The notes beneath the pieces were generated by a model. The model made no database searches and was not told where the DNA came from. It was given only the letters and a program-made list of their open reading frames with translations. A DNA stretch of 54,678 nucleotides, taken from IMG/VR virus record IMGVR_UViG_3300012919_001792, positions 1 to 54,678 of that record; one strand, written 5' to 3'. Shown here one piece after another: positions 1-54,678 of the stretch (the stretch's first letter is position 1; each line of letters begins with the position of its first letter). Both the position numbers and the translations under genes were made by a program. This DNA is from a virus. Taxonomy: Duplodnaviria; Caudoviricetes.

Positions 1-86
1 AGGCCACTGCGATCTATGTGAACAGCCTGAGTGACATTGCCAACACTCATGAAGTTCTTCATTGTGATAGTTTTTAATTTAAGCAT
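1..86 (-). CDS. gp46: Recombination endonuclease ATPase subunit (T4 gp46/SbcC/Rad50-like), 5' end only; runs off the window
   Basis: Read by hand: ATG at 86 gives MLKLKTITMKNFMSVGNVTQAVHIDRSG. KNFMSVGN is the typical gp46/SbcC N-terminus. Overlaps the gp47 stop by 8 nt. Confidence 0.85.
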   Translation of the reverse strand, partial: MLKLKTITMKNFMSVGNVTQAVHIDRSG

Positions 87-1101
87 TTAATCCTTGATAG
101 ATATCCGTTAGTAGTTTCTTGTCTATAAACTCGCTGTCAACTAAGTTTAATTGATTATACACTATTTGGTCAACACTTTCAACCTCTATATTTGCCTCTT
201 CAGCCCAATCAATTGCATGATCATCACGTTTGACTGGTACTAAACTGAATTCACGTAGGTTGTAATCTTTTGTCAGTGTTTCTTTGAGAAAGTTTGCTTC
301 TTCATAGCTAACATTTACATCCATTGCCACACGAGCATAAACATTGCTGTCCAAGTATTGTTCTGGTTTATCAACCAATTGGCTCAATGGTATTGTAATA
401 TACTTTGGTCCAGAATAGTCTACATACTCAGGCTTGCCTCCCCATTCCAAAAACATAGCACCACGTTCGTGATCCCAAGCATCTGCATAGTTGTGTCCAA
501 ACGGTGAACCCAAATAGTGTACGTTCTTTTTGCTTTGTCTTTTGTGAAAATGTCCTGAAAACACATATTCAGGATGTGCAAAATCATCTGCTTTGAGCTC
601 TCCGTGATCAGGCATGTCTACCATAGCATTCATTTTAAAGTAGGGCAACTCAAAATGTCCAAACACATAACGTGATTTGATCTTCTTCATGTTTTTCCAT
701 TCATCGCCTACTAACCACGGAACTAATGCAACACCGTTTTCTTCAAGCATAGCATCATTAACCATGTGTACATTATGATGCAATCCAGCATAAGGCATGC
801 TGTTTATTTCACGTTTTTCACGATAGTATAAATCATGATTGCCCATTATCATGTATACATTTTTAAATGTTTCTGCTAGAAAACCTACGTTGCTCACACT
901 ATAGTTTAATGTGCTGGTGTTCAGTGTAGCTCTATGGTGATGCCAATCGCCTAAGAATATACAGGTTTCAGCACCACGTTTCTTTGCTTCTTCACAGAAC
1001 CACAATACAAAAGCCTCACAATCATTGTTGTAGGTTCTATTGTTGTTTTTGTTGCCAAAATGAATATCTGTGAAACAAGCGACCTTGTCAAAAAATTGCA
1101 T
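79..1101 (-). CDS. gp47: Recombination endonuclease nuclease subunit (T4 gp47/Mre11/SbcD metallophosphoesterase)
   Basis: Motifs TDIHFG, LGDWHH, MGNHD, FGHFE, SGHFH; lies between gp55-like and gp46-like genes. Confidence 0.93.
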   Translation of the reverse strand: MQFFDKVACFTDIHFGNKNNNRTYNNDCEAFVLWFCEEAKKRGAETCIFLGDWHHHRATLNTSTLNYSVSNVGFLAETFKNVYMIMGNHDLYYREKREINSMPYAGLHHNVHMVNDAMLEENGVALVPWLVGDEWKNMKKIKSRYVFGHFELPYFKMNAMVDMPDHGELKADDFAHPEYVFSGHFHKRQSKKNVHYLGSPFGHNYADAWDHERGAMFLEWGGKPEYVDYSGPKYITIPLSQLVDKPEQYLDSNVYARVAMDVNVSYEEANFLKETLTKDYNLREFSLVPVKRDDHAIDWAEEANIEVESVDQIVYNQLNLVDSEFIDKKLLTDIYQGLNA

Positions 1102-1106
1102 TTGAT

Positions 1107-1964
1107 TTACCTGCTGGTTGGAGGAACTGTAGTATTCTCGTCAAGTTCTTTCATTTTCATTTCGTGTTCAATCTGTCTTGTCCAGCTAGGATTTTGTCCT
1201 GCTTCTATCAACAAGTCATCTCTGATGTTTTGATTGCGTTTTTCCAAATTTAGAACTCGTGTAAAGCTATTAGTTATGGCGGCTGTGTAGTATGCAAATG
1301 GATTCTGTGATTTGCTTTCGTCAAACTGCAAACCAATTTGTGATAGCTGTAGTAGTGCTTGACTACGCATTTCATCTACGTAGGTATAGCCACGCCAGTT
1401 ACTTCTCATACTATAACGTTGACACAACATCATAAACATTTTTGCTAGTTTAGGAGTTATTGTTCCGTGATCTATACTAAAATGTCCGTTGCCTAGTCCG
1501 CCTTCCCAGTGACTGCGTAGCACTTCTTCCCATTCTCCTTTTTTAAGTCTTACATGTTTGAAAGGAGGATAGTTACATCTTGAATGATGATCTGCTACAG
1601 TTTTTGGTTTGTTTTTTCGTTGTTCAAGCGGAATATGTTCAAATGTCATTATACGCACAACCAAATCATTTTTATCTATAGTGTCTGGATCTACAACAAA
1701 CTGATTTTGTTTTGGTTTTTGACTGCGTTTGCCATTCATTTCTTCCCATTCCAACATAGCTTGTTCGTACATACGTTCTTTCATACGTTTAGCTCTGTTG
1801 GCCTTGGCTTCTGCTATAGCTTCATCTGTGATGTCATCCATGCTTTGCACAATAACATCATATTCTGCATCTTCTTCTTCGTTGTACCAACAGAAACTAA
1901 GTTTGCTTTTGTGAATTTCTGCCAGCAAGTCTTTATTGTTAAGATAATTTACTCTTTTTGCCAT
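1107..1964 (-). CDS. gp55: Late-transcription sigma factor (T4 gp55-like), longer than T4 gp55
   Basis: NYLNNKDLLAEI at the N-terminus; RYSMRSNWRGYTYVDEM...FDESKSQNPFAYYTAAITNSFTRVLNLEKRNQNIRD; 55-47-46 gene order. Confidence 0.85.
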   Translation of the reverse strand: MAKRVNYLNNKDLLAEIHKSKLSFCWYNEEEDAEYDVIVQSMDDITDEAIAEAKANRAKRMKERMYEQAMLEWEEMNGKRSQKPKQNQFVVDPDTIDKNDLVVRIMTFEHIPLEQRKNKPKTVADHHSRCNYPPFKHVRLKKGEWEEVLRSHWEGGLGNGHFSIDHGTITPKLAKMFMMLCQRYSMRSNWRGYTYVDEMRSQALLQLSQIGLQFDESKSQNPFAYYTAAITNSFTRVLNLEKRNQNIRDDLLIEAGQNPSWTRQIEHEMKMKELDENTTVPPTSR

Positions 1965-1987
1965 TGAACCTCTTTCTATTCTGTGTT

Positions 1988-2016
1988 AGTATAGCGTGTC
2001 TACAACCAAAAGTCAA
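1988..2016 (-). promoter_or_regulatory. Sigma70-type promoter for the gp55-gp47-gp46 operon
   Basis: Minus strand TTGACT (2016-2011), 17-nt spacer, TATACT (1993-1988), about 24 nt upstream of the gp55 ATG. Confidence 0.75.
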
Positions 2017-2044
2017 CGGTTTTTCTCCTGGCTAAATACAATTA
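2016..2044 (+). promoter_or_regulatory. Putative late promoter (TAAATA core) at the head of the baseplate operon
   Basis: GGCTAAATACAATTA (2030-2044) is identical to 26306-26320; it resembles the T4 late consensus TATAAATA and is preceded by ACGGTTTTT. Confidence 0.65.
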
Positions 2045-2058
2045 ACAGAGGTATTCGT

Positions 2059-2667
2059 ATGAGATTTAGTGAAATTACAGAAGCAGTAGCAGACAATGTC
2101 GTAGTTTTCTATGGCGGTAGATTCCAACCCATGCATCTTGCACACAAACAGGTTTATCAACATTTGGTTGAGAAGTTTGGACCCGCTAATGTATTTATCG
2201 CTACAACCTTCAGTCAAAAAGCACAAAAGGCACATGTTATGGGTGATTTCAGCAGTGATCCATTTACCTTTGATGAAAAGAAATCAATCATGTCTGCTAT
2301 GCATGGAATACCTGCAGATAGGATAGTAAACACAAATCCTTACAGACCAGATCCAAATCTAGTAGGACGAAAACCAGAATCTACTGCCGTTGTCATAGTA
2401 TACAGTGCCAAAGATGCTGGAAGATTAAGCACCAGCGGATCTCTAAAACCATACAAAGATGGTGAGCTACAACCAACAACTGAAGTGCCAGCCTATGTTT
2501 ATGTTGCACCTGAAATGATGGGTGGCATGAGTGCTAGTGACTTTAGATCAGCTATGAGCAGTGACAGTGATGAAACTGCAAAGAAAAAAGTGTTTCAGCA
2601 GTTTTTTGGAAAATTTGATCAAAAGGTCTTTGATTTTATAAACAAAAGGTTGAACAATGATAGCTGA
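2059..2667 (+). CDS. HIGH-superfamily nucleotidyl/cytidyltransferase-like protein
   Basis: YGGRFQPMHLAH (HxGH-like), PFTFDEKK, MSASDFR. The start is moved to ATG 2059 because of the upstream AGAGGT SD and the late promoter. Confidence 0.75.
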   Translation: MRFSEITEAVADNVVVFYGGRFQPMHLAHKQVYQHLVEKFGPANVFIATTFSQKAQKAHVMGDFSSDPFTFDEKKSIMSAMHGIPADRIVNTNPYRPDPNLVGRKPESTAVVIVYSAKDAGRLSTSGSLKPYKDGELQPTTEVPAYVYVAPEMMGGMSASDFRSAMSSDSDETAKKKVFQQFFGKFDQKVFDFINKRLNNDS

Positions 2668-3253
2668 TAAACGTGCTAGGTTAACAGTCAAAGGTAGTTA
2701 CAATTTACCACTACAAGGTCCAGGACAAAATTTGAAAGCAAGTGGAGATGCTAAAAGTTTGGTTTTTCCATACAATCCTACTATTACATATTCAAGACCA
2801 GCAAATTATGGAGCATATGATCTTGCTCACACAAACTATCAACCTAGATTTTTTAGCAATACTTCATCGCCAAACATACAGTTAACAGCATTGTTTACCA
2901 ACAATACTGTTGATGAAATGAATTATACCATTGGAGCACTGCATTTTTTACGTGTGGTAAGTTTGATGCACTATGGTGAGAATGATGAATTTAGAGGTAC
3001 ACCACCACCCGTTTTGCTTTTTAGTGCATATGGTAAAAACAACTATCAAAATTTTCCAGTGGTTGTAACATCCGTTGATTATACGTTGGACAGCGATTTA
3101 GATTATGTTGAGTCTGAAGATGGAACTAATTTGCCAGCACAACTGTTTATTGCAGTTTCACTAGCACATCAGCCTGATTTGATTTCTACAAGAAAAGATT
3201 TTACAATTGATGCTATAGCAAATGGCAGTTTATTGGGTAGAGGATTTATATAA
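2657..3253 (+). CDS. Baseplate/tail-tube-initiator-like structural protein
   Basis: LVFPYNPTIT...GTPPPVLLFSAYG...FPVVVTSVDYT, a pattern typical of contractile-tail tube-like proteins; sits in the baseplate operon. Confidence 0.55.
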   Translation: MIADKRARLTVKGSYNLPLQGPGQNLKASGDAKSLVFPYNPTITYSRPANYGAYDLAHTNYQPRFFSNTSSPNIQLTALFTNNTVDEMNYTIGALHFLRVVSLMHYGENDEFRGTPPPVLLFSAYGKNNYQNFPVVVTSVDYTLDSDLDYVESEDGTNLPAQLFIAVSLAHQPDLISTRKDFTIDAIANGSLLGRGFI

Positions 3254-3552
3254 TGACCTATTATCGTAATGACAGTCATCTTGCTGGTACTAAAACAAAT
3301 TCTAAATTTACAGAATTATATGAACCAGCTAATCAATTATTCAATAGTGATATACAAAAGGTTACCATTGAATCCAAGCACAATAGACGACCAGATCTAG
3401 CCGCACAGGATCTACTGGGCAATCATAGGCTATGGTGGATATTCATGCACTTCAATCCTGACACACTCAAAGATCCAGTAGCAGATTTTACTTCAGGAAA
3501 AATTATAAATGTTCCTAAACAAAAAGCAAGCACAAGCACAGTGAGGCTGTAA
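3253..3552 (+). CDS. gp53: Baseplate wedge LysM-like subunit (T4 gp53-like)
   Basis: RRPDLAAQDLLGNHRLWWIF...NPD.LKDP..DF..GKIINVP. Confidence 0.7.
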   Translation: MTYYRNDSHLAGTKTNSKFTELYEPANQLFNSDIQKVTIESKHNRRPDLAAQDLLGNHRLWWIFMHFNPDTLKDPVADFTSGKIINVPKQKASTSTVRL

Positions 3553-3553
3553 T

Positions 3554-6427
3554 ATGCCAAAAAATATCATAGATGTAATGAATGACACTTTTGACACTAC
3601 CGGTAGACCTGGTGATGATGTTAAAATTATTGAAATACCAGATTTCATAACTGGTGGTGAAATAGAAATCAATAAAGGTGCTGATGTAGAAGATGATAAC
3701 GAAGAGCTTGATCTAAGTGGTTTGAGAAAAGACAACAAAGTTACAAAACCAAAAATATCAGATGATTTTTACAATGATGCAATTATACGTGAGTCAGAAT
3801 ATAGAAAAAGCAAAGAACTAGATGCATACAAAGATGAACTAGCCAGTGAGTTACCACAGCAGGTATGGCAAGAAAATATCCTCAATAACTTTGACAATCC
3901 TACCTATCATCTAACTTTGTACGTTGGTACCAAACCAGATATACAACTAGATCAATACAAACAACGAGGAGTTATTGTAGCTGAAACTGGATCTACTACA
4001 CGTTTTCACATTGATAATCTTGAAGTAGCATCTCCTGTAGGCGGAAGTGAAATAGTTTCAACAGTGGCACCTCAGATTACATTTCAAATTACTGAACCAA
4101 ATGGTGCTGGATTTTTTCCAGCGGCAATTACAGCAACAAAACAAATGGGCATTCCGCAGTTTATCAAGGCTGGATTTGCACTGGAAGTAAGATTCAAAGG
4201 CAGAAACAAAAGCACCAGCCAGCCATCAAACATAGGTGGCGGAGTGTGGGTTTACAAACTTGTAGTGCTGGACATACAAACCAAACATGGTGTTGATGGT
4301 AGTACATACTTTTTTACCACACGAGCAACAAGTCAAATAGCAAATCAACAGGAGTTTGCAACCGTCAAAGAAGAAATCACACTTAGAAATGTTGGAACAC
4401 TTGGAGAAGCTCTCAAAGATTTGGAAACAAAGCTAACACGATATCATAGGAATTTGGCAATAACCAAAGGTTCACAAACTGAAGATGAAGTAGTGATTAA
4501 ATTTCCTGGCGAGTGGAGCAAATGGGAGATCTTAGTAGTAGATGCTATTGAAAGCACAGACAAACAAAAAGTAACAAATACTGTACTAGAATCTGGTACA
4601 CTTATCAAACATTTTTTAGGAACATTGGTCTACTATACAAAACAGTTTGCAGAAAGACTGAAAGATGCAGGTGCTCATATTGACAATGATAATAAGTTTC
4701 AAGTAAAAGATTATCTAGGCAAGTACTACAAAATAAAAACTGATGTAGAATTCAAAGATCAATTTGATGAAGCTAGACAAGACTATCCTAAGATTATCAC
4801 TTATGAAATAATTGAAGTATTGGAAAGAATACAAGTCAAAGAATCACGCTTGAAAGATCTACTTGACGATAAAAGAAAGCAAGAAGCTACAGTGGCGTTG
4901 ATGATTAGGAAACAACTATTAAACAAAAGATACGATTATCTCAACACTGGATTGAATACAGAAGTAATACAATTTGAAGCAACACTTGATCAATCGCATA
5001 TTGTACCAGAAGCTATCTATGAAGGTACTACCAGCTATCCACGTAATACAGTAGCAAAAACAACTGAGGCTGTAACTCGAGAACAAGCTCTATCACCAAA
5101 TGCAAGCTATCAAACACTTCTACTAGCTGAAAAACAAGCAAAACAAGCCGTTCAAGAAGCTAGAAGAAAATTAACCGATCTTGAACGTTCTGGAAGAATA
5201 GAGTTTGAAGAAAAACAATTATACAATGAGCTAAAAAAAGCAGAAGCAGATGCTGTAAAATACAGAGATGAAATATCAGCTTTACGACAAGCAAAAGTAC
5301 AACAAAAAATTATTAGTGCTGACTATCTTGGAGACGTTGTAACTTCTACAGAAAATCTGCTAAGAGAAAGATACCTACCGGTTAAAACCAAACGTAACAC
5401 TACAACAGATCTATCTGCAATGCTTACTCTAGTTAGAGAAAGACAAATGATCACCAAGCATTTGCTTAATATTGAGTTGGGCATAAAAGGAGATCCATAC
5501 TGGTTAGGAGAACCAAGTTTCTATGAAGATACCGGTGGTGGTGCTCAATTACACGAAGACAGTACTTTTCCATACGATACCGGACCGCCTTTCTTTTTGT
5601 TCAGCATGTTTTTTCCAACAAACTATGATGGCAACGGACAAAGCAGACCATTGTTTAACGCACTATACAGTGGCGTGTATCAAACGTTTACAGTAATACA
5701 CTCGATGAGAGGTGGGCAATATCAAATTTTTATGACAGCAAAACGTGACACCCAAATACAAGAAGAAGTGGTAAAACAGATGGTTGATAATCTAAAGTTT
5801 GAATTACCAGATGGCAAAGACAAACCAACTGTAACTGAAAAAGACGGCAAAGATGAACAACCTAAAACAAGCGACGGTGCTACAGATCTAGGAACAGGCC
5901 CACCTGTATCAGAAGATTTATATGAAAGACAAAAACGTGCAGTTGATGTGCTAATGGAAGAAGGACTCACTAGAGATCAAGCCATTGGTATGGTTGCTAA
6001 CCTTACAGCGGAGAGTGCCTTGCGAACAGATGCCATCAATAGAAACGATGGCGGACCAGGCAAGCACAGTGAAGGTTTGGCACAATGGAATAGAACTAGA
6101 CTGGACAATCTCAAAAACTTTGCAGGAGTGCCTCTTAGTACGCCAACAAAAGACATACCATTTGATACACAGCTTAGATATATTGCACACGAATTCAAAG
6201 GCAGTGGTGGCAATGGTGGTGGTAGTGAATCAGCCGCATGGAACAAAATGCAGAGTGCAAATAATTTACAAGAAGCCACCATCGCTGGTAACTACTATGA
6301 AAGATTCAAAGACTACACAGATCCACCTTCAAGCACTAACGAAGTTGGACACAGAATTAAAATTGCAAATGAACTAGTTAATAGATTGAACTCTGAATCA
6401 GATCCAAAAAATGAAGGTATAAATTAA
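3554..6427 (+). CDS. Baseplate hub protein with C-terminal phage tail lysozyme domain
   Basis: ENILNNFDNPTYHLTL and IELGIKGDPYWLG...SGVYQTFTVIHSMRGGQY hub-like motifs; C-terminal AIGMVANLTAESAL...GLAQWNRTR...FDTQLRYIAHE (Phage_lysozyme2-like). Confidence 0.7.
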   Translation: MPKNIIDVMNDTFDTTGRPGDDVKIIEIPDFITGGEIEINKGADVEDDNEELDLSGLRKDNKVTKPKISDDFYNDAIIRESEYRKSKELDAYKDELASELPQQVWQENILNNFDNPTYHLTLYVGTKPDIQLDQYKQRGVIVAETGSTTRFHIDNLEVASPVGGSEIVSTVAPQITFQITEPNGAGFFPAAITATKQMGIPQFIKAGFALEVRFKGRNKSTSQPSNIGGGVWVYKLVVLDIQTKHGVDGSTYFFTTRATSQIANQQEFATVKEEITLRNVGTLGEALKDLETKLTRYHRNLAITKGSQTEDEVVIKFPGEWSKWEILVVDAIESTDKQKVTNTVLESGTLIKHFLGTLVYYTKQFAERLKDAGAHIDNDNKFQVKDYLGKYYKIKTDVEFKDQFDEARQDYPKIITYEIIEVLERIQVKESRLKDLLDDKRKQEATVALMIRKQLLNKRYDYLNTGLNTEVIQFEATLDQSHIVPEAIYEGTTSYPRNTVAKTTEAVTREQALSPNASYQTLLLAEKQAKQAVQEARRKLTDLERSGRIEFEEKQLYNELKKAEADAVKYRDEISALRQAKVQQKIISADYLGDVVTSTENLLRERYLPVKTKRNTTTDLSAMLTLVRERQMITKHLLNIELGIKGDPYWLGEPSFYEDTGGGAQLHEDSTFPYDTGPPFFLFSMFFPTNYDGNGQSRPLFNALYSGVYQTFTVIHSMRGGQYQIFMTAKRDTQIQEEVVKQMVDNLKFELPDGKDKPTVTEKDGKDEQPKTSDGATDLGTGPPVSEDLYERQKRAVDVLMEEGLTRDQAIGMVANLTAESALRTDAINRNDGGPGKHSEGLAQWNRTRLDNLKNFAGVPLSTPTKDIPFDTQLRYIAHEFKGSGGNGGGSESAAWNKMQSANNLQEATIAGNYYERFKDYTDPPSSTNEVGHRIKIANELVNRLNSESDPKNEGIN

Positions 6428-7668
6428 TGAGCAAAAATTGGACAACTAGAAATACTACTATGGGACATGCTGATGGCAAAATGGATATGCCATCAAGCCA
6501 CAAGCAACTTCCTAAACAGGGATTGTACCTAGCAAGAGTGGTCAACAACAGCGATCAACAGTACAATGGTAGATTTACAGTTGAACTATTGGACAGCATG
6601 AATGAACCTACAACCACGCCTGATCCAGCAGGCCATACCGGAACATTTACTGTAATACCTACTTCGCCTTTTGGTGGTACTACTGACGCTAGTGTTGCCA
6701 CTGACAATAAAAAATATGCAACCAGTCAAAAAAGTTATGGTATGTCTCCGCAAGCACCTCCAATTGGAGCTACTGTTCTTGTGTTTTTTATCAAAGAACA
6801 ACAAGAAGGTTTTTATATGGGTAGCATATATGACGTTGATAGAAACTACAGTATTCCAGGACTAGCTCATGCAAAAATAAATGAAAGAGGTGATAGAGGA
6901 CCTGCTAGTGAACTCAATCCAAACAATAAAGATTATGAAAAGAAAATTAGAGGTGTACACCCTGGGTTTGCAAACACAGTAGAAGCAGGTTTGGCAGGTG
7001 ATTATATTAGAGGATTGAACAGTAGTGGTATGCGAAGAGATACCATCAACAATGCATTTGGATTTACAACTGCCAGTGGACATAGTTTTGTAATGGATGA
7101 TGGCGGTAGTGCAGGCACAGATGCTGGTGTTAGAATACGTACAGCCAGTGGAGCTCAAATACTGCTACACGATGAGGCCGCAACAATTTATATCAACAAT
7201 GCAGTGGGCAGTGCTTATATTGAAATTGACAATGCAGGACATGTTGATGTTTACAGTGCAACCAGTTTCAATGTGCATGCTGAAGAACAGATAAATTTTA
7301 AAACAGGTGGTGCATTCAATGTTGAAGCAAACAGCATCAACCTTAAAAGTATTCAAGCTGGCATAAAAATGGAAAGTGCAACAGGCAAAATTGAAATGCA
7401 CAGTGCAACTGATGTTACTATAAGTGCAGACGGTAACGGCAACCTAAATTTTAGCAGTGGTAATCTACGTGCTACTGCAAATAGAATTGACTGGAATGGA
7501 CCACCAGCAGATAAGGCCGAAAAGCCTGAAAAAGGTGCTCTCGCTAGAAACACTGGAGTTAAAGAAAGTATAGCTGGCAGAGTGCCAGAACATGAGCCAT
7601 GGGGCGGGCGTGATACATTTGCCGCCGGTTCAGCCGCCGGAGCAGAATCTAAAGCAGGACCAAGATAA
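6427..7668 (+). CDS. gp5: Baseplate central spike (gp5/VgrG-like OB fold plus beta-helix)
   Basis: YLARVVNNSD...GRFTV...PPIGATVLVFF; GHSFVMDD, RIRTASGAQILLHD; repetitive beta-strand C-terminus; PEHEPW. Confidence 0.75.
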   Translation: MSKNWTTRNTTMGHADGKMDMPSSHKQLPKQGLYLARVVNNSDQQYNGRFTVELLDSMNEPTTTPDPAGHTGTFTVIPTSPFGGTTDASVATDNKKYATSQKSYGMSPQAPPIGATVLVFFIKEQQEGFYMGSIYDVDRNYSIPGLAHAKINERGDRGPASELNPNNKDYEKKIRGVHPGFANTVEAGLAGDYIRGLNSSGMRRDTINNAFGFTTASGHSFVMDDGGSAGTDAGVRIRTASGAQILLHDEAATIYINNAVGSAYIEIDNAGHVDVYSATSFNVHAEEQINFKTGGAFNVEANSINLKSIQAGIKMESATGKIEMHSATDVTISADGNGNLNFSSGNLRATANRIDWNGPPADKAEKPEKGALARNTGVKESIAGRVPEHEPWGGRDTFAAGSAAGAESKAGPR

Positions 7669-8420
7669 TGACTTACAGTGCAACACCAACTGGATCTGGA
7701 AGAACACTACAAACACTACAATCATATCCTAGTGCAAAGTTGATAGAATGGAGTGATTTTACTGTTAAAGACTCGTTGGATGCTACAGTTATTGAACCTA
7801 TAGAAAATCGTGAACTGAGTGCGAAAGCGGTGAGTGTATTACTTTTGAAATACGTTTACAAAATGTACACAGTAAATGGTGTTATAGGCTACAACACTTT
7901 AGACACAAACAAAACCTACACCTATGGTATCAGCGAAGCAGATGCATTCAGTGATTGGATAATTGGTATAAAGAAACTTGAAAAAGGTTTAAAAAATGTA
8001 TTGCCTGCAAAATTTACTATTACTCAATCTCAGTATGATGCACTAGTGCTATTTTTTGTTGTGACAGGACAAATAAACAAAGTTCAAATTGTTGAAGGTT
8101 CGTTTGATTTAAAGAATGATATTTTAGCTGGAAACTGGGAAACAGTGGCAAGCAAAATATCATATGACAGTAGAGATTTCAACATAAGCAGACAAATTGG
8201 CTCCATGATGATACTAGGCGATTATGGACAACCATTACCACGTACTTGGATGCGTAACAAAGGAATACAAGTCACTCGAAGACAATATGAATTTTTAATC
8301 GATGGATATCAGATTAGACAAGCAGAACACAGTTACTATCGTGAAACCCAAAAATTCTTGCCAAATATGAGTGAAATGCGTCAAAGAGAAGTAGTAACGT
8401 ACTATAGAGCAAATCCTTAA
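7668..8420 (+). CDS. Lysozyme-like (GH24-fold) baseplate-associated protein, possibly catalytically degenerate
   Basis: IGYN, ITQSQYDALVLF, RQAE resemble the phage lysozyme pattern; no obvious catalytic Glu. Confidence 0.5.
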   Translation: MTYSATPTGSGRTLQTLQSYPSAKLIEWSDFTVKDSLDATVIEPIENRELSAKAVSVLLLKYVYKMYTVNGVIGYNTLDTNKTYTYGISEADAFSDWIIGIKKLEKGLKNVLPAKFTITQSQYDALVLFFVVTGQINKVQIVEGSFDLKNDILAGNWETVASKISYDSRDFNISRQIGSMMILGDYGQPLPRTWMRNKGIQVTRRQYEFLIDGYQIRQAEHSYYRETQKFLPNMSEMRQREVVTYYRANP

Positions 8421-8424
8421 AACC

Positions 8425-8446
8425 ACGGTTTTTTAGCTCATAAATA
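8425..8446 (+). promoter_or_regulatory. Putative late promoter upstream of gp25
   Basis: ACGGTTTTTT-AGCT-CATAAATA in the only sizeable intergenic gap here; ATG 5 nt after the core. Confidence 0.65.
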
Positions 8447-8451
8447 AATGT

Positions 8452-8808
8452 ATGAGATTTGTAGGATATACCACGGTTGATCAGCCACTTATAGCAAAAG
8501 TCTTAACTGACAAGGACCTTGCTATTCAAGATCTTAAAAACAATTTTTTTACACGCAGAGGTGAAAGATTGATGGATCCTGATTTTGGTAGTATTATACC
8601 AGAAATGATTTTTGAACCGTTGGATGATATCACTAAGGGCGAAATTCAAGCTGATGCAGAACGTATTATTACACTAGATCCAAGATGGAATCTACTTGAA
8701 TTTGCAGTAATTGACAACGAACATGATGTAAGACTTCAATTAAAGTTGGAATATTTAGATAGAACAGAAGAGGAAGTTTTCATAGCATATGAAAGAGATC
8801 AACTATAA
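8452..8808 (+). CDS. gp25: Baseplate wedge subunit (GPW/gp25 family)
   Basis: DLKNNFFTRRGERLMDPDFGSIIPEMIFEPLD...DPRW. Confidence 0.9.
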   Translation: MRFVGYTTVDQPLIAKVLTDKDLAIQDLKNNFFTRRGERLMDPDFGSIIPEMIFEPLDDITKGEIQADAERIITLDPRWNLLEFAVIDNEHDVRLQLKLEYLDRTEEEVFIAYERDQL

Positions 8809-11800
8809 TGGCACAGGGTATTAGACAGAACAGTTTATTTGCGGCTGAAGATTTTTCAGTACTATATGAAAGTTTTGCAAACAGCAATTTTAAAGCATAT
8901 GATTTTGACACCATTCGTACAGCAATGGTAAACTATGTGCAATCAACTTATCCAGAAGAATACAACGACTGGATACAGAGTTCTGAATTTGTAGCACTTA
9001 TGGATCTAGTAGCATACTTTGGACATAGTCTTGCATTTAGACTTGATTATGCTACACGTGAAAACTTTTTTGGTACAGCTACAAGACGTGAAAGTTTGAT
9101 TAGACAAAGTAATCTTTTGAACTATAAAATTAGAAGAAACTTGCCAGCTTTTGGACTAATGAAGATTACAGGAATAAGAACAAACGAAATAGTGTATGAT
9201 GTGAATGGAAATAATCTAGCCAATCAAAAGGTAAATTTTGAAAATGCAGATGAGTATGAAAATTTTATAACTGTGATAAATGCAGTTTTTCAATCCAGCA
9301 ATCCGTTTGGATCTCCTAGTAGTAGTCAAACAGTTGGCAGTGAAACTATTGATTTTTATAGACTTAACAGCACAGCAGGTCAAATTGTTTTTAAATTTAG
9401 TGCTACAGCAAACGGTGAATCAAGTAACTTTGAACTAGTAGGATTAAACTACAACAAGTTAAACGACATAGTTGAAGAAGCAACACCAAATCCAGCGGCA
9501 GGATTTGATATCATCTACAAAAACAACAACACAGGCATTGGTGGTGTTGACACAGGATTTTTTATGGGTGTCAAGCAAGGCACATTGAACAACGAAGACT
9601 TTGGAATTTCAAGTCCGGTTATCAATAAGATAATTGATATCAACACAGCAGATGTTAACGACACTGATGTATGGGTACAAAATGTAGACAACTCAGGAAC
9701 AGTTCTAACAAATTGGACTAGTTTAAGCAGTATCGTTGGAGCAAATGTTATCTACAACGCACTTACCAACGCTGACAGAAATATCTACAGTGTTGAAAGT
9801 AGAGCACAAAACGAAGTTAGCGTAAAGTTCAGTGATGGAAACTTTGGAAATATACCCAGCGGAATAATTAGAGTTTTTTACAGAACAAGCAAAGATGAAA
9901 CCTACACACTAAGAACAGTTGATGTAGGAACACAACAGATTAATATGAATTACACTGGAGCAGATGGAAATACATATTCTGCAACCATTGATGTAGAACT
10001 TAAACAAAACATTGGTACCGCCAGCAGTGCTGAAACCAATGATGATATAAGATTAAATGCACCACAAACATACAGTGCCCAGGATAGAATGGTGAGTGCT
10101 GAAGATTACACAGTGTTTCCATATACTGTAAGTAATAATGTTAGAAAAATTAAAGCACTGAATAGAACACACAGTGGACACAGCAGATTTACAGACAACA
10201 TTGATCCAACAGGCAACTATCAAGATGTTACACATTTTGGCAGTGATGGAATAATTTATAACAGTGGCGAGCTGAAAAGCAGTGAAATTACGCTACCAAC
10301 TAATATCAGTAATCTAGGTGTGATAGAACAGTACATAGAACCTTATCTACGTGATGCAGAACTAATAAACTTCTACTATACAAAATTTTCACCACTTACT
10401 TTTAACTATACAAAAGCAACCACCAGCAATGGAACAAATGCTTTTAAATGGCAAAATCAAAGCGGAAACACTGGTTATTTGATCAGTGGTGTTGCAAACA
10501 ATGTACAAAGAGTTGGCAACAGTTCTAGTGGCAATTTGAGATACTTTAAAACAGGTAGTTTGTGTGAATTCATAGTTGACACCAGCACAGACAAAAACTT
10601 TGTAGATGGAGAGATCAGCAGTATTGCAGTGGTAAATCAAGGCAGTGGATATACTTCGCCAACAGTTACTATAATTGGAGCAGGCACAGGTGCAACTGCC
10701 ACAGCTACATTGAGCGGCGGTGCCGTAACTGGTATCCAAGTAACAGCCGCAGGATCAGGCTATGATGAATTTACAGTAGCCCAGATTACAGATTCAGGAA
10801 GTGGATCTGGTTGTAGTTTGAAAGTCAATGTAGGCAATTTGTCTACAGTATGGGCTAGAGTTACAAATGTTGTTGTAGATGGTTTGGGTGTTAATGATAC
10901 CAATGGTAACAGCACAGGCATTACAGAAAGCGGACTTGGAAGTATTGTTCTCAACAAAGAAATTACAAACAATGCACGACTTAAAAGAGTTTGGCCAGTG
11001 TGGAACAGTAGATTTAGTGCAACTGAAAAAGCATCAATAAGCTCAGCGATAGCCTTGAATCAAAGTTTTGGTTTAAGATATGACACGCTGAACAGCAAAT
11101 GGATTGTTGTAACAACCAACAATATTCCAAGCAGTACAAAAACCAACAACGCTGTGGCTCAATGGAGTTTGACCAATGCAGGCAGTAATTCAAGCACCAA
11201 CAATGATCAAAGCTGGATCATCAGAGTAGATTATAGTTCAGCTAGGAGAAAATTTATTGCTAGAACAGTGCAGTATATATTTGAAACTGAAGGTAGTACA
11301 AAATTTTTCAACAGCAATGAAAGATTAAAACTTGATAGTATTACTGGTAAACCAAAACGCGATAACATAAAAATACTCAAGGTCAACAACAAGTCAGGAT
11401 CAAGCATAGCGAGGCTAGGCGAAGATTATGTGTTCTACTTTTATGGTAACTTTATAGAAAAAGATGGATTCAATGATCCCAAAAAAGTAAAACTAAGTTT
11501 GGGCAATCCAGATAACGGCGATCAGCCAGACATACCAGATTCATTCAGTTTGATAGTTGGAAGCGATACTATAAATCTTGGAACAGTAAAAGAAGAAGGG
11601 TATAATTATACTAGGTATTTGTCCACTGGTAGTACTAGTGTATCAGGTAGAGCAACACTAGATTTTAGATATCAGCATGTTGCCACAACAGATAAAAGAA
11701 TAGATCCATCAAGTGTAAATGTAATTGATCTTTTTGTGCTTACCAACAGCTATCACAATGATTTTACAAATTGGCTTAATAGCACATCAAAAACAAGTTC

Positions 11801-12419
11801 AAATAAACCACTGCAACCTAGCATTGATGATCTACGTAGGCAATTTGGCAGTTTAGAAAGCAAAAAAGGTGCAAGTGATACAATAGTTTATAGACCAGTA
11901 AAATACACAGTGTTGTTTGGCGACTTTGCAGACAACAGTTTGAAAGCCACATTTAGGATTGTAAAAGTACCAGGTACTACATTAACAGATACAGAAATAA
12001 AAAGTCAAGTGATAAATGCAATCAATGATTATTTTAGCCCAACTAGATGGGAATTTGGCGAAACATTTTATTTCACTGAATTAAGTGCATATATACATCA
12101 ACAACTAGCAGGAAGTGTTGCAAGTTTTGTTATCGTTCCACAGGATACACAAAGCACATTTGGTAGTTTGTTTCAAATTACTAGTGCTAGTGATGAATTG
12201 TTTATAAGTGGTGCAACTACTGCCGAAGTTGAAATAGTTGAAAATCTTACACGTAGTAATTTACAAAGCACTTCAAGTGGTAGTTTTATAAACAGTGCAG
12301 GTTCAACAGGTACATCAACAGGATTGTACAGTACTACCAGTGGTGGTTCAAGTCTAGGCGGCGGTGGAGCCGGCGGAGGCGGAGGCGGATCTGGTGGCGG
12401 TGGCTACGGAGGTTATTAA
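8808..12419 (+). CDS. gp6: Baseplate wedge subunit (T4 gp6-like) with Gly-rich C-terminal tail
   Basis: YDFDTIR, DLVAYFGHSLAF...ENFFGTATRRES, VKFSDGNFGNIP, ETNDDIRLNAP...QDRMVSAEDY; follows gp25. Confidence 0.85.
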   Translation: MAQGIRQNSLFAAEDFSVLYESFANSNFKAYDFDTIRTAMVNYVQSTYPEEYNDWIQSSEFVALMDLVAYFGHSLAFRLDYATRENFFGTATRRESLIRQSNLLNYKIRRNLPAFGLMKITGIRTNEIVYDVNGNNLANQKVNFENADEYENFITVINAVFQSSNPFGSPSSSQTVGSETIDFYRLNSTAGQIVFKFSATANGESSNFELVGLNYNKLNDIVEEATPNPAAGFDIIYKNNNTGIGGVDTGFFMGVKQGTLNNEDFGISSPVINKIIDINTADVNDTDVWVQNVDNSGTVLTNWTSLSSIVGANVIYNALTNADRNIYSVESRAQNEVSVKFSDGNFGNIPSGIIRVFYRTSKDETYTLRTVDVGTQQINMNYTGADGNTYSATIDVELKQNIGTASSAETNDDIRLNAPQTYSAQDRMVSAEDYTVFPYTVSNNVRKIKALNRTHSGHSRFTDNIDPTGNYQDVTHFGSDGIIYNSGELKSSEITLPTNISNLGVIEQYIEPYLRDAELINFYYTKFSPLTFNYTKATTSNGTNAFKWQNQSGNTGYLISGVANNVQRVGNSSSGNLRYFKTGSLCEFIVDTSTDKNFVDGEISSIAVVNQGSGYTSPTVTIIGAGTGATATATLSGGAVTGIQVTAAGSGYDEFTVAQITDSGSGSGCSLKVNVGNLSTVWARVTNVVVDGLGVNDTNGNSTGITESGLGSIVLNKEITNNARLKRVWPVWNSRFSATEKASISSAIALNQSFGLRYDTLNSKWIVVTTNNIPSSTKTNNAVAQWSLTNAGSNSSTNNDQSWIIRVDYSSARRKFIARTVQYIFETEGSTKFFNSNERLKLDSITGKPKRDNIKILKVNNKSGSSIARLGEDYVFYFYGNFIEKDGFNDPKKVKLSLGNPDNGDQPDIPDSFSLIVGSDTINLGTVKEEGYNYTRYLSTGSTSVSGRATLDFRYQHVATTDKRIDPSSVNVIDLFVLTNSYHNDFTNWLNSTSKTSSNKPLQPSIDDLRRQFGSLESKKGASDTIVYRPVKYTVLFGDFADNSLKATFRIVKVPGTTLTDTEIKSQVINAINDYFSPTRWEFGETFYFTELSAYIHQQLAGSVASFVIVPQDTQSTFGSLFQITSASDELFISGATTAEVEIVENLTRSNLQSTSSGSFINSAGSTGTSTGLYSTTSGGSSLGGGGAGGGGGGSGGGGYGGY

Positions 12420-15400
12420 TGGCTGAAGACTATAGCACTAAAAACGTTAAAGGTCAATTACCTGGCAACCAGCCTGGTAAAATTAGAAAAGTAGAAAAAG
12501 TTAAAACTAACGAGTATCTACCACAGTATCTCAATACACCTGTTAATAAAAAGTTTTTACAAAGCACTCTTGATGCTATGATTAGTAAAAGCAATCTTGA
12601 AACTGTTGACAACTATGTTGGCAAAATCAAAGGTGGTTGGTATGATGACAATAAAGATTTTTTGATTGGAACCAAAGATACTGATAAAAGATACTACAAC
12701 GGACAACCAGGTTATGTTGTAAAAGATGCAGACAATAGTATAATTGATATTACAACAGTTGATGATTTTTTTATCAATCAAAAAAATGTGCTTGGATATA
12801 CAGGACCAAAACCAAACACAGCAATCTTTAATTATACATATTCTCCACCAATAGACTACGATATGTTTGTGAATTTTACGAACTACTATTGGGTCAAAGA
12901 TGATTTACCATGCATCAATGTTAAACCAAGTGCACCATTTGATCCAGACACAATGGTAGGACAAACAAGATTCAGTTTAGCAACCAGTGATTTAGGAACT
13001 ATTGATTTTCTAAATGGCTTTAAAATTAAATTTGCTCCTAATGCCACACAAAACTTTACAGGAGATAATACAACTACAGCATTTACAACAACTGTAAATC
13101 AATCAGTATATCCATTGAATATTATTATTGTTAATGGTACACGACAAACCACAGGATTCACTTACACTGGCACAACTTTAACATTTAGTTCAGCACCTGC
13201 CACAGACGCAGTAATTGAAGTGTTACATTTCAACATGAGCGATATTAACTATTACGCAAACACTTACATTGTAAACAATGTAGGAAGAAGTATTGAACTG
13301 CTACAACTAGAAGATGAACAAGGTAGAACAATTCTAAGTAGAAAAATGTTGTATTCACCTCATCAACCAAGTGGCTTTGATATGGATCCCCATGATAGTC
13401 ACCCATATGATTACACACAAGTAGAAAATAGATTACAAGACTACGTGTTGATGGAACCTGGTTCATTAGATCAAAATGCATGGAGCAGGAAAAATCAATG
13501 GTATCATTATAATGCTATCGTAAGTGCATGTACCATTACAGGCACTGAATTAACCAGTATAGCCAACGATGAGACTCGAGCAAGAAGACCAATTTTACAA
13601 TTTGAAAAAGATATAATTCTTTACAACTATGGAAAGCAACCAGGCTCAGGCACTGAAAAATTTCCACTGCACAAATTTAATGTAGACTTTGTGACAAAAA
13701 GATTTACAGGAACAGACATCATTGGTCAAGCAAATTATAATCTTCTTCAAAATGTTTTAGCATGGAGCGCCAGTACACAATATAATATTGGTGATATTGT
13801 CAAAAAGACAGTAGGAACAAGCAGTTGGTATTTTGAAGCAAAAGTTCCAAACATAGGTCAAGATCCATTGGATGCTGACTTGGTGGTTGATACAGTAAAT
13901 TGGCAACGAGTATATGATTCAGGAATACAGAATGGCGATAGAATAATTTTTATAGGCACAGGTAACACAACCTATGACAACAAAATATTTGAGGTCAGTG
14001 GTGCTGGTAGTTCTATTTCACTAACACAAAAATTAAATCCTGCACTCAATGATAAAATACATACCATACAAGGTCCAAACTTTCCAAACAATTATAACGG
14101 AGCTGATATAGTCTGGCATGATGATCAATGGAACTTCCCACAACAAAAACTCAGCAAGGGTCAAGCACCACTGTTTGATTTGTATGATGAAAATCAAGCA
14201 GAAATAGACACAACATATTCTAATTCAGATTTTGAAGGCAGTACATTAATGAATTACGTGATTAATTCTGCAACCACAGTAGACAATGAATTAGGTTTCA
14301 AGGCACAATATAAAACTGATGCAGGAAGCAGTGAACTTGTTTTTGAACATCCGTTGCAAAGCAAAAGATACAATTATGATTTGAATTCTACACCCAAAGA
14401 AATTAGAGGTATATATCATTATGCAAAACGCACAGACTCAACTACAGATGCAAAATTACTCTATGGTCCTCACAGAAGACAATTTAATTTGAATAGGACA
14501 ATTTATGCAAGTGAAACTGCAATAGCTCCAACCAGTGGTGTTGTAACTATTCCTGTTGGATCAGATCACATAAAAAAAGAAAGCAGTATTTGGTATTTTG
14601 AATATTCATCACAAGGACATTGGGTAGTAAGAGAACAGCATCAAGACAATCCTATATATATTGAACAAATCCCTACACGGAATCCAGATATCTACATGTA
14701 TGCTGGACAAACTGCTACAATTAATAAAGATTATATTTCTACAGAAACTGATTTAAGTTTTGTTAAAGAACTAGACGGTGTAACTGCGGCTCCTGGCGTA
14801 ACAGTGACAGACAACGGTGATACTTTGAGCGTAGCCATAGCAAGCTCAGGATACGATCCTGTATTCCTATACAAGGCAACTGGTGCTGGATCAGGAGCTA
14901 GTGGAAAGATTTATGTAGTGCCTGAAGACACAGGCTATGCTGGAAATCTCAACAGTGTTATACATCATATTCACACAGTCACAAAAAATGGAACCAGAGT
15001 TGAAAACTACACACTAGGTGCAACAACCACAACACTAACAGGTCTAACCAAAGGCGATGTTATTGAACTACGCTATTTGCCAACTGGAGACAAGCAATCT
15101 ACCAGTCAATGGTCAACTGGTGTGCATTTCAAAAACAATCCGCTAGGACAGGATCTTGGACAACACACACATGCTGATCTTAGAGATCACTTTTCAAACA
15201 AAATGACCAGTCTTCCAGGACAGTATGCAAGTAGTATAGGTGTCAGCGACTATTATTTGAGCAGTAAAGATCATCAGTATGGTGGTACTATACTGTCTTC
15301 TTCATACAATGCACTGCCTTTTTATATCAAAGATGACAGTAAAAATGTGATTACTCACATACGAAGTATGATGAATGACTATGATAGATTTAAAAAACAA

Positions 15401-18400
15401 TTGGTCAACAAAGCTCAACAGGTGCATAACACAAACAATTTTACCACTACTAGAGAACTGTTCAATGAAACTATGCGACAGTTGAACATTGGAAAAGATA
15501 GCAGTTTTAAATACGCAACATCTGGAATGTGTCATTGGTCAAATGCTACAACTGAAACCTTTACAATTTCAGATACCACACAGGTTTTTACACTTGCAAA
15601 CAGTGAGTCAAATGACAAAATACACACAAAATCAAACGATCATGTTTATGTGTATTTGAAAGACTATGATAGTACAGAGACTAGATATATTCAAAAACTT
15701 TTAGTAAGAGGCAAAGATTATACTCTAAATGGCAATCAGCTTACCTTGGATACTTCAGCTAATTTAAATAATAATGTGCCAGCTGTTCTCACTGTAGATC
15801 ACTACAGCAGATGGACCAACAGTTTTGTGCCATGGACAGTTTCAAAGTTATACTTCAAACCAGAAATTCGGCCTAATAGAATTGGCACTACTCTGCTATG
15901 CCACGATGGTGCTCAACACACAGTAGACACCACAGATAATCTACATGAACCAGATAAAAATTTATTCCATTTAGAAACAGCTATACTCACAGAACTTGAA
16001 AACAGAGTATATAATGGATTTGCACACACAAAAAATTGGTTCAACAGCACAGAATTCTATCCACGCATTGAAGCTATCAAAGAGAAATATGGAGCAGGTG
16101 ATAGAGAACACTGGGTCAAAGGCTATAGAGCAGTGTTTGATTATTGGATAGAAAGCAACAACAAAGCGTATCCAAGTCTGGCAAACACTGGCGTTGCAAA
16201 CTTTAGCAATCAAACTGATGCCAATGGAGTAACGTTGCCTGGTACTCAAGCAGAAGTATTAAAATACCTAACAGGAACTGAAACTCCTCATACCACTCCA
16301 TGGGAAATGCTTGGCTACTTTGAAAAACCATTTTTCTGGGATACCTACTATGATTGGCGTAGCACAGCTAACGGCGGCTCAGATGCTAAACGTACACAAC
16401 TGTTAAATGATCTCAAGCTAGGAAGAAAACAAAATCCTGCCGCTCCAAGACCAAATGGATTTAAACTTTACAGTGTAAAAATAGATATAGGCAGTGTAGT
16501 GAATGATGCTGGTGCTTTAGTAGATATTGTTACTGCTGGCATTGTTTCAGCAGGTGACGTGACAAAAGATTTTGTGATTGGTGATGGCACTTCAGCTGAA
16601 GATGAATTCAAAAAGTCCAGTGCATACAATTTTGCAATAGTAGAAGCAGGTTTAAGAAATGCACCATTGACATATTGGCTTGAATTTGACAATCCATCAG
16701 CATTTGATACAATCAGTGCTGGTGTGGATGTAGCTTTCATTAATGTAATGACACGTAGAATACCAACAATTACAGATCCAGTTTACGGAAGTATGATAGC
16801 AAATGGAACAATAGATACAATCTCTGTTACAAATCAAGGATCATCCTACAGTAGCTCACCTACTGTTACAATAACTGGTGATGGATCAGGTGCCACAGCT
16901 GAAGCTATAGTAGTAAACAATAAAATTGTTGATATCAAAATTACAGCTGGTGGATATGGTTACACCAATGCTGGAGTAACAATTACAGATACAACTGGAT
17001 ATTTTGCAGAAGCAACAGTGAATTTAAAATATAATCAAATGTACAAAACAACTGGCTTTCAAGCCATGGCTTGGTTGTACAACACCTACAATAAAACTGG
17101 TATAGACTTGCATGCAAGAAATCAAAAAACTACCAGTCAACCAATTATCAATATTGAAGGTTATACTTCAAAAAATCTTATTAAGGTACGCACACTAGGA
17201 AACAGTGCAAAAGCACCATTCGTATTGCAGGACAATGATTTAAGTATTGTACTACAAAAAAGTGCAACAAAAGTTAAGTTTAATTTTAGTGCGGTAAAAA
17301 TTAAGAAAGTAAGTGCAGGCTATGAAGTTGATGGCTTTGAAATAGACAACAAATATTTCAACTACATTCAATCACTTCAAGGCGGAACGAAGACTATTAC
17401 ACAAAGCGGTCAAAGTGTTACAATTTACAGCAACTATGATGCACAACAAGATGCTAGTGAAGTTGCATATGGCACAACCTATAACGACTTAACTGAACTG
17501 TCAAACTTTTTAGCTGGCAGAACTGAGTACATGAAAACAAAAGGATTACAAACTTTTGAATATGATGCTGTGATTAGAGAAATGCTAGAGTGGGCCAGCT
17601 CAGCGGCGATCAATGATGTACACTTTGCCTTTGGAAAGAAAGAATTGCTGTTCAAAGATAGCCTTGATAGGTTTGTGGACAGCGTGTATACAACAAACAA
17701 CACAGTATTGGTTGAGGATAGAACAGAAACACTGTTGACACGTGAGTGTGGACTTTCTAATTTAAAAGCAACTAGAAATGATGAAGGTGCTAAAATCTTT
17801 ACCAATGATAGTTCTGCAATGCTTAGAATGACAGTGCATTTTGTACAGTATGAACACGTACTCGTACTAGAAAATAAAACACTGTTCAATGATGATGTGC
17901 ATAGACCTGATATTGCAATGAGTTTTGATACCTATAAACTTGAAGGTAGAAGAACAACAAGCTGGACTGGAGCACCTACCACAGACGGTTATATTGTTGA
18001 ACGTGGAGGAATACGAAACAATTTTGAAAGCAGTGTTAGAGAAGTTGAAGATGATTACTTTGTTATTGATAGTAACGCAGTGAACACAGAAAAAAGAAAG
18101 ATTGCTCAAACCAGCATTGGATATAATAAACCAAGTTGGGCTGACACCTTACCTATAAGTGAAGACAATAGTTTTGATTACTATCGTGCTTCTATTCAAA
18201 CCAAAGGTTCAAAAGAAAATCTTAAAGCACTAGCACGACATCAAGAAGTTGTAGATCCAACCACTGATAGTTTTGAAATTGATGAACAATGGTTGTTTAA
18301 AACCAGTGACTTTGCGGCCAATAATAGAAATTACATAGAAATGGAATTCAACGAAAATCTTGTCAAAGTCAATCCGCAAGGTGTTAAAATTGCAAGCGAT

Positions 18401-21400
18401 GGAAATGCAGACAGTTTACTTGACGATATTATTACAATACAAAAAAATGATAAAAGATTAATAACTCCACTAGCAACTACAAACCAATTTAGTTTGGGTA
18501 ATGATTACTATCATCAGGATGAAAGTACATTCAGTGAATTTGATAGTTGGTTAAAAAATGCAGGATATCCTCTCACATCAGAGATTGATGAACAAGCACT
18601 AACAATAAATGATATTCCAGCCTTGTATGATAGTACAAAAGATTACGCAACAATATTGGCATGGGATGATACCACAAGTTATAAACAAGGTGATAAAGTA
18701 AGATACCAAGACAAGGTGTATCAAGCATCTGTGGCTTCAACTGGTTTTCAAACTACAACCAATCCTATTACTTGGAATGGTACTGTAAACAATCCTGTTA
18801 TTCTTCCTGGTAATAGTTTAGTGATTGATGGAAACACTGTTAATCTTGTAAACACAGTTACCACTACAACACTCAATAATATTGTAATTGATTCAGTAGC
18901 AAATCCAGTGGTAAATGGTGGTGATACACTAGTAATTGATGGCACAAGTATTACATTTGTTAAAAGTTCAACAACAACCAGCTATCCAGATTTTGCAGTG
19001 GCTGGTAGTACGGTAAATCCAACTATTGTAGGCAGTGCCACAAAGACATTAATCATCGCAGGTGTTACTGTAAGTTTTGACGAAACTGAAGCAACTACAG
19101 TTAACAGAGATTGGACTTATTGTGTTGGAGATCAAATGACCAGTGCCTCTGTTTCAAGTGTAACAGCCGCAGATAGAATAACAGCTTGGACAAACTTAAG
19201 AGCATCATTGCAGAGTGTATACGGAAATGCTACAACTAGAACAAAACTTGATACTTACTTGAACTCCAGTGAAGCAGGTTTTGATACCAGTGTGCTGGTT
19301 ACTGAACATGGAGCAACTTCTAACGCTACACTACAAGGACATATACTTACATTCCTTACACAAGATGTAACAATAATAAATGAAAAGGCAGGCACTAGTT
19401 ATGTAACTGCTGATGTGCTTAATGGTTCAACACCAGTAAATGCCAGTGATGAAACTACTACTCAAACAGCATTCAATCTAAGCACATACACAGACGATAT
19501 ACACAACTGGCTTACTAACTCAGCAAATGACAGTACAGTAATAGCAGGTGGTATTATTGTTATGAGCGAAGCAGGAACACAGTACAAAACATATTCTGCT
19601 TCAGAAATTGTAAGCAGAATTACTGCCGCATCTATAACAAATGTTACTGCAAGTTTGGTAAGCAATCAACTTACTCTTACAAGAGGTGGTAGAACAGCCA
19701 GTGATAAGGATCTGACTATTGGAGCCGGTACTGCCAATGCAGAAGTTGACAACGCTGGTACTACATTTCCTGCAAGTGGATCAATTACACACACAGGTAC
19801 TGATACAACCACTACTAGCAACACTGCTCAATTAACAAACGCAGATATTGTTGATCAAATCAACACAGTTGGAATAAGCAACATAGGTGTTGTATTGAAT
19901 GGAAATCAAATTAGACTTACAAAAAGTCCAACATCACTGTCACCAACTTTGACACTGGATGGAACAGCTATCAGTGATTTAGGTGGCGGATTTACAATTG
20001 GTATTATACCAAGCACCAGTACTACAAGTTCTGCAAGTGCAAGTTTGAGCGTTGGCTTGGTAGCACAAAAAATAAATGATGCTGGTTTGACAAATGTTAC
20101 AGCCGCGGTAGTCAACAATAGAATTGTTATCACAAGTTTGAATAATTCAGGTATTATTGCAAATACACAGGCCGCTCTTGATTTGGGTATCAACACAAAT
20201 ATTCTAGGCGTTACTAGAAATGCTACAACTTCAACTGGAGTCAATACTTTTAATTCTTCAAACTGGACTGAAATAGATGAACCATTGTTGGAGTATATTT
20301 GGGTAGCTGATGATAATGAATTAGGTTACACCACAATAGATTCTATTACTGCAAAATTTAATGGCTGGAATGTATTCAAAGTTATGGACTTTGATATGTA
20401 TGCTAGTAAAATTTGTGCGGCAACTACCACCGGCGAAGGAAACGATGCTGAAGTACAATGTAATAAAGCACATAATTTACAAAAAGGTGACATAGTTTTA
20501 CTTTTAAATACAGATTGTAAACCTGCAATAGATGGATTTCATACAGTATCAGGAACTGATACTGCCAGCACTGCAAAGTTTTTTATCAATGAATACATTG
20601 ATCAAGATGCCAGCTTTGCAAAAGTTTTAGTACTTCGTCCTGTACGTTTTTCAACAGATAATCAGCGTAACAGTGCATTGTCTAGTTCATCGTACAATTT
20701 TGCACAGTTGGACAGAATATGGGTTGATGGTACAAAAGATACTGGATTTAAAGTTTACACAAAAGATGACACAGCTACATGGACAATTCTACGTAGCCAA
20801 GGCGATTATCATGTTTCGCCAACAACTATACAAAGCAGTAAATTACACAATAATGTAACAACCATTGCCAATGCTGAAGCATATGATCCTTTTAAGGGCA
20901 TAGTGCCTGGTATTGCAGATTTAGAAATTGACTACAGATCAATCAATGATCCTGCAATATATACAGCAAGCACAGATACCACCGCACAAGTAAATCAACA
21001 GCAGGCATGGGGTAGTGATCATGTTGGCGAAGTTTGGTGGGATACCAAAAAAGCAATCTATATAGACTATGAACAAAGTACCACAGAATACAGAACACAG
21101 AATTGGGGCAAACTTTTCAAAGGTGGTCAAATTGACGTATACGAATGGACAAAAAGTGACGTTGCGCCTGATCAATATGCTACAAGTGTTGAAGGCGGTA
21201 AAGTTATTAACGGAGTAGAACTGACTGGTGAAGCGTTGAAAATAGTTGACAGTTTTGGAAATGATATATACTATTACACAGAAGTTGATGAGTACGACAG
21301 TACTATTGGTAGCAATGTTACCTACTATTACTTTTGGGTTAAAAACAAAACTTCAATTCCATTAGGTACAAAAAGAATAAGTTCAGTGTTGAACATTGCA

Positions 21401-24400
21401 AGCAATATACTTAGTCCAACTGCTCAGGGTATTAAATGGCTTAATGCTACTGGCAAAGACAGTTTCATAGTTTCAAATCTTAGAGACAACACTCAAGAAA
21501 ACACAATATTACAAATCACTAACATCAGTAATATGGATAATCTTCATACTCATTGGACAAACATTACAGAAAATCAAACTCAGATTCCTGAATATTTTCA
21601 TAGAAGATTAAAAGACAGTTTGCGTGGCAACAATGAAGACCGAGCTACAAAAACTTTCAAAGGTCAATGGGTAAATGGTACATCATACAGCAAAGGCGAA
21701 ATTGTTTCAGTTGATGCACAGATTCCAGCTATAAAAGTTGCAGTGCAAGCCAAAGCGACTACTCATAGATTCTACAACAGAGGTAGTGGAAATGGCTACA
21801 CATTCAATGACAAGCAAGATGATACTGGTTTTATTCTAACACTACAACGTGGCAAGAGCTATATTTTTGATCAAAACAATGGAACAAACACTGCACATGG
21901 AATACTATTCAGCACTGACTTGGATGCAAAACATAGAGGTTTAAACTACTATGAACCTAATGCAAATCTAGTTACAAGTGATGAAGGCGTAATTTATATG
22001 TTGGATACTGTAGCAGTTACAGTTGATGCGTACAACACTGCAATAGGTAATGGTAGTAATACTCAGCACAAATCAGTAGTGTTTACGCCAAATGAAAACA
22101 CACCAAATAGAGTTTGGATTGGTTGTTGGAATCATAGATTAATGGGCAATGAAATATTGATTGTCAATGAAGAAAGAGATGAAACACCAAGTTACTACAT
22201 GAGTTTGATAGATAGCAACAACGGATATTATCCACAGGTTACCAAACGTGCTTGGCGTAGAATTTTCAATACAACCGAAGCTGATGAAGTTGAAGAAACT
22301 ATTTCAATACCGCAACCAAGACTAGTACCAGATTTGAATCTACACCCACTTGACAGAGTAGGTGAAGGCGTTAGACCAAGTAGAAGTTGGTTTCCTTATA
22401 AAAATATTAGCAGACGTGAAGTTGTAAGTCAAGTAAATAATTTGCTAATCAATACAAACTTGGTTGATGCAAAACCAAACTATAAAACACTTCTTGACAA
22501 AACAATTAGCATAGGTGCCAAAGATTATAAAGTAGGAGATTACTTTTTGAATGTTGATTGGTTTGCAGATACCTTTGATAAGTTTGTTATACCAAATAGA
22601 GAAGTAAATGAAATAACTCCTACACTTACAAGTGGCGATGCAGATCAATTGGTTGGACAGTATAATGGTGAATACGTTCTCGCAAAAAATGTTCTCCATG
22701 CAGATGGAATAGTAAGAGATAGCATTTATGAATATGATTTAGTCAATGCCAAATGGACAGCGGTATACAAAGAAAAAGGCACCATACAGTTAGATGATAG
22801 ACTTTGGGACAGTGTAGTTGGGCAAACAGGATTTGATAATCAAGGATTTGATAACAGTGGATTTGACAATGATCCTATACATGAATTTTCAGAAATTTTA
22901 GATGTGCTGAGAACCGGCATCCTAAGTGATGCAGATTACAACAAAGTATGGTTTGCTTCAATTTATGATGCAGTAAAAGAACTGCCAAATATAGATTGGA
23001 TTAAAAAGTCAACTTATATTATTCCAAAATTAAGTAAACAGGTTAATACTACCAAACGTATTGGTTACGATGCTGTTCCTATTATGGAAGATTATCTTAC
23101 ACAAAACAAACCATACACAACTAAATTTACAAGTGGTAGTCCATCTTACTTCCAAGATCAAAAAACAATAATGGATCAAGGTAGTGCAATTATTACTGAA
23201 CATGAACGTAAAATGTTGATCACGGAGAAAATACAAACTCATACAGAAAATGAATTTACAGAAAATCTAGGCGAGACTGCGGTTATTGTAAATACTCCAT
23301 TGCCTTTTGATGATGTAAGCATAGCTAGAACATATGGATCAAACACCTATACAGTTGAACGTAATCCTATTATTACAGCTTGGCAACACACATCAGGCGT
23401 TGTTGTTGATTATGCACATACCACACCAGAAACACAACATCTAAGTGATACACCAAATAGGGTAGAAGTATTAGCACAAGACATAGATCATGTTTACATA
23501 AGAACCTGTGGAATACCAGGAGCCTATGGAGGACCAGGATACAACGTTGCACCAAACAGTGAAACTCTAGTGCTTGATCAACGACCAAGTTATACTGGAG
23601 AAGTTAAATTCAATTGGAAACTACCTAAAGAACCTTGCCAAGCCACAACAACACAGGACAGAGGTGCAGGTCCTATTGCTGTAATGACAAATGGTGTTGC
23701 AATATTCTCACCTAGAGATTACGAACCATACACAACCAACAGCAACTATTATAGAAATGAAATGTACTTACGGCAGTACGAAATGGATCCAAATAACGGA
23801 ACCAGCGTAAGTTCAAAAGGAGATAATGCACCTGACGTGGCTGGCGTATACTATCATTATGATTATGCCGCCGAATATGCCAAGTCTGATAGTCCAACTC
23901 TGCACAGTGGTATAGTTGGTTGGGCATTGGATGGATATCCAATTTATGGTCCATATGGTTTTGCGAACGCAGATGGTTCAGGTGGTATTATTAAAATGAC
24001 ATCTGGTTATACACTGAAAACTGGATCAAGAACAGGACTTAACAATCCAGGTGGCACCTATGACGGAACATACACAGCAGATTATCATTATACAGGCGCT
24101 TCAACTCTAGATCAATACAATGGAAGATTTGCAGTGACACCAGAATATCCAGATGGAGTATATCATTATCATGTAACTCCGGGTGTGTATCCTTATGTAA
24201 TTGGTGATCAGTTTTATGGAGATAAAACTGGCACACACATTTATGACGGTACCACTGTCATACAACCATGGAAACCTTCTGTAATTAAAGACTATGACGC
24301 ACATGATGTTACAGCAGATGGCGGAGCATTTACTACAACTGATGCTAGTTACACCTTTATATACAACGGACAGAGTTTTATAAATCAATATGAAAAACGT

Positions 24401-26305
24401 GGATCAAGTCAATATTTTTCAGATTTCAATGAAGCATTAGATATTCGCGTACAAACAAACCCACAAGGCACAGTCACAGCAGGTGCAACTTATAGTGTAA
24501 ATTCTGAAGAAGCTAATCCAAGAGGAATCACATTCAACAACGACGGAACAAAAATGTTTATAGTTGGCACTTCTGGAGATGATGTAAATGAATACACTCT
24601 TTCAGTGGGATTTGATTTAACTTCTACAGTAACCTTTATAGACAGTTTTGCAGTTACGCAATGTCCAAATCCAACAGCCGTAAAATTTAATGCAGATGGT
24701 ACAAAAATGTTTGTTACTGGTGTAGGCAATAGTAATGTTCATGAGTATGCACTGTCATCTGGATTTGATGTGTCTACTGCAAGTTTTACTCAAACACTTG
24801 TAACCACTGTTGACAATGACAATTTTGGACTTGACTTTAAACCAGATGGTACAAAAATGTACATCACAGGAAATCAAAATGATAAGATATATGAATACAA
24901 TTTATCCAGTGCATTTGATATTTCAACTGCTACATTTAACCAAGATTTTAGCACACAACCGCATGACTTTGAACCATTTGGCATAGAATTCAGCCCTGAT
25001 GGAACAAAAATGTTTATAGTTGGCACAATACATAATGGTGTAGACTTGTATCATTTGTCTACAGGTTTTGATATATCAACTGCAACACACGTTGAATTTT
25101 ATTTCGTAGGTGGTAATCCTAGTGGTATACATATTTCACCTGATGGTTTAAATATGTTTGTTACAGGAAATAACAGTGACTTAGTAAAATCATATGCACT
25201 TTCGGCTCCGTATACATTTACAGGTGGCTATCCTACAGCAGATACTAGAAGCTTTATCTACTTTCAAAATAATGATTTGAATGTTCACAGTAGTGTTGTA
25301 GTAAACAACAACAAAGATACAACCAGCGGATCAACTACTGCTGATGCTAGTGAAATCTCAGTAGTTGATGTAAATAAATTTTATGATCCAAACGCAAAAT
25401 ACGAACAATACTACTATGGTAGTTTAGCAGACAACACACATGCAAAGTTTGGAACACACAGTATGAGATTCACAAACAATACTGACAGCGAATTATATGT
25501 TCCTAGTCTATCTACAATGCAGAATGGAGAAGTGCATTTTTGGATGTATATGGACAGTACTGCCACTGATGCAAGAATACTGACATCTAATCAGTGGGGA
25601 CTACGACGCAGTGCGGCTGGTACAATTGACGTAATAGATTCAGCAGGTGCAACACTAGGAATTGGAGCAACAGGATTAGATGATGGTGCATGGCATCATA
25701 TATCTATAATTTGCGATGGAACAAATCTTTCAATATCCAAGGATCAAAATACACCAGCAACAGCGTCAGTTACACAATTTGCTAATATAAGTGGTATACA
25801 ATTTGGTGCAACAACTAGATTGACTAGTACATACAGTGGAAGTGCCGCAGAGAATGTATGGATTGATCAAATGTGTATCAGAGCTACAGCAACTCATACA
25901 ACTGTAGTAGCGGCCGCTAATCCACCACTAGCTGACACTGGTTTAGTTTTAGAAAACTGGGAAATACCGCCTACAGGTCCATTTGCAGAAGGCGAATTCA
26001 TACAACCAGGTATTGTAACTATTGGAACAGAAAGAATACTTTATAGAGGCATTGACAAAACAAATAACAAATTACTTTTCTGCACACGAGGTGCAGAAGG
26101 AACAAGTGCAATAGCTCATAACAATGGATCAACAGTTATAGATTGTGGTCCTAACAATAAAATACCAGCACATAGACAAATATGGCAGTATGGAAACAGT
26201 TTAGGCTTTGCATACAATGATGTAGGTACTAGTTTAGCAAGTGGCTCTGGTACAAAAGAAGAAACAAAGTTTATTAGAAGTGCGTCACGAGGCGAACTAT
26301 TCTAA
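12419..26305 (+). CDS. Giant (4628 aa) mosaic virion/baseplate protein with CBM5/12-like motifs, cupredoxin-like, YHYH, beta-propeller and LamG-like modules
   Basis: Single uninterrupted ORF coupled to gp6 (TAATG). W..ST.Y..GD.V motifs, GVYYHY...GWALDGYPIYGPYG...GVYHYH, F.PDGTKMF repeats, LDDGAWHHI...WIDQMCI. Confidence 0.8.
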   Translation: MAEDYSTKNVKGQLPGNQPGKIRKVEKVKTNEYLPQYLNTPVNKKFLQSTLDAMISKSNLETVDNYVGKIKGGWYDDNKDFLIGTKDTDKRYYNGQPGYVVKDADNSIIDITTVDDFFINQKNVLGYTGPKPNTAIFNYTYSPPIDYDMFVNFTNYYWVKDDLPCINVKPSAPFDPDTMVGQTRFSLATSDLGTIDFLNGFKIKFAPNATQNFTGDNTTTAFTTTVNQSVYPLNIIIVNGTRQTTGFTYTGTTLTFSSAPATDAVIEVLHFNMSDINYYANTYIVNNVGRSIELLQLEDEQGRTILSRKMLYSPHQPSGFDMDPHDSHPYDYTQVENRLQDYVLMEPGSLDQNAWSRKNQWYHYNAIVSACTITGTELTSIANDETRARRPILQFEKDIILYNYGKQPGSGTEKFPLHKFNVDFVTKRFTGTDIIGQANYNLLQNVLAWSASTQYNIGDIVKKTVGTSSWYFEAKVPNIGQDPLDADLVVDTVNWQRVYDSGIQNGDRIIFIGTGNTTYDNKIFEVSGAGSSISLTQKLNPALNDKIHTIQGPNFPNNYNGADIVWHDDQWNFPQQKLSKGQAPLFDLYDENQAEIDTTYSNSDFEGSTLMNYVINSATTVDNELGFKAQYKTDAGSSELVFEHPLQSKRYNYDLNSTPKEIRGIYHYAKRTDSTTDAKLLYGPHRRQFNLNRTIYASETAIAPTSGVVTIPVGSDHIKKESSIWYFEYSSQGHWVVREQHQDNPIYIEQIPTRNPDIYMYAGQTATINKDYISTETDLSFVKELDGVTAAPGVTVTDNGDTLSVAIASSGYDPVFLYKATGAGSGASGKIYVVPEDTGYAGNLNSVIHHIHTVTKNGTRVENYTLGATTTTLTGLTKGDVIELRYLPTGDKQSTSQWSTGVHFKNNPLGQDLGQHTHADLRDHFSNKMTSLPGQYASSIGVSDYYLSSKDHQYGGTILSSSYNALPFYIKDDSKNVITHIRSMMNDYDRFKKQLVNKAQQVHNTNNFTTTRELFNETMRQLNIGKDSSFKYATSGMCHWSNATTETFTISDTTQVFTLANSESNDKIHTKSNDHVYVYLKDYDSTETRYIQKLLVRGKDYTLNGNQLTLDTSANLNNNVPAVLTVDHYSRWTNSFVPWTVSKLYFKPEIRPNRIGTTLLCHDGAQHTVDTTDNLHEPDKNLFHLETAILTELENRVYNGFAHTKNWFNSTEFYPRIEAIKEKYGAGDREHWVKGYRAVFDYWIESNNKAYPSLANTGVANFSNQTDANGVTLPGTQAEVLKYLTGTETPHTTPWEMLGYFEKPFFWDTYYDWRSTANGGSDAKRTQLLNDLKLGRKQNPAAPRPNGFKLYSVKIDIGSVVNDAGALVDIVTAGIVSAGDVTKDFVIGDGTSAEDEFKKSSAYNFAIVEAGLRNAPLTYWLEFDNPSAFDTISAGVDVAFINVMTRRIPTITDPVYGSMIANGTIDTISVTNQGSSYSSSPTVTITGDGSGATAEAIVVNNKIVDIKITAGGYGYTNAGVTITDTTGYFAEATVNLKYNQMYKTTGFQAMAWLYNTYNKTGIDLHARNQKTTSQPIINIEGYTSKNLIKVRTLGNSAKAPFVLQDNDLSIVLQKSATKVKFNFSAVKIKKVSAGYEVDGFEIDNKYFNYIQSLQGGTKTITQSGQSVTIYSNYDAQQDASEVAYGTTYNDLTELSNFLAGRTEYMKTKGLQTFEYDAVIREMLEWASSAAINDVHFAFGKKELLFKDSLDRFVDSVYTTNNTVLVEDRTETLLTRECGLSNLKATRNDEGAKIFTNDSSAMLRMTVHFVQYEHVLVLENKTLFNDDVHRPDIAMSFDTYKLEGRRTTSWTGAPTTDGYIVERGGIRNNFESSVREVEDDYFVIDSNAVNTEKRKIAQTSIGYNKPSWADTLPISEDNSFDYYRASIQTKGSKENLKALARHQEVVDPTTDSFEIDEQWLFKTSDFAANNRNYIEMEFNENLVKVNPQGVKIASDGNADSLLDDIITIQKNDKRLITPLATTNQFSLGNDYYHQDESTFSEFDSWLKNAGYPLTSEIDEQALTINDIPALYDSTKDYATILAWDDTTSYKQGDKVRYQDKVYQASVASTGFQTTTNPITWNGTVNNPVILPGNSLVIDGNTVNLVNTVTTTTLNNIVIDSVANPVVNGGDTLVIDGTSITFVKSSTTTSYPDFAVAGSTVNPTIVGSATKTLIIAGVTVSFDETEATTVNRDWTYCVGDQMTSASVSSVTAADRITAWTNLRASLQSVYGNATTRTKLDTYLNSSEAGFDTSVLVTEHGATSNATLQGHILTFLTQDVTIINEKAGTSYVTADVLNGSTPVNASDETTTQTAFNLSTYTDDIHNWLTNSANDSTVIAGGIIVMSEAGTQYKTYSASEIVSRITAASITNVTASLVSNQLTLTRGGRTASDKDLTIGAGTANAEVDNAGTTFPASGSITHTGTDTTTTSNTAQLTNADIVDQINTVGISNIGVVLNGNQIRLTKSPTSLSPTLTLDGTAISDLGGGFTIGIIPSTSTTSSASASLSVGLVAQKINDAGLTNVTAAVVNNRIVITSLNNSGIIANTQAALDLGINTNILGVTRNATTSTGVNTFNSSNWTEIDEPLLEYIWVADDNELGYTTIDSITAKFNGWNVFKVMDFDMYASKICAATTTGEGNDAEVQCNKAHNLQKGDIVLLLNTDCKPAIDGFHTVSGTDTASTAKFFINEYIDQDASFAKVLVLRPVRFSTDNQRNSALSSSSYNFAQLDRIWVDGTKDTGFKVYTKDDTATWTILRSQGDYHVSPTTIQSSKLHNNVTTIANAEAYDPFKGIVPGIADLEIDYRSINDPAIYTASTDTTAQVNQQQAWGSDHVGEVWWDTKKAIYIDYEQSTTEYRTQNWGKLFKGGQIDVYEWTKSDVAPDQYATSVEGGKVINGVELTGEALKIVDSFGNDIYYYTEVDEYDSTIGSNVTYYYFWVKNKTSIPLGTKRISSVLNIASNILSPTAQGIKWLNATGKDSFIVSNLRDNTQENTILQITNISNMDNLHTHWTNITENQTQIPEYFHRRLKDSLRGNNEDRATKTFKGQWVNGTSYSKGEIVSVDAQIPAIKVAVQAKATTHRFYNRGSGNGYTFNDKQDDTGFILTLQRGKSYIFDQNNGTNTAHGILFSTDLDAKHRGLNYYEPNANLVTSDEGVIYMLDTVAVTVDAYNTAIGNGSNTQHKSVVFTPNENTPNRVWIGCWNHRLMGNEILIVNEERDETPSYYMSLIDSNNGYYPQVTKRAWRRIFNTTEADEVEETISIPQPRLVPDLNLHPLDRVGEGVRPSRSWFPYKNISRREVVSQVNNLLINTNLVDAKPNYKTLLDKTISIGAKDYKVGDYFLNVDWFADTFDKFVIPNREVNEITPTLTSGDADQLVGQYNGEYVLAKNVLHADGIVRDSIYEYDLVNAKWTAVYKEKGTIQLDDRLWDSVVGQTGFDNQGFDNSGFDNDPIHEFSEILDVLRTGILSDADYNKVWFASIYDAVKELPNIDWIKKSTYIIPKLSKQVNTTKRIGYDAVPIMEDYLTQNKPYTTKFTSGSPSYFQDQKTIMDQGSAIITEHERKMLITEKIQTHTENEFTENLGETAVIVNTPLPFDDVSIARTYGSNTYTVERNPIITAWQHTSGVVVDYAHTTPETQHLSDTPNRVEVLAQDIDHVYIRTCGIPGAYGGPGYNVAPNSETLVLDQRPSYTGEVKFNWKLPKEPCQATTTQDRGAGPIAVMTNGVAIFSPRDYEPYTTNSNYYRNEMYLRQYEMDPNNGTSVSSKGDNAPDVAGVYYHYDYAAEYAKSDSPTLHSGIVGWALDGYPIYGPYGFANADGSGGIIKMTSGYTLKTGSRTGLNNPGGTYDGTYTADYHYTGASTLDQYNGRFAVTPEYPDGVYHYHVTPGVYPYVIGDQFYGDKTGTHIYDGTTVIQPWKPSVIKDYDAHDVTADGGAFTTTDASYTFIYNGQSFINQYEKRGSSQYFSDFNEALDIRVQTNPQGTVTAGATYSVNSEEANPRGITFNNDGTKMFIVGTSGDDVNEYTLSVGFDLTSTVTFIDSFAVTQCPNPTAVKFNADGTKMFVTGVGNSNVHEYALSSGFDVSTASFTQTLVTTVDNDNFGLDFKPDGTKMYITGNQNDKIYEYNLSSAFDISTATFNQDFSTQPHDFEPFGIEFSPDGTKMFIVGTIHNGVDLYHLSTGFDISTATHVEFYFVGGNPSGIHISPDGLNMFVTGNNSDLVKSYALSAPYTFTGGYPTADTRSFIYFQNNDLNVHSSVVVNNNKDTTSGSTTADASEISVVDVNKFYDPNAKYEQYYYGSLADNTHAKFGTHSMRFTNNTDSELYVPSLSTMQNGEVHFWMYMDSTATDARILTSNQWGLRRSAAGTIDVIDSAGATLGIGATGLDDGAWHHISIICDGTNLSISKDQNTPATASVTQFANISGIQFGATTRLTSTYSGSAAENVWIDQMCIRATATHTTVVAAANPPLADTGLVLENWEIPPTGPFAEGEFIQPGIVTIGTERILYRGIDKTNNKLLFCTRGAEGTSAIAHNNGSTVIDCGPNNKIPAHRQIWQYGNSLGFAYNDVGTSLASGSGTKEETKFIRSASRGELF
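24490..25210 (+). repeat. About 5 in-frame beta-propeller-like repeats (approximately 48 aa) within the giant protein
   Basis: FNNDGTKMFIVG / FNADGTKMFVTG / FKPDGTKMYITG / FSPDGTKMFIVG / ISPDGLNMFVTG, each followed by Y.LS..(FD.STA); the DNA word GGWACAAAAATGT recurs. Confidence 0.85.
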
Positions 26306-26320
26306 GGCTAAATACAATTA
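26306..26320 (+). promoter_or_regulatory. Putative late promoter, identical 15-mer to 2030-2044
   Basis: GGCTAAATACAATTA immediately after the giant-protein stop, 17 nt before the next ATG. Confidence 0.65.
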
Positions 26321-26337
26321 CGAATAGGTGTTAGGAA

Positions 26338-26931
26338 ATGTTTAAAGATAAAACAACAATAGAAATTGATGGGCATGTTTTAATTAAAGATCCTGATACA
26401 GATGAAATTCTGTTGGATCAACACAATGCCATCAATTTTGAGAATATGAGTCTAGCTTTGGTTAGATTGCTGGCGAATCAGCAAACTGCAAGCAATCATG
26501 ATTTTATTAATAAAATGCACTTCGGCAACGGAGGAAGCAGTGTAGATGGATCAGGTACTGTCACTTACCTATCACCTAACACCAACAGTGCAACTGGCGT
26601 TCTACACAATAAAACATTTGAAAAAATCGTAGACCCAAATGATGCAGGTGTTGATACTACTACAACTAACACTATGACAACAAGCCACACAGCTACAGAA
26701 CTATTCAGTGATTTGGTTGTGACATGTACACTAAACTACACAGAACCAGCTGGACAGGATACGCTAGATAATTCATCAAATCAAAATGGATCATTTATTT
26801 TTGATGAACTAGGATTGTATACAGCCACTGGTAATTTGTTAACACACATCATATTCCACCCTATTCAAAAATCGGCCAACAGGCAGATCCAAGTTATCTA
26901 TACTGTTAGAGTCAGAGCAGGAGCATTTTAA
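26338..26931 (+). CDS. Virion structural protein (baseplate/tail-fibre attachment-like)
   Basis: GHVLIKD...HNAI, MHFGNGG, FDELGLY...LLTHIIFHPIQKSANR.IQVIYTV; position between baseplate and fibre genes. Confidence 0.55.
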   Translation: MFKDKTTIEIDGHVLIKDPDTDEILLDQHNAINFENMSLALVRLLANQQTASNHDFINKMHFGNGGSSVDGSGTVTYLSPNTNSATGVLHNKTFEKIVDPNDAGVDTTTTNTMTTSHTATELFSDLVVTCTLNYTEPAGQDTLDNSSNQNGSFIFDELGLYTATGNLLTHIIFHPIQKSANRQIQVIYTVRVRAGAF

Positions 26932-28013
26932 TGGCATACAGCATTAACTATAATGATACCAGCTTAGAACCTACTCCGATTACGGTCGCAGACGCTACAG
27001 TAAACACGGAAACTAGTATTAAGTTGGTCGGAAAAAACTACACCAATTATGGTGAAGTATTCAATGAAAATTTTTTACGCTTACTAGAAAATTTTGCTAG
27101 TGAAACAGATGGTGATTCACCTGGAGCACCCGCAGGTGCAGTTAGAGGACAGTTATGGTATGACAGTACTGCTCATGCTGTAAAGTTCTATGACAACGCA
27201 CAATGGTATCCAATGGCTACGTTGAAAACTGGTACAGCATTACCAGTTGATGCATCAGAACCACATCAAGCAGGCGATTTATTTTTTCATACCAGCGAAG
27301 AACAACTTTATGTAAGTCAAGGTAGCAGTTGGTTGCCTATTTCCACTGGAGGTGCAACAAGTGTTAAAACCAGAACACGTTATGACACTGGCGGAACAAC
27401 TCACAAAACACTAGAATTTGTTGTGAACAGTGTAATTGTTGCTATTGTTGTCATGGATACCACAGCTTGGAACCCAATGGCGGCAGGTGCAAATACAGAA
27501 TATTTAGAAGATGGTGCTACACTTTTAAACACACAGTTTCCAACTTTACAAGCTGGTATTAACATGAACACAACCACGCAATACAAATTCCGTGGTATTG
27601 CAACAACGGCTGAATACGCCGACGTTGCTGAAAGATATCATGCGGACAAACCATATGATGCAGGTACGGTAGTCAAAATTGGTGGAGAGCATGAAATTAC
27701 AGAAACAGACGTAGCACTAGATTCAGAAGTTTTTGGTATTATATCAACACACCCAGGTGTAGAACTTAATGCTGGTGCTGGACCCGACGAAACACATCCA
27801 TTTGTTGCTATTGCAGGGCGAGTGCCTGTTAAAGTAATTGGACCAGTGCGTAAAGGTCAAAGATTAGTCACATCTGAAGAAAATGGTGTTGCTAGAGCAC
27901 CTCAAGATCATGAGGGTGAAGCAGACGATTGGTATAGAGTAGTTGGCCGTGCATTGGAAAACAAAGACACTGAAAGTGTTGGAATGGTAGAAGTAGTAGT
28001 CGGGAGAATGTAG
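26931..28013 (+). CDS. Tail fibre protein with C-terminal intramolecular chaperone/autoprotease-like domain
   Basis: LVGKNYTNYGEVFNENFLRLLENFA, GQLWYD; C-terminal YADVAERY...GTVV.IGG...VAIAGRVPVKV.GPVRKG.RLV. Confidence 0.7.
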   Translation: MAYSINYNDTSLEPTPITVADATVNTETSIKLVGKNYTNYGEVFNENFLRLLENFASETDGDSPGAPAGAVRGQLWYDSTAHAVKFYDNAQWYPMATLKTGTALPVDASEPHQAGDLFFHTSEEQLYVSQGSSWLPISTGGATSVKTRTRYDTGGTTHKTLEFVVNSVIVAIVVMDTTAWNPMAAGANTEYLEDGATLLNTQFPTLQAGINMNTTTQYKFRGIATTAEYADVAERYHADKPYDAGTVVKIGGEHEITETDVALDSEVFGIISTHPGVELNAGAGPDETHPFVAIAGRVPVKVIGPVRKGQRLVTSEENGVARAPQDHEGEADDWYRVVGRALENKDTESVGMVEVVVGRM

Positions 28014-29150
28014 GTGGCAATAGCCTCTGGAAATAATATTTCAGCAACAGATTTTAACACAGTCGTAGTTGCAGTTAACAAATACTGGGGTGATAATTAT
28101 CCTAGCTCAGCTGTTACTGACTCTGATAAAACCAATGCCAAATACGGTTGGGGACAAACTCACGCTCTCGAGCTTACAGGAAGTGATGACCGAGTTACTG
28201 CAAATGATCTTGTTGAAGCAAAGCATATCAATCAGCTGATTGCTAGAGCAAATGCAACAGGTTTACACCTAGGCCTAGGCACAAGTTTAAGTTATAAAAT
28301 TATAGGAAATACCGTTACACCCGCAGATGCTAATGCAGTCAATACAAGATTTAGTGCGGCCACAATTGACGCTTTAAATGATACTAGAAGCACAGCAATA
28401 CTAGGACAACACACAGTTGGTAGCGGAAACACAACTTCATCAACACTTGGAACAATATCACGAACCAGCACATGGGCAGAAATTCTAGTATCTGAACAAA
28501 CTATATCTTTTACAAACTATGCACACGCTAGATATTTTTTTAATAGTGGTGGTGGTATTAGTCTTGTTTGGGATATCACAGGTGGTTCTGGCACAGAAAC
28601 TGCAAACTGGGACGCTAACCTGGCAGGAATGGGTACAATTATATTTTTAGCAGATGATGTAGTCAACAGTGGTACTGGCGGATATAGCACGCCTAATGTT
28701 GGCTTTTATGGTCTAACTACAAGTTATCAATTAATGTACAGTTATAGTTTTGGTGATGGTGTAGGATCTGGTTATATGAGTTCAGCTTACTTTAGCGGTG
28801 GTGACGTCAATGCATATCTAGGCGGTGGAGCATATCAACGTGGTGGATATTTAAAAGCCGCGGCTAGCGGTTCATATGCTGGAACATACGCTATCAATAG
28901 AATCTCAGTATACGGCAAGTATAGTAACAATGGAGAAGTAATACATCTCAAATGCTATTTGCAAACACCAGATGATGCAACACCAATCAACGGAACACTT
29001 TCACAAACACTAGGATACATTTCACCAAATAATCAAGTAGGTAGTGGTGGAACTGGTGCGGCGGCGGCCAGCACTACATTTTCTATCAACAGCTATAAAC
29101 CTACAGGCCACGTATTCACTAATGATTTTAGTAGTGGCGATGACAGATAA
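28014..29150 (+). CDS. Putative tail fibre/adhesin structural protein (GTG start)
   Basis: Gly/Ser/Thr-rich; ISATDFN, YGWGQ, ARYFFNSGG motifs; Gly-Tyr-rich internal segment; directly follows the fibre gene. Confidence 0.55.
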   Translation: MAIASGNNISATDFNTVVVAVNKYWGDNYPSSAVTDSDKTNAKYGWGQTHALELTGSDDRVTANDLVEAKHINQLIARANATGLHLGLGTSLSYKIIGNTVTPADANAVNTRFSAATIDALNDTRSTAILGQHTVGSGNTTSSTLGTISRTSTWAEILVSEQTISFTNYAHARYFFNSGGGISLVWDITGGSGTETANWDANLAGMGTIIFLADDVVNSGTGGYSTPNVGFYGLTTSYQLMYSYSFGDGVGSGYMSSAYFSGGDVNAYLGGGAYQRGGYLKAAASGSYAGTYAINRISVYGKYSNNGEVIHLKCYLQTPDDATPINGTLSQTLGYISPNNQVGSGGTGAAAASTTFSINSYKPTGHVFTNDFSSGDDR

Positions 29151-29155
29151 TCTAC

Positions 29156-29184
29156 TTGACAACAGAGATATATAAGTATATAAT
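29156..29184 (+). promoter_or_regulatory. Perfect-consensus sigma70 promoter with an embedded late-like TATAAGTA
   Basis: TTGACA (29156-29161), 17 nt, TATAAT (29179-29184); TATAAGTA at 29171-29178; AAGGAG SD before ATG 29212. Confidence 0.85.
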
Positions 29185-29211
29185 GAACATGCAAACTCCA
29201 AGGAGAAAGCT

Positions 29212-29559
29212 ATGGATGAACGCTTAGAAAAGGCACTAGATTTTGCTAACTATAGAGCAACTATTGCCAACCAACGTGATCAATTAAAAAACAGAATTAG
29301 CACTGTTAAAATTTGCCACCACAAAGGTGCACAATTTACAGCAGATAAAACCAACATTAGTTTTATTAAAGCAATGATTGATTCAGGGCATGAATCAGCT
29401 GTGGTTGAAGATGATAAAAACAATCCAGTTGAAGTTGAAGAATTAAGCAAATTGCTTGAAGAATTGACAAGTGCATATCATTCTGCTATGAATGAGTATT
29501 TGATTGAACACAAAAAAATTAACAAAGCAAGAGCCTTGAAAACTATGATGGATTGGTAG
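29212..29559 (+). CDS. Hypothetical protein, first gene of the modification island
   Basis: ORF with strong SD and promoter; MDERLEKALDFANY... Confidence 0.75.
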   Translation: MDERLEKALDFANYRATIANQRDQLKNRISTVKICHHKGAQFTADKTNISFIKAMIDSGHESAVVEDDKNNPVEVEELSKLLEELTSAYHSAMNEYLIEHKKINKARALKTMMDW

Positions 29560-29732
29560 TGAATCAATCTGAAATTCCTGAAACCATAATCTACGTAGAC
29601 TCAGATAGAGTATGGTGTATGGGAGAAGCAATGGATCACCCAAAAGTATACTATACTGTACCAGATGAAGGTTTTGTAGTATGTGGTTACTGTGATATCA
29701 AATTTGCTAGAAAGAAAAAAGAAGATGAGTAA
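29559..29732 (+). CDS. zf-CHCC zinc-finger protein (NDUFS6-like), 57 aa; not in the ORF track
   Basis: Hand translation from GTG: MNQSEIPETIIYVDSDRVWCMGEAMDHPKVYYTVPDEGFVVCGYCDIKFARKKKEDE; C..HPKVY..CGYC motif; overlaps both neighbours. Confidence 0.8.
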   Translation: MNQSEIPETIIYVDSDRVWCMGEAMDHPKVYYTVPDEGFVVCGYCDIKFARKKKEDE

Positions 29733-30606
29733 AGGCACCTGTTTTATAGCATTGAACAACAAAGAACTTGATTATATTTCATTCTCTGTTCATGCCGCAA
29801 ATCAAATAAAAAAACATTTTAAGAAAAATAATGCTACTGCACTTATAACTGATTATGATGGTAGAGGATATTTAGAAAGCATATATTCTATAGAAGAAAT
29901 CAACGCTGTTTTTGATGAAGTTGTTATTGATAAAACCAAATACAATGATACTGACAACACACGTATACATTTTGATACTCCATGGAGTGAATTTGTAGCA
30001 CCTTTCAAAAATAGACAGAAACACGACATATTTTGGATGTCACCATTTGATAAAACACTGCTTTTAGATATTGATTATATCGTGCAGAGCAATCATTTGG
30101 AATATCTTTTTAAAGATGATAATCCACATTCAATACAGATGTTTGATAATGCTAGATATCTAAGATACAAACAAGCACCATTTCCTGAAAGATATCTTCA
30201 CCCAAATGGTGTACCTATGTGGTGGAGCACCGTAATCTATTTTGATAAAAGTCCTGAAAGCAAAATGTTTTTTGACTTGTGGAGCCATATAGCGGACAAC
30301 TATGATTACTACAAATTTTTGTATGGCTTTACAGGTAAACTATTTAGAACAGACTTCTGTGTAAGTATTGCACTGCACATACTAAATGGAATGCAACACG
30401 GCGATTTTGTAGAACCTATAGCTGGAAGTTTGATCAACGTTGATCAAAAAGACTTTATTGCACAAAGTAAAACAGCAGAAAACTATCACTTTTTAGCATA
30501 CAATAGAGATGAGCCATGGAAAAATATTTTGGTTCATATAAAAGATCAAGACCTACACATTATGAACAAGCGTAGTCTAATGGAAGCAATAGAGAAATAC
30601 GAATGA
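29725..30606 (+). CDS. Glycosyltransferase-like protein (GT-A fold)
   Basis: SPFDKTLLLDIDY (DxD), WSTVIYFDKS, FRTDF, HIMNK; start moved to ATG 29725. Confidence 0.65.
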   Translation: MSKGTCFIALNNKELDYISFSVHAANQIKKHFKKNNATALITDYDGRGYLESIYSIEEINAVFDEVVIDKTKYNDTDNTRIHFDTPWSEFVAPFKNRQKHDIFWMSPFDKTLLLDIDYIVQSNHLEYLFKDDNPHSIQMFDNARYLRYKQAPFPERYLHPNGVPMWWSTVIYFDKSPESKMFFDLWSHIADNYDYYKFLYGFTGKLFRTDFCVSIALHILNGMQHGDFVEPIAGSLINVDQKDFIAQSKTAENYHFLAYNRDEPWKNILVHIKDQDLHIMNKRSLMEAIEKYE

Positions 30607-31460
30607 CAGTAGAAACAAAAGAAGAAAACGGCTGGCTTATAAATGCTGGCAACTCAGAAATTTTTTACAATCAAGCATTAGCTAGTGCTATGTTGTTGAA
30701 AATAAATCAAAAGATGCCAGTGGCAATTTGCGTAGACAATCTAGATAAGTTCAAAAACATAGTATCAGCTGACTTCGAAGACTATGTTGATTATATCATT
30801 GAATATCCATTTGGAGATACCAGTGCAAACATGCCATATCCACAATTGAATCAATGGCAACTGTATCATGTTACCCCTTTTCAAAAAAATATTTTAATTG
30901 AAGCTGATACACTGGTATTATCAGATATTGATTATGTATGGCAACTTGGAAACACAAATATACAGTTTCCTACAACTGTGGTTGACTTCCGCAATGTGCC
31001 ATGGATACCTCCTAATGTAGAACTATTCAATGAAAATAATATTAAAACACTACATGCAGGAATATGGTTCTTCAAAGCAAACAATGAAGAGTCTGAAAGA
31101 TATTTTAAAATGCTAGACGTAGTTTGTCAAAATTGGCGGCAAGCATTTAAAACATATTTCAAACCAGAACACGTATTAGATTTTCCATGTCTAGATACTT
31201 TGCATGCTGTAACTGTAAAAATGTTAGATGAATATGATAGTTACACTGTAACTAATTCAAATCTATTGAGCTATACGTTGATGCTTAACACAGTTGAACA
31301 AAGATGGAACGACATAATGAATACATGGTATATTCAAAGTTTTAAGATCGATAACTATAGACAAAATGGAGTTCTAAAATATACTGAACCATCAGTGATG
31401 ACAGAGAAAATTTTTAATGGAATCAGAAATCATTATAGAAGTGCCGTTGCAAAAACCTGA
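30603..31460 (+). CDS. Glycosyltransferase-like protein, paralogue of the previous gene
   Basis: YNQALASAMLLK, TPFQKNILIEADTLVLSDID, LHAGIWFFK. Confidence 0.6.
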   Translation: MTVETKEENGWLINAGNSEIFYNQALASAMLLKINQKMPVAICVDNLDKFKNIVSADFEDYVDYIIEYPFGDTSANMPYPQLNQWQLYHVTPFQKNILIEADTLVLSDIDYVWQLGNTNIQFPTTVVDFRNVPWIPPNVELFNENNIKTLHAGIWFFKANNEESERYFKMLDVVCQNWRQAFKTYFKPEHVLDFPCLDTLHAVTVKMLDEYDSYTVTNSNLLSYTLMLNTVEQRWNDIMNTWYIQSFKIDNYRQNGVLKYTEPSVMTEKIFNGIRNHYRSAVAKT

Positions 31461-32388
31461 ACACAAATTTTTTGTGTACTATGATTTAAACGGCAAGATA
31501 AAACAAATAACCAAAGAGATAGTTGAGGACAGCGAATATGATTATGTTGTCACAGACATGCCTGAAGCAGGAGATATTGCAAGCGGACATTTGAATCAAA
31601 ATCATTGGTGTGTAAGTTTTAGTGATGCAACACAGCAAATAGAATTTATGCATAAAAAGTATGCAGGAACTTTGCGTCCGTCGGAAGATCTTTTGTATCA
31701 AATACCAATGATTGAAGATGCAATAATTGAACCAGATATACTAGTTGAATTGTTTCCAGTTCAAAATGTACTAGCTATTACAATAGGAGAATCATGTAAA
31801 AAAAGATTGCTATGGGGATTGAATATATACGATTTGAAGAATACTACAGGATCCGCTCTTAATCTTTATATTACAAAAAAGGACAATCCAGATTATTTGA
31901 TAGTGCAAGTAGACATAGATCCAATGGAACTTATTCTTCATCAAAAACTAATTGTAGAAATACCAACAACGTTGACCAAATATGTAAATTTTAATGATAT
32001 ATCAATTTTTACCACAAGACTTTTTGAACAGTATTCATGTAAATTACTTAACGATTATGTTGATCATGATCCAATGGATAACCGTCGACTCAAAATGGCA
32101 GAAGACACCAGCGAAGGTCATATTACTTTTAGTAAAACCAAAGACAATAAACTACATGTCAAAGCAATACAAGATATTAATAAAGTAACACCAGAAAAAG
32201 CCTTGCAATTTTATATACTAGATGCTATAATACAGCAAGATCTTGAAAGTAGATACATAGGAACCATTATGGCAAAAACAGAAGAAATCGTAGAAGGAAA
32301 AACATTTGATATTGATGTTCCTGAAAACTTTTCAGTCTTACACAAGTACAAACTTTTAATAGGAGTAGACTATGAAACAAAGCATTAA
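31417..32388 (+). CDS. Hypothetical protein
   Basis: 323-aa ORF overlapping both neighbours in the operon; no recognised motif. Confidence 0.7.
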   Translation: MESEIIIEVPLQKPEHKFFVYYDLNGKIKQITKEIVEDSEYDYVVTDMPEAGDIASGHLNQNHWCVSFSDATQQIEFMHKKYAGTLRPSEDLLYQIPMIEDAIIEPDILVELFPVQNVLAITIGESCKKRLLWGLNIYDLKNTTGSALNLYITKKDNPDYLIVQVDIDPMELILHQKLIVEIPTTLTKYVNFNDISIFTTRLFEQYSCKLLNDYVDHDPMDNRRLKMAEDTSEGHITFSKTKDNKLHVKAIQDINKVTPEKALQFYILDAIIQQDLESRYIGTIMAKTEEIVEGKTFDIDVPENFSVLHKYKLLIGVDYETKH

Positions 32389-33355
32389 TGAATTTGATAT
32401 AGTTTTCATAAGCTATGACGAACCCAATGCAGATGATAATTATGCACATCTATTAGAGATATGCCCGTGGGCAATGCGTAGCCATGGAGTATGGGGCAGT
32501 GATGCCGCTCACAAGGCCGCGGCCGCAATGTGCGAATCAGAAAGATTTATTACCATTGACGCAGACAATTTAGTACGTCCTGAATTCTTCAACATAGAAG
32601 TTGACATGCGTAAAGTAGGAGTCCATGATGTAGTAAGTTGGGCAGGAAAAAATACTGTAAATGGACTGGTGTACGGCAATGGCGGAATAAAACTTTGGCC
32701 TAAACACGTGGTTGAACAAATGCGTACACATGAGGCCGCACCTGAAGAAGACAAAAGAGCACAGGTTGATTTTTGTTGGAATATTGGTTATGTACAAATG
32801 AACAACATCTACTGTGATGTAATGAATAATGGATCTCCACTACAGGCATGGCGAGCTGGTTTTAGAGAAGGTGTTAAAATGACACTAGCAGATGGTGATA
32901 TCGTAGATCCAAAAGCTCTACGTAAAATGGTACACTACAAAAACATGGCTAGGCTTTTTACTTGGATGAGCGTTGGTCAAGATTCTACAAATGGTATTTG
33001 GGCTATGTATGGTGCAAGACAAGGCTGTCATATGACCAATATTGCACGTAAAGACTGGGATTGGAAAAAAGTAAGAGACTTTGATTGGCTGAGTAATTTT
33101 TTCAAAGAAGATATATTTCCAAAGTTTGCAGATGATGAAGGTGAAATATGTGCAAACACTGGTATGCGTTGGAATATGGACAAGGTTAGAAATGCTAGTA
33201 TAGAGCTTGGCGTAGATATTAAAAAACATCTTAACTTACCTATTGCTGACTTAGATGAAGATGGTAGTAGATTTTTTAAGGCAGTGTATACAAATCCAAC
33301 TAGACTTGAACCATTCGTGCGTGAAGATCAAGTTGACTATACAATTGACGAATAA
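32372..33355 (+). CDS. Glycosyltransferase-like protein (GT-A fold)
   Basis: DIVFISYDEPNA, AAHKAAA, ITIDADN, NGLVYGNGGIKLW, AWRAGFREGVKM; AGGAG SD. Confidence 0.65.
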   Translation: MKQSINEFDIVFISYDEPNADDNYAHLLEICPWAMRSHGVWGSDAAHKAAAAMCESERFITIDADNLVRPEFFNIEVDMRKVGVHDVVSWAGKNTVNGLVYGNGGIKLWPKHVVEQMRTHEAAPEEDKRAQVDFCWNIGYVQMNNIYCDVMNNGSPLQAWRAGFREGVKMTLADGDIVDPKALRKMVHYKNMARLFTWMSVGQDSTNGIWAMYGARQGCHMTNIARKDWDWKKVRDFDWLSNFFKEDIFPKFADDEGEICANTGMRWNMDKVRNASIELGVDIKKHLNLPIADLDEDGSRFFKAVYTNPTRLEPFVREDQVDYTIDE

Positions 33356-33357
33356 TA

Positions 33358-33465
33358 TTATTCATAGATATGTTTGTTTTTTTTAGCTTTTTGTATTTTC
33401 TTATTCATCTGTCTTTTCAAACGCAGATACTTAATTTTGGTTTTGATCCAATTTAACCAAGACAT
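33358..33465 (-). CDS. Small basic peptide 1 (35 aa), C-terminus KHIYE; not in the ORF track
   Basis: MSWLNWIKTKIKYLRLKRQMNKKIQKAKKNKHIYE; GAGGAGG SD upstream; start overlaps the end of the SGNH-like gene. Confidence 0.75.
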   Translation of the reverse strand: MSWLNWIKTKIKYLRLKRQMNKKIQKAKKNKHIYE

Positions 33466-34196
33466 ATTTTAACCTCCTCACCTATATAACGAGCAAAATC
33501 AATATGGGCCTCTACAGTGTAATGACCTGTTCTTCCGTCGATATTATCATAATGATTGTTTTTTCTCATGAATTCATGAGCTGTTGATTTATTTTTGTTA
33601 TGGCCAATTACTGATTGATCTTGATAATAACGATTGTATATATGTCTATATCTATTAGTAAGATCCGGTGGATGAGCAAGAAAATGTATCATACAATATT
33701 TTAAATTTTGAGATTTAAGATAATTTGCCAACAGTGTATAGTCTCTAATAAATGTTTTTTCATCTTCAAGTACATTGTGAAAACTGTTGAGTCCTTGCCA
33801 TAGTTGTTTAGCAAAAGGAATGAATTTTAAATCACCACTTAAATCATAACCAACATAAAATTTAGCTTTGTTTTTGTAACACTTTAGATCTTCTGGTACT
33901 TCAAAGTGATATCTCCAAGTGCTTGTCCAGCCTATCAATACTCTTATATCTTTTTCACCATCTGATATTAACTGTTCAATGTCATCGATAGTGTGTAATG
34001 CAATACTTTCATTGTTGCTTCCGCTGAATGCATTGTTTATGTATTGCCATGAGCTGAAGTAACGTTTGTGTAATTGCCCACTCCAGCTTAACTTCCTATT
34101 ATCATCTCTTGGATCCGTACTATGATCATATTGCCCAGCGCCTACCAGTTCAGCACCTGCTGTATGACTGCATCCATTCACATATAGTACTGTCAT
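33453..34196 (-). CDS. SGNH/GDSL-like hydrolase/acyltransferase
   Basis: LYVNGCSHT (block I Ser), GSNNESI, LIGWTS, DGRTGHY; start moved to the ATGA overlap at 34196. Confidence 0.7.
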   Translation of the reverse strand: MTVLYVNGCSHTAGAELVGAGQYDHSTDPRDDNRKLSWSGQLHKRYFSSWQYINNAFSGSNNESIALHTIDDIEQLISDGEKDIRVLIGWTSTWRYHFEVPEDLKCYKNKAKFYVGYDLSGDLKFIPFAKQLWQGLNSFHNVLEDEKTFIRDYTLLANYLKSQNLKYCMIHFLAHPPDLTNRYRHIYNRYYQDQSVIGHNKNKSTAHEFMRKNNHYDNIDGRTGHYTVEAHIDFARYIGEEVKICLG

Positions 34197-34909
34197 TGTT
34201 TTAATCCGTTTTTGATTAAATGTTCTGCCCAAGCCTTGTGTGCATCTTCTCTGTAATGTCCTGTTCTTCCATCAATTGAATTATCATATCCTTGTTGTTC
34301 TAGCCAACCATTCATTGTGTCTTTCCAACTATTTTTATTTAATACCTTTGGATTTTGAAAATAGTGTTCAAACAATTTATGATAGCGTGTTGTTTTTTCA
34401 TAAAACCATAGTGTCTGTACCATACAATAATCAATATTATGCTGTTCAAAATATGTTACCATCATGGTGTAGTCTTTAATAAATGTTCTTTGTTGTTGTT
34501 CATCTGTGTCAGCCAACGCTACCAAGCCTTGCCAAAGTTCTTTTGCGTAAGGTATACTATCATGCTTGTAAGTTAAACCTTGACTGTTGAAGAACTTAAA
34601 TCTGTTATCTGTTTTATCAAAACTACTATCACAGTCATAGTGATATCTATTAGGATCTGTCAAACCAATTAATACAAAACAATCATTGCTGTTGATTGTT
34701 TGTAAATATTCTAATGTATCTAATGCAATACTTTCATTGTTGTTGCCATTTCTAGAAACATTTACATATTCATAGTCAGGAAAAAGTTGTCTGTGTATAT
34801 GTCCTGCGTAACTGTGGTGTTTGTCATATTCAGTACAATTACTTTTTACATACTCCATTTCTCCGCCGCCGGTATGACTACATCCGTTGACGAGAAATAC
34901 CTTAGGCAT
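34193..34909 (-). CDS. SGNH/GDSL-like hydrolase/acyltransferase, tandem paralogue
   Basis: LVNGCSHT, GNNNESI, LIGLTD, DGRTGHY; shares IP(F/Y)AK.LWQGL and TFI.DYT with its neighbour. Confidence 0.7.
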   Translation of the reverse strand: MPKVFLVNGCSHTGGGEMEYVKSNCTEYDKHHSYAGHIHRQLFPDYEYVNVSRNGNNNESIALDTLEYLQTINSNDCFVLIGLTDPNRYHYDCDSSFDKTDNRFKFFNSQGLTYKHDSIPYAKELWQGLVALADTDEQQQRTFIKDYTMMVTYFEQHNIDYCMVQTLWFYEKTTRYHKLFEHYFQNPKVLNKNSWKDTMNGWLEQQGYDNSIDGRTGHYREDAHKAWAEHLIKNGLKQ

Positions 34910-36212
34910 GCTTCTTGCTCCAAGTTTCAAATACATCTACCAATCTAGGATCCAAACTTTTTATAGATTGGTTTCTTAGTAGATCAAAATCTTTTGTACG
35001 ACGAACAAAACGTATTTGCCTTTGTTCTTCGTTTGGCATATATCCTTGAGCTGTTTCACCTGTTTCATTGCCTGTAAAAGTATGAGGTTCATGAAGTTTC
35101 TTTAATATGTCTGCAATTCTTGTGTTACGCTTGATCTTATCAGACAATTTAATTTTTTCACATACTGCACTGAGTTCATCATAGACTTGTTTTTTGTATT
35201 TTTCTGGCAAAATTCTAATATCCAAATCCTTGGGCACAATTACAAAATTGAAACCTATTTTATGATTATGCTCATAGTTGTGATGTTTGTTGTTGTCATA
35301 CCACCATTGCACAACTTTAGGTATTTCAAATATATTATACATCTGCACTGTCATAAGAATATTTGTTTTTGCGATCTGTTGATACTCTTTGTAGTGTTTT
35401 AGTATTTCATTTATCTTGCTTGGATACCTTATATAATCATGACTGTTTGCTATTCCATCAATGCTGAAATTAAGCCAAAGATCTTTGAACTCTGTAAGCA
35501 TTCTTACGACCTTGCCTTGCTTTCTAGTGCCATTTGTAGTAATATCCAATGCTATATTTTTTGCAATATCAGTGTCAACGCAGTACTGAAACATTTTGAT
35601 TACTCCTTGCATAAACATAGGCTCACCACCTGCAATTTTAAGTTTATGCACATAAGGAATTATTTTTTTGAATTCTTCAAACTTTTTGTCATCATCTAAC
35701 CAATTGCCTATTTCATATCCATCATGTCCATAGTATGGATTGAGTTCTGGATTGTCTGTAAGTTCATCCATCAAACCACTGCTGGCAGAAGGAAAGCACA
35801 TTCTACAACGGAGATTACAAAAATTACCAGGACGCCAGTCTAGCCAATTTGGAAAACCATCTGTGTTGCCAGCTTCAACTTCTATGTCCCAGTCATCATG
35901 TGGAGGTCTATAATTATTGGTCAATATACTTCTATCACTGCCACCAGCCGCATCATCCAAATTGTAACAGCCTTGGCAGAGAACTGGTCTTTCTCCGTCC
36001 AACATTTGTTGTCTAATTTTTTGATATTTTTCTCCGCGCCAAATATCTAGAATATTTTCTTTAGAAACATTTCTACTTAATGCATGATCCCAGTCTCCTA
36101 CACAGCATACATGCACAGTGCCATCAGTGTTGATATGACTTTGACTAAAAGGCAAAATACAAAAAGCAGAATTATTGTCTCTATGGTATTCGTACTTTTT
36201 CATTACAGCCAT
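34902..36212 (-). CDS. Radical SAM protein with N-terminal SPASM/twitch domain
   Basis: FCILPF...DGTVHVCC...CQGC; CNLRCRMC; GGEP; TTNGT; SIDG..YIRYP. Confidence 0.9.
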   Translation of the reverse strand: MAVMKKYEYHRDNNSAFCILPFSQSHINTDGTVHVCCVGDWDHALSRNVSKENILDIWRGEKYQKIRQQMLDGERPVLCQGCYNLDDAAGGSDRSILTNNYRPPHDDWDIEVEAGNTDGFPNWLDWRPGNFCNLRCRMCFPSASSGLMDELTDNPELNPYYGHDGYEIGNWLDDDKKFEEFKKIIPYVHKLKIAGGEPMFMQGVIKMFQYCVDTDIAKNIALDITTNGTRKQGKVVRMLTEFKDLWLNFSIDGIANSHDYIRYPSKINEILKHYKEYQQIAKTNILMTVQMYNIFEIPKVVQWWYDNNKHHNYEHNHKIGFNFVIVPKDLDIRILPEKYKKQVYDELSAVCEKIKLSDKIKRNTRIADILKKLHEPHTFTGNETGETAQGYMPNEEQRQIRFVRRTKDFDLLRNQSIKSLDPRLVDVFETWSKKHA

Positions 36213-37291
36213 TCAAAAGAAGGAGTTCTATATTTTTCAGTGATTGCCCAGGTGTTATCTGAATTTAAAGCTGATGAATCAGCAGTGAATGATTCATAAT
36301 GCACTGTATCTTCAACTATTTTTCCAACAGGAACAGGTTCAACAAGTTCAGGTCTAAGACCATAACTTTTATGCCATTGCTGAAACTCTTGTTCCTCCAA
36401 TACATGTTGGAGTGTATTGTTTGGATAAAAAGTAAAGCCCCCTTTGATTTTCCCTACATTTCTTATGTCCCACTCAGTGGGATCATCATATTCTTGAAAA
36501 CATTGAAAATAGTCTTTGCCAGTAATGCTTTTCATTAAAGTTACATCACACTCATCTTTGTCGTCTGGAAAACTTCTAAGTATATCTTCAATCTCAGGCT
36601 CCACATGATATTCATACCATTTTCTTCCATCTTCGTTGAAGACATCTGGTTCTATGCTTATTGACCAAGTTTTTTTGTTATTTTTAACTGCTTTATCTAC
36701 TAGATTTTTTGCTCTTGGACAAAGTCTACTATCTTCGTATATATGTATCCATTTGTTAATTCTATTGTTCGCACTGCTAAATTCATCCCAACAGTTCCAA
36801 ATTGAAAAGTCGTTTCTTTGTAAACTGTGTACCCATTCAAGCACATCACCATCATTTATAAACTTGCTGTCGTATTTTTGTTTTTCTGTTAAATTAAGTT
36901 GCCATGTGGTTTGAGCAATTTGACCCGTTGTAAAACATCTATGTATCAAGTTTGTTTGTTGCCATGGCATATCATCATATGCATGATAAGGAAAGTATTT
37001 GCCTTTTGTAAACTGCCATCCGTCAAAGCATGCTGAGTGAATAATACGATTTACATCTTCAATTGCTTTGTTTATTTCTTTCACTGCTTGAGTTTGTTTT
37101 TCTACGTTTGCAACTTGATCGCCATGATAAAATGGCAAACCTAATCTAGTCATCATTGGTATATTGTTTGTCATTGCATCATTCATAACATTTTTCCAAT
37201 GATTAGCGATTGGAGTATCACAAATTTCTATTACAATGTGATGATTTGGATAACTTACTTTTAAATGTGTTGCTTCTAAATATGTTTTCAT
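36203..37291 (-). CDS. Hypothetical protein embedded in the radical SAM operon
   Basis: 362-aa ORF overlapping its neighbours; TNLIHRCF, INKWIHIYE, GKDYFQCF...DDP; no family recognised. Confidence 0.7.
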   Translation of the reverse strand: MKTYLEATHLKVSYPNHHIVIEICDTPIANHWKNVMNDAMTNNIPMMTRLGLPFYHGDQVANVEKQTQAVKEINKAIEDVNRIIHSACFDGWQFTKGKYFPYHAYDDMPWQQTNLIHRCFTTGQIAQTTWQLNLTEKQKYDSKFINDGDVLEWVHSLQRNDFSIWNCWDEFSSANNRINKWIHIYEDSRLCPRAKNLVDKAVKNNKKTWSISIEPDVFNEDGRKWYEYHVEPEIEDILRSFPDDKDECDVTLMKSITGKDYFQCFQEYDDPTEWDIRNVGKIKGGFTFYPNNTLQHVLEEQEFQQWHKSYGLRPELVEPVPVGKIVEDTVHYESFTADSSALNSDNTWAITEKYRTPSFEWL

Positions 37292-37839
37292 AATTCCACT
37301 AATCCATATGGCATTGGAGGCAATTCATCGTGTTCGCCTTTTTCCAAAAGTTCTAATAAATCTAGTTGGTTGTATCTTTCAACTTTTTTGTTGATTCGAT
37401 CATCAACAGCATGACAAAATCGCATGGCCATATACCAATAGAATGCAACAGCTAAATCATCATCTAGAAGTATACCGTCGTGTAGTCTTTCCATATTGTG
37501 TATTTTTTCAGCAAACATGTTTGAATGTTGCACATAATCAATTGATGTAATTACCACAGGTTTCCAAATGTTAAATTTTTCAAAGATTTCAAAATAATAA
37601 AAAGACTTCCTATAACAGCTACACGCATTTTCTACAGCAAAATTTTTATAGTCATAGACAAATATAGGCATACCAAGTTTGTTTTTTATTTCCACATAAT
37701 TTGTGTACTGCCAATCTCTAAATGCTAGTTTGATTTTGTTGTCAATTACAAAAGCAACATTGTAGTTTTTGAGATGTTGACATGTCAATATCTTGGGAAA
37801 ATCATCTACATCAAATATTGCAATCAGAACCTGTAACAA
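37288..37839 (-). CDS. Hypothetical protein
   Basis: 183-aa ORF in the same operon, ATGA-coupled to the downstream gene. Confidence 0.6.
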   Translation of the reverse strand: MLQVLIAIFDVDDFPKILTCQHLKNYNVAFVIDNKIKLAFRDWQYTNYVEIKNKLGMPIFVYDYKNFAVENACSCYRKSFYYFEIFEKFNIWKPVVITSIDYVQHSNMFAEKIHNMERLHDGILLDDDLAVAFYWYMAMRFCHAVDDRINKKVERYNQLDLLELLEKGEHDELPPMPYGLVEL

Positions 37840-38731
37840 CTCTTTTTCCTTGTGCTTTTTTTCTTTTCACTCGCTTTGGTTTTTCTGCTTTGTCTATTAG
37901 ATGCTTTGCTTTGGGATTAATAATTTCAAACAGATGTTCTGCCCATTGTTTATGTGCTGGTGCCATAAAATGACCATATCTTCCATCTACATTGTCTTTG
38001 TGTCCTCTACGAGAACAAAAAGCATGATAGGTGTCATCTTTAGTTTTACTGATAACACGTTTGTTGTTTAGCCAATGTCTTTTTGCAAAACTATCATTTT
38101 CAAATGCAATTTCACGTTGCATCCAGTCTTCATCACCATATTCTCTTTTTGGTGTTTTAAACACTTTATTCATCATACGTTTCATCCAACCTTTTGGTTT
38201 TTTGTCTAACTTTGCTTGTTGATGTGCAAAATTTTGATCATTGAAAACCACCATAGTATGAAACAAAGGTATTTGTTTTTGTTGAAAAAGTGAATCAACC
38301 ATAAGGTATAGATTTAGAAATCTTTTTTCTTGCAGTACATTGTCAGCATATATTTCAAAATATATATCATTGAGTAACTTGATTTCGCTGGGAATACTTT
38401 CATGTTTGCGAGTATAGTTGTTTATTCTTTCCCTATAAAATCCATACTCAGCATCATAACGTGAAAACCTACGCACAAGCCTCATGGGCTCTGGCCATTG
38501 TATAACTGCTATATCACGTGATGTCAATGAGTCAATGTTTTCTAGTGCAAAGTCAGCCACCATTTCTATGTCTGCACCACCTCTGCTGATGTTGACCTGT
38601 GTTCTCTTTAATTTTTTGGCTAACACTCCGCTCCAGCGTAGTTCAAGATCTGCGTCATGCAATTTATCTGTTTCAGTAATTTCAAAGCCTTCAGTGTGAC
38701 TACAACCAGCTACAAAAAGTTTATCAGTCAT
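37811..38731 (-). CDS. SGNH/GDSL-like hydrolase/acyltransferase with basic C-terminal tail
   Basis: LFVAGCSHTEG, NISRGGA, VIQWP, DGRYGHF; start moved to ATG 38731. Confidence 0.7.
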   Translation of the reverse strand: MTDKLFVAGCSHTEGFEITETDKLHDADLELRWSGVLAKKLKRTQVNISRGGADIEMVADFALENIDSLTSRDIAVIQWPEPMRLVRRFSRYDAEYGFYRERINNYTRKHESIPSEIKLLNDIYFEIYADNVLQEKRFLNLYLMVDSLFQQKQIPLFHTMVVFNDQNFAHQQAKLDKKPKGWMKRMMNKVFKTPKREYGDEDWMQREIAFENDSFAKRHWLNNKRVISKTKDDTYHAFCSRRGHKDNVDGRYGHFMAPAHKQWAEHLFEIINPKAKHLIDKAEKPKRVKRKKAQGKRVVTGSDCNI

Positions 38732-38810
38732 ATATGTGTTTCCCTTTGGCACGTCTATGTCTTAGCCATGTCTTTATTTTCAAACGTATTCTTGTCAACC
38801 ATTTTATCAT
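38724..38810 (-). CDS. Small basic peptide 2 (28 aa), C-terminus KHIYD; not in the ORF track
   Basis: MIKWLTRIRLKIKTWLRHRRAKGKHIYD; ATGA overlap with the upstream radical SAM stop and 8-nt overlap with the downstream SGNH start, filling the gap exactly. Confidence 0.75.
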   Translation of the reverse strand: MIKWLTRIRLKIKTWLRHRRAKGKHIYD

Positions 38811-40027
38811 AGATTATTATTTAACTCCGGAAATGTTTGAGCAAAATTTTCTTTGCGATATAGATCTGCTCGTAAAGATTCTTCTTTGAAATCTTCCCAA
38901 TGCTCAGCGTGTAAATCTTCGCTGTTCATAAAGTTTATCATTTTTTCAAAGTGATCTATGCTTGTTCTACAACTTTTATCAGTAGCGTATTTCCAATCAC
39001 CTATATCAATTGGATTACTTGATAAAAGTTTTTTGCTGATCCATTTTTTAGTATGCTTGGGTAAAACTTTCATATTATAGTAAAAAGGTTCATGACAATA
39101 ACCAAAATCCAAAAGTTCTATATATTGTTTTAAATTGTCATTCCAATACTGAGCAAGCTCTGGAAGATAAGCAATGTTCATCAAACTCACTGTACACCAT
39201 ATTTTGTTTTTAACAATGTTGCGGTCAATGATATTGTTCCACAGCTTTACATTTTCTATTACTTTGTCAAAGTTTGAAGGATGTCTTTGATAGTTGAAAC
39301 GTTCACCTAAATCATCAATGCTCCAATGAAACAACACCATTTTAAAATGATTTAGTTTTTCTGCTACTTCTGGTTTAAAATATGTTCCATTTGTGTTGAA
39401 GATCAATTCAATGTGTTCAGCATGCCCGCTGTCTACACACATGTCTAGCAGTTCAAAAAAAGGCGGTATCATAAATGTTTCGCCGCCATAAACACAGATC
39501 TGTTCAACCTGTGGTAACCAATCATCTAGGGTTTCTTTGTTTGCAGTTATTACACTGTCGTTGCGTTTGTGTTGTACAAATTTTTTATCAAAATATGCCC
39601 ACTGCTTGGAAGTTTCTCTGTGAGCTTCAGTGGTCCACTGACTGCTGATAAATGGATTGCATATACGACATTTGATATTGCAGTGACTTCCAAGTTTTAG
39701 ATCTAAAAGTTTTGGTACAGGATTTGTGGTATCAATATCTTCCAATGGTTTGCTCATATTCAAACGCAAACTTTCAATGCCCGCCGCTTCTTCTTTCCAA
39801 CAGTTTGCACACTCTTCAGGACGTTCATTGTTTAAAAATTTTTGTCTAAGTTCTTTTAGACTATCACTTTCCCATGCTTCTTTGAATCCTGCTTCAGGAA
39901 ACTTTAGTACATCCTCGTTTTTGTTGTGGTATTGTTTGCCCACCTGCCGACAACAGGCTCTATAAGTGCCGTCAGTTTGTATTTCTATTTGGGTCCATGG
40001 TAAACTACAAAAGTTATTGGTACGCAT
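38807..40027 (-). CDS. Radical SAM protein with N-terminal SPASM/twitch domain
   Basis: FCSLPW...DGTYRACC...ECANCW; CNIKCRIC; GGET; NTNGT; start likely ATG 40027. Confidence 0.9.
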   Translation of the reverse strand: MRTNNFCSLPWTQIEIQTDGTYRACCRQVGKQYHNKNEDVLKFPEAGFKEAWESDSLKELRQKFLNNERPEECANCWKEEAAGIESLRLNMSKPLEDIDTTNPVPKLLDLKLGSHCNIKCRICNPFISSQWTTEAHRETSKQWAYFDKKFVQHKRNDSVITANKETLDDWLPQVEQICVYGGETFMIPPFFELLDMCVDSGHAEHIELIFNTNGTYFKPEVAEKLNHFKMVLFHWSIDDLGERFNYQRHPSNFDKVIENVKLWNNIIDRNIVKNKIWCTVSLMNIAYLPELAQYWNDNLKQYIELLDFGYCHEPFYYNMKVLPKHTKKWISKKLLSSNPIDIGDWKYATDKSCRTSIDHFEKMINFMNSEDLHAEHWEDFKEESLRADLYRKENFAQTFPELNNNL

Positions 40028-41174
40028 CTTTACACCGTTGTGTTCTACTACCCATATGAGCCATTTCATCTGCTGTATAGTCTGTCAACAAAGTATTGCC
40101 TTGTCTGTCTTTTTTAATACCTTGTTTTGCTTGTTCTATCAATTCATTTGTACGCAGAGGCATAAAAGTATGAGTACAATAATTTAAAAATTCTGGAGAT
40201 TTCTGTACAATTTCATACTCCAAATCAATTGCTTCCTGCATACGTCCAGGCATAACCATAAAATAAACTTCCATGTGTCCTCTGTGCTTGCCTTCAAGAT
40301 CGCGATCAATTTTTTCTTGACAAATGCCATCAATGATGTTAGATATTTTTTCTTCATATCTATCAATATATTCAAAATGTATGCTGATGTTAAGGTCACT
40401 ATAGTGTATCAATTCTCTGTAATATTTGGGTAATCTACTGCCGTTACTGTGAGTGCTTAATTTGTGTCCATCATCGTAAACCATTTTAGCAAATTCAACA
40501 TAATTTTTGTGTACTGTAGGTTCTCCTCCACTGACAACAAAATTTGCTTTAGCACCCAACAAAAATTTATTTTTGATCAATTGATATGCATCATACAGCT
40601 GATCCCAACTCTTTTTCTTTTCTGTGTTGTTGTGTACATCAGCAGGACAGTAGCTACAATTAAAATTACAACGCCTGCCCATTTCCCAAAAAACCTGTTT
40701 GTATCCACCAAGATGTGTTCGTTCAACTGCGGCACTGGTATTGTTTCCGATTGAATTAGGACCAAGATTGAATTTGTGATCTGCTGGCTTTTGCGAAAGT
40801 TTTAGTAAACTGTCTTTACTGGTTCTCTTAGCGTCATATTTTGGTATAAACATATCTGCACCACAACTACAAGTAGCCACAGGACAATCAATCCAATCTT
40901 GTGGTATACGTAGATAACCATCATATACATTGCCTAGTGTGCCTGTAAATATTTGAAAACCGTTGTTGTTGATTCTAGTTCCTGCTCCACAGCTTGCCAA
41001 CTGTACAAAGCCATCAAAGTCTATGTTTATATTCTCAATACCAGCCGCACATTTCCATCCTAAAAAATTATTAATACGTTTTGCTACAACTTCTTCCGTG
41101 CTGAGGTCACTGAAGTAACCTTCACTATCATAAACACGAACAGGTCTACCAACTGTAAAATCACTGTCAATCAT
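40014..41174 (-). CDS. Radical SAM protein, Cys-rich auxiliary domain at the N-terminus
   Basis: WKCAAG...IDFDG...ASC...CPVATCSC; CNFNCSYC; SGGEPT; HSNGSR. Confidence 0.9.
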   Translation of the reverse strand: MIDSDFTVGRPVRVYDSEGYFSDLSTEEVVAKRINNFLGWKCAAGIENINIDFDGFVQLASCGAGTRINNNGFQIFTGTLGNVYDGYLRIPQDWIDCPVATCSCGADMFIPKYDAKRTSKDSLLKLSQKPADHKFNLGPNSIGNNTSAAVERTHLGGYKQVFWEMGRRCNFNCSYCPADVHNNTEKKKSWDQLYDAYQLIKNKFLLGAKANFVVSGGEPTVHKNYVEFAKMVYDDGHKLSTHSNGSRLPKYYRELIHYSDLNISIHFEYIDRYEEKISNIIDGICQEKIDRDLEGKHRGHMEVYFMVMPGRMQEAIDLEYEIVQKSPEFLNYCTHTFMPLRTNELIEQAKQGIKKDRQGNTLLTDYTADEMAHMGSRTQRCKDAYQ

Positions 41175-42663
41175 TCATCATCTCTTGAATTGCGGCCCAG
41201 TCTTCAGCACTGATTCCTTGCACCAAATTCCAAAACTCCCACATTTCTGGAAATACATCTCTACAATCTAGGTTTCTACGAATATCCATACTGTGTAAAA
41301 AATTTTTAAGAGTTTCTAGTTCAGCGTGTGTTCCTGATTGATTGCAGATTATTGTTTGTAGAAATGCAACATATTTTGGCCATGTGCCAAATTCATCATT
41401 GATATTTTCAGGAGTTCTACTGGAAAAAATTTCACAGGCGTCATCTAAATATTTTTTATAACTTGCAGGCAACATGTTTGTTTTATAATGAGCTGGATTT
41501 GTAACCACATTTGGTTTTAAAAATAATGGTTTTTGATAGTTGTCATACAGTTCAACACACCAATTGGCAAAATCAGGCATGCTGGTTACACACAAATTAT
41601 TGATACTGGTTTGAAATCCAATTTGGAGATCAGGCAAATCAAGTTCTAAGTACTTTCTTACATTACTCTCAAACCTATCCCAAACAAGATTCATGCGTAT
41701 ATACTCAGCACGTTCTTTGTAGGACTCTATGCTAATACTTATTTCTACTGTGAATAGCTTGCACAATCTTGGCAGTCGATCTATAAATTTTTTGAAGTGT
41801 GCTTCTCTAGTATTGCCATTTGTTACAAACCAAAGTAAGGGCTTGTTTGGTTGTTTCCAACACTTGTTTTCTTTGTCCCAATAACCACTGTGTGGCCTTT
41901 TTTCCATTGGTATGCTTTCTAGTAGACTACACATTCGATCGATAAAATCAGGAAGTCTTGGATTGTTGATTGGCTCACCACCAAGTATGCCAATTCTTAG
42001 CTCGTTTTGTCCTTCAAAAATTGTAGAGAACCACTGCCAAAATGCTTCATTGAATTCTGTTTCATTTCTATCTTTTACCTGTGCTTGTATTTTGTCTTTT
42101 ACTTCTTGTGGCCAGTCTTTGTTGGCTGGATTAGAAAAAAATTCATTTTTCCAATTTGGGTTAACTGACTCTGCCCAAACATCAGTGTTTTGCACAGCCC
42201 AAGTACTACTAAAAAAAGGACTACAATACAAACAGCTCATATCACAGTGATTGCTTAAATTAACTTCTATCATGTAGGGCGTGTTGCTTTTTAGTATTGG
42301 ATGGTCTACTGTAAGCTCATCTACATGTGTTGTTTCTCTACTGCTGATATTAGTAATTACATTGTTTTCAAATTCCCAGCCAGCTGGCACTCCATACTTT
42401 CTAGGACTTTGTACATTTCTTTTTTCTAGTACCCAACATGTTTCACAGCTTTTATGCCTTATTCCTTTGAACATTTCAAGTCTGCGTTGTTTTTGGTATT
42501 CACTGTTAAGGAAAAAATCACTGCCCAATGCTTTCAATTGATCCATTCCACCATAGGTTATTTTGTCTTGATGATCCAAAGTTGTCCTACAACAAGTTTT
42601 TGCTTGATTTTTTCCAAAATCAATTACACTGTATCCCCATCTGTGTGTGCATAAACTACTCAT
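41167..42663 (-). CDS. Radical SAM protein with N-terminal twitch-like domain
   Basis: LCTHRW...KTCC...CETCW; CDMSCLYC; LGGEP; VTNGN; start likely ATG 42663. Confidence 0.88.
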   Translation of the reverse strand: MSSLCTHRWGYSVIDFGKNQAKTCCRTTLDHQDKITYGGMDQLKALGSDFFLNSEYQKQRRLEMFKGIRHKSCETCWVLEKRNVQSPRKYGVPAGWEFENNVITNISSRETTHVDELTVDHPILKSNTPYMIEVNLSNHCDMSCLYCSPFFSSTWAVQNTDVWAESVNPNWKNEFFSNPANKDWPQEVKDKIQAQVKDRNETEFNEAFWQWFSTIFEGQNELRIGILGGEPINNPRLPDFIDRMCSLLESIPMEKRPHSGYWDKENKCWKQPNKPLLWFVTNGNTREAHFKKFIDRLPRLCKLFTVEISISIESYKERAEYIRMNLVWDRFESNVRKYLELDLPDLQIGFQTSINNLCVTSMPDFANWCVELYDNYQKPLFLKPNVVTNPAHYKTNMLPASYKKYLDDACEIFSSRTPENINDEFGTWPKYVAFLQTIICNQSGTHAELETLKNFLHSMDIRRNLDCRDVFPEMWEFWNLVQGISAEDWAAIQEMMND

Positions 42664-44050
42664 AATATTGTACAGCCTCGTAAAGATCTGGAATACTTTT
42701 TTGCAAACTTTGGTTGCGTATAATGTCAAGTTTTTCAGTGTGTTTCAAAAACTCTTCTTTGTGTGTTACAGTATTGTCCCAACCCAACAGTTGGTTTTCA
42801 ATATCATCAGCAAGCAAAAAATCAATCACAGATTGGTATTTTTTAATCAAATGTTCGCTTAGTGCAATACTACAGTTTTTTGTAGTCCATTCAAACATTT
42901 CATGATATTTGTCCACCACCAGCTGTTTTCTAGCTTTTGGATAATTCTGCATGGTTAGAAATTTAGGGCCATGACAGATGTGTAATGCCATTGTTGCATC
43001 AAATGTTTCAAAGTTGTTGTTGGTGTACCATTTTACCATGTCTGGCATCTGCATCACATTGAATATTGTAATTGTAGGTGCAATAGTGGCACTAATATTA
43101 GGATATTTTTTTGTAAGTTCATAAAACCTTTTTATGTTTCTTTCTATTATGTGCCATTTACTAGGAAAACGTATGTAATCCTGTACATCATGTAAACCGT
43201 CAATGCTCATGGTCATTCTTACACGTTTAAACTTGCTCCAAATTTCCCAAGCATTGGTGGGAATAATAAACATATTACTATTGTATTCTAGATTTATATT
43301 TTTTGCAAAATCGTTGTCAATTGCATATTGTAGAATTTCCCAATATTCTTTTATCACAGTGGGTTCACCACCTGTCATATAGATTCTATCAATGTCCTTC
43401 ATGTTTGCTTTAAGATCATCTACAAATGGTTGTTTGTTCCAATCACCAATTTCACTGCTATATCTTTCACCATCTTTTTTGATTTCATAATTTTCATCAT
43501 AGAAGCCAATGGTTTTATGACCCATTTTAACCCAGTCGTCAAGCCATAAGCTACTATCGCCAGGTCCACACATTCTACATTTTTGATTACATTTGTTGCC
43601 AAGTCGTATATCATAATATTTTACTGGAATCTCAGCAATGTTTATAGTACCATCAGCCTGTGTGTTTTGTTTCATTTTTTCTAGATCATCAAAATATTCT
43701 CTATTCATATATGTTCTTAAACTGTCAACACCCAGCTTTTCTGTTTCCCAACATTGTCTACACTCAGGATGTTGTTCACCACGTAGCATGCTGGCTCTAA
43801 TTTCTTTGAGTAATGGAGCATTTCTCGTGTCTGCAATGCTACTGTTTTGTGCTGTATAGTATTCACCTGATTCTTTGCGTAATTTTCCAAATTGGAGATC
43901 AGGGTGTGTACTCTTACCAAATACGCATTCACAACAGACTCTGAACATTCCATTGCTGGTAATTGCACTTTGCATAAATGGTTTTACACAAATAGTGCCG
44001 TCTCTGTGTTTTGCTGACATGGGTTCAGGCTTCATCTTGTATGACCTCAT
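42656..44050 (-). CDS. Radical SAM protein with N-terminal SPASM/twitch domain
   Basis: ICVKPF...GMFRVCC...ECRQCW; CNQKCRMC; TGGEPT; SIDG..YIRFP. Confidence 0.9.
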   Translation of the reverse strand: MRSYKMKPEPMSAKHRDGTICVKPFMQSAITSNGMFRVCCECVFGKSTHPDLQFGKLRKESGEYYTAQNSSIADTRNAPLLKEIRASMLRGEQHPECRQCWETEKLGVDSLRTYMNREYFDDLEKMKQNTQADGTINIAEIPVKYYDIRLGNKCNQKCRMCGPGDSSLWLDDWVKMGHKTIGFYDENYEIKKDGERYSSEIGDWNKQPFVDDLKANMKDIDRIYMTGGEPTVIKEYWEILQYAIDNDFAKNINLEYNSNMFIIPTNAWEIWSKFKRVRMTMSIDGLHDVQDYIRFPSKWHIIERNIKRFYELTKKYPNISATIAPTITIFNVMQMPDMVKWYTNNNFETFDATMALHICHGPKFLTMQNYPKARKQLVVDKYHEMFEWTTKNCSIALSEHLIKKYQSVIDFLLADDIENQLLGWDNTVTHKEEFLKHTEKLDIIRNQSLQKSIPDLYEAVQYYE

Positions 44051-45032
44051 ATCTGTTTTTTGGTAGTAGCTTTTTGCTCATGATATCAAAATTACAATGA
44101 CACATGCTTTTGGTACACATTGTAGGTTTTACTGGCCAACGTATTTTTTCAGGCTGTTTCATATTGCCCAACGGACCACCAACTCTACACCATCCAATCA
44201 TAACACTACCATCAAAGTCTACAACTATCTGCTCTAGTCCACTCCAGCACAACCAACCTTCCCAATTATTGGTTTTATCATTTATAAATCTGTGAGCACT
44301 TGAATTTTGTTTTAAATTATTAACATCATCCCACATATCCATACTACCACGATATATCTTCCATTCTTTGGTGTGCTTAATTTTTTTTCCAAATTTACTC
44401 CATTGATGATCAATCAATTCAGTTTGTTCAGGCGTGTATTGATATAATGTTTCACCAAAATCAATAATCAATGGTTGTAGTGCTAAACTTATATTTGGTA
44501 TTTTGATTAATTGTTTTGCAACCTTGACACAGGTTGGCCATATTTTTGGATCATAGTGCATCATTACATTAGCATGAGTTCTGCACTGCTCACTCATTAT
44601 TTTAACAACTTCTATATAGTGATCAGCTTTGCCTTCTTCTGGATGAAAACTCAAACACACATGATCAAATTTATCTTTGTTTTTCTCCCACCAACGTATT
44701 GTTCTACTACCGTTGCTGATGAATCCAATATCATGTCCGCGTTCTTTGATGTATTCGGCCGCCCGTATAAAATCACGCCACAGCGTAACTTCGCCTCCGG
44801 TGAATTCAAAATATACTTTGCGTGGTGCGTATCTATCTATCACTGCGTCAATAAATTTTCGCACTACTTCAAAATCATTCCAACCATAACTGCCATCATT
44901 TAGAACACTAGGGCAATAACTACACGTGAAATTACACATGTTGCCAAGATTCCAATTTACCACAATCCAATCTTTGCAGGCTGGATGATGATGTTCAAGT
45001 CTATTGTAAAAATTTTGGGGACCTAATGGCAT
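44025..45032 (-). CDS. Radical SAM protein, Cys-rich auxiliary domain at the C-terminus
   Basis: CNFTCSYC; TGGEVT; ISNGSR; WLCWSG...VDFDG...GWC...CTKSMCHC. Confidence 0.9.
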   Translation of the reverse strand: MPLGPQNFYNRLEHHHPACKDWIVVNWNLGNMCNFTCSYCPSVLNDGSYGWNDFEVVRKFIDAVIDRYAPRKVYFEFTGGEVTLWRDFIRAAEYIKERGHDIGFISNGSRTIRWWEKNKDKFDHVCLSFHPEEGKADHYIEVVKIMSEQCRTHANVMMHYDPKIWPTCVKVAKQLIKIPNISLALQPLIIDFGETLYQYTPEQTELIDHQWSKFGKKIKHTKEWKIYRGSMDMWDDVNNLKQNSSAHRFINDKTNNWEGWLCWSGLEQIVVDFDGSVMIGWCRVGGPLGNMKQPEKIRWPVKPTMCTKSMCHCNFDIMSKKLLPKNRYEVIQDEA

Positions 45033-45051
45033 ATAATACTGTCTCTAATTA

Positions 45052-45732
45052 TTATTCTACTCGCAGTAGACCATTGCGTTTGTCAAATAGTTTTTCTGCT
45101 ATAAAACCAGCAGTGTCATATTTGTGCAGTCTAATTTTTTTCCAGTTTTGATGATGAGTTCTATGATATCCTTCGCCAGCAATGAAAAAGTTTAGCCAAG
45201 GTACATCAGCTCCGCCTTCAGTTCTGTGTCCTACTGTGTTCAGCAAACCAAATCCTATCTTGGCAAACACAAAAGGAACTGCACAGAATCCTAACCAGAA
45301 GTATGGACTAATTAACACTGCTATTATATTACATATTATCAACAAATGCAACCAGTATTTATGGCAAAAAACTATGTCTTTGTTTCGAAACAAATCACGC
45401 ACATATCTAGTTGGAAATTCACGCACTTTTAAATTGCTGAAAAGCACACGCCAATATCCAACATATTTTGGTGCATGTGGATCTTCTTCGTGATCTGCAT
45501 GTTCGTGATGCATTCTGTGAATTGCTACCCATCCTATAGGCGAATCCACACAGCAGATCATCAACATACCCAATCCAATACGTTCGTACCATTTGGGCAC
45601 TTTGAACTGTTGATGTGTGTAGTGTCTGTGTAGTAGTATACTCACAGCCCAATGGCTAATTATTTGACTCCATACAAGTCCAAATAACAAACTCCATAAA
45701 AATAATTCAAGGCTCCAATAAAAACCAATCAT
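45052..45732 (-). CDS. Membrane fatty-acid (acyl-lipid delta-9-type) desaturase
   Basis: His boxes HRHYTH, HRMHH and GEGYHRTHH; DPHAP; hydrophobic segments. Confidence 0.88.
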   Translation of the reverse strand: MIGFYWSLELFLWSLLFGLVWSQIISHWAVSILLHRHYTHQQFKVPKWYERIGLGMLMICCVDSPIGWVAIHRMHHEHADHEEDPHAPKYVGYWRVLFSNLKVREFPTRYVRDLFRNKDIVFCHKYWLHLLIICNIIAVLISPYFWLGFCAVPFVFAKIGFGLLNTVGHRTEGGADVPWLNFFIAGEGYHRTHHQNWKKIRLHKYDTAGFIAEKLFDKRNGLLRVE

Positions 45733-45748
45733 TTATACTCCAATTTAA

Positions 45749-46450
45749 TTGTCATATATACTTATGATGGGTTATAGAGACATAATATTGAATGATGGCT
45801 ACACTATTATTCCTGAATTTTTAGATCGAGCAGACTTGAAAAAAGTTGTAGATCTTGAAAGGAATACTTCTCCATGGAAAGGTCTACACAAAGAATTTGG
45901 CTGGCAAAATGAAAAGATCTTTGACAAACAAGATTACGTGCATTATTGGAGTGTACAGGTAAAAAAACAAACACATTGGTTGCAAGAAAAACTGCATCCT
46001 ATTGTCAGTGACATCATGCAAACCAACTACAAATGGTTTTTGGTTGACTTTCATACAACAAATCCTGGCAGTGACTATATACTAGCACACATTGATACAC
46101 CATATCAATTTAGACCATGGAATCATATCACAGAATTAATTGCTGTACAATGTTTGATAGCAGTGGATGATTTTACGCACGAAAGTGGTGCCACACGTCT
46201 TATAGCTGGTTCACATCGCGAACAGACATTGGTTGAAGATATAGGCAGTAAAGAATTAGACGATAAACTTTTAGCTGAGGGCAGTGATTTTGTAGCACCA
46301 GCTGGAAGCGTTGTGATATATCATCCTCGAACCATACACAGTACAATGCCAAACATGTCCAACAAACCTAGGAGTGCATTGTTGTTGTGTGCAGTGCGTC
46401 CTGATCTCATTGATAGTTTGGTACACTATCAACCACAATACGAGGAATAA
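45749..46450 (+). CDS. Phytanoyl-CoA dioxygenase-family 2OG-Fe(II) oxygenase
   Basis: DGYTIIPEFL, AHIDTPY (HxD), DDFTHESGATRLIAGSH, GSVVIYHPRTIHS..PN.S..PRSAL; the true start may be ATG 45764 or 45767. Confidence 0.88.
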   Translation: MSYILMMGYRDIILNDGYTIIPEFLDRADLKKVVDLERNTSPWKGLHKEFGWQNEKIFDKQDYVHYWSVQVKKQTHWLQEKLHPIVSDIMQTNYKWFLVDFHTTNPGSDYILAHIDTPYQFRPWNHITELIAVQCLIAVDDFTHESGATRLIAGSHREQTLVEDIGSKELDDKLLAEGSDFVAPAGSVVIYHPRTIHSTMPNMSNKPRSALLLCAVRPDLIDSLVHYQPQYEE

Positions 46451-46454
46451 TCAA

Positions 46455-46982
46455 TTGAGATTAAAAACACTTAATAAATTAAAAATACTTTTCTTTGGTT
46501 TACCAGGAGCAGGAAAAACCACACTAGCAAAAGACTTTGCAGATCTAATAGGTGGTGTACATGTTAACGCTGACGAAGTAAGAAAAAAATACGAAGGACA
46601 CGATAGACAAAATTGGGACTTTTCCAATGCTGGCAGAATACGTCAAGCAGAGCGTATGCGACTTATATCAGATGGCATCATGCAGGCGGGTAAAATGCCG
46701 GTGGTGGATTTTGTTTGTCCAACAAATGAAACACGAGCAGTGTTTGAACCCAACAGTTTTCAAACCTTTACAGTATTCATGGACACCATTACAGAATCTG
46801 AATATGCAGATACAAATGCAGTGTTTGAAAAACCAGCACCAAACTATGTTGACTATCACGTACAAGCATGGTTCAAAGATACACACGAAGTACTCGTGCC
46901 TGTTGTAGAACGCTACATGCAAAAACAACAAAACACATTGATTGGGTATATAGGAAGAAGAGTAGATGAAGAGAGTGTATAG
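46455..46982 (+). CDS. Adenylylsulfate-kinase-like P-loop kinase
   Basis: GLPGAGKTT, NADEVR, WDFSNAGRIRQAERM, DFVCPT, DTNAVFEKP; TTG start at 46455 with GAGGA SD. Confidence 0.7.
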   Translation: MRLKTLNKLKILFFGLPGAGKTTLAKDFADLIGGVHVNADEVRKKYEGHDRQNWDFSNAGRIRQAERMRLISDGIMQAGKMPVVDFVCPTNETRAVFEPNSFQTFTVFMDTITESEYADTNAVFEKPAPNYVDYHVQAWFKDTHEVLVPVVERYMQKQQNTLIGYIGRRVDEESV

Positions 46983-47274
46983 AACAAACAGGCTGGGCCA
47001 AATCAAAAACTTTATAAAAGAGTCACACAGACTATCTCCAGTGGCGTTTTATTGTGAAATGGTTGAAACACTATTGCTGTTAACAGCTTCAGCAATTCTT
47101 ACATTCACAGTGCTGGATCCTGCTACAGAAATATTCATTCCGTTGTATCTAGCAGGATCAATACTTGGAGTTATCAGCACAGTGATACGCAAGGCATTTT
47201 TTGCCATAGTGCTTTGTGCTTGGTTTGTTGTGATGAACAGTATTGCACTTGTTACATTGGTGTTTGGTGCATGA
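46966..47274 (+). CDS. Small membrane protein (about 3 hydrophobic helices)
   Basis: Hydrophobic segments; stop is ATGA-coupled to the carbamoyltransferase start. Confidence 0.65.
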   Translation: MKRVYRTNRLGQIKNFIKESHRLSPVAFYCEMVETLLLLTASAILTFTVLDPATEIFIPLYLAGSILGVISTVIRKAFFAIVLCAWFVVMNSIALVTLVFGA

Positions 47275-48782
47275 TCACTTGGGGTTGGACTGGACTTTCG
47301 CATGACGCTAGTATGGCAGTGTTTCACAAAGATAATTTGGTGTTTGCGGCACACAGTGAACGCTACAGCAAAAGAAAAAATGATAAAATAATTCATCCTG
47401 GACTTATGCAAGACGCATTTGCTTATGGTCCACCTGATGAAATATTCTTTTATGAAACACCATGGCTCAAAAAAACACGACAATTATACGCAGGACAATA
47501 CGGTTTATTAAAAAAAGAATCGCCTGATTATTTTTTAAAAATTGTAAATGATACACTTAGAAAAAGTAGTATCAGCAACGGCAACTTACCACCTAGTCAG
47601 TATACAAGACATCATCACAGTCATGCCGCCGGAGGCTACTATACATCCACATACGATCATGCAACCATTGTTGTTTTGGACAGTATTGGTGAATGGGAAA
47701 CATTCACCATATGGGAAGGCATAGATAATCAACTGCACAAACGTTTTTCACAATCATATCCACACAGCGTAGGAATATGGTACAGTGCTATGACACAGCG
47801 TATAGGATTGAAACCACAGGAACATGAATACATATTGATGGGAATGGCCGCAATAGGAGATCCAAACAAATACTACAATGACATTAAAAAAGATTTTATT
47901 GCACGTATGCCTGATCAATCAAATCCGCGTGTAAAGTTTAAACGCAACTGTCATAGAGGTTGTTTGGATTGGAGACCTGATCTACGCACACCACAGGACT
48001 ATGCTGATATTGCCAGTGCCACACAGCGAATATACGAAGAAATATTCACAGGCATTCTAGAATACGCTCGTATTCATTATCCTTCACGCAACCTTGTGTT
48101 GATGGGTGGCTGTGTGTTAAATTGTGTTGCAAACAGTTTGGCCGCTGATTACTATGATGATATATGGATAATGCCCAACCCAGGTGATGCTGGTTCGGCC
48201 ATTGGCTGTGTTCTAGCACACAAAAAGAAAAGAATAAATTTTGATCATGCTTACTTGGGTACAGATATTCCAGGTCCTTATCCTATAGAAGAAGTACTGG
48301 AAGATCTACACGAACACAAGATTACAGCGGTTGCTTCGGGCCGAGCCGAGTTTGGACCACGAGCACTAGGACATAGAAGTATCTTGGCCGATCCCCGAGG
48401 CTCCGATGTAAAAGACAGAGTAAATCAATTGAAACAGCGTGAAGCATTTAGACCTTTTGCACCAATGATACTTGAAGAATATGCTGATCAATACTTTGAA
48501 ATGCCAGTGCCTACTTCCCCGTACATGCAGTATGTGGCAAAATGCAAGCATCCTGATAAATTTCCTGCTATAGTACACTACGACAACACCAGTAGAGTGC
48601 AGACTGTTGGCAAAGAAATGGGTCCTGTACGTAAACTACTAGAGCGTTGGCACAGTGAAACAGGCTGTCCAATGCTGTTGAACACCAGTCTTAACATCAA
48701 AGGTCAGCCATTGGTTAATTGCAACCATGATGCAAATAGATGGATTATTAAAAATGGAGTTGACATTTGCTTGCCCGTATAG
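47271..48782 (+). CDS. O-carbamoyltransferase (NodU/CmcH/TobZ family)
   Basis: SHDAS, HSERYS.RKND, HHHSHAAGGYY, EYILMGMAA.G, GGCVLNCVAN, PGDAGSAIG, EFGPRALGHRSILADP, KQREAFRPFAP, LLNTSLN; start moved to ATG 47271. Confidence 0.95.
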   Translation: MITWGWTGLSHDASMAVFHKDNLVFAAHSERYSKRKNDKIIHPGLMQDAFAYGPPDEIFFYETPWLKKTRQLYAGQYGLLKKESPDYFLKIVNDTLRKSSISNGNLPPSQYTRHHHSHAAGGYYTSTYDHATIVVLDSIGEWETFTIWEGIDNQLHKRFSQSYPHSVGIWYSAMTQRIGLKPQEHEYILMGMAAIGDPNKYYNDIKKDFIARMPDQSNPRVKFKRNCHRGCLDWRPDLRTPQDYADIASATQRIYEEIFTGILEYARIHYPSRNLVLMGGCVLNCVANSLAADYYDDIWIMPNPGDAGSAIGCVLAHKKKRINFDHAYLGTDIPGPYPIEEVLEDLHEHKITAVASGRAEFGPRALGHRSILADPRGSDVKDRVNQLKQREAFRPFAPMILEEYADQYFEMPVPTSPYMQYVAKCKHPDKFPAIVHYDNTSRVQTVGKEMGPVRKLLERWHSETGCPMLLNTSLNIKGQPLVNCNHDANRWIIKNGVDICLPV

Positions 48783-48788
48783 TACAAT
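48760..48788 (+). promoter_or_regulatory. Possible sigma70 promoter overlapping the carbamoyltransferase 3' end
   Basis: TTGACA (48760-48765), 17 nt, TACAAT (48783-48788); lies in coding sequence, so it may be chance. Confidence 0.45.
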
Positions 48789-48892
48789 TATTAGAGTATT
48801 TGCCTATTGTAGGCAAAAGATTGAAAAAACGTAGACGTAGACGTGAATTGCTGGAAAAAATAAAACAGCAGGATCCATACATCTACGAATAG
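48767..48892 (+). CDS. Small basic peptide 3 (about 41 aa), C-terminus DPYIYE; not in the ORF track
   Basis: TTG start with GGAG 7 nt upstream gives MLARIVQLLEYLPIVGKRLKKRRRRRELLEKIKQQDPYIYE; overlaps the carbamoyltransferase stop; exact start uncertain. Confidence 0.65.
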   Translation: MLARIVQLLEYLPIVGKRLKKRRRRRELLEKIKQQDPYIYE

Positions 48893-48900
48893 GAGGAATC

Positions 48901-49092
48901 ATGTACGCTATTCAGTACGAACCACGAGTTGAAGATCCAGTGATTATTGCTAGATTTGAAACCAAAGCAGAAGCAGACTTGGCACTAGCTGAAATAATAA
49001 TACGCAAACCCAAAGCTGGAAAACATCACAAAGTAGTGCAGGATTGGACCATTCCTGGCGAAGAAGAGTGGCACAACCCAGCACCATCATAG
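48901..49092 (+). CDS. Hypothetical protein (63 aa)
   Basis: AGGAGG SD; fits the operon. Confidence 0.65.
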   Translation: MYAIQYEPRVEDPVIIARFETKAEADLALAEIIIRKPKAGKHHKVVQDWTIPGEEEWHNPAPS

Positions 49093-49102
49093 AGGAGACA
49101 GT

Positions 49103-49399
49103 ATGTCACAGTTTGATTGGAAAAGACCAACTGTTGCAATGTTAGGAACATTTCAACCTTGGCAAGAAGAAAACACAGACGAATTCAAAACAATACACAA
49201 AAGAACAAACCAGGTAGTTATACTGGTGCAAGAGTCACGCAGTCAAGTGGACTTTATGCACGTAAGAGATCAAATTCAAGACGAGCTAGGAGAATTGGGA
49301 TTCAATCATGAAGAAGATTATATAGTACAACCAGTTCCATATATCACTGATTTCTACAACACAGGCAGTAAAGAATATCGTGTTACCACGCCCGAGTAG
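49103..49399 (+). CDS. Degenerate cytidyltransferase-like domain protein
   Basis: FDWKRPTVAMLGTFQPW resembles the G(R)xQPxHxGH start of HIGH-fold proteins but lacks the histidines; GAGGAG SD. Confidence 0.5.
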   Translation: MSQFDWKRPTVAMLGTFQPWQEENTDEFKTIHKRTNQVVILVQESRSQVDFMHVRDQIQDELGELGFNHEEDYIVQPVPYITDFYNTGSKEYRVTTPE

Positions 49400-50150
49400 G
49401 ATCAAATATTAATTGATCTTTTTGCCAACTCCATGGACCAAATCTTAGATTGTCCACGTCAGCTTCAGCATAGAACCTATCCAAAGTATCACCAAGTGCT
49501 AGTCTAAATTCTAGTGCTTTGATTTCAAGATGTCTTGTATTATGTGGCACACAGTCTCCGTTGAGATATTTTAAAAGATTCTTTTTAAACATTCGCATAA
49601 AACCAGCATCTTTTTCATCTACATTGTAGTCTACATTGTAGAATTGACTAGCGTTCCAATTTTTATAATATTCTTTTAATTGAAGTTTATTTTCAATTCT
49701 TTTTATATTGTAGGGTGGTAGGTTACGCAACGGGTTTGGCATCCAGCGTTGTTGTTCTATCTGCATGTGTATTCGATCTTCTATGTAGCCTTGTTCTATC
49801 AAAGCACTGATGTACAGCATTCTATCTGAGCCTGGATGAGCAACCAGCGTGTTGTAGTTTACCCACTGCATCTGTTGTGGTGCTAGTACGCCGTTACGAT
49901 AGATATCACTGCCTACCACACAGGCCTTGTGCATGGTATACAAACCAGCTATTTCATTAAGATCCTGCCACGGCGTGGCCATGTATTCTACTATGTTTTC
50001 ATAGCGAGTGTCAAGTGGATAAAATTTTCTATCCAGTGTTATTTTTCTATATTCTTCTAGTGTGACTTCTGCCATATAGATTCTATTACCACTGCTGGCA
50101 AAGTAATCATCAACAACGCTGTCATCTTTGTTTTTAGAAAAATCTACCAT
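49383..50150 (-). CDS. Hypothetical protein with HPGSDR motif (possibly ParB/Srx-like fold)
   Basis: DIYRNGVLAPQQM...LVAHPGSDR; CVPHNT; paralogue of 50781-51704. Confidence 0.6.
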   Translation of the reverse strand: MVDFSKNKDDSVVDDYFASSGNRIYMAEVTLEEYRKITLDRKFYPLDTRYENIVEYMATPWQDLNEIAGLYTMHKACVVGSDIYRNGVLAPQQMQWVNYNTLVAHPGSDRMLYISALIEQGYIEDRIHMQIEQQRWMPNPLRNLPPYNIKRIENKLQLKEYYKNWNASQFYNVDYNVDEKDAGFMRMFKKNLLKYLNGDCVPHNTRHLEIKALEFRLALGDTLDRFYAEADVDNLRFGPWSWQKDQLIFDPTRAW

Positions 50151-50857
50151 TTATCAATACCAAGTATTGCTCGCATGCGATAATACTGTAGATCCTGTGT
50201 TGTTTGTATATCACACCACGGTCCACCATTGGTGAAGTGTAAAGCACCTGCAGATTCTGTGTAATCATATTCATCAACCAGCCAGTTCCAGCGTAGATCC
50301 AAACCTCCTATCTCTTCGTCTTGTAAATGTAAAAATCTATGCAACTGTTTAGGCTCAGCACTGTTACAGTATTCAGGTGTTAGCACTCGATTACTAGGAT
50401 GAGCACAGTTCCACATAATTAAACTGCTCCAGTTCTTACGTGGAAAGTTTTCCTGTACGTGTCCAAATGCTTTGGTTTTAATTTTGCTTTCGTAGTTGTG
50501 TTTGCACACCATTACAGCATAACGATCATCACGTTGTTCCCACAGCTTGGTTACATCATCTTGCCACAAAAAATCACCATCACAGAATATAGCCCAGCCA
50601 CTCCAAAAACTACAGTATGGAATATAAAATCTACTGTAGACAAACGTGGTGCTTTCATTGTCTTTGCTGGGTCTGTCATAGGCAGGAATAGTCTTTGCAG
50701 TGTTGGGTTTGATAACTGCGTCTTTGCAGTAGTGTTGAATACTGCCAGTGCATAAATCATACATTTCTCTGTGTCTGCTGTCAAAACCAACGTGAACTAT
50801 AGGGTGTTGTGCAGTCGATTGGGCTTGTTGGATTGTATATTGTGTTAAAATTCCCAT
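50144..50857 (-). CDS. Glycosyltransferase (GT8-like nucleotide-diphospho-sugar transferase)
   Basis: VGFDSR, STTFVYSRF, GWAIFCDGDFL, PRKNWSSLIMWNCAHP, WNWLVDEY, HFTNGGPW. Confidence 0.85.
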   Translation of the reverse strand: MGILTQYTIQQAQSTAQHPIVHVGFDSRHREMYDLCTGSIQHYCKDAVIKPNTAKTIPAYDRPSKDNESTTFVYSRFYIPYCSFWSGWAIFCDGDFLWQDDVTKLWEQRDDRYAVMVCKHNYESKIKTKAFGHVQENFPRKNWSSLIMWNCAHPSNRVLTPEYCNSAEPKQLHRFLHLQDEEIGGLDLRWNWLVDEYDYTESAGALHFTNGGPWCDIQTTQDLQYYRMRAILGIDKW

Positions 50858-51704
50858 TATCGGGTCTCCATATTCCGTTTTGTTTTATCATGCGTTTTGG
50901 TCCTATCCACAGTGTGTGATCATCTTGTTGTTGTATGTCCCACAGCATGTCAATGTCTTCCCACATACCTTCTCTGTGTATAGCATCATAGTAGCTGAGG
51001 TGCCAAAAAGCCATTTTGAATCTATAGTCATTCCAGGTATCCATTTTTTTATGATATTTTTTAATTCCTGTGTACACCGGAGTGTTGTGTGGCGAACAGC
51101 CATCACGCCACATTTCAATCCATTCGTACACTGTATTAAAGGTTGGGTGTTCAAAATTAACAAAACAATTTTCTATTTTTTCAGCAGTGTCGCAGACCTC
51201 GTAGTCCCAGTTTTCGTAAAACTTGTAGGGCACTGTTGAATAGTCTATATAAACATACGGCACATCAATGGGGTCTGTCAAGAACATTATGCTGTAACGT
51301 TTGTCACTGCCAGGATGACAGTTGATCATTGGATAACCAAAGCTCAGCAACTGTACAGGTGCGTGTATGGTTTGCTTGTCGTTGATGTCTTGAGCTAGCC
51401 AATATATCTTAAATAGTCTAAACACAGCTCGAAGATCATCATCTTTGGTGTCTGCATTTACACGTAAGGGACCTAGGTCAGCGAATTTTTCTTTTTTGTA
51501 GCGATCTACTCGTAGAAAATCATCAATTATTCTACTGAAGTCTTTGAGGCTGTTTAAGCCAATAGTAAGCACGTCATAGAAGGCTTGACTATCCAGTGTT
51601 CCTCGTATATAATAAGCATTGTGTGTACTGTTACACCAGTCAACAAAGTGTTGAATATATGTGCGTTTTGTAGTCACGTTGGTGCTTTGCTGAAAACTAC
51701 GCAT
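50781..51704 (-). CDS. Hypothetical protein with HPGSDK motif (possibly ParB/Srx-like fold)
   Basis: LAQDINDKQTIHAPVQLL...NCHPGSDKR; CSPHNT. Confidence 0.6.
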   Translation of the reverse strand: MRSFQQSTNVTTKRTYIQHFVDWCNSTHNAYYIRGTLDSQAFYDVLTIGLNSLKDFSRIIDDFLRVDRYKKEKFADLGPLRVNADTKDDDLRAVFRLFKIYWLAQDINDKQTIHAPVQLLSFGYPMINCHPGSDKRYSIMFLTDPIDVPYVYIDYSTVPYKFYENWDYEVCDTAEKIENCFVNFEHPTFNTVYEWIEMWRDGCSPHNTPVYTGIKKYHKKMDTWNDYRFKMAFWHLSYYDAIHREGMWEDIDMLWDIQQQDDHTLWIGPKRMIKQNGIWRPDNGNFNTIYNPTSPIDCTTPYSSRWF

Positions 51705-51709
51705 ATAAT

Positions 51710-51717
51710 TACTTATA
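51710..51717 (-). promoter_or_regulatory. Putative late promoter TATAAGTA
   Basis: One mismatch to T4 TATAAATA; in the divergent intergenic gap, 5 nt upstream of ATG 51704. Confidence 0.5.
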
Positions 51718-51730
51718 AAGGAAAATATAG

Positions 51731-52435
51731 ATGTTAGATGTCTTTTATATCAGCTACAACGAAGATTTTGCTGATGAAAACTATGAAATGCTACAGGTGT
51801 TTGCACCATTGGCAAAAAGAATACACGGCGTAAAAGGTATATTCAATGCACACAAGCAGGCGGCTGAAAAAAGCAATACCAAGCATTTTTATGTTGTAGA
51901 TGCTGACGCTATCATTGAAGAAGAATTCACCTTCAAGTTTACGCCCAGTTCATATGTAGATGCATATCCAGGAGTTCCTGAAACAGATTGCGTTTTTACC
52001 TGGCGTAGTAGAAATCCAATAAATGATTTAATTTACGGCTATGGTGCAGTAAAACTGTTTCCTAAAAAACCTTTTTTAGAACTAACGGATTGGAGTGTTG
52101 ATATGACCACAAGTATAGGCTGTCCGTTTGTACCTAAATTCCAAATAAGTAATGTTACAGCGTTTAACACGGATCCATTCAACACATGGAAAAGTGCGTT
52201 TAGAGAATGTGTCAAATTAAGCAGTAACATCATTGACAACAACGATAGCTTGGATGACAAATACAGATTGGATGTTTGGTGTACACGCGGTGAAAAAAGA
52301 GAATTTGGTGAGTATGCACTGCTAGGTGCTCAACAAGGTAGAGAATTTGGTAAAGAGTATCGTGAAAACAAAGACGCACTGAAAAAGATCAATGATTTTG
52401 ATTGGCTAGAAAAGAAATTTGAAGAAGCATTATGA
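51731..52435 (+). CDS. Glycosyltransferase-like protein, paralogue of 32372-33355
   Basis: DVFYISYNE, NAHKQAA, YVVDADA, NPINDLIYGYGAVKLF, WKSAFRECVKL, INDFDWL. Confidence 0.7.
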   Translation: MLDVFYISYNEDFADENYEMLQVFAPLAKRIHGVKGIFNAHKQAAEKSNTKHFYVVDADAIIEEEFTFKFTPSSYVDAYPGVPETDCVFTWRSRNPINDLIYGYGAVKLFPKKPFLELTDWSVDMTTSIGCPFVPKFQISNVTAFNTDPFNTWKSAFRECVKLSSNIIDNNDSLDDKYRLDVWCTRGEKREFGEYALLGAQQGREFGKEYRENKDALKKINDFDWLEKKFEEAL

Positions 52436-53403
52436 GTGAAGGTTATAGCAAACCAATACAAGATGAAATAACACAAAAGTATCATTGGGTCAATGGGCTT
52501 GATGAATACTTGATACAGACCAAAAGTCCACATTTGGACAAATTCACTGCATTGAGAAATGCTGTGTTCTATGGCAATCCTTATAAGATAAAAGAGTTAT
52601 TGCTGGATGAAGTTGCACGTGGATTCAACAGTACAACCTATGATGCACAACAAAGTGAAGAATTTGTTAATATTATACTACATGGACACATAGACTGGAC
52701 AAAATGGATAACACACAAAAAATTAATTAATTATTTTGCATCTTGTATTCCTGAAAAACTATTTCAAAATATAAATTTATGGAGTGATAGATACGGCGGA
52801 GATGTGGTAAACATCAATGATCATTTCAGCAGAGGACAAGTAATGAGCAAGATGTGGATGTTGGATGAGCTGGAAAAAATAGTAGAAGATAAAATGATGG
52901 GCAACGTGCTGATGTATGGCGCCTGGTATAATACATTTGCTTATTTTCTTTTTGAACGCTTTCATGTTGAAAAGATCTTTTCGCTTGATGTTGATCCTAG
53001 TTGTTGGGAAATAGCAGACAACTTCAATGCTCAACAGTGCTACAAAGAAGATTGGCGTTTCAAAGCCGCCACAGTAGACGTGAACACACTGAAGTTTGAC
53101 AGTGATAAAAAACTTCGTTTTCCAGTGCAACGACCAAACATGAGTGACACCGCTGTAACATTCAAACCAAACATAGTGATCAACACCAGCTGTGAACACA
53201 TGAGTGATGAATGGTTCTACAATTTACCGGATGGTATGCCTGTTTGTTTGCAAACCAATGACTATTTTGAAAACGAACAACACACCAACTGTGTACACAG
53301 TGTTGATGAAGCAAAAGAAAAATACAAGTTCAGCACCTATGTTTATGCTGGAGAACTAAAAACTTGGAAATACAAAAGGTTCACCATTGTTGGAATCAAA
53401 TAA
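52432..53403 (+). CDS. Putative SAM-dependent methyltransferase
   Basis: GQVMSKMW, LMYGAWY, SLDVDP, VINTSCEHM, LQTNDY, RFTIVG. Confidence 0.6.
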   Translation: MSEGYSKPIQDEITQKYHWVNGLDEYLIQTKSPHLDKFTALRNAVFYGNPYKIKELLLDEVARGFNSTTYDAQQSEEFVNIILHGHIDWTKWITHKKLINYFASCIPEKLFQNINLWSDRYGGDVVNINDHFSRGQVMSKMWMLDELEKIVEDKMMGNVLMYGAWYNTFAYFLFERFHVEKIFSLDVDPSCWEIADNFNAQQCYKEDWRFKAATVDVNTLKFDSDKKLRFPVQRPNMSDTAVTFKPNIVINTSCEHMSDEWFYNLPDGMPVCLQTNDYFENEQHTNCVHSVDEAKEKYKFSTYVYAGELKTWKYKRFTIVGIK

Positions 53404-54025
53404 ACAATACGATTGGTGGTGCAGTTGGCCAGTTGGCAAAGATGAACACCTAGCAGACAAAACTGTAACTGAAGATGGAATTGATTACAGCTACAACAAT
53501 CTAGGCTTTAGAGGCAGTGCATTTCATGGAACTAGTGGTATAGTAGGTGACAGTTATGTATACGGTACAGGTGTAAATTTTCCATTTGCCAATCAACTTG
53601 GATTAGACAACCTTGGTTGGCCTGCGGCCAGCAATGATAGAATTGTGCGACATGGCATACAGTACATTGGCAATTATAAACCAGAACTGCTAATAGTGTG
53701 CTGGACCTATGGCTACAGAAGAGAATGGATTACTCCATCTGGTGCACCATACGATTTCAAACGCAGAAAACCTGGTGGCGGTATTCAAGAGGCTGAGCTG
53801 GCACTAGCAGAACTTGGCAATGACGCATACGATCAATACAGTTACCAAAAAAATCAAATGCTGATACAACTTTACTGTAAAGCCAACAATGTACGCTTGA
53901 TTGAAATCAACAATCATACAATAGAGCTGGTTGGCTATGACCGTGCAGTAGACGGCAAACACCCAAATCAAAGCTGGCACAATGACATGGCTGATCTTGT
54001 CAAGGATCTTATTGATGCTGAATAA
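53387..54025 (+). CDS. SGNH/GDSL-like protein
   Basis: YNNLGFRG, GDSYVYGTG, NLGWPAASNDRI, IVCWTYGYRRE, DGKHP. Confidence 0.75.
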   Translation: MLESNKQYDWWCSWPVGKDEHLADKTVTEDGIDYSYNNLGFRGSAFHGTSGIVGDSYVYGTGVNFPFANQLGLDNLGWPAASNDRIVRHGIQYIGNYKPELLIVCWTYGYRREWITPSGAPYDFKRRKPGGGIQEAELALAELGNDAYDQYSYQKNQMLIQLYCKANNVRLIEINNHTIELVGYDRAVDGKHPNQSWHNDMADLVKDLIDAE

Positions 54026-54293
54026 TGTAACATGGGGACAAAATGCTGGCAAAAAACTGCCTGTTGATGTAGAAGCATTATCAACACGTGAACTTCAGCG
54101 TGAGTGCAGTAGAGCTTTGGCCAGTGGTGCTATTGTTGCCACGTCTGCAAACCTTACTAAGTACAATAAAAGTGCACCTCATAACAGTCACCTATGGTAC
54201 AAGGCTGTTATTGATGATTATGTAAAACAATACGGGGACTTGCCAAGTTGTGCTGGTCCTGGTAAAACTGTAAAACTGATACTGGAGGAATAA
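54015..54293 (+). CDS. Hypothetical protein
   Basis: ORF coupled to both neighbours; start likely ATG 54015. Confidence 0.6.
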   Translation: MLNNVTWGQNAGKKLPVDVEALSTRELQRECSRALASGAIVATSANLTKYNKSAPHNSHLWYKAVIDDYVKQYGDLPSCAGPGKTVKLILEE

Positions 54294-54678
54294 TGAACAG
54301 AAAAATACGTGATGCACTAGAAAAATTCTGCAAAGAAAACATTGGCGTAACTCCTAGTAGGAAAGAATTAGTATCTTTGGTTGATGATCTAGATAGGAAA
54401 GTAATGCACAATTACTTTGGCAATACAGGTAATTGGAAACCTGACAATAAAAATTTTAATGCAAGCGGAGAAGCCTTAGTTGAAAAGGTAAACAGTCTGA
54501 ATCCTAAAAAGGTACTAGATATAGGATGTGGATACAATTTATTAAAGGGTAAGATACAAAATCTATGGGGTATAGATCCGTTTAATAGTAATGCTGACGA
54601 AATGCGTGACTTGATGGACGCTAGAGTGGACGGAGAGTACGATGTAGTGCTTTGTCTAGGTTCATTGAACTTTGGTTG
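54293..54678 (+). CDS. Class I SAM-dependent methyltransferase, truncated by the window end; not in the ORF track
   Basis: Hand translation MNRKIRDALEKF...KKVLDIGCGYNLLKG...GIDP...YDVVLCLGSLNFG; GGAGG SD, TAATG coupling. Confidence 0.85.
   Translation, partial: MNRKIRDALEKFCKENIGVTPSRKELVSLVDDLDRKVMHNYFGNTGNWKPDNKNFNASGEALVEKVNSLNPKKVLDIGCGYNLLKGKIQNLWGIDPFNSNADEMRDLMDARVDGEYDVVLCLGSLNFG

Follow-up and report, generated by a model that had tools for sequence, protein, structure and literature searches.

The IMG/VR record IMGVR_UViG_3300012919_001792 raises the question of why one five-base word, GCWGC, should be missing from a long stretch of phage DNA that is predicted to hold several dozen copies of it, and of what might keep it missing. 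The window analysed here is the entire record (positions 1–54678; 54,678 bp, GC content 36.7%) and is GCWGC-free throughout. Exact counting over both strands gave zero for GCAGC and zero for GCTGC, and a second independent pattern search agreed, confirming the complete avoidance of this word proposed in the initial annotation.

The DNA derives from a Rak2/PA5oct-like jumbo myovirus, judging by a homologous baseplate wedge protein and by the estimated genome size. A baseplate module on the plus strand (3554–12419), assigned from PHROG and Pfam matches, encodes a tail-lysozyme protein, a hub-like protein, a gp25-like protein and a 1203-residue wedge protein, which matches PHROG 10646 (E = 7e-278) and served as the marker for finding relatives and building a tree. 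In a tblastn search (93 records matched), the wedge protein was 35–44% identical to those of the jumbo phages PA5oct, Atu_ph07, SCTP-2, Phosso and GAP32. The window amounts to about 15% of the genome according to the CheckV completeness estimate, from which a genome of about 350 kb is estimated. Downstream of the module lies a 4628-residue open frame (12419–26305, plus strand) with YHYH and CBM_5_12 domains, probably a fibre or adhesin, whose 13.9 kb of coding sequence is GCWGC-free. The minus-strand genes at 33453–45732, located from open reading frames and domain matches and including a cluster of radical-SAM paralogues, are equally GCWGC-free; with 16,776 nt of minus-strand coding DNA in the window, the avoidance is independent of the coding strand. 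No tRNA genes were found in the window, Pfam gave no DNA methyltransferase and no nuclease candidate was seen by PHROG or Pfam in this 15% of the genome. Among the metagenome runs listed, the stretch is present in 20/24 marine or seawater runs, from nine studies; a megablast search with 20 kb of the window gave no match to cultured phages.

Expectations for GCWGC were obtained in several ways. Markov models predict 39.3 copies at order 0, 73.3 at order 1, 81.3 at order 2 and 91.1 at maximal order, and 100 dinucleotide-preserving shuffles gave 73.15 ± 7.92. Shuffling synonymous codons within genes 300 times gave 57.9 ± 5.2 copies with a minimum of 43, an expectation for which the Poisson probability of finding none is 7e-26. 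A second set of 200 such shuffles gave 58.3 ± 4.7 (z = -12.3), with GCWGC the most depleted among all 5-mer pairs. Only six of the 512 5-mer pairs in the window have a count of one or less, and the next-largest expectation among these six belongs to GCGCA/TGCGC, with one copy observed and 43 expected. GCWGC is therefore significantly under-represented relative to composition- and codon-corrected expectation. The comparison suggested by the initial annotation, with Markov and codon-shuffled expectations, sets zero against 39–91 and 58 ± 5 copies, respectively. Its own rough estimate of about 30 copies was an underestimate, so that the finding is stronger than was first supposed.

The depletion is confined to the exact word. 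GCGGC and GCCGC occur 26 and 30 times, respectively, and GCSGC as a whole is enriched 2.4- to 3.7-fold (56 observed versus 23.5 ± 4.7 by codon shuffling and 14.96 ± 3.92 by dinucleotide shuffling), excluding an equal depletion of all GCNGC words (56 versus 15–24 expected). The 13 one-substitution neighbour pairs of GCWGC all lie at 0.82–2.45 times expectation. Among the sub-words, CWGC is not depleted (319 versus 285 expected) and nor is TGCA by codon shuffling. With GCSGC enriched and the neighbours near or above expectation, only GCWGC itself is missing, and not its sub-words or neighbours. GCAGC and GCTGC are both at zero, and orientation-biased tolerance of sites, as in Type III-like systems, is not seen in the window.

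At the codon level, genes on either strand escape the word in whichever of the three codon frames it would fall, and in every case a synonymous codon makes the difference. Alanine pairs provide the clearest case: the rule noted in the initial annotation, that the first codon of an Ala-Ala pair is GCC or GCG, holds without exception (50/50 in the window genes) despite a clear majority of GCA and GCT among alanine codons (919/1110). All five strings quoted in its support are present where they had been placed. They include, all on the plus strand, two Ala-Ala pairs written GCC GCC at 7621–7641 (GCSGC at 7621 and 7633) in the baseplate-hub-like gene (6427–7668); GCG GCC GCT, encoding Ala-Ala-Ala, at 25910–25918 (GCSGC at 25910 and 25913), near the end of the 4628-residue frame; the four-alanine run GCG GCG GCG GCC at 29058–29069 (GCSGC at 29058, 29061 and 29064), in which GCW is avoided at each non-final position; and GCC GCT followed by GCC GCG GCC GCA within 32503–32527 (GCSGC at 32504, 32516, 32519 and 32522). 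Other amino acids behave in the same way. Serine following a codon of the form nGC is never encoded by AGC (0/68, against 253/1079 elsewhere) and cysteine in this position is never encoded by TGC (0/14, against 48/192 elsewhere), while between a codon ending in G and one beginning with C, glutamine is never CAG (0/14, against 158/671 elsewhere) and leucine is never CTG (0/24). Single substitutions that would create GCWGC number 1414 of the 164,004 possible in the window, a high mutational supply which implies that the zero must be actively maintained.

Relatives recovered with the wedge protein fall into two groups. Among 52 distinct relatives, the 18 avoider lineages hold nine sites where 457 are expected and the 34 non-avoiders hold 755 where 788 are expected; the latter agreement indicates that the expectation is well calibrated. 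In the window's own clade, all ten entries, with wedge proteins 76–79% identical, have no GCWGC. The whole 68-kb record G003 has none against 66 expected. Avoiders at a greater distance include the 52-kb record G004, with no site where 57 are expected, a 108-kb contig, also with none where 121 are expected, and a 335-kb contig that retains 35 where 450 are expected; the residual sites of the partial avoider G001:C57 (23 GCAGC and 12 GCTGC) show no strict strand bias. The sister lineage, represented by L009 and L010, carries 75 and 94 sites, respectively, and well-supported branches of the wedge tree force at least five changes of state. Within the open reading frames that align to the window, the non-avoiding L010 has 72 sites; the amino acids differ at 57 of these and are the same at 15, where the window uses synonymous alternatives, a pattern as expected at 61% identity. 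Other palindromes are also missing, in a lineage-dependent manner: G004 lacks AGCT (0 versus 97 expected) and CTAG (0 versus 116), L069 lacks ACGT (0 versus 21), L010 has a single TTAA (versus 43) and the window has six copies of GCGC (versus 51). Such differences between avoider lineages are the pattern expected from differing host restriction–modification repertoires.

Marine myophages from other groups, though matched in GC content, show no avoidance of GCWGC. Pelagibacter phage HTVC008M carries 65 copies (33 expected), and the corresponding figure for Prochlorococcus phage P-SSM2 is 67 (43 expected); among pelagimyophage-like loci with an expectation of at least five, one of 40 falls below 0.3 times expectation, and among cyanomyophage-like loci none of ten does so. 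A lead towards possible hosts came from related phage contigs that were co-binned in two metagenome-assembled genomes (MAGs), titled Neomarinimicrobiota and Gammaproteobacteria, both with real cellular genes and similar GC content; binning by composition is weak evidence and we take it as a lead, not as a host link. The cellular contigs of these two MAGs have normal site numbers (observed/expected 81/72, 87/67, 52/50, 37/20 and 60/49). G002, an incomplete MAG of about 1.2 Mb that holds a fully avoiding relative, gave no match to the methyltransferase profiles PF00145 and PF01555, which counts against host restriction in that a protecting methylase would be expected if its organism were the host. 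Spacer-like matches between positions 1–20000 of the window and 201 genomes of G002's order were also not found; apart from the phage contigs of G002 itself, the search returned only segments of 25–60 bp at 76–96% identity, which are noise.

The word specificity, the codon choices, the persistence of the trait in a diverged clade with its repeated gain and loss among relatives and the contrast with the control phages all support long-term selection of the kind proposed in the initial annotation, by a host restriction or methylation-linked system. No nuclease specific for GCWGC or GCAGC came to light in any candidate, and we infer that the selecting agent is a host nuclease and that the cytosines of virion DNA are unmodified. 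We consider it probable that strong and long-lasting purifying selection has removed every GCWGC from the double-stranded DNA, with a host restriction endonuclease as the likely cause. The infected bacteria would carry an enzyme that cuts unmethylated GCWGC; a site-free genome would be uncuttable, and any site-creating mutation would be eliminated as soon as the phage next entered a restricting cell. The enzyme may be of the Type IIP TseI/ApeKI kind (G^CWGC), whose target, as the initial annotation recognized, is exactly the missing word (TseI, PMC3643589; ApeKI and M.ApeKI, PMC8557920). A BbvI-like Type IIS enzyme is an alternative, overlooked in that annotation, which would recognize GCAGC on either strand and predicts exactly the same set of absent sites; BbvI cuts at a distance (nuclease site GCAGC 8/12), with GCWGC as its methylase site (PMC4081073). 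Sequence statistics cannot separate these two cases. The further suggestion that hypermodification does not protect the phage DNA is plausible, though with about 15% of the genome in the window, modification genes may lie elsewhere.

A different form of selection would act against being marked rather than against being cut. A GCWGC methyltransferase, perhaps an orphan, would be present in some hosts and a methylation-dependent nuclease, of Type IV or of the Type IIM BisI family, in others, so that a site-free genome would escape methylation and hence the second kind of host. In favour of such a scheme, an orphan GCWGC m4C methylase occurs in aquatic Chloroflexi (PMC6329791, PMC8919816), the BisI family cleaves methylated GCNGC (PMC4926085, PMC11347163) and Rusinov et al. 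include GCWGC among the Type IIM sites for which phages frequently show under-representation (PMC6286503). BisI-type enzymes, however, act on GCNGC generally, yet GCSGC is enriched here, and two kinds of host in alternation are required. The same lineages, moreover, lack other short palindromes (AGCT, CTAG and, but for six copies in the window, GCGC), as would ordinarily be seen under classical Type II restriction, and we regard avoidance of marking as unlikely.

We also think it improbable that the avoiders are protecting themselves from a nuclease of their own, encoded without a methylase, directed at host or competitor DNA and harmless to a site-free genome. If this were true, the phage nuclease would shred host or rival-phage DNA, the 350-kb genomes would have been purged of its site, and gain and loss of its gene would explain the trait switches on the wedge tree, the patchy distribution of which could track such a gene. 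The co-binned cellular contigs, with their normal site numbers, would be cuttable if unmethylated, and no methylase was found in the avoider fragments. The three PF00145 matches fall without exception on G001 contigs, with G002 to G005 giving none, and PF01555 had none in G000 to G004; neither profile was thus matched in G003 or G004, which cover 14–19% of their genomes, so that these absences carry little weight. Beside the methylase gene on the 8.2-kb contig C48 of G001 there are small open reading frames throughout and no large, nuclease-sized gene. Against self-protection stand the lack of a nuclease candidate in the window, with its share of about 15% of the genome, and the fact that each lineage lacks different additional palindromes, for which several phage nucleases would be needed and varying host restriction–modification repertoires are the simpler account. 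We know of no well-established precedent for protection through site loss alone.

Mutational decay, in which m5C-methylated sites are lost by deamination without selection, is very unlikely and is contradicted by the neighbour spectrum. The product of C-to-T change at the outer cytosine, GCWGT/ACWGC, does stand at 1.35–1.57 times expectation, but enrichment there extends to every one of the three possible substitutions (1.35–1.58) and is not confined to the transition, and the inner-cytosine products are not enriched (GTAGC/GCTAC 0.93, GCAAC/GTTGC 1.18). The most enriched change is W to S (2.45 times), which deamination cannot produce, and decay alone would neither reach zero of 58–91 copies nor hold zero across a diverged clade. 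A technical artefact of sequencing, of base-calling at modified sites or of assembly is scarcely credible: nanopore data are known to contain modification-linked base-calling errors at methylated motifs (PMC10687267, a paper that contains the word GCWGC), but synonymous codons replace the word here at the motif position that each frame leaves open to change, independent records with wedge proteins 76–79% identical are also at zero and contigs of 54–108 kb are unbroken. Window-overlapping contigs from four further runs, each from a different study, show no site-creating change among 40 listed differences (380 more lie in the same contigs), a comparison with no power since only about 0.4 would be expected.

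Returning to host restriction as the preferred reading, the absence of GCWGC is a classic footprint of restriction evasion, a textbook phenomenon of which the mechanism is not new and the example is. Staphylococcus phage K, which lacks GATC, is one of the classical cases. Avoiding recognition sites is a widely used means by which phages counter restriction (PMC6286503), and the window shares with the cases surveyed by Rusinov et al. (2018) a strongly under-represented restriction–modification word, a lytic double-stranded DNA phage and synonymous changes. It differs from them in the jumbo genome (about 350 kb by estimate), the totality of the absence and its recurrence in several uncultured marine clades, with a restriction–modification system that is deduced rather than given. 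A search by titles and abstracts, with subscription journals outside its coverage, turned up no earlier description of marine jumbo phages that avoid GCWGC; the paper on a moraphage (PMC12619734) concerns a different lineage.

The characterized TseI and ApeKI enzymes come from a Thermus species and the hyperthermophilic archaeon Aeropyrum and not from marine plankton. Chloroflexi genomes are of much higher GC content, and m5C is poorly detected by the SMRT methylome method. In the available text of reports on marine and lake SMRT methylomes, GCWGC methylation appears only in Chloroflexi, through an orphan m4C methylase without a nuclease (PMC6329791, PMC8919816), a point against host restriction. 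That enzyme, M.AbaBS3I, demonstrates that GCWGC-specific enzymes exist in planktonic bacteria (PMC6329791; marine, PMC8919816); it differs from the system envisaged here in that the available text reports no nuclease partner (PMC6329791).

The useful part of the finding is a marker. An abundant group of uncultured marine jumbo phages splits cleanly into lineages with zero GCWGC and lineages with normal counts, and some lineages of the group are also entirely without AGCT, CTAG or ACGT, or nearly so in the case of TTAA in L010. These missing-word fingerprints offer a cheap, sequence-only means of grouping phages by the defence repertoire of their hosts, and could be matched to hosts once marine MAG methylomes that register both 5mC and 4mC exist. 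They suggest, too, that in these phages host nucleases meet exposed DNA of the ordinary, unmodified kind, in contrast to the nucleus-forming jumbo phages.

The window (54,678 bases, 36.7% GC) contains no GCAGC and no GCTGC, together with 26 GCGGC and 30 GCCGC, and an independent pattern search returned no GCWGC match on either strand. Markov models predict 39.3 (order 0), 73.3 (order 1), 81.3 (order 2) or 91.1 (maximal order) occurrences, dinucleotide-preserving shuffles (n = 100) give 73.15 ± 7.92, and synonymous-codon shuffles made inside each of 46 greedily called ORFs (n = 300) give 57.9 ± 5.2 with a minimum of 43. The complete avoidance proposed in the initial annotation is thus borne out against every one of these expectations, and the five strings that it quoted are all present where it placed them. 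When 4-, 5- and 6-mers were scored against 200 more codon shuffles, GCAGC/GCTGC was the top-ranked depletion among 5-mer pairs (z = −12.3); six of the 512 5-mer pairs occur at most once, the second-highest expectation among them being 43 (GCGCA/TGCGC).

Synonymous choice removes the word in each of the three reading frames of the window's genes. In frame 1, the suggestion that Ala-Ala pairs are forced to GCC or GCG in the first codon holds for 50 of 50 pairs; GCA and GCT account for 919 of the 1110 Ala codons overall. In frame 2, codons that follow an NGC codon are never AGC for Ser (0/68, compared with 253/1079 elsewhere) or TGC for Cys (0/14, compared with 48/192 elsewhere). In frame 3, where the preceding codon ends in G and the next starts with C, CAG is not used for Gln (0/14, compared with 158/671 elsewhere) nor CTG for Leu (0/24). 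Genes of either orientation are site-free, the plus strand accounting for 38 kb of coding DNA and the minus strand for 17 kb. Since the avoidance is seen in every frame and on either strand, a translational or codon-pair cause is ruled out. Since 1414 of the 164,004 possible single substitutions in the window would create a site, a count of zero needs active maintenance. What changes in each frame is the position that can vary synonymously, which counts against a base-calling artefact; a technical origin is contradicted both by this codon-level pattern and by the recurrence of the absence in independent, diverged assemblies.

Depletion does not extend equally to all GCNGC words, GCSGC (GCGGC plus GCCGC) being enriched at 56 occurrences against 23.5 ± 4.7 (codon shuffle) or 14.96 ± 3.92 expected. 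All 13 pairs of words one substitution away from GCWGC lie at 0.82 to 2.45 times the codon-shuffle expectation, and the sub-word CWGC (319, with 285 expected) shows no depletion. The missing target is therefore the exact five-base word, and this neighbour spectrum contradicts decay of the sites by deamination.

Scanning viral contigs for the 1203-residue baseplate wedge protein gave 315 confirmed relatives, from which the best 79 loci were kept. Within these, 52 distinct wedge sequences are accompanied by sufficient DNA and fall into two classes of GCWGC count: 18 avoiders, with nine sites where 457 are expected, and 34 non-avoiders, with 755 against 788, indicating good calibration of the order-2 expectation. 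Sixteen distinct loci from the same best 79 have no site at an expectation of at least 10 (393 expected in total). The ten rows of the window's clade, with wedge proteins 76–79% identical, are all site-free; the sister loci L009 and L010 (61% identical, 42% GC) hold 75 and 94 sites. Absence extends to whole viral records, namely a 68 kb member of the window's clade (G003; 0, 66 expected) and a record of 52,024 bp (G004; 0, 57 expected), and to G002:C3, a 108 kb contig of a metagenome-assembled genome (MAG; 0, 121 expected). The 335,231 bp MAG contig G001:C57 is a partial avoider (35, 450 expected), in which the residual sites are scattered except for a site-free 57 kb stretch at about 122.8–180.4 kb. 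A maximum-likelihood tree of the conserved N-terminal 620 residues of the wedge protein, built from 68 of 80 rows (the other 12 having a wedge protein below 800 residues or a locus below 8 kb), requires at least five changes between avoidance and its lack, all imposed by well supported branches; none of 500 label shuffles matched so low a number.

Pelagibacter phage HTVC008M and Prochlorococcus phage P-SSM2 (34–36% GC) contain 65 and 67 sites, with 33 and 43 expected. Among the 40 of 80 pelagimyophage-like loci with an expectation of at least 5, one fell below 0.3 times expectation (2, 6.8 expected), as did none of the ten such loci among 16 cyanomyophage-like ones. In the two MAGs with related phage contigs, the bacterial contigs have normal observed/expected counts of 81/72.3, 87/66.6, 52/49.7, 37/20.4 and 60/48.6. 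The absence therefore cannot be put down to low GC in marine DNA, to marine myophages as a group or to the co-binned cells.

Classical restriction-site avoidance is the best-supported explanation, in keeping with the selection by host restriction put forward initially, which word specificity, synonymous escape, relatives and controls all support. Hosts of this lineage would possess a nuclease cutting GCWGC where it is unmethylated, and phage genomes that gain a site would be eliminated. Site avoidance is described as a widespread phage strategy (PMC6286503). Other reports describe the Type IIP enzymes TseI and ApeKI as acting on GCWGC (PMC3643589, PMC8557920) and the Type IIS enzyme BbvI as having a nuclease site GCAGC (8/12) and a methylase site GCWGC (PMC4081073). 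Type IIP and BbvI-like Type IIS systems predict the identical set of sites and are inseparable by sequence statistics. The partial avoider keeps residual sites in both orientations (23 GCAGC, 12 GCTGC) with no strict bias, an argument against a system of Type III-like kind that depends on orientation. It seems fair to infer that the virion DNA carries ordinary cytosines, since purging C-containing sites would otherwise be pointless. No methylase was found in the window or in the related fragments, sequences that all cover 14–19% of their genomes.

Sites might possibly be avoided so as to escape methylation and hence methyl-dependent nucleases, but this fits poorly, as BisI-type enzymes read GCNGC, yet GCSGC is enriched. 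A GCWGC nuclease borne by the phages themselves, with immunity through site loss, would account for the patchy tree; it is nevertheless improbable, as no candidate gene was seen in the window, about 15% of the genome, and a separate nuclease would be required for each further missing word. Such words are several. GCGC is scarce in the window (6, 51–57 expected) and its clade (11, 65 expected), and the window is also short of CTGCAG (2, 15 expected), AAGCTT (1, 17 expected) and TCGA (23, 96 expected; codon shuffle). In sister loci L002–L008 CTGCAG is undepleted (5–8, 5–8 expected), so its avoidance seems confined to the sub-lineage to which the window belongs. The record of a distant relative (G004:C1, carrying locus L065) lacks AGCT (0, 97 expected) and CTAG (0, 116 expected), L069 lacks ACGT (0, 21 expected), the non-avoider L010 is almost devoid of TTAA (1, 43 expected) and has no TTWAA (0, 27 expected), and HTVC008M is low in GATC, CASTG and GANTC. 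This lineage-to-lineage mosaic is what differing host restriction–modification repertoires would produce.

The window is the entire record; at its CheckV completeness of 15%, the whole genome would measure about 350 kb. A T4-like baseplate module encodes a tail-lysozyme protein, a hub-like protein, a gp25-like protein and the wedge protein (8808–12419), which is 35–44% identical to counterparts in the jumbo myoviruses PA5oct, Atu_ph07, SCTP-2, Phosso and GAP32 (93 records matched); nucleotide comparison over 20 kb found no near-identical cultured phage. The stretch 3554–12419 is present in 20 of 24 public runs among those listed, from nine studies, all labelled marine or seawater metagenome. 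A 4628-residue open frame on the plus strand (12419–26305), with a CBM5/12 module (residues 2081–2114) and a YHYH domain (residues 3733–3922), presumably encodes a tail fibre or adhesin of giant size. Public-contig depth peaks in the bin 12225–12891, where the wedge gene ends (3′) and this frame begins, and short GC-rich matches lie near 12357–12405, at the wedge gene end. The metallophosphoesterase gene and its neighbour (22–1950) share 69–72% DNA identity with G002:C3 (81175–83185), a contig whose wedge protein is 43% identical to that of the window, so that the pair is unusually conserved or exchanged.

Sugar- or lipid-modifying enzymes are also encoded. About six or seven radical-SAM/SPASM paralogues occupy 34902–45032 on the minus strand, in several of which the SPASM iron–sulfur domain (residues ∼18–100) precedes the radical-SAM core (∼128–315), the inverse of the usual domain order. 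The adjoining cluster (45052–50857) comprises a fatty-acid desaturase, a PhyH dioxygenase, an APS-kinase-like P-loop kinase, a Nol-like carbamoyltransferase and a family-8 glycosyltransferase and looks like a small-molecule or glycan tailoring set; HTVC008M similarly has a carbamoyltransferase beside PhyH-type oxygenases.

Pelagibacter and Prochlorococcus are weakly disfavoured as hosts, since the control sequences show no sign of GCWGC pressure on their phages. Related phage contigs of 44 to 335 kb (G001:C77 and C57, loci L082 and L083; G002:C3 and C12, loci L085 and L086) are co-binned in two MAGs, one labelled Neomarinimicrobiota and the other a small Gammaproteobacteria-labelled bin of 34% GC, which are host candidates as leads only. 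Both bins hold real cellular contigs, with ribosomal protein S3 in G001 and translation GTPases in G002; C57 and C77, with identical scores and mirrored layout, may be the same phage region twice. A BLAST search of positions 1–20000 against 201 genomes from the order of the Gammaproteobacteria-labelled MAG gave noise-level short matches only. m5C systems are largely invisible to SMRT sequencing. In published SMRT methylomes (PMC6329791, PMC8919816), GCWGC methylation is reported in Chloroflexi only, through an orphan m4C enzyme.

Searches of the open-access literature listed no earlier description of marine jumbo phages that avoid GCWGC. The phenomenon is well known; the novelty lies in the present case, in its completeness across genomes of jumbo size and in its on/off spread among uncultured marine lineages. 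The value of the absence of GCWGC lies mainly in its use as a host-linking marker.

What the first reader, a model, noticed from the sequence alone, without database searches (positions are those of the whole stretch)
33358..48892. Three unannotated basic micro-peptides ending in [H/Y]-I-Y-[D/E], each overlapping an SGNH or carbamoyltransferase gene: candidate tyrosine-shuttle acyl/carbamoyl relay in a phage
Seen in sequence: three ORFs below the track cut-off. 33358-33465(-) MSWLNWIKTKIKYLRLKRQMNKKIQKAKKNKHIYE; 38724-38810(-) MIKWLTRIRLKIKTWLRHRRAKGKHIYD; 48767-48892(+) ...KRLKKRRRRRELLEKIKQQDPYIYE. All have an amphipathic N-terminal helix, a polybasic linker and a penultimate Tyr. All overlap neighbouring genes: two abut GCSH-type SGNH genes and one abuts the carbamoyltransferase. 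Established: in the Dlt and related MBOAT/SGNH systems, a C-terminal FIY-containing motif (DltX, or the MBOAT tail) carries the acyl group on Tyr to an SGNH-fold transferase. Bacterial carbamoyltransferase loci such as sxtI-sxtJ-sxtK include a small ...PFIY... peptide. Inference: the carbamoyltransferase loads the peptide Tyr, and the SGNH paralogues pass the group to virion or host-surface glycans, giving an MBOAT-free relay with dedicated peptide/SGNH pairs.
Basis: partly seen in the sequence, partly recalled or inferred. Interest (0 to 1): 0.9.

Follow-up and report, generated by a model that had tools for sequence, protein, structure and literature searches.

The report
Tyrosine-tailed microproteins partnering carbamoyltransferase and SGNH enzymes
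Three tiny, very basic phage proteins ending in Ile-Tyr-Asp/Glu are real members of a large, unnamed microprotein family that sits beside (or is fused to) carbamoyltransferase and SGNH enzymes in bacteria and phages, and may carry a chemical group on its one invariant tyrosine.

Summary
The three basic micro-ORFs ending [H/Y]-I-Y-[D/E] exist at the stated coordinates. No shuffle of the window gave even one such ORF.

They are conserved coding genes. Orthologues lie at the same places in related viral contigs, with third-position-dominated change.

They belong to a widespread, uncurated family of about 33 residues, typically ending ...KELRKRDPFIYK. A profile hit at least 5,265 protein clusters, all "hypothetical", none with a Pfam or NCBIfam model.

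Linkage is strong in both directions:
- 46 of 57 loci seeded on the carbamoyltransferase carry the motif.
- 47 of 50 peptide-seeded loci with enough flank carry the carbamoyltransferase.
- DUF6071-type SGNH genes often abut the peptide.
- In 11 loci, from two SGNH lineages, the tail is fused to the SGNH C-terminus.

Tyr is the only invariant residue.

The motif is not the published FXYXXF, and there is no transmembrane helix and no MBOAT. An N-terminal-twitch radical SAM gene is also a frequent neighbour, which keeps a precursor-peptide rival alive.

Best guess: a Tyr carrier arm between carbamoyltransferase and SGNH, at about 0.4.

The parts
33358..33465 (-). p1 microprotein, MSWLNWIKTKIKYLRLKRQMNKKIQKAKKNKHIYE (35 aa)
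   Evidence: ORF. Orthologues lie after the SGNH gene in two viral contigs, G001 and G002. Differences by codon position between window and G002 are 9/4/18, and HIY[DE] is written with different synonymous codons. One near-identical protein, P0005, was found among 1.84e9 representatives. It hits the peptide profile at E 1.3e-10.
33453..34196 (-). SGNH-1, a DUF6071-like SGNH-fold protein with GCSH block I. The likely start is the ATG at 34196; the ORF list gives a TTG at 34232.
   Evidence: Alignment A5 conserves Ser10, Gly59, Asn62 and His225. The AF2 model has pLDDT 86.3 and pTM 0.86. Foldseek hits TesA, acetyl xylan esterases and PatB.
34193..34909 (-). SGNH-2, a paralogue of SGNH-1
   Evidence: Paralogy; SGNH profile E 3.3e-78.
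34902..36212 (-). Radical SAM protein with an N-terminal twitch domain
   Evidence: NF033640 at E 3.5e-89; Pfam Radical_SAM and SPASM.
37811..38731 (-). SGNH-3. Its ATG at 38731 lies inside the last codons of p2.
   Evidence: The orthologue in G002 has the same overlap with its p2.
38724..38810 (-). p2 microprotein, MIKWLTRIRLKIKTWLRHRRAKGKHIYD (28 aa)
   Evidence: ORF. The orthologue MKKRIAKIKVKIKSLIRKFRNRKKQRHIYE lies upstream of the SGNH-3 orthologue in G002. G001 lacks both p2 and SGNH-3. Peptide profile E 5.8e-06.
38807..40069 (-). Radical SAM protein with an N-terminal twitch domain, directly upstream of p2 (ATGA overlap)
   Evidence: NF033640 at E 1.8e-93; sequence.
47271..48782 (+). 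Class III (NodU/CmcH/TobZ-type) carbamoyltransferase. The likely start is the ATG at 47271.
   Evidence: Pfam Carbam_trans_N at 2.2e-35 and Carbam_trans_C at 2.5e-51; start codon.
48767..48892 (+). p3 microprotein, (M)LARIVQLLEYLPIVGKRLKKRRRRRELLEKIKQQDPYIYE (41 aa, TTG start)
   Evidence: ORF. Orthologues ending DPFIYE, DPFIYD or DPFIYK directly follow the carbamoyltransferase in 5 of 10 viral loci, and the other 5 hold a family member upstream. ATG start in L048 and L051. Peptide profile E 1e-10.
53387..54025 (+). Possible fourth, divergent SGNH-like ORF
   Evidence: Weak hit to the SGNH profile only, E 9.8e-06. Not studied further.

Best explanation
SHOWN: p1, p2 and p3 are genuine, translationally coupled microproteins. 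They belong to a large unnamed family of about 28-41 aa: a strongly basic body, then (D-P)-[F/Y/H]-[I/L/M]-Y followed by 0-1 residue. The family is genomically tied to a class III carbamoyltransferase and to DUF6071-type SGNH-fold enzymes, and in some bacteria it is the C-terminal tail of the SGNH enzyme itself.

INFERRED mechanism: the peptide or tail is a swinging carrier arm.
1. The carbamoyltransferase makes carbamoyl-AMP from ATP and carbamoyl phosphate, which is known chemistry of the family.
2. It transfers the carbamoyl group to the phenolic OH of the invariant Tyr. This parallels HypF carbamoylating the C-terminal Cys of HypE.
3. The aryl carbamate is then attacked by the SGNH nucleophile Ser (block I, GCS/GDS). 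This parallels acyl-Tyr to Ser transfer in DltX-DltD and PatA-PatB.
4. The SGNH enzyme passes the group to its acceptor, probably a sugar or glycan hydroxyl or amine, given the sugar-nucleotide genes nearby.

In the phage, one carbamoyltransferase with three peptides and three or four SGNH paralogues would give several acceptor specificities. The system would be cytoplasmic and MBOAT-free.
For: - Chance is excluded and coding selection is shown.
- In 57 loci seeded on carbamoyltransferase homologues (10 viral, 47 from one-genome-per-species contigs), the peptide profile hit 34 and the SGNH profile hit 34, with all three components in 20. Adding fused tails and variants gives 46 of 57 with the motif.
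- Reciprocally, among the 80 kept peptide-seeded metagenome loci, 47 of the 50 with at least 2.5 kb downstream carry the carbamoyltransferase downstream on the same strand. Of the 41 with both flanks, 23 have an SGNH hit, and in 15 it abuts the peptide.
- Rosetta-stone fusions occur in 11 loci from two SGNH lineages: L068, L073, L084, L086, L087, L088, L090 and L102 in one, and L062, L064 and L078 in the other. The SGNH ORF itself ends in a basic tail with DP[FY]IY(P) or DRFIYP.
- Tyr is the only invariant column in 31 and in 29 aligned peptides, and the Ile before it is at least 90% conserved. The two divergent copies found without asking for Tyr still have it (DPFMYK, PPMLYK).
- The SGNH fold and the Ser/Gly/Asn/His signature are intact, and both carbamoyltransferase domains are present.
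- In the phages, p2 is present with SGNH-3 (window, G002) and both are absent from G001.
- Co-fold of SGNH-1 with p1: weak support. Score 0.52, best of 3 controls 0.01. The mark was reached by 116 of 157 solved complexes and 2 of 215 mismatched pairs. However, a score of 0.60 or under was given by only 18 of those 157 solved complexes and by both mismatches that passed. The runs agree in at least 87% of contacts and the partner's pLDDT is at least 80. My own alignments were used, so the counts hold only roughly.
- Precedents in print: an acyl-Tyr shuttle to SGNH (PMC12148441 passages) and HypF carbamoylating HypE's C-terminal Cys (PMC9633730 passage; PMC12130793 abstract start).
Against: - There is no chemical evidence at all.
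- The motif is not FXYXXF: only 0-1 residue follows Tyr, and the window copies start with H/Y.
- I saw no transmembrane segment in the peptide sequences (by eye; no predictor was run). No MBOAT appeared among the 21 ORFs scanned.
- Class III carbamoyltransferases described in print act directly on their acceptors (PMC9633730 passages), so a relay is not obviously needed.
- The AF2 model of a natural SGNH-tail fusion leaves the tail unplaced, with pLDDT 36-38 for residues 259-290.
- 25 of 29 SGNH-seeded viral loci have neither peptide nor carbamoyltransferase, so the SGNH family does not generally need the peptide.
- An N-terminal-twitch radical SAM gene lies upstream in 46 of the 47 peptide-seeded loci with at least 3.5 kb upstream. 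That is a closer association than SGNH has in that phylogenetically narrow sample.
- The Tyr invariance is partly circular, because the peptides were collected with patterns and profiles that contain Tyr.
- Translation itself has not been observed.
Confidence: 0.4

Rival explanations
1. Non-catalytic adaptor or activator, in the manner of MbtH-like proteins. The basic helix and the DPFIY end dock onto the carbamoyltransferase and/or the SGNH enzyme (or onto membrane or nucleic acid). They assemble or activate the enzymes, with Tyr acting as a binding hot-spot rather than a carrier.
For: - Tight operon coupling and fusion to one partner.
- The whole peptide is conserved, not only the Tyr.
- Weak co-fold support for binding to SGNH-1: score 0.52, best of 3 controls 0.01. 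The mark was reached by 116 of 157 solved complexes and 2 of 215 mismatched pairs, but a score of 0.60 or under by only 18 of those 157 and by both mismatches that passed. The runs agree in at least 87% of contacts and the partner's pLDDT is at least 80. My own alignments were used, so the counts hold only roughly.
- Known class III carbamoyltransferases need no carrier (PMC9633730 passages).
Against: In the fused forms the tail is already tethered to the SGNH enzyme, yet it keeps the exact DP[FY]IY end. This argues that the end does something beyond binding SGNH. A pure binding hot-spot would be expected to tolerate Phe or Trp now and then, and none was seen. The hydrophobic moment is not special, so a membrane-anchor role is not indicated.
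Confidence: 0.25
2. Precursor or scaffold peptide. The N-terminal-twitch radical SAM enzyme modifies the C-terminal Ile-Tyr, as in mycofactocin or PQQ. The carbamoyltransferase, SGNH and sugar enzymes then tailor or release a Tyr-derived small molecule. The mycofactocin and PQQ comparison is recalled, not read here.
For: - p2 directly follows such a radical SAM gene with an ATGA overlap.
- The window has four NF033640 paralogues plus two other radical SAM genes.
- 46 of the 47 peptide-seeded loci with at least 3.5 kb upstream have one upstream.
Against: - Only 6 of the 57 more diverse carbamoyltransferase-seeded loci have such a radical SAM gene within 2.5 kb, none of them a fused locus.
- Fusion of a precursor to the C-terminus of an SGNH enzyme in 11 loci would be odd.
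- No PqqD/RRE-type domain appeared in the Pfam scans of neighbours.
- Most copies have a residue after Tyr.
- The peptide-seeded sample is the best 80 of 422 confirmed hits, so it is phylogenetically narrow.
Confidence: 0.2
3. No protein function. The small ORFs exist only for translational coupling or regulation of the neighbouring genes, and the IY[DE] end is a by-product of overlapping start signals (tATGa).
For: The last codons of p2 contain the ATG of SGNH-3, both in the window and in G002. All three ORFs overlap neighbouring genes.
Against: - p1 in G001 and p3 in the window use TAC, so there is no ATG.
- The HIY[DE] end of p1 is written with three different Ile codons.
- The peptide sequence is conserved across phyla, with at least 5,265 clusters.
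- Fusions to SGNH exist.
Confidence: 0.03

Closest known systems
DltX microprotein and the C-terminal 'acyl shuttle' tail of bacterial MBOATs (PatA), which hand an acyl group to SGNH proteins (DltD, PatB)
   Same: A microprotein or an enzyme tail with an invariant Tyr in an F-x-Y context at the extreme C-terminus, partnered with an SGNH-fold enzyme. It occurs either free or fused to a partner enzyme (PMC12148441 passages).
   Different: - The motif is FXYXXF there and (DP)F-I-Y plus 0-1 residue here.
- There is no transmembrane helix and no MBOAT here, and the proteins lack signal peptides, so the system is cytoplasmic.
- The fusion partner here is the SGNH enzyme, not the loading enzyme.
- The presumed loader is an ATP-dependent carbamoyltransferase, not an acyl-CoA or carrier-protein-dependent MBOAT.
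HypF-HypE: S-carbamoylation of the C-terminal Cys of HypE by a YrdC-like/Kae1-like carbamoyltransferase
   Same: An enzyme of the same superfamily forms carbamoyl-AMP and transfers the carbamoyl group to a side chain at the flexible C-terminal end of a partner protein (PMC9633730 passage; PMC12130793 abstract start).
   Different: The acceptor there is a Cys thiol in a PRIC end of a 300-plus-residue protein (size recalled), and the group becomes cyanide. Here the candidate acceptor is a Tyr hydroxyl of a roughly 33-residue peptide, and the next enzyme is an SGNH protein.
Class III O-carbamoyltransferases (TobZ, NodU, CmcH, GdmN, SxtI)
   Same: The window enzyme has both family domains over their full length. 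[quoted passage not shown]
   Different: The characterised members carbamoylate small molecules directly, and no peptide partner is described in the passages read. Whether SxtJ or SxtK are related to this family was not tested.
Pfam DUF6071 (PF19547), an uncharacterised SGNH-like family
   Same: Bacterial and viral relatives of the window's SGNH paralogues reach the DUF6071 model, and a profile of all of them unites them.
   Different: The three window proteins themselves do not reach the Pfam model at E 0.01. No paper in the searched library mentions DUF6071.
Mycofactocin precursor MftA and PQQ precursor PqqA (recalled, not read here)
   Same: A small peptide with a conserved Tyr at or near the C-terminus, encoded beside a radical SAM enzyme with an auxiliary-cluster domain.
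   Different: No RRE/PqqD partner was found. Tyr is usually not the last residue. The tightest partner is a carbamoyltransferase. Fusions to SGNH occur.

Membership tests
DltX / MBOAT C-terminal acyl-shuttle motif | C-terminal hexapeptide FXYXXF | tested here: not met
   The window peptides end HIYE, HIYD and YIYE, and the relatives end FIYK or FIY. The F-x-Y part is present in the relatives, but the x-x-F part is absent. The motif was taken from PMC12148441 passages.
DltX / MBOAT C-terminal acyl-shuttle motif | Invariant Tyr close to the C-terminus | tested here: met
   Tyr is the only invariant column in A6 (31 sequences) and A8 (29 sequences). The collection was biased towards Tyr, but the divergent copies found without that filter also have it.
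DltX / MBOAT C-terminal acyl-shuttle motif | Membrane microprotein (transmembrane helix) working with an MBOAT | tested here: not met
   Read by eye, the peptides have 9-14 K/R and no long uncharged hydrophobic run; no transmembrane predictor was run. There was no MBOAT hit among the 21 ORFs of 32.4-50.9 kb or the 65 neighbours in bacterial and viral loci. The rest of the phage genome is not in hand.
DltX / MBOAT C-terminal acyl-shuttle motif | Covalent acyl-Tyr intermediate passed to the SGNH Ser | not testable with these tools
   Needs biochemistry.
SGNH hydrolase/transferase fold | Conserved Ser (block I), Gly, Asn and His, and an alpha/beta SGNH fold | tested here: met
   A5 conserves S10, G59, N62 and H225. 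Block I is GCS in most sequences and GDS in L079 and L098. The model has pLDDT 86.3. Foldseek hits TesA and other GDSL esterases at E about 1e-5 and PatB at 1.3e-3. The Asp of the triad is not conserved.
Pfam DUF6071 (PF19547) | Match to the family model above its cut-off | tested here: inconclusive
   The window paralogues give no hit at E 0.01. Relatives in viral and bacterial loci do hit, with scores up to 228 bits.
Class III carbamoyltransferase (NodU/CmcH/TobZ) | Kae1-like N-terminal domain and YrdC-like C-terminal domain | tested here: met
   PF02543 covers residues 29-332 and PF16861 covers residues 364-518. Invariant His and Asp columns appear in A4. Mapping onto the TobZ or GdmN metal ligands was not done.
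RiPP / cofactor precursor peptide (MftA- or PqqA-like) | Adjacent radical SAM maturase plus a peptide-binding RRE/PqqD partner | tested here: inconclusive
   A radical SAM gene (NF033640) is adjacent to p2. It lies upstream in 46 of 47 peptide-seeded loci but in only 6 of 57 carbamoyltransferase-seeded loci. No RRE/PqqD hit was found.
SxtK / SxtJ small ORFs beside SxtI | Sequence relationship to SxtK | not tested
   No SxtK sequence was fetched. Only a review passage was read.

The most novel reading that the evidence does not exclude
A widespread, previously unnamed class of protein-borne group carriers. These are ~33-residue cytoplasmic microproteins, or the equivalent C-terminal tails of SGNH enzymes. 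Their invariant near-terminal tyrosine would be O-carbamoylated by a TobZ/HypF-type carbamoyltransferase, and it would then hand the group to dedicated SGNH transferases. That would be an MBOAT-free, membrane-independent counterpart of the DltX/PatA acyl-Tyr shuttle. T4-like phages would have multiplied it (three carriers, three to four SGNH paralogues) to decorate several targets.
Probability: 0.35. Interest if true: 0.9.

Novelty: new variant of a known kind. Interest (0 to 1): 0.8.

Why it matters
If the tyrosine is a carrier, acyl-Tyr shuttling would no longer be only a device for crossing the membrane in MBOAT systems. It would become a general cytoplasmic way of moving activated groups between enzymes. 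It would also be the first protein-borne O-carbamoyl carrier.

Even without that mechanism, the result has value:
- It defines a very common microprotein family, with at least 5,265 clusters at 90% identity, all labelled hypothetical, that no curated library holds.
- It gives a first functional context to DUF6071.
- It gives a first functional context to a large subfamily of carbamoyltransferases found in polysaccharide-type gene clusters and in marine and freshwater phages.
- It shows that ORFs below usual gene-calling cut-offs can be core parts of enzyme systems.

Tried and rejected
- **No close relatives in GenBank phages.** Megablast of 33.0-49.5 kb, tblastn of SGNH-3 and tblastn of p1 against GenBank phages all gave no match.
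- **Single-protein scans failed.** Scans of viral contigs with SGNH-3 and SGNH-1 found no confirmed relative. An alignment was needed.
- **Narrow profile was too narrow.** A profile of the four phage-type peptides (A3) searched over 1.84e9 representatives gave only 1 hit, P0005. The same A3 scan of viral contigs returned only the two known loci. The family became visible only after seeding on the carbamoyltransferase.
- **No curated model.** Pfam and NCBIfam scans of 5+3 window-type and 15 bacterial-type peptides gave nothing near any cut-off.
- **Natural fusion fold.** In the AF2 model of L087 (290 aa) the SGNH core is confident, but the tail 259-290 has pLDDT 36-38. No cis-docking is predicted. 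Only 8 rows of that alignment carry a tail.
- **Search for longer, fused forms.** This gave 48 hits, mostly singletons on short contigs that look like over-extended or read-through gene calls. Only P0144 and P0145 also hit the SGNH profile, P0152 and P0155 the carbamoyltransferase profile, and P0151 the radical SAM profile. I put no weight on this search.
- **Electrostatic complementarity.** The SGNH partners are not clearly more acidic than peptide-less relatives, and SGNH-3 is basic.
- **The 345-aa protein** between the radical SAM gene and the peptide in bacterial loci is not detectably related to the window's 362-aa protein.
- **Chance and pure translational coupling** are rejected.
- **Library searches:** 'DUF6071' 0 papers; 'DUF5989' 0 papers; 'DPFIYK' and 'RDPFIY' 0 occurrences among the 10 papers listed, of 156 that held any of the three terms. 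Of the 12 papers that hold at least 2 of the three terms carbamoyltransferase, SGNH and microprotein, the 11 listed showed no relevant work, judged by titles and abstract starts.

Full report
**What the window is.** It is a 54.7-kb fragment of an IMG/VR viral record, estimated about 15% complete. It has T4-like hallmarks: a gp55-type late sigma factor, an SbcD-like nuclease and baseplate wedge and hub proteins. Downstream of the structural genes lies a long block of auxiliary enzymes:
- three paralogous GCSH-motif proteins;
- six radical SAM proteins, four of them of the N-terminal-twitch type NF033640;
- a fatty-acid-desaturase-like protein, a PhyH dioxygenase and an APS-kinase-like P-loop protein;
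- a NodU/CmcH-type carbamoyltransferase;
- a GT8 glycosyltransferase.

**The observation.** Only four stop-to-stop segments in all six frames end in IY[DE], and three of them are these basic peptides. None of 300 Markov shuffles gave even one basic ORF with that ending.
- p1 starts 13 nt inside the end of SGNH-1, behind a GGAGG.
- p2 starts on the stop of a radical SAM gene (ATGA), and its last codons hold the ATG of SGNH-3.
- p3 overlaps the last 16 nt of the carbamoyltransferase. It starts with TTG where its orthologues have ATG.
- The claimed amphipathic helix is not statistically distinctive.

**They are conserved coding genes.** A profile of the SGNH paralogues and four metagenomic homologues retrieved 29 viral loci. 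The two loci with a syntenic cluster carry a p1 orthologue directly after the SGNH gene.
- The neighbouring SGNH genes match SGNH-1 at only 55% and 31% identity, yet the peptide stays at 69%.
- Differences between window and G002 fall 9/4/18 on codon positions 1/2/3.
- The HIY[DE] end of p1 is written with ATC, ATA and ATT, with TAT and TAC, and with GAA, GAT and GAG.
- G002 also has a p2 orthologue overlapping the start of its SGNH-3 orthologue. G001 lacks both.
- p3 orthologues ending DPFIYE, DPFIYD or DPFIYK follow the carbamoyltransferase in 5 of 10 related viral loci. The other 5 carry a family member upstream.

**The family is large and unnamed.** I seeded on the carbamoyltransferase in one-genome-per-species contigs, which gave 47 loci, and added the 10 viral loci.
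- A basic micro-ORF ending (DP)[FYH][IL]Y plus 0-1 residue lies on the enzyme's strand within 2.5 kb in 41 of 57 loci by pattern and in 34 of 57 by profile.
- With fused tails and two divergent copies, DPFMYK and PPMLYK, the count is 46 of 57. Three of the remaining 11 loci are cut short.
- The typical bacterial form is MNWIKNLI.RI.LEIRYRKKLKELRKRDPFIYK.
- A profile search of 5.8e9 protein clusters gave 5,265 hits at E 0.01 or better among the 8,000 candidates scored. The 120 listed were mostly 33-34 residues, named "hypothetical" where named, and carried no Pfam domain.
- Pfam and NCBIfam hold no model for it.
- The ESM Atlas clusters are unnamed.
- Neither the motif strings nor DUF6071 occur in the searched literature.

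**Linkage.** In the 57 carbamoyltransferase-seeded loci, 34 have a DUF6071-like SGNH gene and 20 have all three components. Pfam confirms DUF6071 in 8 of the 19 loci whose neighbours were scanned (L053, L061, L074, L079, L080, L082, L085, L098). The same scan found sugar-nucleotide and glycosyltransferase genes. Gene boundaries touch or overlap; L067 and L079, for example, run upstream gene - peptide - SGNH - carbamoyltransferase.

The reciprocal test used the best 80 of 422 confirmed peptide-seeded metagenome loci, so the sample is phylogenetically narrow:
- 47 of the 50 loci with at least 2.5 kb downstream have the carbamoyltransferase downstream on the same strand.
- 23 of the 41 with both flanks have an SGNH hit, and in 15 it abuts the peptide.
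- 46 of the 47 with at least 3.5 kb upstream have an N-terminal-twitch radical SAM gene upstream.

In the more diverse carbamoyltransferase-seeded set, that radical SAM type is present in only 6 of 57 loci. Conversely, 25 of 29 SGNH-seeded viral loci have neither peptide nor carbamoyltransferase. So the peptide goes with the carbamoyltransferase first. SGNH and the radical SAM gene are frequent further partners.

**Fusions.** In 8 actinobacterial loci the roughly 290-residue SGNH protein begins with block I (YANGCSMTYGSEL). It ends with a basic tail closing in DPYIYP, DRFIYP or DPFIYP. In a second SGNH lineage, with block I GDSxTFG, L062, L064 and L078 end in ...KRKDPFIY, whereas their relatives L066 and L099 have the peptide as a separate ORF. 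The exact end is thus kept even when the tail is already tethered to the SGNH enzyme. This is the strongest argument that the end does more than bind that enzyme.

**The enzymes.** The GCSH proteins have the SGNH fold. Ser, Gly, Asn and His are conserved in 25 aligned sequences, and block I is GCS in most and GDS in two. The AF2 model has pLDDT 86.3. Foldseek's best matches are TesA and other GDSL esterases, with PatB further down. They start directly with block I, so they have no signal peptide. The carbamoyltransferase has both domains over their full length.

**Mechanism.** Print supports two precedents:
- In Dlt and PatAB, an invariant Tyr in a C-terminal FXYXXF motif, on a microprotein or on the MBOAT's own tail, carries the acyl group to the SGNH Ser (PMC12148441 passages).
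- HypF, which like the class III carbamoyltransferases works through carbamoyl-AMP, carbamoylates the C-terminal Cys of HypE (PMC9633730 passage). That HypF shares the YrdC-like and Kae1-like domains is recalled, not read here.

It remains inference.
- A co-fold of SGNH-1 with p1 gave only weak support. The score was 0.52 and the best of 3 controls 0.01. The mark was reached by 116 of 157 solved complexes and 2 of 215 mismatched pairs. A score of 0.60 or under was given by only 18 of those 157 and by both mismatches that passed. The runs agree in at least 87% of contacts and the partner's pLDDT is at least 80. My own alignments were used, so the counts hold only roughly.
- A natural fusion folded alone left the tail unplaced.
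- The motif fails the FXYXXF definition.
- There is no membrane to cross.
- Known class III enzymes act directly on their acceptors.

The rivals are a non-catalytic adaptor or activator, and a precursor peptide for the radical SAM enzyme. Neither is excluded. A purely regulatory coupling ORF is essentially excluded.

**Verdict.** The family and its enzyme partnership appear undescribed in the libraries and literature searched. I rate it a new variant of a known kind, with interest 0.8.

Noticed in passing
window 34902-36212, 38807-40069, 41167-42729, 42656-44050 (all -); also 40014-41174 and 44025-45032: There are four paralogous radical SAM proteins with an N-terminal twitch domain (NF033640, E 1e-58 to 5e-105). 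Two further radical SAM genes sit in the same minus-strand block. This is an unusual concentration for a phage. The same radical SAM type lies upstream of the peptide in 46 of 47 peptide-seeded metagenome loci.
   Followed up: partly
window 46966-47274 (+): A 102-aa ORF with hydrophobic, membrane-like stretches and no family hit. Its stop overlaps the ATG of the carbamoyltransferase (ATGA). Whether it corresponds to the SxtJ-type small membrane proteins beside other carbamoyltransferases was not tested.
   Followed up: no
window 12419-26305 (+): A single 4,628-aa ORF following the baseplate wedge gene, presumably a giant fibre or structural protein.
   Followed up: no
window 37811-37960 (-), the C-terminus of SGNH-3: SGNH-3 carries its own basic C-terminal extension (...KAEKPKRVKRKKAQGKRVVTGSDCNI) without the IY motif, which gives the protein a pI of 9.4.
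   Followed up: no
L065:396-1070 and proteins P0131, P0132, P0136, P0139: In some bacterial loci the peptide is followed by a roughly 215-225-aa protein with a GNAT-like glycine-rich motif (judged by eye). In some called proteins the peptide is joined in frame to its N-terminus; the P0132 cluster has 30 member sequences. This may be a real fusion or a read-through call.
   Followed up: partly
protein P0021 (59 aa): This family member has the N-terminal half duplicated in tandem (MRWIKNIINQIR... then ...LIWVKNIIGRIR...) before a single DPFIYK end.
   Followed up: no
window 45052-45732 (-), 45749-46450 (+), 46374-46982 (+): A fatty-acid-desaturase-like membrane protein, a PhyH dioxygenase and an APS-kinase-like P-loop protein sit between the radical SAM block and the carbamoyltransferase. 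An APS-kinase-like gene also occurs in bacterial locus L082.
   Followed up: no
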